Source: an uncultured Gemmatimonadales bacterium (GTDB taxonomy: Bacteria > Gemmatimonadota > Gemmatimonadetes > Gemmatimonadales > GWC2-71-9). Taken from it: a stretch of DNA of 64,000 nt. A program made the position numbers and the translations under genes. Below are positions 1 to 64,000 of the stretch, piece after piece (positions within the stretch are counted from its first letter, which is position 1; the number at the start of each line of letters is the position of its first letter). The notes below the pieces were generated by a model. The model searched no databases, was not told where the DNA came from, and saw only the letters and a program-made list of their open reading frames with translations. The stretch is from the NCBI GenBank assembly GCA_963779755.1, contig CAVZZO010000001.1, forward strand, positions 928,001-992,000, read 5' to 3'.

Positions 1-1
1 T

Positions 2-460
2 CTACTTGCGCCCGCGGGGCCGCCTCGTGCTTCGGCGGGCAGCCTTCTTTGCCGGACGCCGCGCCGTCTTCTTCCTGGCGGCCTTCTTCGCCGGTTTCCG
101 GCGGGCTGCTTTACGCGCCGGTTTCCTGGCGGCCTTCCTGGTTGCCTTCTTCCGGGCGGGCTTCCTCCGGGCGGCCTTCTTCGCCGTCTTCTTCCTGGCG
201 GCCTTCTTGGCGGCCTTCTTCCGGGCCGGCTTCTTACGCGCGGCCTTCCTGGCGGCCTTCTTCCGGGCGGCCGGCTTCTTCTTCGGCTTCCGGGGTGCCG
301 GCTTCTTCGCCGCGGGCGCTTCCGTCTTTGCGACGGGAGCAGGGGCCGGCGGCGGTGGGGGTGGTGGCGGCGGTGGGGGCTCGGGCTCCATGGACATGGG
401 GGAAGGATCCATCCAACCCGATCCGGACCAGCCTATTTCATCGGTCAAGAGCTCGGCCAT
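2..460 (-). CDS. Histone H1-like (Hc2/AlgP-like) Lys/Ala/Arg-rich protein with Pro-rich linker
   Basis: Repeated KKAARKK/RRKPARKK motifs after a poly-Pro tract; GGAG SD just upstream of ATG; stop at 2-4. Confidence 0.75.
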   Translation of the reverse strand: MAELLTDEIGWSGSGWMDPSPMSMEPEPPPPPPPPPPPAPAPVAKTEAPAAKKPAPRKPKKKPAARKKAARKAARKKPARKKAAKKAARKKTAKKAARRKPARKKATRKAARKPARKAARRKPAKKAARKKTARRPAKKAARRSTRRPRGRK

Positions 461-548
461 GGTAGCTCCTCCGGGAAGGCGCGCGGCTATCCCGCCGTGG
501 GTTTCAGGCGCGTGGGCACCTGCTGCTGCAATCGTGGATGCGATATAA

Positions 549-575
549 CTTGCACATCTTCAATAGTTGTGCAAG
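549..575. promoter_or_regulatory. Perfect inverted repeat CTTGCACA-N11-TGTGCAAG in a divergent intergenic region
   Basis: Seen directly in an AT-rich patch between divergent genes. Confidence 0.4.
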
Positions 576-710
576 ACATCTGCTCCGCGCCGGCCTGCCC
601 GCGCGAGGCGAAACGCGGCGTTGCGCCGTCGCCGCCATGGCCCCGGCGCGGGTGTTGTTCATAAGACATTGTCACTAAATAGCTTACACGACCGCCCCGG
701 AACCCGCTTC

Positions 711-3314
711 ATGACGCCCACAAATTCGCGGCTGCTTGCCGGTTTGCTCCTCGCCAGCCTCGCGCTCAGCGAAGCGGCGGCGCAGGAGCCGAAGAACCTG
801 ACGCCAACTCCCCTGGCCTGGCAGCATGGGCCGGCCGATCTGCGGGGGCCGGCCCGGCCCGATTCCTACCTGGGTATCGTGGGCCGCCGGGCCATCGCCA
901 TGGGCACCGAGCAGGGCGATCTGGAAGTGTGGACCTGGCCGCTCAAGCTGCTGCACGATTTCCGCCTGAGCTTCCAGACTCCCCTCTATGCCGAGCCCAT
1001 CCCGGGCCGGGACGTCGCCCGGCGGGTGGAGATCACGCCGGCCGGGGCCACGGTGATCTACAGTCATCCCGCCTTCACCGTCCGGGAACGGATCTTCGCG
1101 CCGGAAAGCGAACCCGCGGTAGTCATCGTGCTCGAGGTGGACGCGGTCCGCCCGATGGAGATTCTGGCCGAGTTCCAGTCCGATCTGCAGTTCGCCTGGC
1201 CGGCCTCGCTGGGAGGCCAGTACGTCTTCTGGGACGACAAGGAGAAGGCATTCGTGCTCTCCGAAAGCCGGCAGCAGGTGAACGGCTACGTCGGCAGCCC
1301 CTATACCACCTCCGCCACCAACCAGCCGGCGCACAACGTCCCCGAAGCTCCCAATCAGCTGCGGATTGCCGTAGGCGACCAGACGCCGGTCCCCATGCCG
1401 AAACAGGGTGAGCCGGCCGGCCGGCTCACCCTGGTGCACGCCGGCGGCATTCCCATCGTCATGGTCGGGGCCGCCGCGCCGCGCGACAGTGTCCGCGCGA
1501 TCTACCGCCGGGTGCTGGCACAGGTGCCGCAGCTGTACCAGGCCCGCGCGGCGCACGCCCGCGCGGTGCTCGACAGCACCCTGTGGACCGAAACGCCCGA
1601 TTCCACCTTTGACCTGGCGGTCCGCTGGGCCGCGCTCAATCTGGATGAAGCGCTGGTCTGCAATCCCGACCTGGGCTGCGGCCCGGTGGCCGGCTACGGG
1701 CCCAGCGGCAGCCGCGGCACCCGGCCCGGTTTCGCCTGGTTCTTCGGCGGCGATGCTTCGATCAACTCGTTGGGAATGACGGCGGCGGGACAGTTCGACC
1801 TGGCGCGGCGCGGCCTCGAGTTCTTCGCCAGATACCAGCGGGAGGACGGCAAGATCCCGCACGAGATTTCCCAGGGCGCCGGGCGCATCCGCTGGTTCGA
1901 GGACTATCCCTACGCCTTCTATCATGCCGATACCACGCCCTACTGGCTGCTCGCCTGGGGCGATTACTGGCTCGCCAGCGGCGATACCGCCACCATTCGC
2001 CGCCTCTGGCCGGCGCTCCGCCGCGCCTATGAGTGGTCGCGCGGGACGATAGACAGCAGCACCGCGCTCATGCTCAACTCGAAGGGCGGGCTCGGCGCGA
2101 TCGAGGTCGGCGACCTCGGCGTGGGGGTCGAATCGGATATCTATCTCTCGGGCGTCTGGGTACAGGCGCTGAACCGGATCGGCCGCATGGCCCGGGCCCT
2201 GAACGAAACCGGGCTCGCGGCCGAGGCCGACTCGCTGCACCGGCGCGCGCTCGCTTCGCTGCGCGACAGGTTCTGGCTGCCGAAAGAGCGGATGTACGCG
2301 TTCGCGCTGCTGCAGGGCGGCCAGATCCGGCCGGAGCTGACGGTCTGGCCGTCCATCGCCATGGCGTTCGGCCTGCTGGACGATGCCCGCGGCATGCCCG
2401 AGGCCGCTACGCTGGCCCGTGCCACCATTCAGACCGACTGGGGTGCCCGGGCTCTGGCCGGCCAGAGCAAGCTCTTCGATCCCCTGCATTACAACAACGG
2501 GACGGTCTGGCCCTTCGTGACCGGCTTCCAGTCGCTGGGGCAGTACCGCTATCGCAATCCGGTGGCCGGATTTGCGGCGCTCGACGATATCGTCCGCAGC
2601 GGCTTCACCTGGGGGCTGGGCCGCAACCCGGAGGTGTTCAGCGGCGCGCGTTACGAGCCCATGGACACCGCCGTGCCGCAGCAGTTCTTCGGCACCTCGT
2701 TCATTCTGACCTCGCTTGCCCGCGGCCTGCTGGGCTGGTGGCCCGACGTGCCGGGTGACTCGGTCACCCTGGCCCCTCAGCTCCCCGCCGCCTGGCCGGA
2801 CGCCACCTTCCATAACGTGCCGGCCGGAGAGAGCCGCTACACCATCCAGCTGCGCCAGGGTGAGACGGAACTGGAGGCGCTGATCCACGTCGATGGCGCA
2901 GGCCCGGGTACGCTGATCTTTGCACCCCACTTGCCCATCGGTGCACGGGTCGAGAGCGTGACCGTCAACCGGCATCCGGTCGCGTGCGAAACGCTCGTTA
3001 CCGAGCGGGACGTCCAGCCGGTCTGCCACCTCCAGTCAGCGCCGGATCTTGACGTAGTAGTAGCTCATACCCCTGGTTTCCAGGTGCTCCTGCCGGATGA
3101 GCCGGTGCGCCGGGGCGACGTCTCACACAACCTCCGGCTGCTGGACCAGCGGCTTGCCGGGGACACCCTGATTCTCGACCTGGAGGGGCCAGCCGGCACC
3201 CAGCGGTCCATCGAGGTGCGGCATGGTGGGAAGCGCACGATTCCGGTGCGTTTCGCCCCACCCGGCGACCCGGTCGACGGGTATTCCCGCGCGGAAGTGC
3301 GGGTAGCTCCCTGA
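711..3314 (+). CDS. Exported amylo-alpha-1,6-glucosidase / GH63-like (alpha/alpha)6 glycoside hydrolase
   Basis: Signal peptide from ATG 711; motifs PGFAWFFGGD, QREDGKIPHE, DTTPYWL, YNNGTVWPF. ORF-track start at 567 is probably too long. Confidence 0.75.
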   Translation: MTPTNSRLLAGLLLASLALSEAAAQEPKNLTPTPLAWQHGPADLRGPARPDSYLGIVGRRAIAMGTEQGDLEVWTWPLKLLHDFRLSFQTPLYAEPIPGRDVARRVEITPAGATVIYSHPAFTVRERIFAPESEPAVVIVLEVDAVRPMEILAEFQSDLQFAWPASLGGQYVFWDDKEKAFVLSESRQQVNGYVGSPYTTSATNQPAHNVPEAPNQLRIAVGDQTPVPMPKQGEPAGRLTLVHAGGIPIVMVGAAAPRDSVRAIYRRVLAQVPQLYQARAAHARAVLDSTLWTETPDSTFDLAVRWAALNLDEALVCNPDLGCGPVAGYGPSGSRGTRPGFAWFFGGDASINSLGMTAAGQFDLARRGLEFFARYQREDGKIPHEISQGAGRIRWFEDYPYAFYHADTTPYWLLAWGDYWLASGDTATIRRLWPALRRAYEWSRGTIDSSTALMLNSKGGLGAIEVGDLGVGVESDIYLSGVWVQALNRIGRMARALNETGLAAEADSLHRRALASLRDRFWLPKERMYAFALLQGGQIRPELTVWPSIAMAFGLLDDARGMPEAATLARATIQTDWGARALAGQSKLFDPLHYNNGTVWPFVTGFQSLGQYRYRNPVAGFAALDDIVRSGFTWGLGRNPEVFSGARYEPMDTAVPQQFFGTSFILTSLARGLLGWWPDVPGDSVTLAPQLPAAWPDATFHNVPAGESRYTIQLRQGETELEALIHVDGAGPGTLIFAPHLPIGARVESVTVNRHPVACETLVTERDVQPVCHLQSAPDLDVVVAHTPGFQVLLPDEPVRRGDVSHNLRLLDQRLAGDTLILDLEGPAGTQRSIEVRHGGKRTIPVRFAPPGDPVDGYSRAEVRVAP

Positions 3315-3371
3315 CTGGCTCGCTGATTGCTTCGCTGATGCGGGCTCGCATCCCTTGAGAAGGGTGTCCCG

Positions 3372-5576
3372 GTGCCATCCCTACGCCTGCTGCTGCTCCT
3401 GCTGATTGCTCCCGCCGCGCTGGCCGGGCAGAACGTCGCCGAGGTTCAGGTCACACCCGATGCGGTTAGCCTGAAGCCCGGCGCCAAGCAGGCCCTGTTC
3501 GCGGCCGCCTTCGACGCGAAAGGGAACCTGATTCCCACCGCCCGGTTCACCTACTCCTCCAGCGATACCGTGGTCGCGCGGGCCGATCCCGACGGGGCGG
3601 TAGTGGGGCTGGCGGCGGGGCGGGCTATCGTGCGGGTGCGCGCCGGGCAGAAATCTTTCAACGTCGCGGTGGTGGTAGTAGCGCCGGATGGCTCCGAGCC
3701 CGTCGCCCTGGCCGACAGCGCCACGGGCGCTCCTCCATCCGCTGCGGACAGCGGAGCCGCGCCGACCCTGCTCACCATCAACCCCGCGACCATCTATCTG
3801 CTGCCTTCGGAAAGCCGGGCGCTCGAGGTGCGCGCATTCCGCCCCGACGGCTCGCCCGCACCGCTGCGGCATGTGGTCTGGAAATCCCTCTCCCCGGAGG
3901 TGGCTGCGGTGGACGTGGGTGGTGTGGTCGTGGGGCTCAAGGCGGGGCAGGCCACGCTCCAGGTTTCTGCCGGCGCCCTTTCCGCCACGGCGCCGGTGGA
4001 GGTGCGCGCCGCCGAGTTCACGGCCAGGCCGTCCCGAATCGCCCTGGCCCCGCTGGCGCTGGATACGGTCTCGCTGGTGGTGCCGGAACAGGACAACCGT
4101 GAGCTGCACGCCGGGATCAGCTGGCAGGTGGCCGACACCGCCATCGCCCGGGTCGGGCCGACCGGCGTGGTCCAGGGACTGGCCCCCGGTCACACCGAGC
4201 TACTGGTCTCGGGCTACTTCCAGCAACGGCAGATCCCCGTCGCGGTGCACCGTCCCATCGCGCGGGTGGTGGTTACGCCGGCGCCGGGCAGCGGTCCCAT
4301 CCGGCTGCCGCTCCGCGGAACCAGCCAGGTGGCGGTGCGGGCGCTCGCCGCCGATTCCAGTGCCATTCCCGAAGTGGACTTCGACTGGGAGCTGGGCGAT
4401 ACCACGGTGGCTGGCTTCGATCCGGCCACCCGCACGCTGACCGCCCGGGCGACGGGTACCACCAGCCTGACCCTGCGCGCTCCCGGATTCGCGCCGCTCG
4501 TCTGGGTGGTCGAGGTCGTGCCCGGGGGCATCGCATTCGACCGCCCCCTGTTGACGCTGGCGCCGGGAAGCCGGGATTCCCTCGGCGTGCACTTTGTGAA
4601 TCGTGACGGGGCTCCCGCGGGCAGCGCCACCGGGCTGCTCTGGATCACGACCGACAGCAACGTGGTGGCGCTCGCCGGCAACGGGCGTATTGTCGCGCAC
4701 CGGCCCGGCAGGGTGACGCTGATGACGGAAACCCGCTGGGGCGCCGCCGATTCGGCGACGGTGTTCGTTATCGCCCCTCTGCTGGTGGCGTCCAACCGGA
4801 CCGGACGCTTCGCGCTCTATCAGGTGACGGAAGACAGCACCCTGCTGCGGCTGGCGGGCGACACCGCCGACATGGTCCAGCCGGCCCTCTCCCCCGACCG
4901 CAGCTGGCTGGCCTACAGCTCCAATCGCAGCGGAGATTTCGATCTCTATCTCGCGCGGCCCGACGGCAGCGGCGCAACCGCCCTCTCCCCCGCGGTGGGC
5001 CTGGACGGCGAGCCGGCCTGGATGCCCGACGGCAAGAGCCTGGTCTTTGCCTCCTCGCGGACCGGATCGCCGCAGATCTTCCGCATCAACGCCGACGGCA
5101 CCGGGCTGCGGCAGCTCACCTTCACCGGCGGGGGGAACCGGTCGCCGGCCGTCTCGCCCGATGGGGAGAGTATCGCCTTCCTCTCCGGTCGAGACGGCAA
5201 CACCGAGGTCTATCGCATGCGGGCCGATGGCACCGCCCAGGCGAACGTCACCGGCACGCCGCAGCGGGAGGCGGCGGTGCGCTACCTGCCCGACGGTGCG
5301 CTGGTCTTCGCCACCGAGGTCCGGCGCGGGCCGCGACCCTATCGGCTGCTGCGCGTGCCGCTAGACGGCACGCCGGCCGAGCCGCTCTTCACCAGCGACG
5401 ACCCGATCACCGATTTCGCCGTCGCACGCGACGGCCGGCAGCTGGCGGTGGTCACCGGCCATTCCCGCGGCATCCGGGTGGAGTACGCCCTGCATCTCGT
5501 CCCGGTGGGAGGCGCTGGAGCCCCCGTCCAGGTCCCGCTGAGGCCGGGAGAACAGATCGTAAGCCCGAACTATTAG
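3372..5576 (+). CDS. Exported protein with tandem Ig-like (Big_2) domains and a C-terminal TolB/PD40 beta-propeller
   Basis: Signal peptide; repeated WxSxxxxVAxVxxxGxVxGxxxG units; PD40 repeats (PALSPD, PAWMPDG, PAVSPDG). Confidence 0.8.
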   Translation: MPSLRLLLLLLIAPAALAGQNVAEVQVTPDAVSLKPGAKQALFAAAFDAKGNLIPTARFTYSSSDTVVARADPDGAVVGLAAGRAIVRVRAGQKSFNVAVVVVAPDGSEPVALADSATGAPPSAADSGAAPTLLTINPATIYLLPSESRALEVRAFRPDGSPAPLRHVVWKSLSPEVAAVDVGGVVVGLKAGQATLQVSAGALSATAPVEVRAAEFTARPSRIALAPLALDTVSLVVPEQDNRELHAGISWQVADTAIARVGPTGVVQGLAPGHTELLVSGYFQQRQIPVAVHRPIARVVVTPAPGSGPIRLPLRGTSQVAVRALAADSSAIPEVDFDWELGDTTVAGFDPATRTLTARATGTTSLTLRAPGFAPLVWVVEVVPGGIAFDRPLLTLAPGSRDSLGVHFVNRDGAPAGSATGLLWITTDSNVVALAGNGRIVAHRPGRVTLMTETRWGAADSATVFVIAPLLVASNRTGRFALYQVTEDSTLLRLAGDTADMVQPALSPDRSWLAYSSNRSGDFDLYLARPDGSGATALSPAVGLDGEPAWMPDGKSLVFASSRTGSPQIFRINADGTGLRQLTFTGGGNRSPAVSPDGESIAFLSGRDGNTEVYRMRADGTAQANVTGTPQREAAVRYLPDGALVFATEVRRGPRPYRLLRVPLDGTPAEPLFTSDDPITDFAVARDGRQLAVVTGHSRGIRVEYALHLVPVGGAGAPVQVPLRPGEQIVSPNY

Positions 5577-5685
5577 CGAGGGGGAATCGGGAACGACGGT
5601 ATTGACCGCCTTCTTCCGTCTTCGTCCCGTCCTTTTCCCGTCCTTTTCCCGTCTTGTCCAGGAGTCCGATGACCCGAGACAGCCG

Positions 5686-6726
5686 ATGAAGGCGCTCACC
5701 CTCACCGCGCTGGGAGGCCCCGGGCAGCTCGCCGTGCGGGATCTTCCTGCTCCGGCCGTTCGCGAGCCCACAGACGCGCTGATCCGGGTGCGCACCGCCG
5801 GGCTCAATCACCTGGACCTCTGGGTCATGGAGGGGCTCAAGGGGGTGCAGTACAACTTCCCGCTCATTGTCGCGGGCGATGCCGCCGGTGTAGTGGAGCA
5901 GGTCGGTCCCGGCGTGCAGGGGATCAAGCCGGGCGACCGCGTCATGGTGAACCCGGGGATCAGCTGCTACCGCTGCGACTACTGCCTCGCCGGGCAGCAC
6001 TCGCTCTGCCTCCGCTATGGACTGCTGGGTGAGCACCTGCCCGGCACCGCCGCCGAGCTGCTGGTGGTGCCGGTATGGAACGTGGCGCCGGCCCCGGCGA
6101 AGATGACCTGGGCCCAGGCGGGCTGCTTCTCGCTCGCGACCCTCACGGCCTGGCGCATGCTCATGACGCGGGCCCGGCTGCGGCCCGGCGAAACGGTGCT
6201 CATCTGGGGCATTGGCGGCGGCGTGGCGATTGCCGCGCTCCAGATCGCCAAGCTGGCGGGCGCGCGCGTCATCGTCACCAGCTCCTCCGACGGCAAACTG
6301 GAAGCAAGCCGCCTGCTCGGCGCCGACGAAACCCTGAACCACGCGCGCGATGATATTCCCGCCGAGGTTCGCAAGCTGACGCAGCGCCGCGGGGTGGAGG
6401 TGGTGGTAGATAACGTCGGCCAGGCGACCTGGGAGCGGTCGCTCCGATGCCTGGGTAAGGGCGGCCGTCTGGTGACCTGCGGGGCAACCTCGGGGCCGGT
6501 GGTGGAGACGGACGTCCGCCGGCTCTTCTGGTATCAGTGGGATATCCTGGGCAGCACCATGGGCAGCCATGAGGAGTACCGGGAAGTGGTCCAGCTGGCC
6601 TGGCAGGGGAAGCTCTGGCCGGTGGTGGATCGGGTGGTAGCGCTGGAAGAGGCGCCGGAGGCCTTTCGCCGGCTGGAGGCCGGCGCGCAGATGGGCAAAC
6701 TCGTCATCGAGGTGACACGTGAATGA
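5686..6726 (+). CDS. Zinc-binding alcohol dehydrogenase / quinone oxidoreductase (MDR family)
   Basis: LNHLDLW, structural Zn motif CYRCDYC..C, GIGGGVA nucleotide-binding motif; ATG 5686. Confidence 0.9.
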   Translation: MKALTLTALGGPGQLAVRDLPAPAVREPTDALIRVRTAGLNHLDLWVMEGLKGVQYNFPLIVAGDAAGVVEQVGPGVQGIKPGDRVMVNPGISCYRCDYCLAGQHSLCLRYGLLGEHLPGTAAELLVVPVWNVAPAPAKMTWAQAGCFSLATLTAWRMLMTRARLRPGETVLIWGIGGGVAIAALQIAKLAGARVIVTSSSDGKLEASRLLGADETLNHARDDIPAEVRKLTQRRGVEVVVDNVGQATWERSLRCLGKGGRLVTCGATSGPVVETDVRRLFWYQWDILGSTMGSHEEYREVVQLAWQGKLWPVVDRVVALEEAPEAFRRLEAGAQMGKLVIEVTRE

Positions 6727-7441
6727 GCTGATGGATCGGATCGCGGGCGGCGCCGAAGAGCTGGGCCGAATCGCCCCGGCCCTCATCGCCGCGGGACTCG
6801 TGCTGCTCGCCGGCTACCTGCTGGCGCGCCAGGGCGAGCGTTGGGTGGACCGCCTGCTCAAGCGGGTGGATTTCAACCGGGTTGCCGCCGAAGGCGGCCT
6901 GGCCGACGCGGTGGATCGCGCCCGCCCCCATCTCGACCCGGTGCACGCCATGGGCAAGCTGATGTTCTGGCTGATCATGCTGGTGGTGATCCTGCTTGCC
7001 AGCGCGGCGCTGGGCCTCGAGAGCATCAACGAGATGTTCGGCATGATGCTGGCGTTCATCCCCACGCTGATCGCGGCCATCGTCATCGTGATCCTGGGGC
7101 TCATCGTCGGCGAGTTCGTCCGCGGCATCATCCTGGCATCCGCCGGCCGCCTCGAAGGCGTGCCGCTGGTAGCCAAGCTGGCCAAGGTGGCGGTCATCCT
7201 GATCTCCATTTTCATGGCCCTGCAGCAGGTCGGCGTCGCGGCCGATATCGTCACCGCCGCTTTCACTCTGATTGTGGGTGCGGTCGCCCTCGCCGCCGGC
7301 CTGGCCTTCGGTCTGGGCAACCGCGAGCTGGCGGGGGAGATCACCCGCCGCTGGTATGAACAGGGCCGGAGCCGGTACCGGAGGAAGACGGACGCGACCG
7401 CGCCGCAGTCGGAAGAAGAATCGGCGGGCATGGCGGGGTAG
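6719..7441 (+). CDS. Membrane protein with TM-helix repeats (CmpX / MscS-associated type)
   Basis: Multiple TM helices, FIPTLIAA and LAFGLG motifs; overlaps the upstream stop. Confidence 0.75.
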   Translation: MNELMDRIAGGAEELGRIAPALIAAGLVLLAGYLLARQGERWVDRLLKRVDFNRVAAEGGLADAVDRARPHLDPVHAMGKLMFWLIMLVVILLASAALGLESINEMFGMMLAFIPTLIAAIVIVILGLIVGEFVRGIILASAGRLEGVPLVAKLAKVAVILISIFMALQQVGVAADIVTAAFTLIVGAVALAAGLAFGLGNRELAGEITRRWYEQGRSRYRRKTDATAPQSEEESAGMAG

Positions 7442-7541
7442 AGACGGCGGGAAATGGGGAAGAGGGAAGCGGGAAGGGTCTTGAGCTTCCGTTTCCCGGT
7501 TCCCCTTTCCCATTTCCCGCTGTTCGCGCCACATTCCCAGT

Positions 7542-8615
7542 ATGCGCCCCTTCCTCCCCCTCTGCCTCCTGGCGGCCGCCGCCTGCGGCCCGGAAACGCC
7601 CCAGGCGGTCCAGGTCACCTTGGCCGCCCCGTCCGATACCCTCCACGTTCCCTGGGTGAGCCCCAGCCGCGGCATCTCGCTGGCCGGCGGTCGCTGGGCC
7701 GTGCTCTCTCCCGATGATCAGATCGTGGGAATCGTGGAGTTCGGCGGGGCCTCGCCCGCCATTCTCGGCGGCCAGACCCACCCGGCCTACCGTCGGCCTT
7801 ACGCGCTGTTCCGCGCCGGCGACTCCCTCTATCTGGCCGACTGGGACAAGCGGCGGCTGACCCTCTGGACCCTGGACGGGAAGCTGGCCGACTCGGTCGC
7901 TGCGCCCGACATCCTGCGTGGCACCCTGCCGGAGGCCCGCGATTCCGCCCGGCGCTACTACGCCGGCATGCGCACGCCCTCGGCTTCGATCGCCTCCGGC
8001 CATCCCGATTCCGCCGCCGTAGTGCGCACGCCGCCGGATTTTTCCGCCGTGGATACCGTTGCCCGCCTGGCGCCGCCCGAGGTGGCCGAAGGGCCGGGCG
8101 AGTCGGGGCGGCGCTATCAGCCCCGGGCGCTCTCGGGCAAGGATCTCTGGGGGGTACTGCCCGACGGCTCGCTGTGGATCGCCCGGGTGAGTCCCGACCG
8201 GGTCGACTGGCGCGGCCCGGCGGGCAAGAAGATCGAAGGCGACCTGCTCCCCGATCGGGCGCTCTCCGTACTGCCCGAAGACCGCCAGGCCTTCGTGCAG
8301 CAGTTTCCCGAGGATCTGCGTCGCTCGGCGCAGCAGGTGCCGTTCGCCCTGGTGAAGCCGCCCTTCACCGACGCCATCGGCGGGCCGGATGGCAATGTCT
8401 GGCTGGTGAAGAGCTACTCCCTGGCCGACTCCACCCGGTCGGCCCAGGTGGTGAACCGCCAGGGACAGCTGGTGCGGGTGCTGACCTGGAGCGGTACGGG
8501 AACGCTGATCGGCGTGGGGCAGGACGGGCTGCTGGTGGCGCAGCGCGATTCGAGCGGATATCTGCTGCTCGGGTACCATCTGGACGCACAGGGGGCGAGC
8601 CGGCCGGGAGGTTGA
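7542..8615 (+). CDS. Putative lipoprotein, divergent beta-propeller
   Basis: Lipobox-like LLAAAAC; KPPF..PDGNVWL motif shared with the propeller family in this window. Confidence 0.65.
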   Translation: MRPFLPLCLLAAAACGPETPQAVQVTLAAPSDTLHVPWVSPSRGISLAGGRWAVLSPDDQIVGIVEFGGASPAILGGQTHPAYRRPYALFRAGDSLYLADWDKRRLTLWTLDGKLADSVAAPDILRGTLPEARDSARRYYAGMRTPSASIASGHPDSAAVVRTPPDFSAVDTVARLAPPEVAEGPGESGRRYQPRALSGKDLWGVLPDGSLWIARVSPDRVDWRGPAGKKIEGDLLPDRALSVLPEDRQAFVQQFPEDLRRSAQQVPFALVKPPFTDAIGGPDGNVWLVKSYSLADSTRSAQVVNRQGQLVRVLTWSGTGTLIGVGQDGLLVAQRDSSGYLLLGYHLDAQGASRPGG

Positions 8616-8672
8616 CCGGCATCTGTTACTGGGCACCCCTGGCTTGCCGTCTTGCCGTCTTGCCGTCTTGTC

Positions 8673-11327
8673 CTACGGAGTCCAGTAGTAACTCACCTTC
8701 ACGGCAAAGATGTTATCCGCCTTGGCGCTCCAGAGCTGGCGCAGGGAGTGCCCCAGGCGGAAATCGCCGATGGTCTCGTCGCTGCTCCGGCTCTGGGTCC
8801 ACACCAGGAACAAGGTGCTGCCGGGCAGGTACTCCCATCGCAGGACCGCGTTCCCTCGCAAGGACCGGAAGTTGAAATCGGGGTTGCCCACCGCAATGGG
8901 CTGCGCCGGGCCGGCCGGCCCGTCCGGGTCGGCGGTGTAGGTGTTGCCGTCGAAGGTGGAGGCGCCGTCCCTGCCATAGCGGGTGAAGTCGTAGCTCCGG
9001 GGCCGGCGCAGCTCGCCGAAGTGGTAGTAGTCCCCCGACGCGATGAGCGGCTGGGCGAACAGCTCCAGGCTCAGCCGCGGGTTGAAAATCCAGTTGAGCC
9101 GCAGATTGCCGGAGAGCGTGGTCTGCTGCAGCGCGGCGAACACGTACCGGTTGCCGAAGGTGCCGCCGGCGGTGGGGTCCGCAAAGGTGCCCACGTACTG
9201 CGCGCTGGTGAAGCTCCGGCTGAGCTCCGGCTCGAACCTGAGCGAGAGGCTGCTGGCCGGCTTCCACTCCACGCTGGGACTGACACTCCAGCTCCGGTCG
9301 GCATCCTGCTGGTAGCGGGAGACATGCCCCCAGAGACCGAAGACCATGGTCTTGCGGTCGTCGCTGTCGAGACTCAGGCTGGCCTCCCAGCCCGGCGGAT
9401 TGAGCGCCAGCGGGCCGCCCCGGGTGAGCCGGAAGCTCACCGACTGCGGGTTGTAGGCCATGGTGTACTGCAGGCTGTAGTAGTTCAGGAACTGGAGATT
9501 GCCGCTGTGCCACAGACCGGTCCAGGTGACGTCGCCGCCGTAATCCCAGCTGCGGAACGCCGCGGTGTTGAGGCTGGCGGAACGGAACACCTTGCCCGGC
9601 TGGGACCAGCGGCGGCTGACCACGAAATGGCCGTTGACCACGTCCGACTGCCACTGGAACCCGAGGTCGTTGAGATCGAATCCGGGCGAGATGGTGCCGA
9701 GTGCGGTATTGATCCGCCAGTCGCCCTTCTGCTTGTTGAGGGCCACACGGGCCCCGAAGCCGGCCAGGGCGGTACGGGTGGAATCGAAGTGAAGATACCC
9801 GGCGTCGGGCCGCTGGTAGTAATGCAGCGAGCTCTGCTGCAGATCGGCGATGCGGGCCTGGTCGCCGCCCACGCGGGTGGCGCCGGCCCAGCCGGTCAGC
9901 ACCCAGGCCTTGTCGTGGTCGAGGAAGGTCCAGCCGTCAACGCCGCCCGCCAGGGCGTTGCTGTTGATCTGGTCCCGCAGGCGCGGGTCTCCGAAATCGC
10001 GCGCGGCGATGGTGCCGATGAACCCGATGCCCTGGCGGCCATCGTTGAAGTCGCGCTGCACCCGGGTGACGCCGTAATAGCTCCGGGGCTCCACTTCCAG
10101 CCGGCTCAGCCGGCCGCCGATGTCCACCTGGGCGTCTTCCCGGCCGGTGAGAGCGTGCAGCATCCCGAAATTCCAGTTGCCGGCGACCTTCCCCGTCAGT
10201 TTGGCCGCGCCCAGAATGCTGGTGCCCTGGGGTATATGGCTGAATTCATTGTCCGGCAGGCTGCCCTGCGGCGCCCGGCCGATCCGCCGGGTATAGAAGA
10301 ACTCCGGCGTGCCGAAATTGAAGCCCCAGTTGTTGTTCGCGCCGCCGAACCCGAACTCGAAGATGTTCGACCCCTCCACGAAGAACGGCCGCTTCTCGGG
10401 GAAGAAGGTCTCGAAATCGCTCAGGTTCACCACCGCCGGGTCCACCTCCACCTGGCCGAAATCCGGGTTGATGGTGCCGTCCAGCGTCAGGCTGTTGCTG
10501 AGCCCGACCCGGAAGTCCGCACCCATGCCGCCGGCGAAGCGTGATCCGTCGTTGAACGGATCGCCCGGCGCATGCCCCAGCAGCTCCGCCCGGGAGGTGA
10601 CATAGGGCATCACCTCCACCCGCCGCGGCGGATGCAGGTTGGTCAGGCCTACCAGCTCGGGGAATCGGCTCACGAACCCGCTGCCGTTCTTGGGGGTGTA
10701 GACCAGAAAGTCGCTCTCGTTCCGCCGGGCGATGTCCCGGCGGAAATTGATGCCCCAGATCTGCGACGGCCGCTGGCGGAAGCGCAGCTGGGAATAGGGA
10801 ATGCGCATCTCCACCGTCCATCCGTCCGTCCCGATATGGGTCGCGGCCTCCCAGACGCCGTCCCAGCTGTCGTCATCCCAGTCGTCATTGTACAGGGTAC
10901 CGTCGTACAGCGTGCCGGCCGCGTTGACCGCGAAATAGACGCCGGTGCGCCCGTCATGATAGGGATCGAGATAGACCCCGAACATGTCGGCCGTGACGCT
11001 CCGGTCGCGCCGGGCCAGCCGCGCAATGATCGAATCGGGGTGGGGGTCATAGAGACGGGCGCCGACATACAGAGCCTCGTCGTCATAGAGGACATACACC
11101 ACCGTACGCTCGGTCGGGGCTTCGCCCTCGTGAGGATCGCGCTGGACGAAGCGGGCAAAAGCGACGGCGTGCTGCCACAGGTCTTCCGACAGCACGCCGT
11201 CCAGCGACACCGGCTGCTGCGTGCGCACCGCCTGGACCTGCAACGGAGCAGGATCGGACGGACGCACGCCGCCGGCCGATCCCTGCAGGCCGGTGAGCGT
11301 CAACAGGAGGGTGGCGATCAGATGCAT
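8673..11327 (-). CDS. CBM9-like + DUF5916 outer-membrane protein
   Basis: DGWTVEMRIPYSQLRF, NPDFGQVEVD, FFPEKRPFFVEG, FYTRRIG, LRWEYLPGSTLFLVW; signal peptide from ATG 11327. Confidence 0.85.
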   Translation of the reverse strand: MHLIATLLLTLTGLQGSAGGVRPSDPAPLQVQAVRTQQPVSLDGVLSEDLWQHAVAFARFVQRDPHEGEAPTERTVVYVLYDDEALYVGARLYDPHPDSIIARLARRDRSVTADMFGVYLDPYHDGRTGVYFAVNAAGTLYDGTLYNDDWDDDSWDGVWEAATHIGTDGWTVEMRIPYSQLRFRQRPSQIWGINFRRDIARRNESDFLVYTPKNGSGFVSRFPELVGLTNLHPPRRVEVMPYVTSRAELLGHAPGDPFNDGSRFAGGMGADFRVGLSNSLTLDGTINPDFGQVEVDPAVVNLSDFETFFPEKRPFFVEGSNIFEFGFGGANNNWGFNFGTPEFFYTRRIGRAPQGSLPDNEFSHIPQGTSILGAAKLTGKVAGNWNFGMLHALTGREDAQVDIGGRLSRLEVEPRSYYGVTRVQRDFNDGRQGIGFIGTIAARDFGDPRLRDQINSNALAGGVDGWTFLDHDKAWVLTGWAGATRVGGDQARIADLQQSSLHYYQRPDAGYLHFDSTRTALAGFGARVALNKQKGDWRINTALGTISPGFDLNDLGFQWQSDVVNGHFVVSRRWSQPGKVFRSASLNTAAFRSWDYGGDVTWTGLWHSGNLQFLNYYSLQYTMAYNPQSVSFRLTRGGPLALNPPGWEASLSLDSDDRKTMVFGLWGHVSRYQQDADRSWSVSPSVEWKPASSLSLRFEPELSRSFTSAQYVGTFADPTAGGTFGNRYVFAALQQTTLSGNLRLNWIFNPRLSLELFAQPLIASGDYYHFGELRRPRSYDFTRYGRDGASTFDGNTYTADPDGPAGPAQPIAVGNPDFNFRSLRGNAVLRWEYLPGSTLFLVWTQSRSSDETIGDFRLGHSLRQLWSAKADNIFAVKVSYYWTP

Positions 11328-11369
11328 GAGCGGCTCGACGCGTGGGGGTGAACGCGACAACTACCCCCG

Positions 11370-11398
11370 TTAGAGGCGTCAATACGCGGAATGGTTGA
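11370..11398 (-). promoter_or_regulatory. Putative ECF-sigma promoter TCAACC-N15-GCCTCTAA upstream of the DUF5916 gene
   Basis: Same architecture as the motifs at 15151-15179 and 15317-15345. Confidence 0.5.
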
Positions 11399-11438
11399 CA
11401 GCAGATTCGGCGGGGAGACGTACCAGTGGGTATGGCCC

Positions 11439-11580
11439 GCGGGAAGCGGGAAGCGGGAAGCGGGAAGCGGGAAGCGGGAAGCGGGAAGCGGGAAGCGGGA
11501 AACGGGAAGCGGGAACGGGAAACGGGAAACGGAACAAGGCACAGGAGCCTTTTCCCCGTTCCCGTTTCCCGCTTCCCGTT
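11439..11580. repeat. (GCGGGAA)9 tandem heptamer plus degenerate copies and an inverted arm (TTCCCG[CT])n
   Basis: Nine perfect units at 11439-11501; complementary arm at 11551-11580. Confidence 0.95.
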
Positions 11581-12350
11581 CAGTTGGTCAGGATCTGCTC
11601 GAACAGCGCCAGGGCTCTCGGATCCTCCGACTGCCCCAGCCAGAACAGGGCCTTCTTGCGGATCTGCGGGTCGTGGTTGGACTTCGCGACCTGAATCAGG
11701 GCTTCGACCCCGGTGTCGTTGTGCAGCTGCGACAGGCCGAAAACGGCCGCCTCCCGCACCTCGCGGTCTTCGCTGTCGTCTTCCGCGAGGTCCTTCAGCC
11801 CTTCGGTCGCCTTATCGCCCGCCGCCTGACTGAGCCAGAAGACAGCCGACTTGCGGGTGCGGGAGGGGACCTGGTCGTTGCGCGCCAGCGCCAGCAGGTC
11901 GGGCCAGGGCGTGACGCTGTCGGCCAGGGTGACCGCGAAGACGGCGTCTTCGCCGGCGTGCCCCGGCGCCCGGCGCGCGAGCTCGAGCAGATAGGCGCCG
12001 GCGTCGGGAGCGGCCACCGGTCCCAGATCCGTCACCCCCGATTCCGCCGCGCCCCAGCTGCCGCCCACCCGGGTCCGGATCCGGGTGACCGCCCCGTCCC
12101 GCACCTCGAGCGACAGACGCACCGGGCCGGGAAGACAGAGGCAGGGGCTGTCGGAGTCTCCGTTCCGGGTGATGCGATTGTGGTCGTTGATCTGAATGTT
12201 GTTGTCGCCGTTGCCGCACACACCCTGGCGGGCGGTGAACGCCATCCGGACGGTCCCGCTGCCCACGGCGCTGACGCGGGAGGCGAGGGATTGGGCGTGC
12301 GCCGGGGACGCGAGGCAGACGCCCGCGAGGGCGAGGAGTACGATGCGCAT
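11580..12350 (-). CDS. Exported HEAT-repeat protein
   Basis: Signal peptide MRIVLLALAG..AHA; repeats RKSAVFWLSQ, REAAVFGLSQ, RKKALFWLGQ. Confidence 0.85.
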   Translation of the reverse strand: MRIVLLALAGVCLASPAHAQSLASRVSAVGSGTVRMAFTARQGVCGNGDNNIQINDHNRITRNGDSDSPCLCLPGPVRLSLEVRDGAVTRIRTRVGGSWGAAESGVTDLGPVAAPDAGAYLLELARRAPGHAGEDAVFAVTLADSVTPWPDLLALARNDQVPSRTRKSAVFWLSQAAGDKATEGLKDLAEDDSEDREVREAAVFGLSQLHNDTGVEALIQVAKSNHDPQIRKKALFWLGQSEDPRALALFEQILTN

Positions 12351-12379
12351 TAGAAGGCTCCGATCCGGGTCGCTGGACG

Positions 12380-12506
12380 CTAGTCGGTAGTCATTAGTCG
12401 TTAGTCGCTGGTCGTTAGTCGCTAGCCCCCAGGACAGCCTGGTACTCCGGCGAAGCTCCGCCAACCTCAGAAGATTCCGGACTAGCGACTAGCGACTAAC
12501 GACCGA
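12380..12506. repeat. Palindromic heptamer repeat element (TAGTCG[TC])n ... (CTAGCGA/CTAACGA)n
   Basis: Two complementary arms between the HEAT genes. Confidence 0.85.
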
Positions 12507-12509
12507 CAC

Positions 12510-13919
12510 TTACTGGTTAATCACATCCTCCAGCACCTTCGCCGCCCGGGGGTCCTTGCTCTGCGACAGCCAGAACAGGGCCTTCTTGCGCAGGTCGGGA
12601 TTGCTGTCGGTCTTCGCGATCTGGATCAGCTTGTCCACCGCGGCCGGATCTCTCCGCTGCGAATAGACGAAGATGAGCTGCTCTTTCATTTCCTGGTCGC
12701 TCACCTTGTCGTACAGCCCCGTCAGGTCGGTGATGGAGACCTGGCTGGTCTGGCCCGCCCAGAAGAGCGCCTTCTTGCGCAGATCGGTGGGCTCCTGCTG
12801 GTTCATGGCGATCGTCATGAGCCACTTACCGCTCTCCGGCCGCTTCATCTGGCTCAGCGAGAAGATGATCTTCTCCTTGAGGTCGGCGCTGGCGGTCCGG
12901 CCATAGAGCTGTTCCAGGAAGGCGGCGTTTTCGGCGCTGCCCTGCTGCCCCATCCAGAACACCGCCTGCTCCTTCACTTCCTCACTGGCGTCCTGCCGCA
13001 TGGCGATGCCGCGGAGCGCCTCGCCCGCCTTCGGGCTGTGGATCTGGGAGAGGGCGAAGACGGCCTTCTTCTGCAGCTCCGGGTCGTTGGAGCTGCGCAG
13101 CACCGAATCCAGCGCCGGGATGGCCTGCTCCGACGGGACCTGCGACAGCCAGAACACCGCCTGTTCCCGGACTTCAGGGTCGGGGTCGCTCCGCACCGCG
13201 TTGAGCAGGATCTGGGTGGATTCGGTGCTCCGCTTCTGCGCCACCAGGAAGACCGCCTTGCGGCGCAGGCTCGCGGTGCAGGGCTCCCGCCGGGCCAGCA
13301 CCTTCTTCAGGATGGGAATCGCCTGGTCGGCGTCCATCTGCAGCAGCCCGTTGAGAGCGGCGATCCGGACATCGTTGTTCTCGTCCGGGCAGCCGGAGCC
13401 CGACGCCACGTCGGCCTGTTTGGTGATGTCTTCTGCCGCGTTCACATCCCCCTGCTTGGCCAGGACGCCCTGAATCCGGGTACGCAGCGACTCGGCGTCG
13501 CTCCGGGTCGCGGCACGGGGATAACGGCTGCGCTGGGTGTCCAGCAGCTCCCGCGCGACACGGAGGTCGTCGTTGCCCCCCATCCGGTAGCGCGCGAACG
13601 CCTCCCAGTAGTAGCTGTCCGCGCTATAGCGTGAATCGGGATACCGTTCGCGCACCTGGTGGAAGAGCTGCGCCGCGCGCGCGAAGTCGCTCCGCTGCAG
13701 GGCGTCGCGCCCGGCGCGGTAGAGCGAGTCGGCCGGATCCTGAGGGAAGGAGAGATCCGGAAGCGTGATGCCTTCCATCACTCCCCGGTCGAAGGTCGAA
13801 GGCCGGAGGTCGAAGGAGGCTGCAGCCAGTTTGCCCTTTGACCTCTGACCTTCGACCTGCTGGCCAAGCGAGGGGAAGCCCGCCATCGCCACGATCATCG
13901 CAATGCTCATCATACGCAT
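12510..13919 (-). CDS. Exported TPR + HEAT-repeat protein
   Basis: GGAG SD before ATG 13919; TPR-like DPADSLYRAG..YYWEAFARY; multiple AVFWLSQ-type HEAT repeats. Confidence 0.85.
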   Translation of the reverse strand: MRMMSIAMIVAMAGFPSLGQQVEGQRSKGKLAAASFDLRPSTFDRGVMEGITLPDLSFPQDPADSLYRAGRDALQRSDFARAAQLFHQVRERYPDSRYSADSYYWEAFARYRMGGNDDLRVARELLDTQRSRYPRAATRSDAESLRTRIQGVLAKQGDVNAAEDITKQADVASGSGCPDENNDVRIAALNGLLQMDADQAIPILKKVLARREPCTASLRRKAVFLVAQKRSTESTQILLNAVRSDPDPEVREQAVFWLSQVPSEQAIPALDSVLRSSNDPELQKKAVFALSQIHSPKAGEALRGIAMRQDASEEVKEQAVFWMGQQGSAENAAFLEQLYGRTASADLKEKIIFSLSQMKRPESGKWLMTIAMNQQEPTDLRKKALFWAGQTSQVSITDLTGLYDKVSDQEMKEQLIFVYSQRRDPAAVDKLIQIAKTDSNPDLRKKALFWLSQSKDPRAAKVLEDVINQ

Positions 13920-13930
13920 GGGTATTCTCC

Positions 13931-14578
13931 TCAAAGTCCCGTGACGGCCGGTCCGGCCGGTACGGCGGTCCGCAGCCGCGGCAGAATGCCGCTCTGCTCC
14001 AGTCCCCGGGCCACATAGGCCGCGTCGTCGTTCCCCTGGGAGATCTGGGAGATCTCCGCCAGGAGGAGTTCCAGATCCTGCAACAGCTGCTTCATGCGGG
14101 CGTTGCGCGCCGCGGGAGAATCGAGCAGCAGGCGATTCGTGGCCAGGAGCCGCTGGGCTTCGCGGCTCTGGGTCGTATCCTGTCCCGCCGCCGTGGTGTC
14201 GAGTCTGAAGGCGGTCAGGAACGCTTCGGCCTGGCTCAGGTACTGCGTCGCCGCCACCTGGTAGACCCGCGCCGAACCCAGGTCTGCCGCGCCCGTTGCC
14301 GGCGCGCTCGCGGTATCCGCGCCCCGCGCCACCGCCGGCGCCGCGGCCGGCCCCCGGCTCACGCGCCCGAGGAAGACGCCGAGGGCCAGCAGCGCCGCGG
14401 CCGCGAGCGGAATCCAGACGACCGGCCGGCGCCATCCTGCCGTCTTGCCGTCTTGCCGTCTTGCCGTCCTGCGGGCCTGAATCGTCTGCCACATGGCTTC
14501 GCGGGGCGTTTCCGGGGGCACGTGATATTCCTTCCGGGCGTTCTCGCCCAGCCAGTCCTCGAACCGATCGTCGGTCAT
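13931..14578 (-). CDS. Putative membrane-anchored anti-sigma factor
   Basis: Directly downstream of ECF sigma (ATGA overlap); PPETPREAMW motif, one TM helix, helical C-terminus LLQDLELLLAEI. Confidence 0.75.
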   Translation of the reverse strand: MTDDRFEDWLGENARKEYHVPPETPREAMWQTIQARRTARRQDGKTAGWRRPVVWIPLAAAALLALGVFLGRVSRGPAAAPAVARGADTASAPATGAADLGSARVYQVAATQYLSQAEAFLTAFRLDTTAAGQDTTQSREAQRLLATNRLLLDSPAARNARMKQLLQDLELLLAEISQISQGNDDAAYVARGLEQSGILPRLRTAVPAGPAVTGL

Positions 14579-15114
14579 GCCGTCTCTCCCGCGAAATCCG
14601 CCAGCGCCTGGCGCAGCCTGGCCCGGGCGCGGAACAACTGGGCCTTCGAGGTCCCGGGCTGGATGCCCAGGGCCGAGCCGATCTCTTCGTGCGTGTAGCC
14701 CTCGACATCGTGCATGAGGAACACCGTCCGGTAACCGTCTGCCAGGTTGTCGATCGCCTGGCGCATTCTCACCTTCAGGTCGGGATCCGCCCGCTTCTGG
14801 CCTGCTGCGTGGTGAATACCCTCGTTCAGCTCCGTCTCCCGTTCCCGCGACCGCTTCACCTTGCGTAATCCGTTGAGTGCCACCGAGGTAGCGATCGAGG
14901 TCAGCCAGGTGCTGAAGGCCGCCTCGCCCCGGAAGGTGCTCAGCCGGTCGAAAGCCCGGATGAACGTCTCCTGAGTAAAGTCCTGGGCCAGGTCGCCGTC
15001 CCCCGCCATCCGGTACGCCAGCCGGTAGACCCGGTCCACGTGCGCCTCGTACAGGGCGCGTTCCGCGGCAGGATCACCGGCCAGGACCTGCTGGATCAGT
15101 CGCTGTTCGTCCAC
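14575..15114 (-). CDS. ECF RNA polymerase sigma-70 factor
   Basis: AQDFTQETFIRAF, FSTWL, EGYTHEEIG, GTSKAQLFRAR. Confidence 0.95.
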   Translation of the reverse strand: MDEQRLIQQVLAGDPAAERALYEAHVDRVYRLAYRMAGDGDLAQDFTQETFIRAFDRLSTFRGEAAFSTWLTSIATSVALNGLRKVKRSRERETELNEGIHHAAGQKRADPDLKVRMRQAIDNLADGYRTVFLMHDVEGYTHEEIGSALGIQPGTSKAQLFRARARLRQALADFAGETA

Positions 15115-15150
15115 GGGCTTTCCAGGCGGTCAAAGGGTCAGGACTGGCTG

Positions 15151-15179
15151 TAGGACACGGGGGCGGCACGGAAGGTTTG
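15151..15179 (-). promoter_or_regulatory. Putative autoregulatory ECF promoter CAAACC-N15-GTGTCCTA
   Basis: AAC...GTC ECF-type pattern ending 36 nt upstream of the sigma start. Confidence 0.55.
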
Positions 15180-15186
15180 CAGCAAG

Positions 15187-15303
15187 GAATCAGGAGTCAG
15201 GAGTCAGGAGTCAGGGACCCAGTCCGCCTCCCTTGTCGCGGGGGCATGGTTGCGTAACGGGCCGGAGGGAGGCGCACCCTGAATCCTGAATCCTGATTCC
15301 TGT
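15187..15303. repeat. Palindromic heptamer repeat element (CAGGAGT)n ... (CCTGAAT)n
   Basis: Direct reading. Confidence 0.85.
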
Positions 15304-15316
15304 CCCCTGTCATGAA

Positions 15317-15345
15317 GCAACCAATCCCGTGCCTACGGCATCTGA
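15317..15345 (+). promoter_or_regulatory. Putative ECF promoter GCAACC-N15-GCATCTGA
   Basis: Same spacing and consensus as the other two motifs; precedes the small ORF at 15379. Confidence 0.5.
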
Positions 15346-15378
15346 CTACTTGAGCACTCTTGAGACAGGGATAGCACC

Positions 15379-15579
15379 ATGGTCATCCTCGCCAGCGACA
15401 CCAGCGGCCGGATCTTTCATCTATATGATGGGAAAGCGCACGACCTGGGCGAGGTCCGGCGGCCGACTACAGCATACCTGTTCGGCCGGGGCGGGGAAAC
15501 GGTGTACCTGTCCCGCAAAGTCCCGGCGCTGAAACGGGAGGTCATCGGGCAGGGGGAAAAGGGAAAGGGGAACGGGTGA
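15379..15579 (+). CDS. Small hypothetical protein (66 aa)
   Basis: Protein-like composition, weak SD, upstream ECF-type promoter; C-terminus runs into a heptamer repeat. Confidence 0.45.
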   Translation: MVILASDTSGRIFHLYDGKAHDLGEVRRPTTAYLFGRGGETVYLSRKVPALKREVIGQGEKGKGNG

Positions 15580-15623
15580 ACTGACACCCATTCCCCTTTG
15601 ACCGACTGCTGTTCCCGCCATTG

Positions 15624-16352
15624 TCAGCGCCGTACCGCGGTACTGTATTCCCCCCCGCCGGCCTCCGGATCCTGAACGTACCCCCACCGCCGCAGCCCCG
15701 CTTCGATAATCCACTCCCAGCCCACCCGCTGCTTCATGGCCGCGACCGTCAGGTCGAGGTAGCGCTGGAGCCAGACGGTGAGGGCGGCCGGTTCGTTGTC
15801 CATCCGCCCGTGCCAGTCGATGATCCGTGCGAGGTTGCGCCAGTCATGGCAGGTGAGCGGGCCGCTGGCCCGCAGCCGGCGGCTGATGGTGCTGGGAGGC
15901 ACCGGCCGGACCCGCTCGCTGTGCGGGTCATCGAGCTGGAAGCAGGTCTCCAGTACGCGGGCCACGCCGCTGGCGCCGATGCGCACCGCGGCATACCGCG
16001 CCAGCTCGGTCGGGCCGGGCGCCGGCCGGCGTTCGGTCGCCAGCCGGATAGCCTCGGGATCGAGACCCTGATCGCCGCCTCCGCCGACCGGCACCAGATG
16101 CGGCGGCAACTGGCCCAGGGCAGCCTCGGCCAGGCGAGACGGCTGTGGCGGCACCACGACAGCGATAGGGCACCAGGGCGCGCGGCTCCGCACCGCCACC
16201 GCCGCCTCCACCGCGGGCATCCCCAGGCGCAGATCGGCCAGCAGGATCGCCCCCAGGGGCGGGACGCCGTGGCCGACCGGTCTGATCGCCGCGTATGGCG
16301 GCTCGATCAGCAGTGCAGGGATGTTCATCGGCATGACCAGTCGTTCATGCAA
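15624..16352 (-). CDS. Putative transcriptional regulator, degenerate receiver-like N-terminus + AraC-like HTH
   Basis: STISRRLRASGP..W..LAR pattern resembles the HTH genes at 27615 and 30307; start uncertain. Confidence 0.5.
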   Translation of the reverse strand: MHERLVMPMNIPALLIEPPYAAIRPVGHGVPPLGAILLADLRLGMPAVEAAVAVRSRAPWCPIAVVVPPQPSRLAEAALGQLPPHLVPVGGGGDQGLDPEAIRLATERRPAPGPTELARYAAVRIGASGVARVLETCFQLDDPHSERVRPVPPSTISRRLRASGPLTCHDWRNLARIIDWHGRMDNEPAALTVWLQRYLDLTVAAMKQRVGWEWIIEAGLRRWGYVQDPEAGGGEYSTAVRR

Positions 16353-16416
16353 GGAAGCTGCCAGCAGGCGCCCTTGCGGGTCAAGCCGGCGTCGGCCGGT
16401 GGTTACCTTGTGTGGT

Positions 16417-17691
16417 ATGCACGTACGCGCGTTTCTGTTTTCGCTGCTCGGGTTTCTGTCAGCTCCCGCCCTGCTGTCAGCCCAGGCTGCCCCTACCGCC
16501 CCCGAAGCTCTGCGCGTCTTTCTCGACTGTCCGGATTACCACTGTGACCGGGACTACCTGCGGACCGAGATCACCTTCGTGAACTGGGTGCGTGACCGGG
16601 ACGTCGCGCAGGTCCACGTCCTGGTCACCACGGAGCACAACGGCGGCGGCGGCCGGAAGTTCACCCTGCGTTTCATCGGTCGTGGCGCGTTCGAGGGGCT
16701 GAGCCAGACGCTCGGCTTCGATTCGCGCGAGACCCAGACGGACGACGAAGTCCGGGCCATCTTTGCCCGCACGCTGAAGCTGGGGCTGGTGCCCTTCCTG
16801 GCGCGGACGCCGATGGCGGGCGATCTCACCATCGGCTACGAGGCGCCCGCCGGCGCGCCGGCGATCATTCCCCTGCACGACCCGTGGGACTACTGGGTCT
16901 TCCGGGCCCGGCTCAACGGCAATGTGACCGGCGAGCAGGCGCAGTCCACCTACCATGTGCACGGGTCGCTGGGCGCCAACCGCACCACCGAAGCGCTGAA
17001 GCTGGAATTCTCGGTGGATGGGAGCTATACCCATGACCGCTACGACCTGGACTCGGTCACGACCTTCGTGGATGTCTCGCAGAACTACGGCGCCGATGCC
17101 CTGGTGGCGGCCAGCCTGGGGCCGCACTGGTCGCTGGGCGGCGTCGCCGAGGTAAGCCGGTCCACCTACCGCAACCTGGATTTCGCGCTGCGGGCGGGCC
17201 CGGCGGTCGAATGGGATCTGTTCCCCTATTCCGAGTCTACCCGGCGCCAGTTGAGCATCCTCTATTCCATCGGTGTGGATGCCATCAACTACAATGAGGT
17301 CACCCTGTTCGGCGAGACATCGCAGCTGCTGGCCGACGAGCAGCTGACCGTCTCGCTGGACGTCAAGCAGCCCTGGGGCACCGCGCGCCTCTCCGTCCTG
17401 GGCTCCCACTTCTTCCACGATTTCGGCAAGAACCGGGTCGACCTCTACGGCGAGATGGACATCCGGCTCTACCAGGGGCTCTCCTTCAGCGTCTACGGCG
17501 AAGTCTCCCGCGTCCGCGACCAGCTGTATCTCCCCGCCGCGGGCGCCAGCCCGGAGGAGATTCTGCTCCAGCGCCGGGCGCTGGCGACCAACTACCAGTA
17601 CGATCTGTCGGTGGGGTTTACCTATACCTTCGGGTCGATCTTCAATAATGTGGTGAATCCGCGGTTCGGGGAAACCGGAGGGTTGTTCTGA
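16417..17691 (+). CDS. Putative outer-membrane beta-barrel protein
   Basis: Signal peptide, RVFLDC..C N-domain, alternating beta-strands, C-terminal YTFGSIFNNVVNPRF. Confidence 0.7.
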   Translation: MHVRAFLFSLLGFLSAPALLSAQAAPTAPEALRVFLDCPDYHCDRDYLRTEITFVNWVRDRDVAQVHVLVTTEHNGGGGRKFTLRFIGRGAFEGLSQTLGFDSRETQTDDEVRAIFARTLKLGLVPFLARTPMAGDLTIGYEAPAGAPAIIPLHDPWDYWVFRARLNGNVTGEQAQSTYHVHGSLGANRTTEALKLEFSVDGSYTHDRYDLDSVTTFVDVSQNYGADALVAASLGPHWSLGGVAEVSRSTYRNLDFALRAGPAVEWDLFPYSESTRRQLSILYSIGVDAINYNEVTLFGETSQLLADEQLTVSLDVKQPWGTARLSVLGSHFFHDFGKNRVDLYGEMDIRLYQGLSFSVYGEVSRVRDQLYLPAAGASPEEILLQRRALATNYQYDLSVGFTYTFGSIFNNVVNPRFGETGGLF

Positions 17692-17936
17692 GCCGGCAGC
17701 GGTTCGAGCGGGGCCGGTTCACAGAAATACATTGACAACGGTGCTCCCGGATTCAGCGGGAGATGCACCGGACTCGAACGGCATACAGCGGGTAGAGGTG
17801 TATCGCATCAGGAAGTGAACCGGTGAACTTTCGCTCATATCCCCATTCTTTGTCACGGCGACGGGTCCAGATGACCGATGCGTGTGACTGCGCTCCAGGG
17901 TGCACGGCGAGCACCCGTTCCCGTGGCCGAGGCCGC

Positions 17937-19097
17937 ATGCGCTTCCGATCTCTCCTTGTGTTCACCGTCCTCTTCGCCGCTTGCCAGGCGGATGCCAGCT
18001 CGGGTACCGGCTGGGCCGGCACCATTGATACTCTGCCGGGGGGCATCCCGATGGTGAAGAATCCCGATCGCGGCCTCTGGAAGCCGGGCGAGGCGTGGCG
18101 GGTCGTCGAAGAGGCGAGGATCGGCACGGAGTCGGGGGACGGACCGGCCTCGTTCTCTCAGATCCGTGCCTTCGAGGTCGATCGGGCGGGCCGCATATAT
18201 GTGCTCGACAGCGAGGCTCAGGAGATCCGGGTGTTCGACAGCACCGGCGCCTGGGTGCGCACCATCGGCCGGAAGGGCGGTGGGCCGGGGGAGTTCAAGC
18301 AGGCCATCGGGATGAGATGGGATCCGGCCGGACGGCTCTGGGTGGTGGACCAGGCCAACGGGCGATTCAGCCTGTTTGACACCGCTGGTACGCTGCTGAC
18401 CTCGTACACCCGCCTGACCAACGGGGTCTTCACCTGGGACTGGGGCGGGAGCTTTGTCCCGGGCCACGGCCTGGTGGATATCGCCTATTCCCCGGGCATG
18501 GAGCGGCAGGCACTCGTCCTTCTGGATTCTGCCGCCCGAGCAACGCCCGACACGTTCCCCGTTCGCCGGTTTGATGCCCCCGCGTTCGAGATTTCCGACA
18601 AGAACCGCCATATCAGTGCGAACATTCCGTTTGCGCCGGCTCTCGATTGGCTCATCGGTCCAGCGGGGGATTTCTGGTATGGCATTTCAGATTCGTACCG
18701 CATCGTCCACCGGCGGCTGGAGGGTGATACCCTGCGGATCATCGAAAAGGCGTGGACCCCCGTCCGGGTAACGCAGGCCGAGCGAGATACGGCGCTCCAG
18801 CGGTACGAATGGTTTACCCGGCAGGGCGGCACGGTTGACGCCTCCAGAATTCCAGACACCAAGCCGGCGTTCGAACGTCTGACGGTTGATGATCGAGGGG
18901 ACCTCTGGGTCCGTCCCGGTGGGGCGCCCGCGGGGCTTTACGACGTATTCGATCCGGAAGGCAGGTATCTGGGGGTGGTGCATGCCGGGGTCAACCTGAA
19001 GTATCAGCGGCCGCTGATCCGGGGCGATCACCTGTATGCGGCCGTGGTAGACACACTCGGTGTTCCCTATATGGTCGAGGCCCGCATCGAGCGCTGA
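17937..19097 (+). CDS. 6-bladed beta-propeller (NHL-like) lipoprotein
   Basis: Lipobox LFAAC; IGRKGGGPGEF; DDRGDLWV; DVFDPEGRYLG. Confidence 0.85.
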   Translation: MRFRSLLVFTVLFAACQADASSGTGWAGTIDTLPGGIPMVKNPDRGLWKPGEAWRVVEEARIGTESGDGPASFSQIRAFEVDRAGRIYVLDSEAQEIRVFDSTGAWVRTIGRKGGGPGEFKQAIGMRWDPAGRLWVVDQANGRFSLFDTAGTLLTSYTRLTNGVFTWDWGGSFVPGHGLVDIAYSPGMERQALVLLDSAARATPDTFPVRRFDAPAFEISDKNRHISANIPFAPALDWLIGPAGDFWYGISDSYRIVHRRLEGDTLRIIEKAWTPVRVTQAERDTALQRYEWFTRQGGTVDASRIPDTKPAFERLTVDDRGDLWVRPGGAPAGLYDVFDPEGRYLGVVHAGVNLKYQRPLIRGDHLYAAVVDTLGVPYMVEARIER

Positions 19098-19106
19098 AGC
19101 AGATGC

Positions 19107-19420
19107 TTACCCATCCATGCCGAGAAAGAATCTCGCCAGCTCCAGCACCAGCGGCTTGCCGGCACCTGCCGGAATCCACGCCAGGTCCTCCGCAATTTCC
19201 GGCCGGCTTTCCCCTGCCGCCCGGGCTCCATCAGCCGTGCGTCGAGGTCCACGATCCAGTACTCGATGCCCCGCTCCTGAAACAGCCGGGGTTTGATCAG
19301 CCGGTCATGCCGCGCCGTGGCGGGCGAGAGCACCTCGATCGCCAGCAGGAGCGTAGCGACCTCCGACCAGTGCCGAGGTGGTGGCCCGGGAGGCAGCACG
19401 AACAGGTCTGGCTGGACCAG
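19107..19420 (-). pseudogene. Uma2-family endonuclease, 5'-truncated and frameshifted
   Basis: LVQPDLFV..LAIEVLSPATARHDR..EYWIVD nearly matches 26049-26597; frameshift near 19225; N-terminus missing. Confidence 0.85.
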
Positions 19421-19457
19421 CTGTGAAGGCACTCTCCCGAAGGGCCTGGACAGGAGC

Positions 19458-19898
19458 TCAGCTGCTGCTCGCCCGGGCAGTGGCCGCTACCCAGCCCCGC
19501 CTGGAGGTAATCCGGTTGTGGCGTGTGAGAATGGGTCGGTCGTCTACCAGGCCGGAAATGTCCTGGAACCGGGCGACTACGGTAACCCCGGTATTTCCGC
19601 AGAAGCTTGCCGCCGCCAGAAAGGCTCCATCCGACCGGTAGATCTCTGCCAGCCAGCACACGTCCTGCATGCAATCTGAGGCATCCCAGGTCCGGCGGCA
19701 GGAATCCAGCGGCTCGTCGCTTCCCACGCACATCCAGCGGATGTCATATGACCAGGGGCCCCAGTAGGGCAGGCAGACGGTGCCGCAGGCCTGACCGCCG
19801 GAGGTGGCCTGTCCTGATGCTGTCTGTGCCTGAACCGGCACACTGGCGATGAGCATCGTACAGGCGAGTACCACCGGCACCCCCATCACGGTTCTCAT
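19458..19898 (-). CDS. Exported Cys-rich mini-protein (6-Cys core + distal Cys)
   Basis: Signal peptide ending VQA; C-x3-C-x14-C-x9-C-x8-C-x4-C-x18-C; GAGGTG SD-like sequence. Confidence 0.7.
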   Translation of the reverse strand: MRTVMGVPVVLACTMLIASVPVQAQTASGQATSGGQACGTVCLPYWGPWSYDIRWMCVGSDEPLDSCRRTWDASDCMQDVCWLAEIYRSDGAFLAAASFCGNTGVTVVARFQDISGLVDDRPILTRHNRITSRRGWVAATARASSS

Positions 19899-19928
19899 AT
19901 GCACCTCGCTTGAGGGAGTGGGACCAGT

Positions 19929-20978
19929 TCACCGGCTTATGGCGAGCTTCAACCGGTACAGCATTACGTCGGCATCCGGCTGACCCAGACACCAGAGGGT
20001 TCGGTTCACCTGGTCGAATGTCAGGCAGGCACCGATCTCCGGGGGGAGCCGAACGGTGCTTACGATGCCCTGGTTCCGCACGACAAGATCCAGGAGGACG
20101 GCCTCAGGCGTCAGCCGGCCTGTGAGGTATCGCCCAGCGGACAGCAGATAGGGCGTCTGCATGATTGTCACCCGGGCAGCGTGATTGATCCGGACGTGGA
20201 TGCCCCCGCTGTCGCCCGGGGCAATCTGGAAGAGGTCCTCCGGTCCCGACCGGAAGACCATCGGGACCACGACAGAATCCAGAACCTGACCTTCCGGCCG
20301 GTAGGCATAGATCAGGTAGGGCTGCTTCGGTGCGTAGATCAACGCATTGTCCGGACTGCGCGACATTGACCCCGCACCCCAGTACCGGAGAACGGCGGCA
20401 AGACGGACCGGCGTGAGCGGGCCGAACGAAGCAAGGTGCTTCATGGACCAGGTGAACAGGTGGACACCGAAATTCCGGCCGGGCCAATCGGTCTGGGCCA
20501 CTCCGGCAACGGCGACACGACGCCCGGAGAGCCCGAGGACGCGGTCAACTTGGGCGAAGCCGTAGGGAAGGCGGGTGCGACTGAGAAAGACGCCTGCCGA
20601 ATCGAAGTAGGAGATCTCGCGTGTGGCTACGTCATAGACCAGCAACTCCCCTTCAGGGGAGACGCTCAGCCGATAGGCGCCGCGAAATTCGCCCGGCCCC
20701 TCGCCCGAACGGCCGATGACCCGCAGTACAGGGCCCTGCTGGCTCAGGTGGACGACGCGGGCATTGCTGAAATCGGCCAGGTACAGTGATCCGTCGGGGG
20801 CCACCGCGGCATCCGCGATTTCGCCAATCGTGGGATAGGGACCAAGACTGTCAGTCCGGGTGACCCTCAGTTGCGCTGCCAGAGAGGAGCAGGCACAGAG
20901 CGCCGTCACCAAAGCAGCAAGCGACAGGACGGAACCTTTCCGAGTCCAGCGGGAAAGTCGGTTCAGGAGGTGAGCCAT
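19929..20978 (-). CDS. 6-bladed beta-propeller exported protein
   Basis: Signal peptide; PDGSLYLAD; IGRSGEGPGEF. Confidence 0.8.
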   Translation of the reverse strand: MAHLLNRLSRWTRKGSVLSLAALVTALCACSSLAAQLRVTRTDSLGPYPTIGEIADAAVAPDGSLYLADFSNARVVHLSQQGPVLRVIGRSGEGPGEFRGAYRLSVSPEGELLVYDVATREISYFDSAGVFLSRTRLPYGFAQVDRVLGLSGRRVAVAGVAQTDWPGRNFGVHLFTWSMKHLASFGPLTPVRLAAVLRYWGAGSMSRSPDNALIYAPKQPYLIYAYRPEGQVLDSVVVPMVFRSGPEDLFQIAPGDSGGIHVRINHAARVTIMQTPYLLSAGRYLTGRLTPEAVLLDLVVRNQGIVSTVRLPPEIGACLTFDQVNRTLWCLGQPDADVMLYRLKLAISR

Positions 20979-21030
20979 CAGGAATACTAGGGAGTTGCCT
21001 TCAACCAGGTGTCAACTCTTGCAATAGGAA

Positions 21031-22107
21031 TCAGTTGCGCAGACCGGGTTCGATAACCAGGAGCCTGATCCCGCCGGATTCAGCCTCCTGCATTTCAACC
21101 AGCGCTCCGGTAAAGGCGCCCAGCGGTGCCGGGTACCGCCGGGTGGAGATCACCCGTCCGCTGGAGGCGTCGAGCACTTCGATGATCCCATCCAGCATGG
21201 CGGCGTAGTCGTTCGGGCCAGGAAGCGAGTTTCCTGCCTGCGTGGGCGCATGCCACGGCTTCCACTGGCGGTCGGGAACCGATGCGACCACCCAGAGATG
21301 ATCCTCATCGTCCAGCCAGATTCCGCTGATCCGCGGCTCCGGGCGTTCGGCGAACGCATCCTTCTCGGCCACGGATGTTCGCGGCTCTTCATCCTTGAAC
21401 CAGGGCGATCCGGGGGCAATCACGCTGAGCCGCATTCCGTCCGCGCCCCAGTGCGAGAACTGGTAGGCGCCGGTCCTCCGCGCGCTCCAGAAGCCGCCCC
21501 GGCCGTCGGAGGCCATGACGTACTGCAGCTGGTCAGGGTCTGCGCTGGTGCTGTCGCCGGCGGTGGCCACGCTGTCGAAGTTCGGGCTGAAGATCTGAAA
21601 CGGCCGGCCCGGGATGGTATAGGTGTTGACCACCACTCCGCCGTCCGCGAGGCTCGCGATGCCGGAGGCGCGGCTCGCCAGCGGCACGGTTCGGACAAAG
21701 CGCAGATCGGGTGCCAGGACGGTGAGCCGTTCCGTCAGCACCACCACCGATCCATCAGACCGAATGGCCAGATCCCTGATGTGGCGGAACTCGCCCGGGC
21801 CATCGCCTGCCCGTCCGACAGGTGCCAGCGCCAGACCGGCGGAATCGTACCGGGCGATCTGCGACAGGTCGCCCGCCGGCGCGACCAGATAGTCGCCCTG
21901 CCTGAAAGGATGCGGGGCGGAGAAGAGCCGCAGCTGCGCGGGATCGTCGTCCCGGCCCAGGACCACCCGGGCATGCAGCTGGATGCGGCAGCTGTCGCAG
22001 GCAAGTGATCGAGACTCGGCGGTGTCAGTCCCCGGCCCTCTGCTCCCCCGGCCACAGGCGGCAACAAGCAGGCAGATAGCCAGGCTGAGCTGAAGGTGTG
22101 GGCTCAC
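21031..22107 (-). CDS. 6-bladed beta-propeller lipoprotein
   Basis: Lipobox LVAAC; CDSC.I.L; VGRAGDGPGEF; DGIIEVLD. Confidence 0.8.
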   Translation of the reverse strand: MSPHLQLSLAICLLVAACGRGSRGPGTDTAESRSLACDSCRIQLHARVVLGRDDDPAQLRLFSAPHPFRQGDYLVAPAGDLSQIARYDSAGLALAPVGRAGDGPGEFRHIRDLAIRSDGSVVVLTERLTVLAPDLRFVRTVPLASRASGIASLADGGVVVNTYTIPGRPFQIFSPNFDSVATAGDSTSADPDQLQYVMASDGRGGFWSARRTGAYQFSHWGADGMRLSVIAPGSPWFKDEEPRTSVAEKDAFAERPEPRISGIWLDDEDHLWVVASVPDRQWKPWHAPTQAGNSLPGPNDYAAMLDGIIEVLDASSGRVISTRRYPAPLGAFTGALVEMQEAESGGIRLLVIEPGLRN

Positions 22108-22135
22108 GCCGTAGTCCCGGTCAATCTCATGGCTG

Positions 22136-22324
22136 CATCAGGAATCCACAGATGACAGATGACACAGATGATGTCTGCGTGTCTTTGCTGGCTCCGCCAA
22201 GGGCCCGCCCAGGAACCCACAAGAACACCCCTCTTGTCTTGTGGTAGAACCGGCGACGCTCCGCGGGGCTTCGCCGGGATTGAGAATCATCTGTGTAATC
22301 TGTGTAATCTGTGGATTCCTCATG
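22136..22324. repeat. MITE-like palindromic element with arms built from ACAGAT repeats
   Basis: catcaggaatccacagatgacagatgacacagatgat ... atcatctgtgtaatctgtgtaatctgtggattcctcatg. Confidence 0.75.
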
Positions 22325-22347
22325 AATCCATCCGGGTCCCGGAACCT

Positions 22348-23721
22348 GGTGCCGTCCCGATTCGTGTAGAAAATTGAAATGGCGTATGCTTCCGGGATGA
22401 TCGAACCCCGATCCGCCGAAGTGCGGATCTAACCCGGAGGCATACGCCATGAGAGAAGTTACGGCCACGGAGCAGGGGTGGGAAGCACTGGTCGGGGCGG
22501 ACCCGCTGACGGCGGCCCTGCGCCGCGAAGCGCGGCGCTGGATTGAGCGCATGTTGCACGAGGAATTGGCGGCCGTCTTGGGCAGCGGCCGGCATGAGCG
22601 GACCGCCGCCCGGCAGGGATATCGGCACGGCACCCGGCGGCGGCGGGTGACGACCAGCCTGGGCCCCGTGGATCTCGCCATCCCGCGAGGGCGGGTGCAG
22701 GCGGGCGCCGAGCTGCGGGAATGGCAGAGCGGGCTGCTGCCGCGGTACGCGCGCCGAGCCCGGGCGGTGGATGCGGCGCTGGTCGGCTTCTACTGCGGGG
22801 GCGGCAATCAGCGGCGGCTCGCCCGGGCGCTCCGCTCGCTGCTGGCCGACGGTCCCGCCTCGCGGAGCACGGTCTCGCGCGTCGTGCGGGGGCTGCGGCA
22901 GGGCTACGAGGCGTGGCGCGAGCGCCCCCTGGGGGAGTTGGGGGTGCAGTATCTCTATCTGGATGCGATCCACCTGCATGTGCGGGTGCTCAAGCGGGTC
23001 GAGCCGCTCCCGGTCCAGGTGGCGGTCGGGGTGCGGCCCGACGGGCAGAAGGTGCTGCTGGATCTCCGGCTCTACGTCGCGGAGAGCGCCGCGGCCTGGG
23101 GCGACTTCGTGCGCGGGCTGGTGGAGCGCGGCCTGGTCGCGCCGGCGCTGGTGATCACCGACGGCAGCAAGGGTCTGCGCCGGGCGCTGAGCGAGATCTG
23201 GCCGCAGGCTGCGGTGCAGCGCTGCACGGTGCATAAGCTGCGCAACCTGGCGGCCCACTGCCCGCAGCGGCTCTATCCGGCCGGCAAGCGCGACTACCAC
23301 GCCATCGTGTATGCCGCCGATGCGGAGGCGGCGCGGCGGGCCTGGGGGCGGTTTACCCGCCGCTGGGGCCGGGAGCTGCCGGGGGTGGTGGCGAGCCTGG
23401 AGGAGGCGGGCGAGGAGCTGCTCACGTTCTATCGCCTGCCGAAGGCGCAGTGGAAGAGCCTCCGCACGACGAATATCGTCGAGCGCGTGCTGGAGGAGGT
23501 GCGACGGCGAGTCAAAACGCAGGGATCGTTGCCCAGCACCGAGGCCGTCCTGGTGCTCGGCTACGGTCTGATCGCGACGGGGCAACTGCCCTTGCGGCGG
23601 ATTGCCGGCTGGCGAACCTTGCCCCGTGTCAGTAACCGTCAAGCGGCTGCATGAGCGCCTGACACGCTTGGAGGCCCGGAGACAGCGCCCATTGATTTTC
23701 TACACAACTCGGGACACGACC
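22348..23721 (+). mobile_element. Complete IS256-family insertion sequence with 8-bp TSD CGGAACCT
   Basis: IRL GGTGCCGTCCCGATTCGTGTAGAAAAT; IRR (reverse complement) GGTCGTGTCCCGAGTTGTGTAGAAAAT; TSD at 22340-22347 and 23722-23729. Confidence 0.95.
22449..23654 (+). CDS. IS256-family (mutator-type) transposase
   Basis: YLYLDAI, LVITDGSKGL, QRCTVHKLRN, LRTTNIVER..EVRRR. Confidence 0.95.
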   Translation: MREVTATEQGWEALVGADPLTAALRREARRWIERMLHEELAAVLGSGRHERTAARQGYRHGTRRRRVTTSLGPVDLAIPRGRVQAGAELREWQSGLLPRYARRARAVDAALVGFYCGGGNQRRLARALRSLLADGPASRSTVSRVVRGLRQGYEAWRERPLGELGVQYLYLDAIHLHVRVLKRVEPLPVQVAVGVRPDGQKVLLDLRLYVAESAAAWGDFVRGLVERGLVAPALVITDGSKGLRRALSEIWPQAAVQRCTVHKLRNLAAHCPQRLYPAGKRDYHAIVYAADAEAARRAWGRFTRRWGRELPGVVASLEEAGEELLTFYRLPKAQWKSLRTTNIVERVLEEVRRRVKTQGSLPSTEAVLVLGYGLIATGQLPLRRIAGWRTLPRVSNRQAAA

Positions 23722-24916
23722 CGGAACCTTGGGGAACCTGGTCACGGTGATACCGGTACTCTGTCACGAACTCCTGCCCGGTGGAGTCGGCCAGCGCGCC
23801 GAGTATGTAGTCATCCCCGATCTCGAAGAGCCGCATCTCGGCCGGCAGCTGGAGTGTCGCCAGACTGTCACCGGCCGGTGAATAGACCCGGACGGCCGTC
23901 GAGTCGTCGCCCGGGACGGTCGTGACCACCCACAGGTCCCCGTCGGGGTCGGTGAGCAGGGCAGTGTAGGGGGGCAGATGCTCCGGCATCTTCGTCAGTG
24001 CCAGCATCATCTTCTTGATCATGGCCCGGTCCGCCGGGGCGCCGGCCATGGTATTCAGCATCTGATCGATGGCGCGATCGAAGTGATGCGCCGTGGCCGG
24101 CCGAAGGGCGCCGCCAATCCGGATGCTTCCCGTCCGGTTGGCCTTGAGATCGTACTCGTCCACCCAGGCGGAATCTCCGGTGCCGACATACAGCCGGTCC
24201 TCGCTCAGGGCGAGCCGGGTGATGGTGCCCAGCGGGCTGCTCTGTCCCAGATAGACTTCCGGCAGACCCGCCAGACTGTCGCCTTGGGCGTTCGCCACGA
24301 TAACCCGGCTGAAGACGCGCTGTGCTCCCATGGCCTCAGGCGCCTGACCCGGGCTCGTCATCATGGCGAAGGTGCCCGCACGGGAGCACGTGAGGTTGAC
24401 CGGGAGTGGGGGGGCTGGGAGATCTCCCTCGCGAACCAGCTTGCCATGTGAATCGAACTGCGCCAGTGTGGCCCGACCTGCATCCCAGGTGTACACGCCG
24501 TCCCCTCCGCACTGGCCCAGCCAGCCCAGGACCTGGAATTCACCGGGACCACCCCCGTGGCGGCCGGCGGACCAGACCGGCTGTCCCGATGCGTTGAACG
24601 CCTTGATGGACTGCTCGTGCCCGCCGTAGCCGTCGGCAACGACGACCGTTCCGTCGGGGAGCCTGGTCGCGCCCACCACGTGGGTAAGGAGCTCCTCCTC
24701 ATCGGCCCGCGAACGCGGAATCGTGACCAGCGGAGTATCGTCCAGCACGAGAGCCCTGGTGACGGCCGCCTGATTCCCTGTACCCGATGATGCGGCCGGC
24801 TTTTTCACTTCTCCGGCACACCCCGCGAGCCCGGCACCCACGAAGAATGCGAATGCTGCGTACAACCGTACAGCAGATGCCTGCCTCGGGGTAAGTCTCG
24901 ACTCTTGCGTCCGCAT
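23639..24916 (-). CDS. 6-bladed beta-propeller lipoprotein; extreme C-terminus replaced by IS256 sequence
   Basis: Lipobox LAGC; AGRHGGGPGEF; DPDGDLWV; FEIGDDYILG; reading frame crosses the TSD into IRR. Confidence 0.8.
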   Translation of the reverse strand: MRTQESRLTPRQASAVRLYAAFAFFVGAGLAGCAGEVKKPAASSGTGNQAAVTRALVLDDTPLVTIPRSRADEEELLTHVVGATRLPDGTVVVADGYGGHEQSIKAFNASGQPVWSAGRHGGGPGEFQVLGWLGQCGGDGVYTWDAGRATLAQFDSHGKLVREGDLPAPPLPVNLTCSRAGTFAMMTSPGQAPEAMGAQRVFSRVIVANAQGDSLAGLPEVYLGQSSPLGTITRLALSEDRLYVGTGDSAWVDEYDLKANRTGSIRIGGALRPATAHHFDRAIDQMLNTMAGAPADRAMIKKMMLALTKMPEHLPPYTALLTDPDGDLWVVTTVPGDDSTAVRVYSPAGDSLATLQLPAEMRLFEIGDDYILGALADSTGQEFVTEYRYHRDQVPQGSGSCPELCRKSMGAVSGPPSVSGAHAAA

Positions 24917-24989
24917 GGTGGCCTCGTGAGCGAGGGCGGGGAGGGATGGGTTCCGGCTAACCTACCCCCTGGTTGTCCCACCGCAACCA

Positions 24990-25041
24990 TCGGCTGAAGC
25001 CGAGTCTCGGGGCAAGGCTTTTTCACTGAAGTGAAGCAGAG
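24990..25041 (+). repeat. REP-like bipartite hairpin unit, copy 1 (TCGGCTGAAGCCGAGTCTCG ... TTCACTGAAGTGAAGCA)
   Basis: Repeated at 25557, 26753 and, inverted, at 28080. Confidence 0.85.
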
Positions 25042-25121
25042 TTGCCGACAGGTGCGTGGATATGTGCCACATGGCGGATTCCGGGTGACATTCCCTCAGG
25101 GAGTTTTCCCGATATTGGTCC

Positions 25122-25565
25122 ATGTTCCACCGCATCTATGCCCATATCGTCTGGACCACGCGCGACCGGCGACCGCTGCTGGACAAGCGGCTGGCCGAGT
25201 TTCTGCCGGCATTGCTGCGGAACATGGCCCGGCAGGAGAAGGCGCACATCCTCGAGCTGGGGATGGTGAGCACGCATATCCATCTGCTGGTGCGGCTGCA
25301 CCCCACTACCAGGCTTCCCCGCCTGCTGCAACGGTTGAAGGGGGGCAGCGCCCGGCTGGCGAATCAGCAGCTCTGCCTGACCCGGCCGAACACGCTGCAA
25401 TGGGAGGCGGGCTACTCGATTCACTCGCTCAATCCGCGCTCCCTTGAACGGGTACGGGAATATCTCAGAGGACAGCCGGAGCATCATCCGGAAGAACGGA
25501 TCGCCGACTGGGATGGCGACCGGTCGGAGTATGAGTCGGAGAATGATCTCGTAGCCCTCGGCTGA
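25122..25565 (+). CDS. tnpA: IS200/IS605-family or REP-associated HUH (Y1) transposase
   Basis: HIVWTT..R, HUH motif HIHLL, LKGGS, W..GY, catalytic YLRGQ..HH; no tnpB nearby. Confidence 0.9.
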   Translation: MFHRIYAHIVWTTRDRRPLLDKRLAEFLPALLRNMARQEKAHILELGMVSTHIHLLVRLHPTTRLPRLLQRLKGGSARLANQQLCLTRPNTLQWEAGYSIHSLNPRSLERVREYLRGQPEHHPEERIADWDGDRSEYESENDLVALG

Positions 25566-25604
25566 AGCCGAGTCTCGACAAAGGCTTTTCACTGAAGTGA
25601 AGCA
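25557..25604 (+). repeat. REP-like unit, copy 2 (contains the tnpA stop codon)
   Basis: ctcggctgaagccgagtctcg..ttttcactgaagtgaagca. Confidence 0.85.
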
Positions 25605-26041
25605 TGGCCGCGGCGGCGACCTCTGGTTCGGGATTTCCGAGGACTACCGCATCGTTGACCGGCGGCTGCGCGGCGACACGGTACGCATCATCGAGAAGCA
25701 ATGGACGCCTCAGCATGTGACCGGGGCCGAACGGGATCCCGCGCTGAAACACTACGACTCGTTTGTCAAGCAAGGTGGCAAGCTGGACGCCTCGAAGGTG
25801 CCGTCCTCCAAGCCCGCCTTTCGCCGGTTCACCGTTGACGATCAGGGAGCACTCTGGGTAGAACCCGGCGGAGCGCCTCGCGGCGCCTGACGTCTTTAGG
25901 CCGGCCGGCAGGTATCTGGGCCAGGTGGTGACAGGCTTGCAGGTCTCCGGGTCGCCGCTGATCCGGGGCGCCCATTTCTTCGCGTCGATCGCGGATTCAC
26001 TGGGCGTGCCGTACATGGTCGTGGCCAGAATCGAGCGCTGA
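25605..26041 (+). pseudogene. 3' fragment of a beta-propeller gene paralogous to 17937-19097, frameshifted near 25888
   Basis: GDLWFGISEDYRIV..KPAFRRFTVDDQGALWV, then in another frame DVF..GRYLG..LGVPYMVVARIER*. Confidence 0.85.
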
Positions 26042-26048
26042 GACGCGG

Positions 26049-26597
26049 CTAGGTCTCCAGCCGGCTGAAGAAGGCGACGAGATCAACGACCAGCGGCTCG
26101 CCCGTACCCCCCGGCCGCCAGACCACCTCTTCCGCCAGAATTTCCGGCCGGCTCTCTCCGGCCGGCCAGCGCTCCACGACGCGGGCATCCAGATCCACGA
26201 TCCAGTATTCGATGCCCCGCTCCTGGAACAGTCGGCGCTTGACGAGCCGGTCGTGCCGCGCGGTCGCGGGCGAGAGCACCTCGATGGCCAGCAGCAGTAG
26301 GGTGACCTCCGACCAGTGTCGAGGTGGCGGTCCGGGAGGCAGCACGAACAGGTCCGGCTGTACCAGTGTGTCGGGCGACAATTCAATGTCTGCCGGCGAC
26401 CAGAGGACCCGGCCCGCGCCCGTCTGTTTCAGATACTCCTGGAGCAGGTCATACAGGGAGGCCAAGGCGTACTGGTGCCGGGGGGAAGGGGCCGGCGTCA
26501 CGAGCAGGGTGCCTTCCACCACCTCGTAGCGATTGCCGTCGGCGGGGAAGCGGCGAACCTGGGCCGCGGTATACCGGGTGGGGACAGCCATAACCAT
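26049..26597 (-). CDS. Uma2-family (PD-(D/E)XK) endonuclease
   Basis: RYEVVEGTLLVTPAP..HQ, VQPDLFV, LAIEVLSP, EYWIVD. Confidence 0.9.
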   Translation of the reverse strand: MVMAVPTRYTAAQVRRFPADGNRYEVVEGTLLVTPAPSPRHQYALASLYDLLQEYLKQTGAGRVLWSPADIELSPDTLVQPDLFVLPPGPPPRHWSEVTLLLLAIEVLSPATARHDRLVKRRLFQERGIEYWIVDLDARVVERWPAGESRPEILAEEVVWRPGGTGEPLVVDLVAFFSRLET

Positions 26598-26752
26598 AGT
26601 ATCGGCTCGGCGCTCTGGGGGAAGCAAGGGGCGGCCATGCAACAGGCTGTGGCCATGACCCGATAGTGGCGGCATCGCTACGCCGCGCTGCGGCACCTTT
26701 CCGCGCAACCGGCCTCCCCCTCCCCGGAAGTCATGGTCTGGAGGGCAGCCAT

Positions 26753-26835
26753 CTCGGCTGCGCCGAGTCTCGGGAAGCTCTTTCACTGAAGTGAAGCAGA
26801 GCTTGCGGCGAGTGCGGTTATGTACCGCATGGAAG
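26753..26835 (+). repeat. REP-like unit, copy 3, plus about 35 bp resembling the tnpA upstream leader
   Basis: ctcggctgcgccgagtctcg..tttcactgaagtgaagcagag; downstream gtgcggttatgtaccgcatgg resembles gtgcgtggatatgtgccacatgg after copy 1. Confidence 0.8.
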
Positions 26836-26856
26836 CGGCCGTCCCGGAAAACTTGG

Positions 26857-27181
26857 TTACTCCCGGTGATACCCGTACTCCGCCACCACCTCCTGGCCGG
26901 TCGAGTCCGTGTACGCTCCCAGGATGTAGTCGCTTCCCACCTCGAAGATCTGCATGCCGGCCGGCAGCTGCACCGTGCCCAGGCTGTCGTCGCCGGGAGA
27001 AAAGGCGTGCAGGACGGTCGAGTCGTCGCCGAAGACGGTGGTCACCACCCAGAGATTTCCCGCTGGATCGGCGAGCAGGGCGGTGTAGGGTGGGAGACGG
27101 TCGGGGATATGAAACCGTGCCAGCATCATCTTCTTCATCATGGCCCGGGCTTGCGGTGTGCCCGGCATCTGACCCAGCAGG
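26857..27181 (-). pseudogene. 3' fragment of a beta-propeller gene paralogous to 23639-24916, truncated by an IS3 end
   Basis: KKMMLA..LPPYTALLADPAGNLWVVTT..FEVGSDYILGAYTDSTGQE..YHRE*. Confidence 0.85.
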
Positions 27182-27470
27182 TGAATCGCCCCGGCTTTTC
27201 CAGAGACTCGGTTACGTGAGTACCCCATCCACGGCTTGAGCGGATGCGGCACGGTGAAACTGCTCCTCGTACTCCGCCGGGGGGAGGTAGCCCAGCGGTT
27301 CCAGCAGGCGCTGAGTGTTGTAGCAAGCCACCCATTCCAGGGTGCCGTATTCGACCTTGTCCAGCCCGCGCCAGGGGCCGGCCTGCCGAATGACCTCGGT
27401 CTTGAACAAGCCGATCACCGTCTCGGCCAAGGCGTTATCGTAGGAATCCCCCCGGCTCCCGACCCACGGC
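27182..27470 (-). mobile_element. IS3-family remnant: integrase C-terminus and terminal inverted repeat
   Basis: VGSRGDSYDNALAETVIGLFKTE..YN..RL..LGYLPPAEYE; end TGAATCGCCCCGGCTTTTCCAGAGACTC resembles the IS6110 IR as I recall it. Confidence 0.85.
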
Positions 27471-27614
27471 GTTCAGCGTTGTAGAGGCTACCGTACTTAG
27501 TGGGGGATCGCTCGTCTATGCCTTTTTGACCTCTTATCGGCGGCGGGCCCACGTTTTCCTTGCGCAGTATCCTCCCAGCCGGTAAGCTGAACTCGACGGC
27601 CCAGAAGAACAACC

Positions 27615-28040
27615 ATGTCTCTTAACATTCCTGTGGCGAAACTGTTGCCTCTGTTGGCCGTACAGGCTCGGGCTCTGCTCCTGTCCGCCGTTGAGTCCGA
27701 AGCCTTCCGCCTGCCGGCCGGACCAGCAGCGCGCCTGCTCGGCATGGCCCGCCGGCAGCAGTTGGACTCGGTGCTTCGGAGTGCGGGACTTCCATCCTGG
27801 AAGACCCCTCAGGAATTGGCTGCAGGTGCTTGATCGCATACTCCATTGGGAAGACGGTCATCGTTCATTGAGCGCTCAGGCACTTGCCGATGGCAGGAAT
27901 CCCTCTGGGTACTACCGCATGGTGGAGCGCGTCACTGGCCGTTTGTGGACGGAGGTCAAGGCGCTGGGATCTGACTGGGTCCTGTCGGAATTCGCGCGAG
28001 TTCTCGGCGTGCCGCCACGTTCAATCGAAGGGTTAGATAA
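27615..28040 (+). pseudogene. AraC-like HTH regulator paralog with a +1 frameshift at CCCC 27805-27808
   Basis: Removing one C joins LRSAGLPSWKT to LRNWL..SLSAQALADGRNPS..W.EVK..GS.W...EF..VL, collinear with 30307-30765; 3' end approximate. Confidence 0.65.
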
Positions 28041-28079
28041 CCCGGCGTTCGCGGGGGGGGGAGTTGAGCGCCTGATCGC

Positions 28080-28139
28080 CGAGACTCGGCTTCAGCCGAG
28101 GCAGAGGGCCCAAAGGCGCTCCCCTGTCACTTCAGTGAC
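28080..28139 (-). repeat. REP-like unit, copy 4, inverted
   Basis: cgagactcggcttcagccgag and gtcacttcagtgac. Confidence 0.75.
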
Positions 28140-28231
28140 AATCCCTGCCGGGAAACGGCTTCACCCGAGTGTACAATTCTCAGCGTACCACGTCATACGC
28201 GACCAGCGGCGGTACGGAGGCCCAGAATTTG

Positions 28232-28825
28232 CTACGTCCCAGCGGGTCTCTCAGGCACAATTGCAGCCATCTTGCGGCGAGGACCCCAGACAAATGTCTG
28301 GGCCAGTGCGTACTGATCTTCCAGAAGCTGTACATGTGCGACAACGCTCTGGCCGTCACACCCAAGAACCTGTATCGCTCTCCTGCTTCCGTTCAGCACC
28401 ATCCTGTTCGGAAAATGGCGTGCTAGCTCCTGCATGGCGCCAAAATCACCGGAGACCAGGTGTTCAAATGACTCCCTTAGACGTTCCTCATACCGGAAGC
28501 CTGCCGTCGTGTCAAGCACAAGACGAAGAAACCTAGCAGGCGGAAGCCATTCGATATTGGCAATGCATGATGGGTGGGTCGAGCAATAGGTTCCCGTGTA
28601 ACAGGGATGACCACCCCATTTAGGGCCATATAGGGGATCGGGGTCGAGCCAAACCAGATGGCCCGTTTCAAGTCCGTTAGAACAATCGGTGCACCAACCG
28701 CAGTTTGAGGGCTCTCCAGTCCGCAGTTGTTGGCGGGTTGCGTGGTCGCTGGAGTGGTATTCAGCCCCGATAATCAGCGCGATGGCGGGCAACAGTATGC
28801 CCAAGGAACGACTGGGTGGCAGCAT
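28232..28825 (-). CDS. Exported Cys/His-rich protein (CxxCxxC..H..HxC-x5-C-xxHxxC + C-terminal domain)
   Basis: GGAGGTGA SD; hydrophobic N-terminus; starts 3 bp downstream of the propeller stop. Confidence 0.75.
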   Translation of the reverse strand: MLPPSRSLGILLPAIALIIGAEYHSSDHATRQQLRTGEPSNCGWCTDCSNGLETGHLVWLDPDPLYGPKWGGHPCYTGTYCSTHPSCIANIEWLPPARFLRLVLDTTAGFRYEERLRESFEHLVSGDFGAMQELARHFPNRMVLNGSRRAIQVLGCDGQSVVAHVQLLEDQYALAQTFVWGPRRKMAAIVPERPAGT

Positions 28826-28828
28826 CTC

Positions 28829-29929
28829 TCACCTCCTGCTCAGAATCAGTTCGACAATGCGCATCCGCCAAGTACCGTCTTCGTTCTCCTCGCCGCTGAG
28901 GGCAATGCCTGGCGCCATAACGTGCGAAATACCAGCGTCGTGACGTTCGCGGTGCACGACCTCGGCACTGCCAGGGTCAATGACCTCAATCATTGTGTCG
29001 TAGGCCCTATTCTGATCGGTAGGGAGGTAAGTGCGCCTCCCCTCCGGGGAGTCGTAGGGTTCGACCGCCTCCCGCCAGTGCGGGTCAGGAATTCTTGTCA
29101 GCGTCCAAACCAGGCCGTCCGCGTCCTGCCAGGCGCCGAGTAGCACGGGCGGAGCGGGGCGGTCGGGAGAATTGGACCAGAACCCCTCATAAGGATGGAA
29201 CCACGTCGGAGAACGCCGGAGCACGCGTACAGCTTCAGCCGAAGGGTCATATAAGCCGAGTTCGTACCGGTTGTAGACCGAGGCCGCCCAGAAGCCCTTT
29301 TCCCCAGCCAGGAACAGGCGGCGTCTAAGGGGCATGGTTGACCCTAGTGTCAGAGTGGGTACATCGCTTCCGAAGGCACTCCCTAGCTCTCCATGTGAAC
29401 TGACCATGTGCAGGGGAAACCCGGCTTTCTCACGAGTAGGGATGATTGCATTTACTACAAGGCTGCCGTCCGGCAGCCGGACCATAGCGGCAGGGGGAGC
29501 CATGCCAGTCAAGGCAAAACCTCGTACTGCCTGGAGCGTCGGAGAAAGAACGGTAACCCGGCGATTGGCGCGATCATAAACGAGCACCGAGTCCCCCTCC
29601 CCTGCGGTGAGCAGGAGCGGGGCCCGATACTCGCCCGGCCCTTCTCCTTCCCTCCCGACCAAATGTGAGTTCCGGCCTGTGCTATCGAAGAAGATCGGTG
29701 TCGGAGAATTGGCAAAGAGGAACAGGAACCCCGCGCGGGTGCGAACACCTGCCTGGGGGTACTCATCCAGGCCATGCCGGCGTGTACCCAACGTGGCGAT
29801 CGTCTGAACCCTGATATTGCATTGGGGGCAACGTTGCTCGTCCGCAATGAGAATCGTGTCTTGAGCCTGCAACGGCTGAAACCATTGCAGACTCAACACG
29901 GCGGCCGTGAAACTGACGACAGAGCGCAT
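28829..29929 (-). CDS. 6-bladed beta-propeller exported protein
   Basis: Signal peptide ending LQA; CPQC.I; VGREGEGPGEY; YDTMIEVID; related to 21031-22107. Confidence 0.8.
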   Translation of the reverse strand: MRSVVSFTAAVLSLQWFQPLQAQDTILIADEQRCPQCNIRVQTIATLGTRRHGLDEYPQAGVRTRAGFLFLFANSPTPIFFDSTGRNSHLVGREGEGPGEYRAPLLLTAGEGDSVLVYDRANRRVTVLSPTLQAVRGFALTGMAPPAAMVRLPDGSLVVNAIIPTREKAGFPLHMVSSHGELGSAFGSDVPTLTLGSTMPLRRRLFLAGEKGFWAASVYNRYELGLYDPSAEAVRVLRRSPTWFHPYEGFWSNSPDRPAPPVLLGAWQDADGLVWTLTRIPDPHWREAVEPYDSPEGRRTYLPTDQNRAYDTMIEVIDPGSAEVVHRERHDAGISHVMAPGIALSGEENEDGTWRMRIVELILSRR

Positions 29930-30262
29930 TGACGATGCTCTCAGAGGTGCGGCGAAGACCGGCGAAGTGCTGTGCTGCAGGTGCCTGGATAGCACGGCAT
30001 CAGAGTGAGACAGGAGCCTAAGTGCGAGGACATCTTCCGTCGGGAATTTCCACGGGATCTGCTCAGCCATTTCACGGCCCGGCACCCGAAGCCCATACGC
30101 ATCAATAGCGGTCCGGTCCGCCGGTTGCTATGCATTTCTGAGCGGAAGCCCTGGTTGACAGTGGACGGGGAGATGGGTAGTCCAACGTCTGGAGGTTCTG
30201 CGTTGTTGCATCCGGCGGGTCTTGAGATGCTCGGGCCACAGACTATCGAGAGCGGGCCAATC

Positions 30263-30291
30263 TTGACACATTCCACGGAGGGCGGTAGCGT
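30263..30291 (+). promoter_or_regulatory. Sigma70-type promoter TTGACA-N17-TAGCGT for the HTH gene
   Basis: Canonical spacing; GGGAGG SD at 30297-30302; second TTGACA-N17-TAGTCC at 30155-30183. Confidence 0.6.
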
Positions 30292-30306
30292 CGGACGGGA
30301 GGCAGC

Positions 30307-30765
30307 ATGTTCAGTCCAATGCACATCCACATGCTCGCGGCGATTACAGTGCCAGGCGAAGGAAGAACCCAGCTGCTACGGCGGATTGTTGAAACGAGTG
30401 CGTTCTTAGGAGGCGCTGATCGCTGTGCCGAAATACTTGACCTTCGTAACCGCTATTGCCTCACTCGGACTCTCAAGTCCTATGGGCTTCCGCCCTGGCG
30501 TATATTGAGACGATGGTTGCGTCTGATCTACTGGCTGCTGATCTCGGAGATCACCGAACTGAGCTTGTCCGCGTGGTCCCTGGAGCAGGGCAAGAATCCG
30601 TCAACTGACGTACGTGCCGTCAGGTCACTGGTCGGCCTCACATGGGGCGAGGCAAAGGTAAGAGGTTCGGCCTGGGCGATAGCAGAGTTCGAGCAAGTAC
30701 TACGTCACTCCATCACGGATAGTACCCTTGCTGGTGGTTCTCGGGAGGATTGTCAGTCCGGCTAG
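30307..30765 (+). CDS. AraC-like HTH domain protein (no sensor domain)
   Basis: LTRTLKSYGLPPW..LRRWLRL..SLS..S...GKNPS...R..R...G.TW pattern; promoter and SD present. Confidence 0.65.
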   Translation: MFSPMHIHMLAAITVPGEGRTQLLRRIVETSAFLGGADRCAEILDLRNRYCLTRTLKSYGLPPWRILRRWLRLIYWLLISEITELSLSAWSLEQGKNPSTDVRAVRSLVGLTWGEAKVRGSAWAIAEFEQVLRHSITDSTLAGGSREDCQSG

Positions 30766-30862
30766 CCTCCCCCCCCTTGCGCCCCTCCCCAGAATCGCCA
30801 CACTAGAGAGAAGCACCCGTCCCGCGCCTCCCGCGGGCCGGGTCGTCCTTGGCCAAGATTCC

Positions 30863-31969
30863 ATGACCCGCACCCTTCGCCTGCCCGTTGCCGCGGGCCT
30901 CTGCCTCGTTCTCCTCAGCCTCTCCGCCTGCCACGGCAAAGAGGCGCAGGCGGATGACGCGCATACCGCGGATTCCGGCGGAAGTGCGTCAAGCATTGCG
31001 CTGCCGGTCGTCGGGGAACCGGCCCGCAAGGGCGACCTCGTCCTCTCGGTCACCACCACCGGGCAGGTACGATCCGACGCGGTAGCCGAACTGAAGGCGG
31101 AAACCGGCGGCACGGTCCTCAAGGTGCTGGCGAAACCGGGCGACCGGGTGAAGCAGGGCGAGCCGCTGGTGCAACTCGACCCCCGCTCGTTCGATCTCGC
31201 GGTGCGCGACGCGGAGGCCCAGCTGGAACAGGCGCGGATCCGCTATCGCGACTACGTGGTGCCCGACTCGATCGTTTCCGGCAGCCTCCCCGCCGAACGC
31301 CGCACCACCGCCGAGGCCCGGGCCGGCGTCACTGCGGCTCAGGTGGCGCTGGACAAGGCGAAGCTGGATCGCGAGCGTGCCACCATCGCGGCGCCCTTCA
31401 ACGGTGTCGTCGACCAGGTGGATGTGGCCGAGGGTGAGCGCCTCTCAGCGGGGCAGGCGATCGCCAAAGTGGTGGACGTGGACAATCTGCGGATTGAAGC
31501 CCAGGTATTGGAACACGACTTGCCGCTCATCCAGGTGGGCGGCCAGGCCCTGATCACCACCCCGGCCACTGCAGGCCGCCCGGTTGTCGGCCGGATTTCG
31601 GCGGTGCTGCCGCTGGTGGACAGCGTGACCCGTGCAGGCCGCGCGCTGATCCGGGTGAAATCGAGGGGCGTGTTACGACCCGGGATGTACGCTGACGTGA
31701 AGCTGGAAGCGCGGCGCCTCACGAATAGAGTGTTGGTTCCGGCCGCGGCGGTGATCGAGCGCGACGGCCGGCCGCTGGTCTTCGTCGTCAAGGAAAGCCG
31801 GGCCCAGTGGGTCTACATCAATCCCGGCCCCAGCAACGGCACCGATACCGAAGTCCTGCCCGATTCCGAGACCGGCAAGATCCCCGTCGCCCCCGGCGAT
31901 ACGGTGCTGGTGGAAGGACACCTGACACTCACGCATGATGCGCCCGTGAGACTCGTGACTAAGGAATGA
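30863..31969 (+). CDS. RND efflux periplasmic adaptor (MFP) lipoprotein
   Basis: Lipobox LSAC; PGDRVKQGEPL, IAAPFNGVV, LRPGMY, VLVPAAAV. Confidence 0.92.
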   Translation: MTRTLRLPVAAGLCLVLLSLSACHGKEAQADDAHTADSGGSASSIALPVVGEPARKGDLVLSVTTTGQVRSDAVAELKAETGGTVLKVLAKPGDRVKQGEPLVQLDPRSFDLAVRDAEAQLEQARIRYRDYVVPDSIVSGSLPAERRTTAEARAGVTAAQVALDKAKLDRERATIAAPFNGVVDQVDVAEGERLSAGQAIAKVVDVDNLRIEAQVLEHDLPLIQVGGQALITTPATAGRPVVGRISAVLPLVDSVTRAGRALIRVKSRGVLRPGMYADVKLEARRLTNRVLVPAAAVIERDGRPLVFVVKESRAQWVYINPGPSNGTDTEVLPDSETGKIPVAPGDTVLVEGHLTLTHDAPVRLVTKE

Positions 31970-32060
31970 AACGGTGAGCGGTAAACGGTAAGCGGTGAGC
32001 GGGCGCGCACCGAACCCCTCGCCGCGGTCCCGCTCACTGCTCACTGCTTACCGCTCACTG
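31970..32060. repeat. Palindromic heptamer element (GCGGT[AG]A)n ... (CTCACTG/CTTACCG)n
   Basis: Direct reading. Confidence 0.85.
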
Positions 32061-32062
32061 TC

Positions 32063-35000
32063 ATGTCCCTCTCCTCACGCTCCATCTCCCGCCCCGTCAC
32101 CACCATCGCCGCGCTGCTGGCGCTGGTGCTGGTGGGGATCGTGAGCCTGAGCCGGCTGCCGGTCTCGCTGCTGCCCGATGTGCAGCTACCGGTGCTCACG
32201 ATCCGGACGCACTACCCGGGTGCCGCCGCGATGGAGGCGTCTCGCCTCGTCGCCGAGCCGATCGAGGAGGCCATCGGCGCGACGCCCGGCCTGGTGGAGC
32301 TGCGCTCGGTGAGCCGAACTGACGAGGTCACCACCACCGCGCGCTTCGCCTGGGGCACCGACATGGCGGCCACGGTGCTGGCCGTGCGCGAGCGGCTGGA
32401 CAACGTCCGCAGCCGGCTGCCGGAGAAGGCCGAGCGTCCCACCCTCCTCACCAGCGACCCGGGCCAGCGGCCCATCGCGATGCTGGCCCTCACCGGGGTG
32501 GGAGATCTGCGGGTCGTCTCCCGCACGGCCAAGGAGGTCCACGCCCGCCGGCTGGAACAGCTCGACGGTGTCGCCAGCGTGGCGGTGGTCGGTGAGCCCA
32601 AGGACGAGATCCGGGTGGAGCTGGACCCCAACCGGATGCGTGCGCTGGGCATCTCGCCCGAGGATGTGAGTCAGGCGCTCCAGGCCGCCAATTGGGGCGC
32701 GCCTGGAGGGACGATCAAGCGGGGGCAGTTCCGCTATTCGGTTCGCGCCCTCACCGAGTTCCAGAGCCTGAACGAGATCGGCGAGATACCGGTGGGGCCG
32801 GCCGGCAGCGCCCGCTTGCGGGACATCGCCACCGTCACCCTCGCCACCGCCGATCCGCTGACGGTCGTCCGCCTGGACGGCAAGCCCGCCGTTGGCCTGG
32901 TGGTCTACAAGGACGCCAACGCCAATACCGTCGCCGTCACCAGGAAGATCGACGAGGCAGTGGCGCAGCTGGAACAGGAGTTCCCCGGCGTCCATCTCAC
33001 CGTGGTGGCGGCGCAAGCCCGTTTCGTGAAGGACGCGCTCACCAACCTGGGCCAGGAGATCATCGCCGGCGGCATCCTTGCCGTGCTGGTGATCATGCTG
33101 TTCCTGCAGGACATCCGCGCGTCGCTCAGCATCGCGCTGGTCGTGCCGCTCTCGGTGCTGGTGGCGCTGGTCGCGCTCCAGGCGCTCCACGTCACCATCA
33201 ATGTCCTCTCGCTCGGCGGCCTGGCACTCGGCGTCGGCATGCTGGTGGACAACGCCATCGTGGTCGCCGAGGCGACTCGGCGCAAACGGGACGAAGGACT
33301 TCCACCGGCGGAGGCGGCACGGGTCGCGACGGACGAAGTCGCGGGGCCGCTCATCGCGGGGACGCTGACAACGCTGCTGGTCTTCGGACCGATCGTCTTC
33401 GTTCGCGGCCTGGCGGCGGCCCTGTTCCGAGATCTGAGTCTGAGCGTGGTGACGGCGGTGGGAGCGTCGCTGCTGTTGGCGCTTACCCTGATGCCCGTCA
33501 TGATGGCGCGGGGCGGTAAGCGGTCAGCAGTAAGCGGTAAGCGGGGCCCCGGTTCCGGCCCGCTCACCGCTCACCGCTCACTGCTGACCAGGTGGGGGCA
33601 TTACCTGTCCGAGGCGTACGAACACGGCGTCGCCTGGTGCCTCGACCACCCCTTACGGGTGTTCGCGGTTTCTCTTGCGGTGGTGCTCGCGACCGCGCTT
33701 CTCGCCTTGCGGCTCCCGCGGGAGATCCTGCCGCAGGTGGATGAGGGTGTGATGGTTGCCGAGGTGAAGCTGCCGGTGGGCACAGCCCTGGAGGAGACCA
33801 CCCGCAACGTGGGCCGTGTGGAAGACGCCGCGGAGGCATTGGGCTCCGCCCGGATCTACAGCCGGGTGGGGGTCGCGACCGATGAGGAAATCCTGGCCGG
33901 GGCCGATCCTGGCACCTCCAGCACGGCACAGATGGTGATTCCCGTACCGCCAGGCGCCGACGCACAGGAGTTCGCCGACCGGCTGCGCGCCAGGGTGCCC
34001 GACCTCGCGGCGGGATCCCTGGCCCTGGATCTGGCGGGACAGTCGGAGTTCGGCAGTCTCATCGGCCGCGAGGGGCGGCTGGTGAGCCTCGAGGTGAGCG
34101 GCCTGGATCAGAAGCAGGCGGAGGTCTGGGCCGATTCCGCCCGGCGCATCGTCGGAGGGATTCACGGGCTGGCCGACGTGCGCGATGCCTACGCCGGCAC
34201 CCAGCCGGTGGTGGAGATCACGCTGGAGCGGCAGCGGATCGCGCTGCGGGGCCTGAGCGTGGAACAGGTGGCGGGCGCCCTCTCGGGCGGGCTCGGGGGC
34301 ATCAAGGCGACCGATTTTCGCGAGACGGACAAGCGCACGCCGATCACCGTCCGGCTGGCGGGCAGCGCCAACGAAGATCTCGACGCCGCGCTCAACACCG
34401 TGGTGCAGGGAGTCCCGGTGGGGCAGCTGGTAACGGTGCATGAGACCCGCGCCCCGATCGAGGTGGTGCGGGTGAACCAGCGCCCGGTGTCCATCGTGGA
34501 AGCGGTGGTGGAACGCGGCGGGACGGCGCGAGCAACCGAAGCGGTCGAGACGGCGCTCGGGTCTCTCGCCACGCCGCCCGGCCTCACCTGGACCGTGACG
34601 GGCGCCGATGTCGAGCAACGCCGCACCACCCACGAACTGAGCCTGGTGGCGGTACTGTCGGTGGCCCTGGTCTTTCTGGTGCTGGCGGGCGAGTTCGCCT
34701 CGTTCACCACGCCGCTGCTCATCATGCTCACCGTGCCGCTGGCCGCCGGCGGCGGGATCGTGATCCTCTGGCTCACGGGCCAGAGCCTCAACGCCGTGTC
34801 GCTCATCGGCATGGTGGTGATGATCGGTATCGCCGACAACGATGCCGTGGTGAAGCTCGATGCCATTCGGCGCTACCGGGCGCAGGGGCTTCCCATCCGC
34901 GAAGCGATAATGAAGGGCGGCCGCGAGCGGCTGCGCGCCATCGCCATGACCTCGCTGACGACGGTCGTCGGCGTCCTGCCGCTCATCGTGGGCATCGGCA

Positions 35001-35209
35001 GCGGCGGCCAGCTCTATCAGCCGCTCGCCGCCGGCATCATCGGCGGGTCCATCTCGGCGACGCTGGTGACCTTCTTTCTCCTTCCCACGGCATATGGAGT
35101 GGTGGAGACGTATAAGGAAAGGAAGGCGGTAATGGCGGTACAGGCGGTAACGGCGGTAGAACCTCATGCCCTGACTCCCTCCCCACGCGGTGGAGAGGGG
35201 GAACCGTGA
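32063..35209 (+). CDS. RND efflux permease subunit 1 (AcrB/CusA superfamily)
   Basis: TINVLSLGGLALGVGMLVDNAIVVAE; RLRAIAMTSLTT; 1048 aa. Confidence 0.95.
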   Translation: MSLSSRSISRPVTTIAALLALVLVGIVSLSRLPVSLLPDVQLPVLTIRTHYPGAAAMEASRLVAEPIEEAIGATPGLVELRSVSRTDEVTTTARFAWGTDMAATVLAVRERLDNVRSRLPEKAERPTLLTSDPGQRPIAMLALTGVGDLRVVSRTAKEVHARRLEQLDGVASVAVVGEPKDEIRVELDPNRMRALGISPEDVSQALQAANWGAPGGTIKRGQFRYSVRALTEFQSLNEIGEIPVGPAGSARLRDIATVTLATADPLTVVRLDGKPAVGLVVYKDANANTVAVTRKIDEAVAQLEQEFPGVHLTVVAAQARFVKDALTNLGQEIIAGGILAVLVIMLFLQDIRASLSIALVVPLSVLVALVALQALHVTINVLSLGGLALGVGMLVDNAIVVAEATRRKRDEGLPPAEAARVATDEVAGPLIAGTLTTLLVFGPIVFVRGLAAALFRDLSLSVVTAVGASLLLALTLMPVMMARGGKRSAVSGKRGPGSGPLTAHRSLLTRWGHYLSEAYEHGVAWCLDHPLRVFAVSLAVVLATALLALRLPREILPQVDEGVMVAEVKLPVGTALEETTRNVGRVEDAAEALGSARIYSRVGVATDEEILAGADPGTSSTAQMVIPVPPGADAQEFADRLRARVPDLAAGSLALDLAGQSEFGSLIGREGRLVSLEVSGLDQKQAEVWADSARRIVGGIHGLADVRDAYAGTQPVVEITLERQRIALRGLSVEQVAGALSGGLGGIKATDFRETDKRTPITVRLAGSANEDLDAALNTVVQGVPVGQLVTVHETRAPIEVVRVNQRPVSIVEAVVERGGTARATEAVETALGSLATPPGLTWTVTGADVEQRRTTHELSLVAVLSVALVFLVLAGEFASFTTPLLIMLTVPLAAGGGIVILWLTGQSLNAVSLIGMVVMIGIADNDAVVKLDAIRRYRAQGLPIREAIMKGGRERLRAIAMTSLTTVVGVLPLIVGIGSGGQLYQPLAAGIIGGSISATLVTFFLLPTAYGVVETYKERKAVMAVQAVTAVEPHALTPSPRGGEGEP

Positions 35210-35282
35210 CGACAGCCACGGGCGTGCACCTACCGCCTTTACCACCGCTACCGCCCATACCGCCGGTGCGGCGGTCCCGCCC

Positions 35283-38200
35283 ATGATTCAGTGGGCCGCC
35301 CACCGTCCCGCCGTCGTCTGGTCGGTGAGCCTCGCGCTGGTCGCGGCGGGGGCCGTGGCCTTCACCCGGCTGCCGCTCGCCACCCGCCCGGTGGTCGAGC
35401 TGCCGAAGCTCACCGTGAGCGTCTCCTGGCCCGGCGCCTCCGCCGAGCTGGTCGAGTCCTATCTCACCTCACCCATCGAAAGCGCCATCCAGGGCGTCCG
35501 AGGCGTCAAGAAGGTGAGCAGCGAGTCCACCGACGGTTCCGCCAGCCTGGAGGTGGATCTGCAGGAGGGGAGCGACGCGCAGTTTGCCCGTCTGGGGATT
35601 CTCGAGCGGCTGGAGCTTATCCGGAAGGACTTCCCGCCCGGCGCCTCGGCGCCTTCGGTTACCAACTACGTCCCCGACGACCTCGCCGAGCAGCCGCTCC
35701 TTTTCTACATCATCTACGGACCGTACACCTCGGGCACGCTGGCGCGGATGGCGGAGGAGCGGATCCTGCCGCACATCACCGCCGTGGAAGGCGTGGCGGG
35801 CGTGGACCACAGCGGTGGCGCGGAGCAGGCCGTCGCGGTGAGCTACGACGCACAGCGGCTCCGCCAGCTCGGCATTTCCAGTGATGCCGTCGCCCAGGCC
35901 ATTGCCGGCGCGAGGGTCGTGCAGTCGCTGGGCCGGGTGGAGAATGCAGTCAACGTGCTGCCGGTGACGCTACGCGATCAGCCCCACGCCATCGAGGATC
36001 TGGGGCAGCTCCCGGTCCGCGGGCTGGCGGGACAGGTCTACCCCCTGCGCGAGCTGGCCAGCATCCGGATGGAAGAGGACTCGCGCGACCAATTCTACCG
36101 GGTGAACGGCGAGCCGGCGGTGGCGCTCCGCATCGCTCGGCTTCCCGGTGCCGATGCCATCCGCACCGCCGCGCGGGTCCGGCAGGCTATGATGATGCTG
36201 CAGCCTCAGCTGTTGCCGGGCGTCCGTCTCGAGCTGCAAACCGATGAGAGCGTGGAACTCGGCACGCAGCTGCGCGATCTCCTGCTGCGCGGGAGCATCG
36301 CCTTCGCGGCGGTGATGCTGGTGCTGGCCTCGGCGCTGCGGAACGCCCGGTCGATCGCCCTGGTGATGGGGAGCGCCGCGGTGGCCATCGCCGGAACCGC
36401 GCTCGGGCTCTATCTCCTCAGGATTCCCGCCAACCTGCTGACGCTGGCCGGCCTGGGGATGGGCATCGGCATCCTGGTCCAGAATGGGCTCATTGTGGTG
36501 GCCCGGCTCCGTACCATGCCGGACACGCCGGAGGGCCGCGCCGAGGCCAGCCGGCGCATCCTGCCGGCGGTGGTGGGCGCCACGCTCACTACGGCGGTTG
36601 TGCTGATTCCTTTCCTTTATTTGCAGGGAAACGCGCGGGCCGCCTTCACCCCCTTTGCGGTGGCCTTCGTGCTGGCCCTGGCCTGGTCGGTGGGGGCCTC
36701 GGTGATCATGATCCCGGCGCTGGGCGCGGGGCACGGGATGAATACCCGGCAGTGGCCCAGGCTGCAGCGGGCCTATTTGCGGATCATGGTGCGGCTGCTG
36801 CGCTGGCGCTGGGCCACGCTCGTCCTGGCAGCGGCGGCGGTGGGGGTGCTCGCCTGGGGCTTCGTCAAGAAGGTGCCCCGCAGCAACTGGGGCAACTGGT
36901 TCGGCCAGCGCACCACACTCGGCGCCAGCCTCAGTTTCCCCCGCGGGTCCGACCCGGCCAGTCTCGACCAGGGCATGCGCGATCTGGAGTCGGTGGTGCA
37001 GGGGCAGCCCGGCGTGGAGCAGGTGACGGCTCAGGGCTCCGGCGGAGAGGCGTATCTCCGCGTGGTCTTCACCCATGCGTCGGAGTTCGGGCCGCAGCCG
37101 TACATCCTGCAGGAAGCGCTCACCCAGCGGGCCATCCTGATCGGCGGGGCCACCGTTTCGGTGTCCGGGCGCGGCCCCGGATTCTACTCCGGCGGCGGCA
37201 TGGGCGGGTCCACCTATCGTATCAAGGTGCTGGGCTATTCCTTCTCCGGGGTGGAACAGCTGGCGTACGACCTCAAGAAGCGGCTGGAACGCATTCCGCG
37301 GGTACAGGATGTGGACGCCAACGCCGCCGGGTTCTATGGCAGAGAGAAGTCCTATCTGGTGACGCTGGATCCCGACCGCGAGGCACTGGCCCGCCATGGC
37401 ATCACGGCCCGGCAGTTCGCCTCGGCGCTGGGACGCGCGGTGGCGGGGCAGGTGGGGGGAACCCGGATCGAGATCGGCGGCCGCGAGCTGCCGGTGAACG
37501 TCAAGGCGAAGGGCGCGCGGGAGCGCACCCTGGACCAGCTCCGCTCCTCGTTCATCGCCAACAGGGACGGTGCCCCGGTGCGGGTGAGCGATCTGGCCGC
37601 GGTGGACGAGCAGGAGGCGCTCTCGCGGATCAGCCGGGAAGACCAACAGTACGTGCGCATCGTGAGCTACGATTTCCGCGGGCCTCCCAAACTGGCGGAG
37701 CGGACGCACGAGGCGTTCATGAAGACCATCTCCGTACCCCCGGGCTATACCGTGGGCGATGACGAATGGGACTGGGGCACGGACAGCAGCACCAGAGGCC
37801 TGTGGCTGGTGTTCGGCATCGGCATTCTGCTGGTGATCCTCTCCGTGGCCATGGTGTTCGATTCCGCCTGGGCAGCGGCCATGGTGTTCCTGAGCCTGCC
37901 GATCGCCCTGGGCGGCAGCGTGGCAGCTTTCTGGATCGCCGGCGCCGCGTTCGGCCGGGAGGCGGCGGTGGGGGTGATACTGGTGGTCGGCCTGGCGGTG
38001 AACCAGAGCATTCTGCTGGTGGATGGGGCGCTCGGAAGGCGGTCGGCTAAGGCGGCAAGACGGCAGGACGGCAGGACGGCAGGGGGTGAGCCGGTGGCAT
38101 CCTACCGCCGTACCGCCGTACCGCCGTACCGCCGGGGGTTGGGCGGCCGGGACGTGATCGCCGCCTGCCGCGACCGGGCGGGAACCATCCTGCTGGTCAC

Positions 38201-38405
38201 CTTCGTCACGCTGGCCAGCCTGCTGCCGTTGGCCGTCGGCACGAAGACGGACGAGCTCTTCGGCGGGATTGCGCTGGCGACGGTGGGCGGGACCATCGCG
38301 GGGACGATCGGCGCGCTGTTCGTGGTGCCGGCGATGGTGGTGGGGCGGAGGAGGAAGAACAGCGATCCCTCCAATCCCCAATCCCCCGCCCATCACTCCT
38401 TCTAA
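35283..38405 (+). CDS. RND efflux permease subunit 2 (divergent TM4)
   Basis: Full RND topology; TM4 NLLTLAGLGMGIGILVQNGLIVV; ATG 35283. Confidence 0.92.
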   Translation: MIQWAAHRPAVVWSVSLALVAAGAVAFTRLPLATRPVVELPKLTVSVSWPGASAELVESYLTSPIESAIQGVRGVKKVSSESTDGSASLEVDLQEGSDAQFARLGILERLELIRKDFPPGASAPSVTNYVPDDLAEQPLLFYIIYGPYTSGTLARMAEERILPHITAVEGVAGVDHSGGAEQAVAVSYDAQRLRQLGISSDAVAQAIAGARVVQSLGRVENAVNVLPVTLRDQPHAIEDLGQLPVRGLAGQVYPLRELASIRMEEDSRDQFYRVNGEPAVALRIARLPGADAIRTAARVRQAMMMLQPQLLPGVRLELQTDESVELGTQLRDLLLRGSIAFAAVMLVLASALRNARSIALVMGSAAVAIAGTALGLYLLRIPANLLTLAGLGMGIGILVQNGLIVVARLRTMPDTPEGRAEASRRILPAVVGATLTTAVVLIPFLYLQGNARAAFTPFAVAFVLALAWSVGASVIMIPALGAGHGMNTRQWPRLQRAYLRIMVRLLRWRWATLVLAAAAVGVLAWGFVKKVPRSNWGNWFGQRTTLGASLSFPRGSDPASLDQGMRDLESVVQGQPGVEQVTAQGSGGEAYLRVVFTHASEFGPQPYILQEALTQRAILIGGATVSVSGRGPGFYSGGGMGGSTYRIKVLGYSFSGVEQLAYDLKKRLERIPRVQDVDANAAGFYGREKSYLVTLDPDREALARHGITARQFASALGRAVAGQVGGTRIEIGGRELPVNVKAKGARERTLDQLRSSFIANRDGAPVRVSDLAAVDEQEALSRISREDQQYVRIVSYDFRGPPKLAERTHEAFMKTISVPPGYTVGDDEWDWGTDSSTRGLWLVFGIGILLVILSVAMVFDSAWAAAMVFLSLPIALGGSVAAFWIAGAAFGREAAVGVILVVGLAVNQSILLVDGALGRRSAKAARRQDGRTAGGEPVASYRRTAVPPYRRGLGGRDVIAACRDRAGTILLVTFVTLASLLPLAVGTKTDELFGGIALATVGGTIAGTIGALFVVPAMVVGRRRKNSDPSNPQSPAHHSF

Positions 38406-38536
38406 CTCCCATCCCCACAGCCACTTAGCGCAACACCGCTCCATTGCTCACGGGGGCCGACCGGGCTATATTTCCATGTTCGCCGGGAGGCGCTCTGTAA
38501 GCCGTCCCGACCGGCCGTGTCTCCATCCCACAATTC

Positions 38537-41068
38537 ATGACCGTCCCTACCACGCACGAGCGGATCCTCCCCCGCCTGATCGAGGAGGAGCTGCAGCAGT
38601 CCTTCATTAATTACTCGATGAGCGTCATCGTTTCGCGCGCGCTGCCCGACGTGCGAGACGGGCTCAAACCGGTACACCGGCGGATTCTCTACGCCATGAA
38701 CGAGCTGGGGCTGCTGCCCGGCCGGGCGTTCAAGAAATCCGCCACCGTGGTGGGCGACGTGCTGGGCAAGTATCACCCGCACGGCGACTCGTCGGTTTAC
38801 GACGCGCTGGTCCGCATGGTGCAGGACTTCTCCCTGCGCTATCCGCTGGTGAACGGCCAGGGCAACTTCGGCTCGGTGGACGGCGACCCGGCGGCGGCCT
38901 ACCGCTATACCGAGGCGCGGCTGACGCCCGTGGCCGTCGCCATGCTGGACGATATCGACAAGAACACGGTCGAGTTCCAGCCCAATTTCGACGATCGCCT
39001 GCGGGAGCCCACGGTCCTCCCCAGCAAGATCCCCAACCTGCTGGTGAACGGGTCGAGCGGCATCGCGGTGGGCATGGCCACGAATATTCCGCCGCACAAT
39101 CTGCGGGAAGTGGCCCGGGCGGTGCAGTTCGTGGTGGACAATCCCGAGGCCACCATCGCCGATCTGCGCAAGCTGATCAAGGGGCCCGATTTCCCGACCG
39201 GCGGCTACATCTACGGCCGCCAGGGCATCAAGGAAGCCTACGAGACGGGCCGCGGGCGGGTGATCATGCGGGCCCGGGCCCAGGTGGAGGAGCGGCAGAA
39301 CGGCCGGCAGTCGGTCGTCATCACCGAAATTCCCTACCAGGTCAACAAGAGCAAGCTGACGTCGGACATCGCGCATCTGGTCAACGCCAAGAAGCTGGAC
39401 GGTATCTCCGACATCCGGGACGAGTCCGACCGCGACGGCATGCGGCTGGTGATCGAGCTGAAGCGTGACGCCATCGCCAACGTGGTGCTGAACCAGCTCT
39501 ACAAGCACACGGCGATGCAGTCCACCTTCGGCGTCATCATGCTGGCGCTGGACAAGGGCATCCCCAAGGTGATGAACCTGAAGCAGCTGCTGGACCGGTT
39601 CATCGAGCATCGCCACGAGATCATCGTCCGGCGCACGCAGTACGATCTGGACCAGGCCCAGGCGCGGGAGCACATCCTCGAAGGCCTCAAGATCGCGGTC
39701 GACAACATCGAGGAAGTGATCCAGATCATCCGCGGCTCCTCCGACGTGGCGGAGGCGGACGCGGCGCTGCGCGAGCGGTTCGGGCTGTCCGAGCGGCAGA
39801 GCGAGGCCATCCTCAACATGCGGCTCGCCCGGCTCACCGGGCTCGAAATCGACAAGCTGGAAGCCGAGCTCACGGAAGTCCGGGCCACCATCAAGGAGCT
39901 GCAGGGCATCCTCGAGTCGCGCGAGCGGCGCATGGGCATCCTGAAGGATGAGATGGACGAGGTCGCCAAGAAGTTCGGCGACAACCGCCGCACCGAAATC
40001 CTGGCCGATCAGGACGACTTCTCGGTGGAAGACCTGATCGCCGAAGAAGACATGGTGATCACCATCTCCCATACCGGCTACATCAAGCGGATTCCCGTGT
40101 CCACCTATCGGCGGCAGCGCCGGGGCGGGCGCGGGCTCACCGGGATGGGCACCAAGGAAGAGGACTGGGTTGAGCACCTCTTTATCGCCAGCACCCACGA
40201 CTACCTGATGTTCTTCAGCAACCGGGGGCAGGTCTACTGGCTCAAGGTGCACGAGATCCCGCAGGGCGGCCGGGCCGCCCGGGGCAAGCCGGTGGTGAAC
40301 TGCATCGCCATCCGGCAGGACGAACGGGTCGCCGCCGTGGTGGCGGTGCGGAACTTCTCGGAGGAGAAGTGGCTCATGTTCGCCACCCGGAGCGGGACGG
40401 TCAAGAAGACCGCCCTGTCCGCCTACGGGAACGTCCGGTCCAACGGCATCAACGCCATCAACATCGGCGAGGACGACGAACTCATCGACGTGCAGCTCAC
40501 CGACGCCGACAGCGACATCGTGCTCTGCACCCTGAACGGGATGAGCATCCGCTTCCATCAGAGCGACGTGCGCGAAATGGGCCGGGTCGCTGCCGGGGTC
40601 AAGGGCATCGAGCTGGTGAAGGGCGACGCCGTCATCGGCATGGTGGTGGTGCGGCGGGACGCCACCCTGCTGGTGGTGAGCGAAAAGGGCTACGGCAAGC
40701 GATCGGAGCTCACCGAGTACCGGGTCCAGCGCCGCGGCGGCAAGGGCATCATCACGCTGAAACGCACCGAGAAGACCGGCCATATCGTGGCGCTCAAGGA
40801 AGTGCAGCCGGCCGACGAGCTGATGATGATCACCCGGCACGGCGTCATCATCCGGGTGCCGGTCGACGGCATCCGCGTCATCGGCCGCAACACCCAGGGC
40901 GTCCGGGTCATGAACCTCGATGCCGGCGACGCGGTGGTGGATGTGGCGCGGGTCATCAAGGAAGACGAGGCCGCCGGCGGCATCGCGGCGGGCGCGGAAG
41001 CCGGGGCGGCGGCCGAGGGGATCGACGCCGACGCCGACGGCACGGAGGACACCGCGGGCGAAGAATGA
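38537..41068 (+). CDS. gyrA: DNA gyrase subunit A
   Basis: [31 protein letters not shown], GyrA-box QRRGGRG. Confidence 0.98.
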
Positions 41069-41128
41069 ACGCGTGAGACGTGAGGGGCACGACGCTTCAC
41101 GTCTTGCGGCTCACCTACTGGGAGCACC

Positions 41129-42097
41129 ATGGCGCACGCGACGTTACCGGTTCGTCTCGAGCACGTTCAGGAGGCTGCGGCGCTCATCCGCGGCATCGCC
41201 GATAACACCCCCCTGTATGGCGCGCCCGGCCTGAGCTCCAGCCTCGGCGTCTCCGTCTATCTCAAGGGTGAGCACCGCCAGCCGGTCGGGGCCTTCAAGG
41301 CCCGCGGGGCCTACAATGCGATCGCCCGGCTGGACGATGGCGAGCGGGCCCGCGGTGTCATCACCTACTCCAGCGGCAATCATGGCCAGGCCGTCGCCTG
41401 GGCGGCGAAGCAGATGCACACCCGCGCCGTCATCGTCATGCCGGAGACGGTGCCGTCCATCAAGTCCGAGGGCGTCCGGCGCCACGGCGGCGAGGTGGTG
41501 CTGGCCGGCCGGACCAGTGCCGACCGCTACACCCGGGCCATGGAGCTGGTGGACGAGCACGGCTATGTGGTCATTCCCCCCTTCGACCATCCCGATGTCA
41601 TGGCGGGGCAGGGGACCTGCGGCCTGGAGATCCTGGAGCAGCGGCCCGATGTAAGCACCATTCTGGTGCCGGTGGGCGGCGGCGGCCTCATCGCCGGGAT
41701 CGCGACGGTGGTGGCGGCCCTCCGGCCCGAGGTCGAGGTCATCGGCGTCGAACCGGCCGGCGCGGCCAAGCTCACCGCCGCCCTGGACGCCGGCGAGCCC
41801 GTTACGCTGGACCACACCGAGAGTCTGGCCGACGGGCTGCTGCCCTTGTCCATCGGAAAGCTCACCTTTCCTCAGATGCGCTCCAGCGTGCACCGCACCG
41901 CCCTGGTAAGCGACGACGACCTCCTCAAGGCCATGCGCTACCTGCGGGACGATGTCGGAGAGCGGGTCGAGCCGTCCGGCGCGGCCACCACCGCCGCCCT
42001 GCTGGGAGGGCACGTGCAGGTGCGCGGCACCGTGGTGGCGGTGATCAGCGGGGGCAATATCGAGCCCGAGCGCTTCGACCGCCTGGTGGCGGCATGA
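41129..42097 (+). CDS. PLP-dependent threonine/serine dehydratase
   Basis: GAFKARGA, SSGNHGQAVA, PVGGGGL, EPSGA. Confidence 0.92.
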   Translation: MAHATLPVRLEHVQEAAALIRGIADNTPLYGAPGLSSSLGVSVYLKGEHRQPVGAFKARGAYNAIARLDDGERARGVITYSSGNHGQAVAWAAKQMHTRAVIVMPETVPSIKSEGVRRHGGEVVLAGRTSADRYTRAMELVDEHGYVVIPPFDHPDVMAGQGTCGLEILEQRPDVSTILVPVGGGGLIAGIATVVAALRPEVEVIGVEPAGAAKLTAALDAGEPVTLDHTESLADGLLPLSIGKLTFPQMRSSVHRTALVSDDDLLKAMRYLRDDVGERVEPSGAATTAALLGGHVQVRGTVVAVISGGNIEPERFDRLVAA

Positions 42098-43527
42098 GCC
42101 TTGCGCCGCGGATCATCATCGCCGATGACGACCAGGCCCTCACCCGTACGCTGAGCTGGATCCTCAAGGAAAACGGCTACGAAGTCACGGTCGTGCTCAA
42201 CGGCGATAATCTGCTCGAGCGCCTGGCGGCCGACGAGCCCTACGATCTGCTCCTGCTGGATATCATGATGCCCCGGGTGGACGGCCTCGAGCTCCTGCGG
42301 CAGCTCAAGGAAGACAGCCGGTTCAAGGATCTGCCGGTGCTCATGGTCTCTTCCATGCCGCCCGAGGAGGCGACGGTCCGCGCCCTCGGGCTCGGCGCCT
42401 CCGATTTCATCCCCAAGCCCTTCCGGGTGCGCGAGCTGCTGGCCCGGGTGAAGGCGCATCTGCGGGTGGGCCGCGAACTGAACCAGGCCCGCGCCGAGGC
42501 CCGCAGCCGGAACGAAATGGTGGAGATCCTCCAGGAAGTGGCGGCCAGCCTCAAGGCGGAGGAGATCTACCAGATCCTGGTGCGGCGAGTGGCGCGGGGG
42601 CTGCGGATTTCCAAGTGTTCCATCATCCTGGCCCGGCCGGGCGAAGAGCTGGGGACGGTCGTGGCGGCCTACGAGAACCCCATGTTGCGCCACCTGCGCA
42701 TCGAGCTCAGGAAGTACCCGGAAATCGTCCAGGCCATCGAGACCGGCCAGCTGGTGCTGGTCCGCGATGTGCTCACCGATCCGCTCTACGATGAGGCCCG
42801 CCAGCAGTGGGACGAGAGCGGAACCAGCGTGCCCACACGCTCCGCCATTGCCCTGCCGTTCACGCTGCGCGGTGAGGTCTCCGGGGTGTTCTTTCTCCGG
42901 ACCACGGCCGAGGATCCGCCGCTCAACCAGCAGGACGTCCAGTTCGCCGACCAGGTCACCCGGGCCGCGGTGGCCGCCCTGGAGAAGGCCTACGACCTGG
43001 AAAGCGTGGTGGCGGGGCAGGAGGAGCTCCGCTATCTGGCTGAGACGGATCCGCTCACCGATACGTATAATCGCCGGGCCCTGGTGGAGAAGCTGAGCCA
43101 CGAGATCGACCGGACCCAGCGCTACGGCACCGTGCTCGCCTGCCTCATGCTGGATATCGACAACTTCAAGCAGGTGAACGATACCCACGGCCACCTGATG
43201 GGAGACCGGGTCCTGCGGCACCTGGCCGGCATTCTGCGCCGGGAGCAGCGCTCGGTGGACGTAGTGGCCCGGTATGGCGGCGAGGAGTTCGTGGTCCTCC
43301 TGCCCGAAACCGGCCTTCCCGGCGCGCGCATGTTCGCCGAGCGCATCCTGCGCCGGGTCGCCGGACACGACTTCGGCGACGGCACCCGTACGGTCAACAT
43401 CACGGTGAGCATCGGCCTCGCCACCTTCCCCGACGACCGGGTGGAAGACGGCGAGCAGCTGCTGCGGCTGGCCGACACCAATCTGTACAAGGCCAAGAAG
43501 GACGGGAGGAACCGGTACCGGGACTGA
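42094..43527 (+). CDS. Diguanylate cyclase response regulator (REC-GAF-GGDEF)
   Basis: DDD / LLDIMMP / KPF receiver; GAF-like middle; RSVD I-site and RYGGEEF. Confidence 0.92.
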   Translation: MSLAPRIIIADDDQALTRTLSWILKENGYEVTVVLNGDNLLERLAADEPYDLLLLDIMMPRVDGLELLRQLKEDSRFKDLPVLMVSSMPPEEATVRALGLGASDFIPKPFRVRELLARVKAHLRVGRELNQARAEARSRNEMVEILQEVAASLKAEEIYQILVRRVARGLRISKCSIILARPGEELGTVVAAYENPMLRHLRIELRKYPEIVQAIETGQLVLVRDVLTDPLYDEARQQWDESGTSVPTRSAIALPFTLRGEVSGVFFLRTTAEDPPLNQQDVQFADQVTRAAVAALEKAYDLESVVAGQEELRYLAETDPLTDTYNRRALVEKLSHEIDRTQRYGTVLACLMLDIDNFKQVNDTHGHLMGDRVLRHLAGILRREQRSVDVVARYGGEEFVVLLPETGLPGARMFAERILRRVAGHDFGDGTRTVNITVSIGLATFPDDRVEDGEQLLRLADTNLYKAKKDGRNRYRD

Positions 43528-43621
43528 ACACCAGGGAATGGGGAAACGGGAATGGGGAAAGGCCCATACGTTCCCGGTTCCCTTTTCCCTTTTCCCGCTC
43601 TGATCTTACCTTCAAAAGGCC

Positions 43622-44722
43622 ATGCCCGACGCCCCCCGCCCCACCTCTCCCTCCAGTGCGCGCCGCTGCCCGCGGTGCGGAGCCACGTTCGCGCCCCCGG
43701 CCCGGTTCTGCCAGAACGATGGGTCGCCGCTGCTGGATGTGCAGGGCAGTACGCCGGCTCCCGGGTCGCGCCCCTCGTCGGTGCAATCCAGGACGGAGGT
43801 GCGCCGCTCCCCCTCGCCCCAGGCCGATCCCGCCGGGACCCTGACCAATCAGGTGCTGGACGGCCGTTACGAAATCCGGCGCAAGCTGGGCGAGGGCGGC
43901 ATGTCGTACGTCTACGAGGCGCGGGAGGTGGCCGGGGGACAGAGCGTCGCCATCAAGGTGCTCTCTCCCCGGCTCGCGGGCGAGCGCAATTCGGTGGAAC
44001 GGTTACGCCGCGAGGCGGGGCTGGCCATGCGGCTGGACCACCCCAATGTCTGCCGTATCCTCCGCCTGGGGGAAACCGAAGACGGCCTGATCTATCTCGT
44101 CATGCCGTACCTGGCGGGCGAGCTGTTGTCCGATCTGGAAGTGCGAGAAGGGCAGATAGCAGTCTCCCTCGGGGTGCCGCTCCTGATCCAGATGGCCCGC
44201 GGCCTGCAGCATGCGCATGAGCTGCAGATCATTCATCGCGACCTCAAGCCCGAAAACGTCATGCTGCTGAAAGACCCGGGCATCCCCTGCGGGCTCCGGG
44301 CCGTGGTGATGGACTTCGGGCTGGCCAAGGAACGGCGCACCGGGCCCGAGGCGGCCAAGCTGACCGCAACCGGTATCGTGCTGGGCACGCCCGAGTTCAT
44401 GAGCCCCGAGCAGATCCGGGGCAAGCCGTTGGATGCCCGCAGTGATGTCTATGCGCTCTCCATTCTGGGGTTCGAGATGTTCACCACCCAGCTGCCGTTC
44501 CAGGGCCGGACCGCCCAGGAAACGATGATCGCGCGGCTCCGGGGCCATCCAACGCCGCTGCGGAAGGTCCGTCCCGATCTTCCGGCCGGGCTGGAGACCG
44601 TCATCATGCGGGGCCTGGACACCGATCCCGGGAAGCGCTGGAGCACCATGGCGGATTTCGCCCAGGCGCTGTCGGAAATGGACGGCGGGAAGACCATGTT
44701 CAACCGGATCTTCGGACGATGA
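43622..44722 (+). CDS. Ser/Thr protein kinase with N-terminal Zn-ribbon
   Basis: CPRC..FCQNDG; LGEGGMS, VAIK, HRDLKPEN, DFG, GTPEFMSPEQ. Confidence 0.95.
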   Translation: MPDAPRPTSPSSARRCPRCGATFAPPARFCQNDGSPLLDVQGSTPAPGSRPSSVQSRTEVRRSPSPQADPAGTLTNQVLDGRYEIRRKLGEGGMSYVYEAREVAGGQSVAIKVLSPRLAGERNSVERLRREAGLAMRLDHPNVCRILRLGETEDGLIYLVMPYLAGELLSDLEVREGQIAVSLGVPLLIQMARGLQHAHELQIIHRDLKPENVMLLKDPGIPCGLRAVVMDFGLAKERRTGPEAAKLTATGIVLGTPEFMSPEQIRGKPLDARSDVYALSILGFEMFTTQLPFQGRTAQETMIARLRGHPTPLRKVRPDLPAGLETVIMRGLDTDPGKRWSTMADFAQALSEMDGGKTMFNRIFGR

Positions 44723-44839
44723 GGGGCGGCAGCCCGGCCCTGAAAGCCTTCCTCGCAGCCTCTCTCCCGGAGAGCCGCCTGGCCGCAGGACGGCAGGCGA
44801 GGGCCGGCGGCGGTCCCCACCGGGAGCGGGGCGGTTCAA

Positions 44840-44878
44840 CTTGCCGTCCTGCCGTCTTGCCGTCCTGCCGTCCTGCCT
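44840..44878. repeat. Octamer tandem repeat (C[TC]TGCCGT)n; same unit at 8643-8672, 14436-14470 and, inverted, near 38053-38083
   Basis: Direct reading. Confidence 0.85.
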
Positions 44879-44879
44879 C

Positions 44880-45980
44880 ATGAAGCGCTATCCCGCATTC
44901 GATCCCCCCGAGTACGTCAACTGGACGCCCGATCCCGAACTGGTTCGCGGCTTCGCCGAGACGGTCGAACGGGACGAGGCGCGCCGCGGGCTGGTCGAGC
45001 GGCTCGACCAGCCGGCATTGCTGGAGCTCTATCGCCGGCTGCTCCGCGCCCGGCTTCATGACATCGGGCTCAAGCGCTGGGTGCGCCAGGGTGTCATCTC
45101 CAAGGCCTGGCTGGGAACGGGTGAGGAGGCGACCACCGTGGGCCCGGTCTACGCGCTCGATCCGGAACGCGATTACGTCGCGCCCATGATCCGGAACGCG
45201 TCCGCCTGCTGCGACATGGGTATGCCGCTGGCCGACATGTTCCGCGGCTATCTTGGCACCGAGAATTCTCCCTCCCGGGGCCGCGACATCCATATCGGCG
45301 CGCCGGCGCATCACGTGATCTCGCCCGTCTCGCCCGTGGGCCACATGGTGCCGGTGATGCTCGGCGTGGCGATGGGCGCCCGGATGCGGGGGGAGGAGGC
45401 CGTGGCGCTGACCTGGGTGGGCGACGGGACCACCAAGGCGGGTGTGACGCACGAAGGCCTCAATTTCGCGGCCGTACGCCGCGCGCCGGTGGTCTACATT
45501 ATCGAAAACAATCAGGTGGCGCTCGGCACCCGGCTGCATCAGCATCACCGGGCCGATACCTTTACCGGCTGGCCCGCCGCCTACGGGGTCGAGGGCTGGA
45601 GCTTCGACGGCAACAACGTGCTGGATGCCTATGCCGCGACCGCACTGGCCGTCGAACGCTGCCGGGCGGGCAGCGGGCCGGCCCTGCTCCTGGCCGAAAC
45701 CTTCCGTATGGGCGGCCACGCGACGCACGACGAACGGGAAGCCCGGGAGACCTTTCCCGACGAGCTGTTCCAGGCCTGGGGCAAACGCGACCCGATCGGG
45801 CTGTACGAGGAATACCTCAAGGCCCGCGGGATCGACGCCGGCTCGCTGCAGGAGATCGAGGATAGCGTGACCGGTGAGGTAGACCAGGCGGCCGAGGAAG
45901 CCCTGGCCGACCGGGAGCGGATGCCGGCGCCGGAAACGGCGCTGCGCGGCGTCTATGCGGAGAAGCAAGGTGAGGGGTAA
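44880..45980 (+). CDS. TPP-dependent 2-oxoacid dehydrogenase E1 alpha subunit
   Basis: GDG..HEGLNFAAV..IENNQ; FRMGGHATHD; RDPI. Confidence 0.9.
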   Translation: MKRYPAFDPPEYVNWTPDPELVRGFAETVERDEARRGLVERLDQPALLELYRRLLRARLHDIGLKRWVRQGVISKAWLGTGEEATTVGPVYALDPERDYVAPMIRNASACCDMGMPLADMFRGYLGTENSPSRGRDIHIGAPAHHVISPVSPVGHMVPVMLGVAMGARMRGEEAVALTWVGDGTTKAGVTHEGLNFAAVRRAPVVYIIENNQVALGTRLHQHHRADTFTGWPAAYGVEGWSFDGNNVLDAYAATALAVERCRAGSGPALLLAETFRMGGHATHDEREARETFPDELFQAWGKRDPIGLYEEYLKARGIDAGSLQEIEDSVTGEVDQAAEEALADRERMPAPETALRGVYAEKQGEG

Positions 45981-46042
45981 GGGGTAGGCCGTCGTCACAC
46001 CTCACCCCTCACCACACGTCCCAATCTGTCTGGAGGCCCCCA

Positions 46043-46849
46043 ATGATTCTCTCCTCCCTTCGAGGCGCCGCCAGTTACGCGCTGGTCGCCGCACTGGCGG
46101 CCGCCGCCGGTGCGGCGGTCACCTGGCTCTTCACCGGACACCGTACCCGTCCACTCGATGCCGTCACCACCCACGGCGAGTGGGTGCAGGTCCGCCGCGG
46201 CTCCGACTCCATCCGGGTCTATGTGGCCTATCCCGAGCGGAAGGACAAGGCGCCCGCCGTGCTGGTCATCCACGAGATCTACGGCCTCACCGACTGGGAG
46301 CCCACGGTGGCCGACAAGCTGGCCAGGGCCGGGTATGTGGCCGCGGTGCCGGATCTGCTCTCGCGCCAGCACGGCCGGACGCCGCCGGATCAGAATCAGG
46401 CTCGGCAGCTCATCGGACAGCTCAATCCCGACAGTATCACCGCCGATCTCGATGCGGTGGCCGGCTATCTCAACGGTCTGCCGGCGGTTCGGGCCAACGA
46501 TCTGGGCGTGATCGGCTTCTGCTGGGGGGGCGGGCAGAGCTTCCGGTACGCTACCAACAATCCGGAGCTCAAGGCGGCGGTCGTCTGCTACGGGCCGCCG
46601 CCGGACGACGCAGCCCTCGCCCGCATCCAGGCGCCGGTGCTCGGGGTCTACGGCGAGGAAGACGCCCGTATCGGCGCCACCGTGCCCGCCACCGATTCCG
46701 CCATGCAGACGCTGGGCAAGTCCTATCAGCACCATACCTATTCCGGCACCGGCCACGGGTTTCTCAAGCCGGGGCGGAAGGGGTCGGACACGGACCAGGT
46801 GGAGAAGGCCTGGGACGACATTCTCCATTTCTTTCAGAAGCACCTGTAG
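46043..46849 (+). CDS. Dienelactone hydrolase family protein
   Basis: IHEIYGL, GFCWGG, GHGF. Confidence 0.92.
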   Translation: MILSSLRGAASYALVAALAAAAGAAVTWLFTGHRTRPLDAVTTHGEWVQVRRGSDSIRVYVAYPERKDKAPAVLVIHEIYGLTDWEPTVADKLARAGYVAAVPDLLSRQHGRTPPDQNQARQLIGQLNPDSITADLDAVAGYLNGLPAVRANDLGVIGFCWGGGQSFRYATNNPELKAAVVCYGPPPDDAALARIQAPVLGVYGEEDARIGATVPATDSAMQTLGKSYQHHTYSGTGHGFLKPGRKGSDTDQVEKAWDDILHFFQKHL

Positions 46850-46855
46850 CCTTGG

Positions 46856-46888
46856 GGTAGGCGGCAGACATGCCTGCCGCCTACCTTT
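46856..46888 (+). terminator. Hairpin GGTAGGCGGCAG-N6-CTGCCGCCTACC followed by TTT
   Basis: Perfect 12-bp stem right after the stop codon; short T tract. Confidence 0.5.
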
Positions 46889-46895
46889 CCCGCCC

Positions 46896-48467
46896 ATGCT
46901 CTTGCTCCTCGCCCTCCTCCAGCTCCAGGCTCCCACGCCCACGCTGGCCTCCACGCCGCCTCCCGCCCACAATGCCCTGCGGTACGAGATCACCCTCTCG
47001 CTGGGCGATACCTCCCGTGCGATTACCGGAGTGACGGGCACTTCCTGGCGGCTCGCATCCCGTGAGCCGCTGCGCCTGGAGCTGGACAGCGCCCTGCGCG
47101 TCACCGGGGTGACGCTGAACGGCCACCGGGCCCGGTGGCGACGCCAGGGCGACCTCGTCCTCATTCCCCACCGGGGAGGCGCCGGCGATACGCTGCATTC
47201 GACCATTGCCTATCGGGGGGTGCCGCGGGACGGACTCATCATCCACGACAGCATGGGCACCCGCACGTTCTTCGCCGACAACTGGCCCAACCGCGCGCAT
47301 CGCTGGTTTCCCTCCCAGGACCATCCCAGCGACAAGGCCGAGGTATCGTTTCAGGTCGAAGCGCCGGCGGGATTCTCGGTCATCGCCAACGGTGTCCGCC
47401 GGCGGGTGGATACCCTCTCCACCGGCCGCACCCGCTGGACCTACCGGCTCGACGTGCCGATCCCGGTGTACACCATGGTGGTGGGCGCGGCTCGCTTCGC
47501 GCGGACCCCGCTGGGGCGGGCCGCCTGCGAGGTGCGCTGCGTCGACCTCGCCGTCTGGACCTATCCCGCCGATTCCGCCTGGGCGGTGGACGGCCCCTTC
47601 CGCCGCGCCGGCGAGATCGTCGCCTATTTCTCGAGCCTGGTGGGGCCGTTCCCCTACCCCGACCTGGCCCACGTCGAGTCCAGCACCATCTTCGGCGGCA
47701 TGGAAAACTCGACCGCCATCTTCTACGACGAAAATGCCTACCGCCGCCACGCACTCCGCGAGGCGATAGTGGCCCATGAGACGGCCCACCAGTGGTTCGG
47801 CGACGCCGTCACCGAGCGCAGTTGGGACCATCTCTGGCTGTCGGAAGGCTTCGCCAGCTATTTCGCCGCGCTCTGGGCGGAGCACCTGGGCGGCGACTCC
47901 GCGCTGCAGGCGGCCATGCGGGGAGAGGCCGCCGGGATCTTCCGCTCGAACGCTACCGAGCGTCCGGTGGTGGATACCGCCGCAAACCTGATGCGACTGC
48001 TCAATACCAACAACTACAACAAGGGCGCGTGGGTCCTGCACTCGCTCCGCGGTATCCTGGGCGATTCTGCCTTCTTTCGCGGCCTTCGCCTCTACTATCA
48101 GACCTTCCGCGACAGCACGGCCCTGAGCCGGGATTTTGCGCACGTGATGGAATCCGCCTCGGGCAAGGATCTGGGCTGGTACTTCCAGCAGGCGCTGCAC
48201 CAGCCGGGCTATCCCCGCCTGCAGGTGGACTGGAGCTACCGGGATGGGGCGGTAGACCTGGAGATCCGGCAGGTGCAGAAGCCCGCCTGGGGCACCTACC
48301 GTCTGCCGGGCCTGGAGCTCCTGGTGGGCGACCAGCTGCTACGGCTGGATGTCGACAGCGCGGTGAGCCAGGCGCGGTTCACCGGCTTCCCCGCCGCGCC
48401 CGATTCCCTGACGGTGGATCCCAACGGCTGGTGGCTGTTGCAGGCGAAGACGGAGCGGCGCCGGTGA
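46896..48467 (+). CDS. M1 family aminopeptidase, exported
   Basis: GGMEN, HETAHQWFG, WLSEGFASY, YNKGAWVLH. Confidence 0.95.
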   Translation: MLLLLALLQLQAPTPTLASTPPPAHNALRYEITLSLGDTSRAITGVTGTSWRLASREPLRLELDSALRVTGVTLNGHRARWRRQGDLVLIPHRGGAGDTLHSTIAYRGVPRDGLIIHDSMGTRTFFADNWPNRAHRWFPSQDHPSDKAEVSFQVEAPAGFSVIANGVRRRVDTLSTGRTRWTYRLDVPIPVYTMVVGAARFARTPLGRAACEVRCVDLAVWTYPADSAWAVDGPFRRAGEIVAYFSSLVGPFPYPDLAHVESSTIFGGMENSTAIFYDENAYRRHALREAIVAHETAHQWFGDAVTERSWDHLWLSEGFASYFAALWAEHLGGDSALQAAMRGEAAGIFRSNATERPVVDTAANLMRLLNTNNYNKGAWVLHSLRGILGDSAFFRGLRLYYQTFRDSTALSRDFAHVMESASGKDLGWYFQQALHQPGYPRLQVDWSYRDGAVDLEIRQVQKPAWGTYRLPGLELLVGDQLLRLDVDSAVSQARFTGFPAAPDSLTVDPNGWWLLQAKTERRR

Positions 48468-49243
48468 GCCGGGGCCGGCGGCGCAGGCTGGCGGCGGTGG
48501 CCGTATTCGCCGCCGCAGCGGTCGCCTGCAAGCTTTCCATCTCGCCCCTCATCAACAAACTGGATGTGGGCCAGGAGGCATATCTGGTCTTCCAGGGAAG
48601 GGGAGAGGGGGACGTGGGCGATCTCTACGCCGTGGCCGCCGCCGGGGGGCCGGTCTTTCCCTTCACCTTCAGCAAGGTGCACGAGACCGCGCCCGCGCTC
48701 TCCCCCGACGGGGTCGTCGTCGCTTTCATCCGGGGACGCACGCCGGGCGACTCGGCTTCCTATCGCGTCTGGTTCATGAACCTGCTGAATGGAGCGGAGC
48801 GGGAAGTGCCTGCCTTCCCGCCGGGCGTGGTGCCGCGCCGCCTGGGCTGGTCGGCGGACGGGAAGGTACTCTATATCGCCACGGCGGCGGGGCCCTACCA
48901 GACGGCTGCTCCTCCGGGGCGCGGCGGCCTGGCCCCTGTGCCCGGCCCCGCCCGGGCCTCCGCCGACTCGGGGCTGGCCGTGATGCTGGGGAGCCCCGCC
49001 TTCGCGCGGGCCGCGACCTGTCCCGGCGGGAGCGGGATCTGCACCTGGCGTGATTCCACGCTGGCCGACACCCTCTCGGCCGCCGCTCGCGATCCGGCCC
49101 GCTGGGGCCCCGACTCGGTTGCGTATTTTGTGGACGGCCAGCTGCAGATTCGCCCGCTGGGCGGCGGCCATAACCGCGAGCCGAGCTGGTCCAATGCTCC
49201 CGCCGACCCGCGGTTCCCGTCCTATTTCGCCGGCCCCCGCTGA
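48464..49243 (+). CDS. Putative lipoprotein with PD40/TolB-like repeat
   Basis: GTG overlapping the upstream stop; AAVAC lipobox; PALSPDG, WSADG. Confidence 0.65.
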   Translation: MSRGRRRRLAAVAVFAAAAVACKLSISPLINKLDVGQEAYLVFQGRGEGDVGDLYAVAAAGGPVFPFTFSKVHETAPALSPDGVVVAFIRGRTPGDSASYRVWFMNLLNGAEREVPAFPPGVVPRRLGWSADGKVLYIATAAGPYQTAAPPGRGGLAPVPGPARASADSGLAVMLGSPAFARAATCPGGSGICTWRDSTLADTLSAAARDPARWGPDSVAYFVDGQLQIRPLGGGHNREPSWSNAPADPRFPSYFAGPR

Positions 49244-49277
49244 TTGCTCGCCGTTCCTCCTTCGAGCTTGTCGCCTC

Positions 49278-50948
49278 TCAGACCGTTATTTCCCGCGACC
49301 ACGCCTGCTCAGTGCCCGGTGCGCCGTCCGGCGGCGGCATGCGCGACATCGCGTATTCCGCCAGGGCCGTAATCGAGAGGCTGGGGTTCACCCCGGGGTT
49401 GGCGGGCATGATGGAGCCGTCTACCACATACAGACCGGGATAGCCGTGGGCCTGGCAGTCCAGATCCACCACGCCTTCTTCCCGGTCGTGTCCCATGGGA
49501 CAGCCGCCCAGGATGTGGGCCGTCATGGGCACACCGAGGAGACCCTCATTGACGGAGCCGGACGCGATGCCTCCGGTCTTCTCGGCGAAACGCCGCGTCA
49601 CTTCATGGCCGATCTCCACCGTGACCGGAATGCTCTTGCCGGAATCGGTTTCCGAGGCCAGTCCGCGGCGGAACAGGGTGAGCGGGCCGCGCCGCAGCCG
49701 CACGCGAATACGATTGTCCACCTTCTGCATGACCAGAATGATCGTGGTGCGCTGGGCCCAGCCCGGCAGCAGATGCGTCCGCATGAAATCCATCGGCCGG
49801 TGCAGGATATCGAGCGCTGAGCGCAGCAGCCGGGCGGGGATGCTGCCGCCGGAGAGCAGCGGGCCGGTGAGAAATCGCATGACCGACGACCCGGCGGGAT
49901 AGCGCACCGGCTCTACGCTGGTCACCGGATCGGCCTGGAAGATCGAGGTGATGGCGATGCCCTTGGAGTAGTCGGGGGTGGCCGACCGGCTGACGCTGCC
50001 CAGGATGGCTTCGCTGTTGGTCCGGACCATATCTCCCAGCCGGGGAGAGAGCCGTGAGAGCGAGCCGGTGACGTCGCGGCAGCGGAACAACAGCCGCATG
50101 GTGCCCAGTGCCCCAGCCGAGAGGATGACGCGGCGGGCCCGGACCCGGTGGGTCCGGCGGTCCAGAATGCCGGAGGTGCGCTGATACAGCACCTCGTAAC
50201 GGGCGCCGTCCGCCTGATCTCCGTTGAGCGGGCGGATGTCGCGCACCCGGGCATCGGCCCGGATCTGCGCTCCCTTCCGCTCCGCCAGCCAGAGATAATT
50301 CTTCACCAGCGTGTTCTTGGCGTTGTGACGGCAGCCCACCATGCAGGCGCCGCAGTGGATGCAGCCCCGGCGGGGCGGCCCCTCGCCCCCGAAGTAGGGG
50401 TCGGGGACTTCCTCACCCTCCCGGCCCGGCTCCCCGAAGAAGGTCCCCACCCGGGTGGGCTGGAAGGTGGAGGACACCCCCATCTCCTCGGCGATGTGCT
50501 GGAGTACCTCGTCGGCCGGCCCCAGACGGGTATTCCGGGCGACGCCCAGCATGCGCCGGGCGGTGGCGTAGTGCGGTTCCAGCAGGGTCTTCCAGTCGGC
50601 CAGATGGCGCCAGCCCGGCGCATCGAACATCTCGGGCGACGGCTCCATGAGGACATTGGCGTACCCCAGGCTGCCGCCGCCGACACCGGCGCCGTGGAGG
50701 ACGACCACGTGCCGCAGCGGCGAGATCTGCAGGATCCCGAAGCAGCGAAGCGCGGGGGCCCAGAGGTAGCGCCGGATGTTCCAGTTGGAGCGGGCGAAGT
50801 CCTCGTCGCGGAAGCGGCGGCCCTGCTCGAGGACGAGGACGCGGTGGCCCTTCTCGGTAAGCCGGAGGGCAGAGACGCTCCCCCCGAAGCCGCTGCCGAT
50901 GATGACGGCGTCGTAGTAGTCCCGGGTGCCGTTTCGCTGTTCGTTCAT
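49278..50948 (-). CDS. GMC-family FAD oxidoreductase (cholesterol oxidase ChoD-like)
   Basis: IGSGFGGSVSALRL, GVGGGSL.YAN, C..CG.CMVGC..NAKN, TAHILGGC, GVNPSL. Confidence 0.92.
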   Translation of the reverse strand: MNEQRNGTRDYYDAVIIGSGFGGSVSALRLTEKGHRVLVLEQGRRFRDEDFARSNWNIRRYLWAPALRCFGILQISPLRHVVVLHGAGVGGGSLGYANVLMEPSPEMFDAPGWRHLADWKTLLEPHYATARRMLGVARNTRLGPADEVLQHIAEEMGVSSTFQPTRVGTFFGEPGREGEEVPDPYFGGEGPPRRGCIHCGACMVGCRHNAKNTLVKNYLWLAERKGAQIRADARVRDIRPLNGDQADGARYEVLYQRTSGILDRRTHRVRARRVILSAGALGTMRLLFRCRDVTGSLSRLSPRLGDMVRTNSEAILGSVSRSATPDYSKGIAITSIFQADPVTSVEPVRYPAGSSVMRFLTGPLLSGGSIPARLLRSALDILHRPMDFMRTHLLPGWAQRTTIILVMQKVDNRIRVRLRRGPLTLFRRGLASETDSGKSIPVTVEIGHEVTRRFAEKTGGIASGSVNEGLLGVPMTAHILGGCPMGHDREEGVVDLDCQAHGYPGLYVVDGSIMPANPGVNPSLSITALAEYAMSRMPPPDGAPGTEQAWSREITV

Positions 50949-50995
50949 CGATCCCAACCCCGGCGGCCTCTGCGTTGAGTAAGCTGAGGCTTGCC

Positions 50996-51619
50996 TTATT
51001 CCGCCCTGACGGTGATCGCATCCCAGGCCGCGTCCAGCGTCATCCCCACATGGGGATGATCGGCCGGCCACTCCCGGGCGCAGGCCCGCTCCACCGTGAA
51101 CTGGATCAGCGCCAGCCACACCGCCGACCACAGTTCCGCCGGGCCGGAACGGATTTTCCCATCCGACTTGCCGGCGGCGACCACCTGCTGCAGCGTCTCG
51201 CGCATCTCCCGGGCCGCCTCCCGGCTGCGGTCGTCGAGATGGCTGTCGTCGCGCGGGTAGAACAGCATGCGCATGGCTGCCGGATCCCGTTCGCCGCTCT
51301 CCACCAGGTGGCGGGCGATACGATTCAGCCGGTCCCGGACGCCCAGCGAGCGGTCGCTTTCGGCCTCCTTGATGAGCTTGACGGCCCAGCGCTGCGCCCC
51401 GCGGAAGATCTCGTTGAGCAGGTGCTCCTTGCCGTTGAAGTGGCGGTAGATGGTGCCTTCGGCCACGCCGGCGCGCTCGGCGATCATCGGGGTGGTGGTG
51501 CCCCGGAAGCCGATCGACGTGTACAGCTCCAGGGCCGCCCGGAGCAGCCGCTGGCGCGTGGCTTCTCCGTCGCGCCGGGGGGTGGGAGGCGCGGACGGAG
51601 GAGAAACTGGAGAGGACAT
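50996..51619 (-). CDS. TetR/AcrR family transcriptional regulator
   Basis: IAERAGVAEGTIYRHF.GKE.L. Confidence 0.95.
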   Translation of the reverse strand: MSSPVSPPSAPPTPRRDGEATRQRLLRAALELYTSIGFRGTTTPMIAERAGVAEGTIYRHFNGKEHLLNEIFRGAQRWAVKLIKEAESDRSLGVRDRLNRIARHLVESGERDPAAMRMLFYPRDDSHLDDRSREAAREMRETLQQVVAAGKSDGKIRSGPAELWSAVWLALIQFTVERACAREWPADHPHVGMTLDAAWDAITVRAE

Positions 51620-51729
51620 GCCTCTAATCTACACGCGGAGCCGGAGGTGGTAACGCCCGGTTGAGCCGGGGGCCCTGACCCGGCTAGATTCGAGGGCTTC
51701 TCCGGGCTCGCTCACATGGAGTTAACCAT

Positions 51730-52872
51730 ATGAAAATGCTGGTGTTGGGCGCCGGGCTGCAGGGCTGCGCCTGCGCGTATGACCTCTGCGGCAATCCGGC
51801 AGTTACCGCCGTCACGCTCGCCGACCTCCATCCCGACAACCCGCCGCCCTTCCTCCAGCCGTTCCTGGGCGGCAAGCTGACCACGCTTACCCTCAACGTG
51901 AAGGACACGGCCGCCGTGGAAGCGGCCATGCAGGGGCACGATGCCGTCATGAGCGCCGTCCCCTACTACTTCAACGGCCCGCTCGCCCGGAGTGCCGTGA
52001 AGGTCGGCACCAACTTCGCCGACCTGGGCGGCAACACCGAGATCGTCTTCGAGCAGAAGAAGCTCGACCGCGACGCCCGGGCGAAGGGCGTGTCCATCAT
52101 GCCCGACTGCGGCCTGGCGCCCGGCATGGTCAACATCCTGGCCCAGGAAGGCATTCGCCGGCTGGACCAGGCCGAGCGGGTCAAGGTGTATGTCGGGGGG
52201 CTGCCGCAGCATCCCGAGCCGCCGCTCAACTATCAGGTGGTGTACTCCCTGGAGGGCGCGCTCGACTATTACACCACGCCGAGCTGGATTCTGCGCGACG
52301 GCAAACGGCGCCAGGTCGAAGCGCTGAGCGAGCTGGAAACGCTCGAGTTCCAGACTCCCGTCGGCCAGCTGGAGGCGTTTCACACCGGCGGCGGCATCAG
52401 CACCATGCCCTGGACGTTCGAAGGCAAGGTCGCCGTCATGGAGTACAAGACCCTCCGCTATCCCGGGCACGCCGACATCATGCGCGACATCCGGTCGCTG
52501 GGCCTGCTCGACCTCGAGCCGGTAGACGTGAAAGGGCAGAGCGTGGTGCCGCGCGATGCCTTCATCGCCGTGGTGCAGCCCAGGCTGAACAAGCCGGAAG
52601 GGCAGGATCTGGTGGCGCTGCGGGTGCTGGTAACGGGAAAGCAGGGCGGGAAGGAAACCACCATCGGCTTCGAGCTGCTGGACTACTACGACGCCGAGCA
52701 CCACATCAGCGCCATGATGCGCACCACCGGCTATTCCCTCGCCATCACCGGCGTGATGCAGGTGGACGGCCGCGTCACCGCCAGGGGCGTCCACACCCCG
52801 GACGAAGCGATGCCCTTCAAGCCCTATGTGGACGAATTGCGGAAGCGGGGAGTCGAGATCAGGGAAATCTAG
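51730..52872 (+). CDS. Saccharopine / lysine 6-dehydrogenase family protein
   Basis: VLGAG, DLGGN, DCGLAPG, YKTLRYPGH, AMMRTTG. Confidence 0.92.
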   Translation: MKMLVLGAGLQGCACAYDLCGNPAVTAVTLADLHPDNPPPFLQPFLGGKLTTLTLNVKDTAAVEAAMQGHDAVMSAVPYYFNGPLARSAVKVGTNFADLGGNTEIVFEQKKLDRDARAKGVSIMPDCGLAPGMVNILAQEGIRRLDQAERVKVYVGGLPQHPEPPLNYQVVYSLEGALDYYTTPSWILRDGKRRQVEALSELETLEFQTPVGQLEAFHTGGGISTMPWTFEGKVAVMEYKTLRYPGHADIMRDIRSLGLLDLEPVDVKGQSVVPRDAFIAVVQPRLNKPEGQDLVALRVLVTGKQGGKETTIGFELLDYYDAEHHISAMMRTTGYSLAITGVMQVDGRVTARGVHTPDEAMPFKPYVDELRKRGVEIREI

Positions 52873-52886
52873 GAACGTGGCAGGCG

Positions 52887-53057
52887 GGTCAAAGGTCAAA
52901 GGTCAAAGGTCAAATTCCGGATGTTTCCCTGAGGCAGGTGTACCTTCTCGCCTTCGACCTTCGACCTTCGACCTTCGACCTTCGACCTTCGACCTTCGAC
53001 CTTCGACCTTCGACCTTCGACCTTCGACCTTCGACCTTCGACCTTCGACCTTCGACC
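52887..53057. repeat. (GGTCAAA)n arm and about 15 copies of CCTTCGA (VNTR)
   Basis: Perfect heptamer array at 52951-53057 between convergent genes; near-complementary arm at 52887-52914. Confidence 0.95.
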
Positions 53058-53073
53058 ATTCACCGGTTGTCGC

Positions 53074-54207
53074 CTAGAAAAACCACCCGCTCCCCATCGA
53101 GAAGTTGAACCCGTCGGGGCCGCCCGCAAAGTTGAAGGTAAATATGGTGCTCCGCAGCAGCCGGACGGCAATCCCGCCGCCGGCCCCGACTTTCAGGTGG
53201 TCGGTGGTGAGCCGGAAATCCTCGTTCTCGAATACCCGGCCGGCGTCCACGAAGGCGATGGCGGTGATGGCTCCCAGCGTCTGCAGGTCGATGATATTGT
53301 GGCGCACCTCCAGATTGCCGAACAGCAACCCGGTGCCCGCCAGCCTTCCTTCTACCAGCCCGCGGTTGGTATAGCGCTCGCCATAGACCGTCAGGGTCTG
53401 CTCCCACATCGGCAGCTCGAAACGGGCGTTGAGGGGCGGCGCGCCGCCCAGGTTCGATCCCGCCACCCGCGCCGCAATGGTGGTGCCTTCCCCGAGGGGC
53501 AGGTACCCCCGTGCTGCGCCGTAGACCCGGGTGTACCCGTTGCCGCCGCTGCCTACCTCGTACCCGGCTTCCAGCCAGAGGCCTTTGTGGGTGTTGTATT
53601 CGTTGTCCCGGGTGTCCAGCACCGCCGCCAGCCGTCCTGCCACGTCCGTCTGGGAGACCTCGTGCCCCTCGGTCGCCCGGAACACCGAGGGGCCCGGCAG
53701 ATCGGTGAAGTGGACGTGCTCGACGTGGCTTCCCAAAGCCAGGTAGAAATGCGGAGCCACCAGCCGGCTCACCTCGGCGAGGCCTTCGTAGGTGGTGCGG
53801 TGTACCCGGTAGAGATAGGGCTGGTCGGGCGTCACCAGGTTTTCGTCGAAAGCGGTGTTGTTGCCCAGGCCGTAGTAGCCCATGCGCGCTTCGCGCCTGG
53901 CGCCGCCGGAGAACACCAGCCGCCACTTGTCCCACAGCCCCGGGGCCCGGAATTCGGCCGAAAGAAACCGGCTGCCCCGGAAGCTGATGCCTCCGTCCAG
54001 CACCACGGTGCCGGCATAGGGCAGGGGAGAGAAGTAGTCCGGCGCCCGTTTGGTCCAGAGCCAGCGGGCGGCAATGGCCGGAAAATCGTTGCTGAGCGAG
54101 GTGATATAGGGGTAGCGGCTGTCCCGCCACTCCTGGGCGTGAAGGCGGCCGGGAAGCCACCCCAGCGCGATCAGCGATATGACCAGCAGACGGCGGCAAC
54201 GATTCAC
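53074..54207 (-). CDS. BamA/TamA (Omp85-like) beta-barrel protein without POTRA domains
   Basis: Signal peptide; DTRD, RG...GR, N.E.R, FVDAGRV, G.G.G..; terminal Phe. Confidence 0.8.
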   Translation of the reverse strand: MNRCRRLLVISLIALGWLPGRLHAQEWRDSRYPYITSLSNDFPAIAARWLWTKRAPDYFSPLPYAGTVVLDGGISFRGSRFLSAEFRAPGLWDKWRLVFSGGARREARMGYYGLGNNTAFDENLVTPDQPYLYRVHRTTYEGLAEVSRLVAPHFYLALGSHVEHVHFTDLPGPSVFRATEGHEVSQTDVAGRLAAVLDTRDNEYNTHKGLWLEAGYEVGSGGNGYTRVYGAARGYLPLGEGTTIAARVAGSNLGGAPPLNARFELPMWEQTLTVYGERYTNRGLVEGRLAGTGLLFGNLEVRHNIIDLQTLGAITAIAFVDAGRVFENEDFRLTTDHLKVGAGGGIAVRLLRSTIFTFNFAGGPDGFNFSMGSGWFF

Positions 54208-55250
54208 GATGGCATCTCGTAGAGATAGGCGGTGTCCCGCTTGGCAGCCTCGCGTCCGTCATGGACGGCGTAGGCGCTGGGATAGAGCGAGGCGGCGCCG
54301 TACTCTCCCTGCTTGTTCACCGCATAGAAGTTGAGCCCGAATTGCGGGCGGCCCCGGGCGTCCAGCAGCCGCGGGGGCGAGAGCTGCACCGCCCGCTTCA
54401 GCGTGGCCAGGCAGGCATCGGTGGGCTTCATGCCCTGCCGCATGAACTCGACCGTCAGAAACGCGCCGCAAACCATGATGTTCGACTCGCCGCGGCCGGT
54501 GGAACCGGCGGCCCCGATGTCGTTGTCGGTATACTGGCCCGCGCCGATGATGGGAGAATCGCCCACCCGCCCCGGAATCTTGAACGCCAGGCCCGCCGTC
54601 GTGGTCACCGAGGAGATGTCGCCCGCCGGATTGACCACATTCATGTTGATGGTCCCGGTCGGCCGGTGCACCATCGGCTCTTCGCCGGGGACGTCCAGCC
54701 AGTCGTCGTCCTTGTTCAGGTTGGCCCGCCACAGCAGCCATCGTTGGCGCGACTCGGGGGTGAGCAGGTCCTCGTCCTTGAAGCCGTAGCTCAGCGCGAA
54801 TTTCTTGGCGCCCTCGCCTACCAGCATGATGTGGTTGGTGTATTTGAGCACCAGCCGGGCCACCTCGCTGGCGGTCTTGATGCCTTCCAGCGCGCCGACC
54901 GCGCCGGCCCGCCGGGACGGCCCGTGCATGCAGGAGGCATCCAGCTGGACCACCCCATCGGCGTTGGGCAGCCCGCCGTAGCCGACCGACTGATCGGTGG
55001 GATCGAGCTCCTGGATCTTGACGCCTTCGATGGCGGCGTCCAGAGTGTCGCCGCCCCGGGCGACGAGCTCGGCCGCGCGGGCCACGCCCCGCAGCCCGTT
55101 GGCCGAAGCGACGGCGACCGGCCGGCTGGGCGGCCGGCGGTGAACGGCGGGGAAGGCGATGGGCGAGGGCAGGGCTGCCGGCAGGGTGCCGGCGGCCAGG
55201 GCGGCGCCGGTCGCCCCGAGAAATCGCCGGCGGGAAAGCGGGTGGGGCAC
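54204..55250 (-). CDS. N(4)-(beta-N-acetylglucosaminyl)-L-asparaginase (Ntn hydrolase), Tat-exported
   Basis: SRRRFL Tat motif; SVGYGGLPN, LDASCM, GTI, GRVGDSPIIGAG, TGRGE. Confidence 0.92.
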   Translation of the reverse strand: MPHPLSRRRFLGATGAALAAGTLPAALPSPIAFPAVHRRPPSRPVAVASANGLRGVARAAELVARGGDTLDAAIEGVKIQELDPTDQSVGYGGLPNADGVVQLDASCMHGPSRRAGAVGALEGIKTASEVARLVLKYTNHIMLVGEGAKKFALSYGFKDEDLLTPESRQRWLLWRANLNKDDDWLDVPGEEPMVHRPTGTINMNVVNPAGDISSVTTTAGLAFKIPGRVGDSPIIGAGQYTDNDIGAAGSTGRGESNIMVCGAFLTVEFMRQGMKPTDACLATLKRAVQLSPPRLLDARGRPQFGLNFYAVNKQGEYGAASLYPSAYAVHDGREAAKRDTAYLYEMPS

Positions 55251-55412
55251 GGAATGCTCCTGCGACCGGGGAAGGATGATGATCCGCATGCGCCGGCCTG
55301 CGGCCGGAATCCGCTAATGGCTAATGGCTTCTGGCGGTCTGTCAACTTGTCTTGCCGCGCGGCGCCCCGTATTGTTCCCGGAGCCGTTCTTTCCTTTGTC
55401 ATCGATCCCGCC

Positions 55413-56042
55413 ATGCGCCGATTGCTGGACCCGTCGGATCCGTTCAGCTACCTCCGCGTCACGGTTGCCGGACTGCTGCTGGCGGGGACGGTGCTCGCGA
55501 TTATCCTCGCCGCCGCCGGTATCGCGCCACGCGCCCTGGTGCTGGCCGGCGTCTTCTGGGCGCTCTACGGCCTGGTGCTGGGAATGATCGACGGCGTGCT
55601 CGCGCCCGCCATCGATCTGTTCGCCCGCATGGCGCAGAATGTGGGGCTGGGACGGGGAGAAGGCTACTCGGACGTCGAAGCCCTGGTCGCGCGCGGCCGG
55701 CTGGCCGACGCGGCGGAAGCCTATGCCGCCCGCGCCGCACACGGCGCGGTGGAACCGCTGCTGCGCCGTGCCGCGTTGCTGGCCGGCGCCATGGGCAGCC
55801 CGGGGCTGGCAGCGGCGGAGCTGGAAACGCGCCGCCGCACGGGTCATCCCCTGCCGCCGTCCGATGATCTCCGCCTGGGCCTCGCCCTGGCGGATCTCTA
55901 CGAACACCGGCTGGACCAGCCCGGCAAGGCCATGGCCGAGTTGCGGCGCCTGCTCGACCGCTATCCCTCCTCGCGGCGGGTGCGGCAGATCCGCGCGACC
56001 CTCGCCGCGCTCAAGCAGGAAAGCCTCGGAGCCGGCCGATGA
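55413..56042 (+). CDS. Hypothetical membrane protein with TPR-like C-terminus
   Basis: Two TM helices, then helical repeats (LADLYEHRL..AMAELRRLLDRYP). Confidence 0.65.
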   Translation: MRRLLDPSDPFSYLRVTVAGLLLAGTVLAIILAAAGIAPRALVLAGVFWALYGLVLGMIDGVLAPAIDLFARMAQNVGLGRGEGYSDVEALVARGRLADAAEAYAARAAHGAVEPLLRRAALLAGAMGSPGLAAAELETRRRTGHPLPPSDDLRLGLALADLYEHRLDQPGKAMAELRRLLDRYPSSRRVRQIRATLAALKQESLGAGR

Positions 56043-56082
56043 GTCGGCGCGCTCCGGTCGTCACCTCCTGACCAGGACCCGC

Positions 56083-57141
56083 ATGCCCCGTCGCCCACGG
56101 CTCGATCCTGCCATCTTCCACCTGCCGGTGGACCGGATGCGGGAAGGTTATTACTCCGACAAGTATTTTGTCCGCGCCCGCGAGATTCTCATCGCCGACG
56201 GGGCCCGCCCCCGGCTCACCATGCAGGTCTTCGGCAAGACCCACGCCTTCCTCGGCGGCATGGATGAAGCCATCGCCATCCTCAAGCTCTGTTCCATGGA
56301 GTGGCCCGAGCTGATAGTTCACGCTCTCTACGACGGCGATGAAGTCGAGCCCTGGGAGACGGTCATGCTGATCGAGGGGCCCTATGACGCCTTCGCGCAC
56401 CTGGAAACGCTGTACCTGGGCGTGCTGGCCCGGCGCACCCGCGTCGGGACCAACACCCGGCGCGTGGTGGAAGCCGCGGCGCCCAAGGAGATCATGTTCT
56501 TCCCCGCCCGGCACGACCACTGGCTGGTCCAGACGGGAGACGGCTACGCCGCCCATATCGCCGGCGCCATCGGCGTGTCCACCGATGCCCAGGCCAGCTG
56601 GTGGGGCAGCGAAGGGATCGGCACCGTCCCCCACAGCCTGATCGGCGCCTATGGCGGCGACACGGTGACCGCCTCGCGGAAGTTTGCCGACTACATCTCG
56701 CCCGACGTCCGCCTGCTGACCCTGGTAGACTGGGAAAACGACTGCGTGCGGACCGCCCTGGAGTGCGCCCACGGCCTGGGCGACCGGCTCTATGGCGTCC
56801 GGCTCGATACCAGCGAAATGCTGGTGGACCGCTCCGTCCTGCCGGAAATGGGCAACTTCCGCCCCACCGGTGTCTGCCCGCAGCTGGTGGAGAATGTTCG
56901 CGTGGCGCTGGACAGCGCGGGCTTTACCGGTGTAAAAATCGTGGTGTCGGGCGGCTTCACCGTGGAGAAGATCCGCGAATTCGAGCGGCTGGCCGTGCCG
57001 GTGGATGCCTACGGTGTGGGCAGCTCGCTCTTCGGCGGCCGCTTCGATTTTACCGCCGACGTGGTCCTGCGGGAGGGCCAGCCCTGCTCCAAGGTGGGCC
57101 GGCAATACCGGCCCAATCCGCGGCTGGAACTGGTGACGTGA
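56083..57141 (+). CDS. Nicotinate phosphoribosyltransferase (type II PRTase)
   Basis: YYSDKYF, GTVPHSL, LVDWEND, GVRLDTS, IVVSGG, DAYGVG, DFTAD. Confidence 0.85.
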   Translation: MPRRPRLDPAIFHLPVDRMREGYYSDKYFVRAREILIADGARPRLTMQVFGKTHAFLGGMDEAIAILKLCSMEWPELIVHALYDGDEVEPWETVMLIEGPYDAFAHLETLYLGVLARRTRVGTNTRRVVEAAAPKEIMFFPARHDHWLVQTGDGYAAHIAGAIGVSTDAQASWWGSEGIGTVPHSLIGAYGGDTVTASRKFADYISPDVRLLTLVDWENDCVRTALECAHGLGDRLYGVRLDTSEMLVDRSVLPEMGNFRPTGVCPQLVENVRVALDSAGFTGVKIVVSGGFTVEKIREFERLAVPVDAYGVGSSLFGGRFDFTADVVLREGQPCSKVGRQYRPNPRLELVT

Positions 57142-57248
57142 ACAGCGGGGAATGGGGAAACGGGAATCGGGAACAAACATGCGGTAAGAAGGGCTACCAA
57201 TAGCGGCCAGCGACTAACGACCAGCGACCACTTGCCAGCAGCCATCTG

Positions 57249-57908
57249 ATGATTTCAAGCCTCCTCTTCTGGGACGTCGACACCCAGGCCGATTTCATGC
57301 TGCCCGACGGCAGGCTCTACGTGCCGGGAAGCGTGGACATCATCCCGGCCCTGGAACGGCTCACCCGGTTCGCGCACCAGCGCGGCATCCGCATCATCGC
57401 TAGCGCCGACGACCATGAGCCGGGCCATCAGGAACTGAGCGACCATCCCGATTTCAAGGACACCTATCCGCCGCACTGCATGCGGGGCACCCCGGGGCAG
57501 CAGAAGATCCCCGCCACGGCGCTGCGCAACCCGCTGGTGATCGAGCCCCATCCGCAGGACCCGAAGGCGGTCGCGGAGCGTGCGGTCGGACACGATGGCG
57601 ACATACTCTTCCACAAGCACTGGTTCGATGTGTTCACCAATCCCAACGTGGTACCGGTGGTTCGTGCCCACGACCCCCCGGCCATCGTGCTCTACGGAGT
57701 CGCGCTGGACGTCTGCGACCGTTATGCCATCGAGGGGCTGGTCCGTTACCGGCCGCACACCCGGCTCTATTTCGTGACCGACGCCGCCCGCGCCATCTAT
57801 GCCGAGCAGGCCGAGCACCTGCTCAAGGCCTGGGGCGAGGAGGGCGTCCGCCTGGTGACGACCGGCGAAATCGTGGACGAAGGTATCCTGGACGAGTATC
57901 TCCCATGA
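57249..57908 (+). CDS. pncA: Nicotinamidase / isochorismatase family cysteine hydrolase
   Basis: DVDTQADF, D.H, PPHCMRGT.G, GVALDVC; adjacent to the NAPRTase. Confidence 0.85.
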   Translation: MISSLLFWDVDTQADFMLPDGRLYVPGSVDIIPALERLTRFAHQRGIRIIASADDHEPGHQELSDHPDFKDTYPPHCMRGTPGQQKIPATALRNPLVIEPHPQDPKAVAERAVGHDGDILFHKHWFDVFTNPNVVPVVRAHDPPAIVLYGVALDVCDRYAIEGLVRYRPHTRLYFVTDAARAIYAEQAEHLLKAWGEEGVRLVTTGEIVDEGILDEYLP

Positions 57909-59008
57909 CCGATCTGCCCTTTGGCCGCATCTTTCTTCCCGGGCCCGCCGATATCCACCCCGACGTCATCGCCGCGCTCGACGCCCCCAGGATTTCCCAC
58001 CGCAGCCCCGAGATGGAACAGGTCATCGCCACCATGCAGCCGCGGCTGCAGCGGCTCTTCCGCACCGGCAGACCGGTCCTGATCGGAACCTGCTCGTCCA
58101 CCGGCTTCATGGAGGCCGCCATTCGCGGAGGCGTACGCCAGCGGGTGCTGGTGGTGGATGGCGGGTATTTCGGCGACCGGTTCATGAAAATCGCCGAGGC
58201 CTGCGGCAAGGAGGCTATCCGGGTCAAGGTGCATCCGGGGCGGACCATCGAACCCGATCAACTGGCCCAGTTTCTCGATGGGCCGGAGGTCGACGCGGTC
58301 GCCCTGGTGCACTCCGAAACCTCCACCGGCGCGCTGGCCCCCCTGGAAGAGCTGGCCCGCGTGGTCCGCACCCGGCCGGATGTGCTGCTGCTGGTGGACG
58401 CGGTCACCTCACTCGGCGCCTCACCGGTCGAAACCGATGCCTGGGGCATCGATTTCGTCTTCACCGGCAGCCAGAAAGCGCTGGCGGTGCCGCCGGGGCT
58501 GGCGCTCGGGGTGGCGTCGAAGCCATTGGTCGAGCGGGCTCGTACGCTGGGCGACCGCGGCTGGTATTTCGATCCCCTGCTCTTCGAAGATGCTGCGGTG
58601 CACGGCCGGCCGACCCAGACTCCCGCCATGCCGCAGTACTTTGCGCTGGCGCGGCAGTTGGAACGGATCGATGCCGAAGGCGGCGTCGAGGCCCGCTGGC
58701 ATCGCCACTACGACATGCTGCTGGCGGTTGAGCGCTGGGTCGCGGAACATCCGGGATTCTCATTCTTTGCGCCAGAAGGCCGGCGATCCTGGGCCGTTTC
58801 CGCCCTGCGGGTGCCCGAAGGCGTCAAGGCCACCGAGCTGGTGCGCCGCCTCAAACGCCGCGGCTGGCTGATCGGGGCGGGCCTTCCCGACCTGACGGAG
58901 GTCATCATCCGGATCGGACACATGGGTGATGTAGGGGAGGCCCACCTCACGGCCCTGCTGGAACAACTGGAAGCGGTTGTGGCCGAAGGGGCTGGCACGC
59001 CGGTGTGA
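57905..59008 (+). CDS. Class V aminotransferase (alanine-glyoxylate / serine-pyruvate type)
   Basis: PGP, HSETSTG, VDAVTS, GSQKAL..PPG, RIGHMG. Confidence 0.92.
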   Translation: MTDLPFGRIFLPGPADIHPDVIAALDAPRISHRSPEMEQVIATMQPRLQRLFRTGRPVLIGTCSSTGFMEAAIRGGVRQRVLVVDGGYFGDRFMKIAEACGKEAIRVKVHPGRTIEPDQLAQFLDGPEVDAVALVHSETSTGALAPLEELARVVRTRPDVLLLVDAVTSLGASPVETDAWGIDFVFTGSQKALAVPPGLALGVASKPLVERARTLGDRGWYFDPLLFEDAAVHGRPTQTPAMPQYFALARQLERIDAEGGVEARWHRHYDMLLAVERWVAEHPGFSFFAPEGRRSWAVSALRVPEGVKATELVRRLKRRGWLIGAGLPDLTEVIIRIGHMGDVGEAHLTALLEQLEAVVAEGAGTPV

Positions 59009-59018
59009 GCCATCCCAC

Positions 59019-59182
59019 AGACGGCGAGTCCGGACGGCAGCATTGTTGGCCCGGAAGGTCGGCGGGATGTCAGCGGCAGACAATGCCGGTCTACACACAC
59101 CCGGGTCGACGCAGCCCGGTTGTACTCTGACATGGCGTCGGCCTTCTCCTCCACAGTCCTGCCACAACGATCCTCGCAGTCT
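59019..59182 (+). ncRNA. Candidate structured RNA (long stem with 3-way junction)
   Basis: 59054-59073 pairs with 59127-59146 (18 bp including two G-U); outer 59019-59028/59173-59182 pairing; no family recognised. Confidence 0.3.
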
Positions 59183-59189
59183 CCCACCG

Positions 59190-59223
59190 CGAATCGGGCC
59201 CATGCGTAGGCCCGATTCGTTTT
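59190..59223 (+). terminator. Intrinsic terminator CGAATCGGGCC-N8-GGCCCGATTCG-TTTT
   Basis: Perfect 11-bp stem plus T tract. Confidence 0.7.
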
Positions 59224-59559
59224 AGGGGGGATGGGCAGAGTGGGCTTGCCGGGCTCCCGTTCCTTCCCTCATCCGCCGACTGCGCCCAGTCCATCTACGA
59301 CATGGCCGGTCACCTGTCTGAGCCGTGTGACCCAGTTCACCGCATGGCACTTCAGGCGGGGTAGATTGGGGCCGCGAGAGGGCGCTGGGCGCGGGTTCTA
59401 GGAGAGAGAGAGCCTGAGGACGGCCGGCAGCACAGACCGAATGAGAGCACCCGCGTCGTCTCTGGCTATAGATAAGGGCGGCCGTTGACTGGTTGTCCGC
59501 GTATGGAAAGGGCGCCCCCCGCCCCTGACATGCCGGGCTGCCGGGTCCAGCGGTCGCCT

Positions 59560-61266
59560 TTAGCCGTTTATGCTGGGGGCCAGCGACAGGTCGCCCGCGG
59601 GTTCCGGCCGCTCCACCTCCGGGACTTCGGGCGCGCGCTCGAGCTGGAAGCGGGACACGGCGCCGGTCAGGCGGTCTGACGCCTGGGAGAGCTGGGAGGC
59701 CGAATGCGCGATCTCGATCGTGGAGGCGCTCAGCTCCTGGGCCGAGGCGGCAATCTGCTGGGCGGCGGCGGCGAACTCCTCGGTGCCTTCGGAGACATCG
59801 GTCATTCGTTGCACGATTCCCTGGACCAGTTCCCGGACTTCCCGGGAACTGCCCGAGATCTGACGGGTCCAGGAATCATTGGCTTCGGCCTCGCTGGCCA
59901 GCGTGTTGAGTCCCGATGCCGCGGTGTTGGCCGCATCCCGCGCCGTGACCCCGCCCTCGGCCAGCCGGAGCAGCCGTTCGCGGGCCGTTCGCACCCGGAT
60001 CTGGACCGCGTCTACCGTCTGGCTGGTGGTCGTGGCCGCCTGCGCCGCCTGGCCCGCCAGCTTCCGAACCTCCTCCGCCACCACCGCGAACCCGCGGCCT
60101 TCCGCCCCCGCCCGCGCGGCTTCGATGCCCGCGTTGAGGGCCAGCATATGGGTCTGCCGGGCGATGGTCTTGGTCTGCACGACGAACTTGCCGATCTCCT
60201 CCGAGGCCGCGGCCAGCGCCTCGGCTTCTTTCAGGCCCAGCTCGATCTCCTCGGCCAGGCGCTCCAGCTGGGTGGAGCTGGCATCGAGCTGCTCCTGGTG
60301 GCCCCGGGCGACCCGTGCCAGTGAGGCGTTCCGGTCGGCCGCTTCGCGCGCGCCCTCGGCCAGGCCCTGGGCGATGTTGAGGATGCGGGAGGCATCGACG
60401 GCGGTCGCGCGGACCAGGGCGGCCTGCTTGTTGGCCCGGTCGGTCAGGTCGCCGCAGGTGCCCGCCACCTCTTCCGTGGAGGCGCTCATCTGCTGCGTCG
60501 AGGCGGAGATCTGGAGGGCCAGCGTCGCGGCCTCGCCGGAGGCGCTGCGAATGGACTCCACCAGGTTGCGCAGCTCGTTGACCATGAACGTCACCCCGGT
60601 GCCCAGTTGGCCGACCTCGTCGCGGGATTGCGGCAGGTGGAGACTGGGCGCCGTGAGATCGCCCACGGCCACGCGGGAGACCACCCGGTCCATCCCCACC
60701 AGGGGTTCGACGACCCGGCGGCGGAAGTAAGCTACGATCGCCGCCAGCAGCAGCCCGCCGACGATGGCCACCAGCACCAGTTCCAGCCAGATGGTGTGCA
60801 GCAGGCCGCGCATGCTCCAGGTCGTCGAGGCCTGCTGGCGCAGTACCAGGGTCCAGCCGGCGCGCTGCAGCGGTACCGTTGCGATATGTTCCCGGCCATG
60901 CGCGTCCTGCACTTCGAGGACGCCGCCTCCGGTTGCACCGGTCAGGTTCGGAGCGGCCTCGCCCGCCGGGTGCTGCGGATCGGTGGAGGACACGATGATC
61001 CCCTGCTCGTTGACGATCTCCACGTCGACCCTGCTGTCGGTGGCGGCGAGAGTCCCCGGCGTCGGGACAATGCCGGCCGCGAGCAGCTGGTTGGCCAGAC
61101 CCGCCGCCTGCACTGCAAACTCGCGCAGTTCCAGATCGCGCCGTTCGCCCACGAAGCGGTTGGCTCCCCGGTAGGTGAGCAGAAAGGTGAACAGCAGAAA
61201 GAGCGCGCCGGCGGCGCCGCTGGCGATCCAGATGGTTCGGGCAAGATGGGAGTGGCGCGCTGCCAT
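59560..61266 (-). CDS. Methyl-accepting chemotaxis protein (TM-sensor-TM-HAMP-MCP signal)
   Basis: [48 protein letters not shown]; real start ATG 61266. Confidence 0.92.
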
Positions 61267-61395
61267 GGGGCTCCGGGGAGCTGATGTGCGAGGGGGGATC
61301 CTGGCGTGGAAGTTAGGGTTTGGCGCGAGGGTGGGCAAGCAGATACCCGGGGTCCGGCTTTCGGTCCTCCAGCCACCCTGTCTAGATTGCCGCGC

Positions 61396-63867
61396 ATGAC
61401 CGAGCACACGCAGGATCAGGCCGGCTACGACCCGGCCGTCATCGAGGCGCGCTGGCAGGCGCGCTGGGCTGAGCGGCGCACTAACGAGCCCGATCTCGAA
61501 GGCGCCGCCAGGCCGTTCTACAATCTGATGATGTTCCCCTATCCCTCGGCGGAAGGGCTGCACGTGGGGAACATGTTCGCGTTTACCGGCAGCGATATCT
61601 ACGGCCGCTTCAAGCGGCTGCAGGGCTGGAATGTCTTCGAGCCCATCGGTTTCGACGCCTTCGGGATTCACAGCGAGAACCACGCGATCAAGGTGGGCAT
61701 CCACCCCGCCGAGCTGATTCCCCGTAACATCGAGAACTTCCGTCGCCAGCTGGTCCGCATCGGGGGGATGTTCGACTGGCGGCACGAGCTCTCTACCACC
61801 GATCCCGGTTATTACAAATGGACGCAGTGGCTGTTCCTCCAACTGTATCAGGCGGGGAAGGCCTACAAGAAGAAAGCCGCGGTCAACTGGTGCCCGGAGT
61901 GCAAGACGGTCCTGGCCAATGAGCAGGTGGTGAACGGGTTCTGCGAACGGCATCCCGACGTCAAGGTGGAGCAGCGGATGCTGGAGCAATGGTTTTTCCG
62001 GATCACCGACTACGCCGAGGCCCTGCTGCACAACCTGAAGACGCTGGACTGGTCGGAGAGCACCCTGACGGCCCAGCGGAACTGGATCGGGCGCTCCCAG
62101 GGCGCGCGTATCACGTTCCAGGTGATGCCGGAAGCCGCGGGCGAGGCGGAGCATGGCCCCGTGGCGGTCGAGGTCTTTACCACCCGTCCCGATACCATCT
62201 TCGGCGCTACCTGGCTGGTGCTGGCACCCGAACATCCGGCAGTCGCGCGGATCACCCATCCGGACCGGCGGCAGGAGGTGGTGGCCTACCGGGAGCGCGC
62301 CGCGGCCATGGACCTGGTCACCCGCAAGGTGGTGAAGGACAAGACCGGCGTCTTCACCGGCGCCTATGCCACCAATCCCGCCACCGGCGAGCCGATCCCG
62401 GTATGGGTGGCCGACTACGTCCTCATGGAATACGGGACCGGCGCCATCATGGCGGTGCCCGGCCACGACGAGCGTGACTTCGAGTTCGCCCGGGAGTTCG
62501 ATCTCCCCATCGTCCGGGTGGTGGCGGCCAGCGGCGACACCGCCGATACGCCGCTGGACCAGGCCTATACCGACAGCGAGCGCGGCCGCCTGGTCAACTC
62601 GGGGCAGTTCAACAATCTGAGCGTGGCCCAGGCGCAGCGGGCCGTCGTGGAGTGGCTGGCGAGTCTGGGCGCGGCTCATCCCGAGGTGAACTACCGGCTG
62701 CACGACTGGTGCATTTCCCGGCAGCGCTACTGGGGGCCGCCGATCCCCATCATCTACTGCGACACCTGCGGCGCCGTCCCCGTGCCCGAAGCCGACCTTC
62801 CCGTGCTGCTTCCCGCGATCGAAGACTTCCGGCCCGAGGACACCGGCGTCTCGCCCCTGGCCCGGCATGAGGAGTGGTACTACGTCCCCTGTCCCCAGTG
62901 CGGAGCCCGGGGCCGGCGGGAGACCGACGTTTCGGACACCTTCCTGGATTCGGCCTGGTACTACCTGCGCTACCCCAGCAGCGACCTGGATGACCGGCCA
63001 TTCGATGCGGCGCTCACCCGCCGCTGGCTGCCGGTCACGACCTACATCGGCGGCAATGAACACGCCGTGCTGCACCTGCTCTACTCCCGCTTCATTGCCA
63101 TGGTGCTGCACGAGCTCGGCCACATCGGGTTCGAGGAGCCGTTCACCCGGTTCCGCGCCCACGGGCTCATTGTGAAGGACGGGGCCAAGATGTCCAAGTC
63201 CCGGGGCAACGTGGTGGTGCCCGACGAGTACATCTCCAGGTGGGGGGCGGACACTTTCCGCATGTATCTGATGTCGCTCGGCCCTTTCCAGGAGGGCGGC
63301 GATTTCCGCGACGCAGGCATCAGCGGCCCCCGGCGTTTTCTCGACAAGGTCTGGATGCTGGTCGGCGATTCCGTGGGCGAGGACGCCTGCGGAGAGATCA
63401 CGCACCGCATTCTGGTGAAGTGGCACCAGACCAAGCGCAAGGTCACGGAAGATTACGAGGACCTGAAATACAACACCGCCATCGCCGCCATGATGGAACT
63501 GGTGAATACGCTGCGCGAGGCCAACTGTGTCGAGCGGCGGGTGGTGGCAGACCTGATCGTCATGCTCGCACCCATCGTCCCGCATTTCGCCGAGGAATGC
63601 TGGGAGCGGCTGGGGCAGCAGGGATCGGTGTTCGATGCCGCGTGGCCCGCCTGGAACCCGGCGCTGGTGGTGGAGGACACGGTCGAGCTGGTGGTGCAGG
63701 TCAACGGCCGCACCCGCTCCCGGGTCATGGTGCCGCGGGACTCCGCCGAGGAGGCCGCGGTGGACGCGGCGCTGGCCGATACGGCGGTGCAGCGTTTCGT
63801 GGGCCAACAGGAGATTCGCAAGCGGATCTACGTGCCCAACCGGCTGGTGAATCTCGTGGTGGGTTAG
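61396..63867 (+). CDS. leuS: Leucine--tRNA ligase
   Basis: MFPYPS..LHVGN (HIGH), [46 protein letters not shown]. Confidence 0.98.
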
Positions 63868-64000
63868 TCCGGCCAGGGCGTCGCGCATCCGGCGCCGGGT
63901 CCGCCGGGGGCGTGTGCAGGGAGTACCGGATCAGGCGTCATCAAGGCTGGGTAACGGTGGCGCCGGCCTGGCTGTGTGGCCGAGGCCGCTTACGACCCGG

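What the first reader, a model, noticed from the sequence alone, without database searches (positions are those of the whole stretch)
17937..38405. Candidate undescribed system: 6-bladed propeller arrays + exported Cys-rich mini-proteins + AraC-like HTH + heteromeric RND exporter
Seen: five intact exported or lipoprotein propellers share G[R]xG[GDE]GPGE[FY] (17937+, 19929-, 21031-, 23639-, 28829-), and two more survive as fragments. Twice, a propeller gene is followed directly by a co-oriented exported protein with a 6-Cys core plus one distal Cys (19458-19898; 28232-28825). A sensor-less AraC-like HTH gene is transcribed divergently from the second cassette and runs into MFP + two RND permeases. 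Knowledge: as I recall, Bacteroidota place NVEALA-type Cys-rich peptides beside 6-bladed propellers and paired RND permeases, with unknown function. Inference: a polymorphic peptide/partner system (effector-immunity, signal-receptor or maturation) that is swapped as cassettes and possibly exported by the RND pair. No RiPP modifying enzyme is visible.
Basis: partly seen in the sequence, partly recalled or inferred. Interest (0 to 1): 0.85.

Follow-up and report, generated by a model that had tools for sequence, protein, structure and literature searches.

The report
Propeller plus seven-cysteine partner gene pair
This Gemmatimonadota genome carries a conserved but undescribed pair of exported proteins, a six-bladed propeller and a small seven-cysteine, three-histidine partner, while the efflux pump, the second cysteine-rich ORF and the other propellers beside it are not shown to belong to it.

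Summary
They do not form one 20-kb system.

The solid core is a two-gene module. It consists of prop5 (28829-29929, -), an exported NHL-type six-bladed propeller whose only two mature cysteines form an N-terminal CPQC pair, and, 3 nt downstream, CysB (28232-28825, -).

CysB belongs to a large unnamed family:
- An exhaustive HMM search found 1122 cluster representatives at E<=1e-3.
- The family shares a signal peptide, a C-x2-C-x2-C...H...H-x-C...C-x2-HP-x-C core and an invariant distal Cys.
- No significant match was found in Pfam, NCBIfam, PDB sequences or PDB folds.

In 29 of 30 loci across the phylum, and in 20 of 20 extended loci, a CysB homologue sits directly beside a co-oriented propeller of this subtype.

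The other parts fare less well:
- CysA (19458-19904) is an unrelated orphan ORF.
- The small HTH-like gene belongs to a real family only loosely linked to propellers.
- The RND operon is absent from 0 of 20... that is, present in none of the 20 extended module loci.
- The HTH/prop5/CysB cassette is a low-GC insert.

My best reading is a periplasmic two-subunit complex built around a Cys/His metal or thiol centre. This is inferred, not shown.

The parts
28829..29929 (-). prop5: exported NHL-type six-bladed propeller of the partner subtype. Its N-terminal CPQC pair holds the only two mature cysteines. The longest ORF extends to 30085.
   Evidence: C34 and C37 nearly invariant in 20 partner propellers; NHL domains of TRIM71/Thin, PAL, 4raa.
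28232..28825 (-). CysB: exported 197-aa protein, founding window member of an unnamed 7-Cys/3-His family. It starts 3 nt after the prop5 stop.
   Evidence: 1122 representatives at E<=1e-3; AF2 core pLDDT 86-95; site conservation; adjacency.
30307..30765 (+). Small HTH-like protein (152 aa), divergent from prop5. It belongs to a family of ~150-aa proteins with a faint AraC/HTH_18 likeness.
   Evidence: 29 of 150 family genomes, one of them the unpublished G068; 2 of 10 members hit HTH_18, best E 0.0016.
27669..28008 (+). Frameshifted second copy (pseudogene) of the HTH-like gene. It is divergent from the prop4-like fragment and convergent with CysB.
   Evidence: two frames: residues 20-66 and 60-133; 40% identity over 80 aa.
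21031..22107 (-). prop3: lipoprotein propeller of the partner subtype (CDSC pair), with no CysB-family neighbour (solo).
   Evidence: (28% identity to prop5 over 289 aa).
19929..20978 (-). prop2: non-partner NHL/DUF5128-type propeller.
19458..19904 (-). CysA: orphan ORF with a signal-peptide-like N-terminus and 7 mature Cys. It is not a CysB-family member and its status as a gene is unproven.
   Evidence: (GC3 0.75).
17937..19097 (+). prop1: lipoprotein NHL/DUF5128-type propeller (non-partner type).
   Evidence: (PF17170 38.3 bits, cut-off 22.9).
23639..24916 (-). prop4: lipoprotein propeller (non-partner type). Its 3' end runs into the IS element.
22348..23721 (+). IS256/Mutator-family insertion sequence, 6 copies in the genome. 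It is context, not part of the module.
   Evidence: (PF00872 E 2e-79).
25606..26038 (+). Frameshifted C-terminal fragment of a prop1-like propeller, part of a segmental duplication.
   Evidence: 18673-19425 matches 25622-26370 at 71% nt identity.
26860..27252 (-). C-terminal fragment of a prop4-like propeller.
30863..38405 (+). MFP (30863-31969) plus two tandem RND permeases (32063-35209 and 35190-38405). This is an ordinary MdtABC-like efflux operon, a neighbour and not a conserved component.

Best explanation
The real unit is a two-gene, co-transcribed periplasmic module. One gene encodes an NHL-type six-bladed propeller whose mature form has exactly two cysteines, an N-terminal C-x(1-4)-C pair (mostly CxxC, here CPQC). 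The other encodes a cognate exported ~160-residue protein of a new family. That protein has a small beta-rich Cys/His domain (6 Cys and 3 His, each about as conserved as the cysteines) joined to an alpha/beta domain that carries one invariant Cys at a hairpin tip.

Shown:
- the family exists and is large;
- its Cys/His signature is nearly invariant while the rest of the sequence diverges to about 23% identity;
- it is almost always encoded directly beside, and on the same strand as, a propeller of this subtype, in either gene order, sometimes in tandem arrays;
- the module sits in variable, often mobile-element-rich regions, and in this window on a low-GC insert.

Inferred:
- the two proteins form a heteromeric complex in the periplasm;
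- the Cys/His domain holds metal ion(s) and/or a redox-active thiol centre, and works together with the propeller's Cys pair;
- the propeller supplies the binding or catalytic platform.

The other propellers are paralogues clustered by local duplication. The HTH-like gene is an accessory small DNA-binding protein that travels with some cassettes. The RND operon is a bystander next to the insertion site.
For: Family size and naming.
- HMM of 5 sequences against 1.84 billion representatives: 1122 at E<=1e-3 and 168 at <=1e-10.
- 98 of the top 150 have exactly 7 Cys.
- The sources name members only 'hypothetical protein'.

Site conservation in 143 sequences: C42 142, C45 126, C48 141, H56 142, H73 142, C75 142, C81 143, H84 140, C87 143, C156 143. 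The one sequence that lacks C48 also lacks C75.

Fold (143-row alignment): pLDDT 86-88 for the Cys/His strands and 92-95 for the C-terminal domain. C156 lies between strands 150-154 and 161-166.

Adjacency.
- 29 of 30 loci from 401 phylum genomes have a co-oriented propeller directly next to the CysB gene. In 19 it is upstream and in 10 downstream only. The one miss lies 194 nt from a contig end. The best query was a partner-type propeller in all 26 new loci that had one.
- 20 of 20 extended loci, with all 24 full CysB ORFs adjacent to a propeller.
- Tandem arrays occur in L078, L077 and L013.

The Cys pair. All 20 adjacent propellers carry an N-terminal Cys pair. The non-partner propellers printed lack it.

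Spacing. The gap is 3 nt here, and 9 and 19 nt in G089 and G104.

Thiol theme.
- A DsbA-like gene replaces CysB after a partner-type propeller in G126, and another closes the G089 propeller cluster.
- An earlier scan note describes a propeller + redoxin + Cys-mini-protein module in the same phylum.

Distribution: 51 of 401 genomes, in 5 of 12 families of the phylum sample.
Against: - No direct evidence of binding, of metal content or of any activity.
- The spacing of the propeller's Cys pair varies from x1 to x4. This argues against a thioredoxin-like redox CxxC and fits a simple structural disulfide loop equally well.
- Exported cysteines are usually disulfide-bonded, so 3 disulfides plus one free Cys is an equally economical reading of the 7 Cys.
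- Some partner-type propellers stand alone: window prop3, G126 and L066. The propeller therefore does not strictly need CysB.
- Co-divergence of the two partners is only modest: Mantel r 0.317, and nearest neighbours agree in 5 of 23 pairs. Shared ancestry alone could produce this.
- Expression is unverified.
Confidence: 0.5

Rival explanations
1. Polymorphic effector/immunity (or bacteriocin/receptor) pair. CysB is a secreted, disulfide- or metal-stabilised effector. The adjacent periplasmic propeller neutralises or binds it. Cassettes are swapped and multiplied under diversifying selection.
For: - Only the Cys/His scaffold is conserved, and the rest diverges to a median 23% identity.
- There are up to 9 matches per genome, and tandem pairs occur.
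- Mobile-element, PIN and HipA genes and low-GC islands lie around modules.
- Decayed copies are present in the window.
Against: - Neither protein matches a toxin, peptidase, nuclease or lipase family in Pfam or NCBIfam.
- No secretion-system or toxin-delivery domain was found in CysB or in the neighbours.
- Gene order is not fixed (19 upstream, 10 downstream).
- Three invariant His point to a cofactor site rather than a pure scaffold.
Confidence: 0.15
2. Enzyme/client pair. The propeller, through its Cys pair, alone or with DsbA-like helpers, oxidises, isomerises or cross-links its dedicated Cys-rich client CysB. The matured CysB is the functional end product.
For: - Strict pairing of the two genes.
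- DsbA-like genes stand in or beside propeller clusters in G126 and G089.
- An earlier scan note reads a related module this way.
- NHLRC2 joins a Trx-like domain to an NHL propeller (PMC6107167; only the search listing and the start of the abstract were seen).
Against: - The spacing of the Cys pair varies from x1 to x4, which is unlike catalytic CxxC motifs.
- CysB is a confidently folded two-domain protein, not a short precursor.
- No radical-SAM, protease or other maturase family was found among 125 neighbouring proteins.
Confidence: 0.15
3. Propeller arrays, both Cys-rich ORFs, the HTH gene and the heteromeric RND pump act together, and the pump exports the peptides or a product.
For: - All of these genes are adjacent in the window.
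- In the related genome G126, an HTH/propeller cassette also lies next to the orthologous RND operon. Two independent insertions beside the same operon could reflect selection for linkage.
Against: - 0 of 20 module loci have MFP/RND families within about 5 kb.
- 0 of 11 other HTH-like loci have an MFP match.
- In G126 the cassette sits at the other end of the operon, convergent with it, flanked by a 96-bp direct repeat of the RND2 3' end, with GC 0.547 against 0.65-0.667 in the flanks.
- CysA has no relatives.
- The proteins carry Sec-type signal peptides.
- As established knowledge of the HAE1/Mdt family, RND pumps move small molecules, not 16-kDa folded proteins.
Confidence: 0.07
4. No functional coupling. 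CysB is an independent periplasmic protein, and the adjacency only reflects common descent of one ancestral gene arrangement.
For: - All searched genomes belong to one phylum, so the loci are not independent.
- Co-divergence is weak.
Against: - The adjacency survives sequence divergence to about 23-25% identity, inversion of gene order, tandem multiplication and relocation to unrelated neighbourhoods.
- The partner is always the subtype with the N-terminal Cys pair.
Confidence: 0.08

Closest known systems
Thioredoxin-like + NHL-propeller proteins (human NHLRC2; plant SOQ1, which I only recall)
   Same: Both combine an NHL six-bladed propeller with a cysteine-pair module. In bacteria and in the thylakoid lumen they sit in the extracytoplasmic compartment. 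The propeller is thought to be the binding platform.
   Different: - Here the Cys pair lies in a short N-terminal extension with variable spacing, not in a thioredoxin fold.
- The Cys/His-rich partner is a separate polypeptide of an unknown fold.
- There is no sequence relation beyond the NHL repeats.
- For NHLRC2 I saw only the search listing and the start of the abstract of PMC6107167. SOQ1 is recalled.
Bacteroidota DUF5128 (PF17170) six-bladed propellers with neighbouring NVEALA (PF14055) small proteins
   Same: - Exported or lipoprotein six-bladed propellers occur in paralogous arrays next to small exported proteins of unknown function.
- prop1 and prop2 reach the PF17170 cut-off (38.3 and 23.0 bits against 22.9).
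   Different: - prop3, prop4 and prop5 do not match PF17170.
- Neither CysA, CysB nor any of 58 CysB-family members matches PF14055.
- CysB is twice the size and defined by 7 Cys and 3 His.
- Searches for 'NVEALA' and 'DUF5128' found no paper in the held library.
Periplasmic amine dehydrogenases with a propeller subunit and a small Cys-rich subunit (methylamine dehydrogenase; quinohemoprotein amine dehydrogenase)
   Same: A periplasmic beta-propeller subunit is encoded with a small cysteine-rich subunit that carries the reactive centre.
   Different: - Those propellers are 7-bladed and not of NHL type.
- Their small subunits need dedicated maturases (MauG; radical-SAM QhpD), which I recall. 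No such family was seen among the window genes or among 125 neighbours.
- The only trace is 1 of 58 family members hitting NCBIfam QH_gamma at E 0.0092, which is noise level.
- The PDB profile search found nothing.
Earlier scan finding e1-3888523 (propeller lipoprotein + thioredoxin-fold lipoprotein + four-cysteine mini-proteins, Gemmatimonadota)
   Same: - Same phylum.
- An NHL-type propeller is coupled to thiol chemistry and to fast-evolving exported Cys-rich proteins.
- I also found DsbA-like genes next to partner-type propellers.
   Different: - That module has a separate redoxin gene and short 4-Cys proteins.
- Here there is no redoxin in the window, and the partner is a 160-residue 7-Cys/3-His two-domain protein.
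- I saw no sequence from that finding.

Membership tests
NHL-repeat six-bladed beta-propeller | Repeated NHL blades detectable by profile, including the G-x-G-x-G-P/x-G-x-F signature | tested here: met
   - Pfam NHL/DUF5128 hits for prop1 and prop2.
- The partner-type profile A5 hits NHL domains of Thin, TRIM71, TRIM2/3, Brat and PAL at E 9e-41 to 8.5e-6, with 3-4 repeated stretches.
- The motif is invariant in A5.
- The blade number was not verified by a model of the propeller.
Bacteroidota DUF5128 + NVEALA neighbourhood | Propeller matches PF17170 above its cut-off | tested here: inconclusive
   Met for prop1 (38.3 bits) and just met for prop2 (23.0 against 22.9). There is no hit for prop3, prop4 or prop5.
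Bacteroidota DUF5128 + NVEALA neighbourhood | Adjacent small protein matches PF14055 (NVEALA) | tested here: not met
   No PF14055 hit for CysA or CysB at E<=10, nor for 58 CysB-family members at E<=0.01.
AraC/XylS transcription regulators (HTH_18, PF12833) | C-terminal double helix-turn-helix matching PF12833 above its cut-off | tested here: inconclusive
   - The window protein has no hit even at E<=10.
- 2 of 10 family members hit HTH_18, best E 0.0016, below the gathering score.
- hhalign against a true HTH_18 protein next to another module gave 76 aligned columns, E 0.017, probability 2.7%.
- The PDB profile search gave only MarR-type Rv1404 at E 0.14.
RND (HAE1, MdtABC-like) efflux system | MFP adaptor plus ACR_tran permease(s) | tested here: met
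   - HlyD_D23 and RND_mfp hits for the adaptor.
- ACR_tran at 710 and 430 bits for the two permeases.
- MdtB/MdtC models match below their cut-offs.
- No outer-membrane factor gene follows; gyrA is next.
RiPP precursor/maturase system | Short precursor peptide plus a modifying enzyme (radical SAM, YcaO, lanthionine synthetase and the like) in the locus | tested here: not met
   - CysB is a 197-aa protein with two confidently folded domains.
- No such enzyme family was found among the window ORFs or among 125 neighbours of 20 module loci.
4Fe-4S ferredoxin-type proteins | Significant match to Fer4-type models, and Tat export for a periplasmic location | tested here: not met
   - Only noise-level hits: NADH_4Fe-4S in 1 of 58 members at E 0.00085, and Azotobacter ferredoxin at E 0.31.
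- 4 of 151 stored proteins (the top 150 hits plus CysA, P0001) match a loose twin-arginine pattern.
CysB family (defined here; unnamed) | Signal peptide, C-x2-C-x2-C ... H ... H-x-C ... C-x2-H-P-x-C core, then a helical/beta domain with N..R..(A)LQ(V).GC | tested here: met
   The window CysB has every conserved site. CysA does not.

The most novel reading that the evidence does not exclude
The propeller's N-terminal Cys pair and the partner's 7 Cys and 3 His (12 potential ligands in all) together build an intermolecular metal or redox centre. On this reading the module is a new class of two-subunit periplasmic metallo- or thiol-enzyme, or a metal-dependent binding complex, on an NHL scaffold. 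It would have multiplied and diversified as mobile cassettes in Gemmatimonadota, and the 7-Cys/3-His domain would be a new metal-binding fold.
Probability: 0.2. Interest if true: 0.8.

Novelty: categorically new. Interest (0 to 1): 0.6.

Why it matters
Gemmatimonadota are abundant soil bacteria with very few characterised proteins. This work turns a vague 20-kb 'system' into a sharply defined, testable two-gene module. Its partner family has at least 1100 sequence clusters. No Pfam or NCBIfam model, solved relative or recognisable fold was found for it.

The family has a nearly invariant 7-Cys/3-His signature. That signature predicts a cofactor or a reactive thiol site in an exported protein. 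If the pair forms a metal- or redox-linked complex, it would add a new periplasmic cofactor domain and give a function to one subfamily of the widespread bacterial NHL propellers.

The negative results also matter. The efflux pump, the second Cys-rich ORF and the NVEALA analogy should not be carried forward as parts of a system.

Tried and rejected
- Complex prediction of prop5 (residues 24-366, 20-row alignment) with CysB (residues 37-190, 143-row alignment): no verdict. Scores were 0.00 and 0.12 against a mark of 0.32, and the controls were not run. I do not count this either way.
- Public sequencing runs for 27600-31000: no RNA holder was listed. One soil-metagenome DNA run held a 0.07 share of the words.
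- Word-based homologue searches: CysB gave none, CysA only itself, and the A3 profile only 3 hits. The exhaustive HMM search showed the CysB blank was a sensitivity limit.
- ESM Atlas: no usable hit for CysB or CysA.
- Foldseek against the PDB: no match at E<=0.001. VIA-align against 48,161 chains: best Z 4.5, and only the helical C-terminal part aligned.
- The first AF2 run with 5 sequences gave pLDDT ~30 for the Cys-rich part. It was superseded.
- The search for related loci with A3 and then A1 failed because no stretch was conserved enough. I used the genome search instead, so spread outside the phylum was not tested.
- CysA as an out-of-frame reading of a Uma2 pseudogene: rejected. Uma2 homology ends at 19429, 28 nt beyond the CysA stop.
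- CysA relatives in 150 family genomes: best E 0.0013, several with internal stops, which is noise.
- Mirror-tree test: Mantel r 0.317, reached by 1 of 5000 permutations, and nearest neighbours agree in 5 of 23 pairs. This is too weak, and too confounded by kinship, to claim co-evolution.
- Literature searches found nothing relevant: 'Gemmatimonadota + beta-propeller + cysteine-rich' returned 1 unrelated paper, 'NVEALA' 0, 'DUF5128' 0, and 'Gemmatimonadetes + NHL repeat' 2 unrelated papers.
- Earlier scan notes by place and by sequence: nothing.

Full report
**1. What is in the window**

The window is high-GC (0.67 overall), so I used GC3 and homology to pick real frames. The gene map from 17.9 to 38.4 kb is as follows.

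| Feature | Coordinates | Strand | Note |
|---|---|---|---|
| prop1 | 17937-19097 | + | lipoprotein |
| Uma2 endonuclease fragment | 19125-19429 | - | |
| CysA | 19458-19904 | - | |
| prop2 | 19929-20978 | - | |
| prop3 | 21031-22107 | - | |
| IS256/Mutator element | 22348-23721 | + | 6 copies in the genome |
| prop4 | 23639-24916 | - | last ~27 codons lie in the IS |
| IS200-like transposase | 25122-25565 | + | |
| prop1-like fragment | 25606-26038 | + | frameshifted |
| Uma2 | 26049-26786 | - | |
| prop4-like fragment | 26860-27252 | - | |
| HTH-like pseudogene | 27669-28008 | + | frameshifted |
| CysB | 28232-28825 | - | |
| prop5 | 28829-29929 | - | |
| HTH-like gene | 30307-30765 | + | |
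| MFP | 30863-31969 | + | |
| RND permease 1 | 32063-35209 | + | |
| RND permease 2 | 35190-38405 | + | |
| gyrA | from 38537 | + | |

This map rests.

The shared G-x-G-x-GPGE[FY] motif is the NHL-repeat consensus. It shows that the proteins are NHL-type propellers and nothing more specific.

The cluster is local. tblastn with the five propellers found only two further matches in the 4.23-Mb genome.

Part of the cluster arose by segmental duplication. Positions 18673-19425 match 25622-26370 at 71% nucleotide identity, covering the prop1 C-terminus and the Uma2 C-terminus.

**2. The two Cys-rich ORFs are different things**

They share no similarity (BLASTP best E 1.5). Both are single-copy in the genome.

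CysA has no detectable relative anywhere. I tried a word-based search of 5.8 billion proteins (only itself), a six-frame search of 150 genomes of the same family (best E 0.0013, several with internal stops), a profile comparison with the CysB family (probability 2.6%) and the ESM Atlas. Its frame has coding-like GC3 (0.75) and a signal-peptide-like start. It remains an unverified orphan ORF. It lies 28 nt from a duplication breakpoint.

CysB also drew a blank in the word-based search. Six-frame searches in its bacterial family then found weak matches in three genomes. Each lay next to a propeller gene.

A 5-sequence profile searched exhaustively against 1.84 billion cluster representatives found 1122 proteins at E<=1e-3 and 168 at <=1e-10. 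Nearly all are 150-190 residues long. Of the top 150, 98 have exactly 7 cysteines.

In a 143-sequence alignment the conserved sites are:

| Site | Conserved in (of 143) |
|---|---|
| C42 | 142 |
| C45 | 126 |
| C48 | 141 |
| H56 | 142 |
| H73 | 142 |
| C75 | 142 |
| C81 | 143 |
| H84 | 140 |
| C87 | 143 |
| C156 | 143 |

The single sequence that lacks C48 also lacks C75. The three histidines are as conserved as the cysteines. This is the main reason I favour a cofactor or ligand site over a purely disulfide-stabilised scaffold.

Members carry Sec-type signal peptides. A loose twin-arginine pattern fits 4 of the 151 stored proteins checked, that is the top 150 hits plus CysA.

The family has no name in any library I could search:
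- Pfam: 0 meaningful hits in 58 members.
- NCBIfam: 0 meaningful hits.
- PDB sequence profile: best E 0.31.
- Source annotations: only 'hypothetical protein', one from a Gemmatimonadota MAG.

AlphaFold2 with the 143-row alignment gives a confident two-domain model. The first domain is a small three-stranded Cys/His-rich unit (pLDDT 86-88). The second is a helix/three-strand domain (pLDDT 92-95) with C156 at a hairpin tip. Foldseek found nothing at E<=0.001. VIA-align's best Z was 4.5, on the helical part only.

**3. The conserved unit is propeller + CysB**

A profile search of 401 genomes sampled across the phylum found the family in 51. By family the counts were:

| Family | Genomes with a match |
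|---|---|
| f1 | 15 of 165 |
| f2 | 12 of 94 |
| f4 | 1 of 7 |
| f6 | 3 of 30 |
| f7 | 19 of 70 |
| seven smaller families | none |

Some genomes have up to 9 matches.

I examined the 30 best loci with 1.5-kb flanks. In 29 a co-oriented propeller gene lies directly beside the CysB gene. In 19 it is upstream and in 10 downstream only. The one miss sits 194 nt from a contig end. Three of the 30 were loci I already knew, so the independent count is 26 of 27. In all 26 the best of 14 propeller queries was one of the five prop5/prop3-type queries.

I then extended 20 loci to 17 kb and mapped them with six-frame HMM searches. All 24 full-length CysB ORFs in 20 of 20 loci are adjacent to such a propeller. 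Three tandem pairs occur in L078, a propeller followed by two CysB genes in L077, and CysB-propeller-CysB in G102.

All 20 adjacent propellers have an N-terminal cysteine pair just before the first strand. It is mostly C-x2-C, but C-x-C, C-x3-C and C-x4-C also occur. In those I inspected these are the only cysteines of the mature protein. The non-partner propellers (prop1, prop2 and prop4 types) lack the pair.

Caveat on the labels: the 'partner-type' label is partly circular, because profile A5 was built from these same places. The adjacency itself, the tblastn ranking and the Cys pair are not circular.

Gene spacing is tight: 3 nt here, and 9 and 19 nt in G089 and G104.

Both partners are very divergent, with median pairwise identity of 23% and 25%. 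Their distance matrices correlate only modestly (Mantel r 0.317, reached by 1 of 5000 permutations; nearest neighbours agree in 5 of 23). Kinship alone could explain that correlation.

Partner-type propellers also occur without CysB:
- window prop3;
- a gene in L066;
- one in G126, which is followed instead by a DsbA-like thioredoxin gene.

**4. What is not part of it**

*RND pump.* I scanned 125 neighbouring proteins within about 5 kb of the module in 20 loci against Pfam. None is an MFP or RND protein. The neighbourhoods are unrelated to one another. They often include mobile or addiction genes:
- an IS481-type transposase;
- DDE transposases;
- two integrases;
- TraG/TrbL;
- PIN and HipA.

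They also sometimes include a regulator:
- ECF-type sigma genes near L072, L081, L083 and G102;
- a LuxR-type gene in L076;
- an HTH_18 gene in L082.

*HTH-like gene.* It belongs to a real family of ~150-residue proteins, found in 29 of 150 genomes of the bacterial family. One of these genomes is the unpublished G068. Its likeness to AraC is faint. Of 11 other loci with 1.5-kb flanks:
- none has an MFP match;
- two have an NHL propeller divergently adjacent (G126, G040);
- one is fused to a lactonase-like propeller;
- one sits beside a BNR propeller;
- the rest have unrelated neighbours.

*Low-GC inserts.* The window cassette 27600-30800 has GC 0.596, against 0.693 for the RND operon. Its GC3 is 0.57-0.66, against 0.80-0.88.

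In G126 the gyrA side is collinear with the window at 64-83% protein identity. There, an HTH/propeller/DsbA cassette lies between RND2 and gyrA. It is convergent with the pump and has GC 0.547 against 0.65-0.667 in the flanks. A 96-bp direct repeat that duplicates the RND2 3' end flanks it.

So cassettes of this kind have landed at opposite ends of the same operon in two relatives. This fits insertion beside a bystander better than a functional operon. I keep a small probability that the repeated proximity means something.

**5. How it most likely works**

Shown: there is a conserved, co-oriented, tightly spaced pair of Sec-exported proteins. One is an NHL propeller with a lone N-terminal Cys pair. 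The other is a two-domain protein with a nearly invariant 7-Cys/3-His signature.

Inferred: they form a periplasmic heteromer in which the Cys/His domain holds metal ion(s) and/or a reactive thiol and cooperates with the propeller's Cys pair.

The strand pattern would allow two tetrahedral sites, C-x2-C with C-x2-H-x2-C, and C48/H56/H73/C75. The joint loss of C48 and C75 in one sequence fits the second site. This is pattern reading, not a result.

Counter-arguments are that the spacing of the Cys pair varies, that exported cysteines are usually oxidised, and that solo propellers exist.

The rivals are effector/immunity, enzyme/client maturation, the full RND system and mere hitch-hiking. Each is listed with its own test. 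Complex prediction gave no verdict, and no RNA data were available.

**6. Comparison with what is known, and novelty**

The propeller is an ordinary NHL fold. The pump is an ordinary MdtABC-like RND system.

The closest analogies in function are:
- Trx-like + NHL proteins such as NHLRC2 (PMC6107167; I saw only the listing and the start of the abstract);
- periplasmic dehydrogenases that pair a propeller subunit with a Cys-rich subunit;
- a propeller/redoxin/Cys-mini-protein module noted earlier in this scan.

Membership in the DUF5128 + NVEALA neighbourhood, in RiPP systems, in ferredoxins and in the AraC family was tested. It is either not met or inconclusive.

I found no paper on the family with four keyword searches. 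This does not cover subscription journals. I therefore rate the CysB family and its obligate pairing as a kind not yet described, with its function still open.

**7. Limits**

- All genomes searched belong to one phylum and are related.
- Spread outside the phylum was not tested.
- The gene calls in other genomes come from my own ORF heuristics.
- I had no model coordinates, so I could not check cysteine geometry.
- The propeller itself was not modelled.

Noticed in passing
window 22348-23721: IS256/Mutator-family insertion sequence of 1374 bp. Five further copies at 98.3-99.9% identity lie on contigs C1 and C3. It is inserted at the very 3' end of prop4, so that the ORF ends inside the element.
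   Followed up: yes
window 18673-19425 and 25622-26370: Segmental duplication at 71% nucleotide identity over 761 bp, covering the C-terminus of a prop1-type propeller and the convergent C-terminal half of a Uma2 endonuclease gene. One copy keeps the propeller intact, the other keeps Uma2 intact.
   Followed up: partly
window 27182-27470: A 289-bp stretch matching contig C3 (1551507-1551795) at 89% identity. It is an unidentified short repeat that truncates the prop4-like fragment.
   Followed up: no
window 25122-25565: IS200/IS605-type (Y1) transposase gene (NCBIfam NF033573, E 1.7e-20). It lies between prop4 and the prop1-like fragment.
   Followed up: no
L084 (G126:C12) 7666-10866: Low-GC island (0.547 against 0.65-0.667 in the flanks) carrying an HTH-like gene, a lipoprotein propeller with a CQSC pair and a DsbA-like gene. 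It is inserted between the RND2 orthologue and gyrA and flanked by a 96-bp direct repeat (88.5% identical) of the RND2 3' end.
   Followed up: partly
L026 (G047:C5) 499-1920: An HTH-like family member appears fused, in one 473-aa ORF, to a lactonase/Vgb-lyase-like beta-propeller. I did not check whether the fusion is real or an ORF run-on.
   Followed up: no
L078 (G188:C1:3315000-3332000) 5711-10328: Three tandem propeller-CysB pairs on one strand, next to two DDE transposase genes. The same genome has 9 CysB-family matches.
   Followed up: partly
L070 (G464:C1:1616000-1633000) 1-7172 and 11069-15740: Seven non-partner propeller ORFs in tandem upstream of a CysB-propeller pair. Two TMEM260-like O-mannosyltransferase genes lie downstream.
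   Followed up: no
window 8673-11360 and 11580-14708: Upstream neighbours are a DUF5916/CBM9 protein and two HEAT/TPR-repeat proteins. The ORF 7542-8615 gives a weak propeller-profile score (31 bits).
   Followed up: no
window 38405-38537: The RND operon has no outer-membrane factor gene. gyrA follows RND2 after 131 nt.
   Followed up: no
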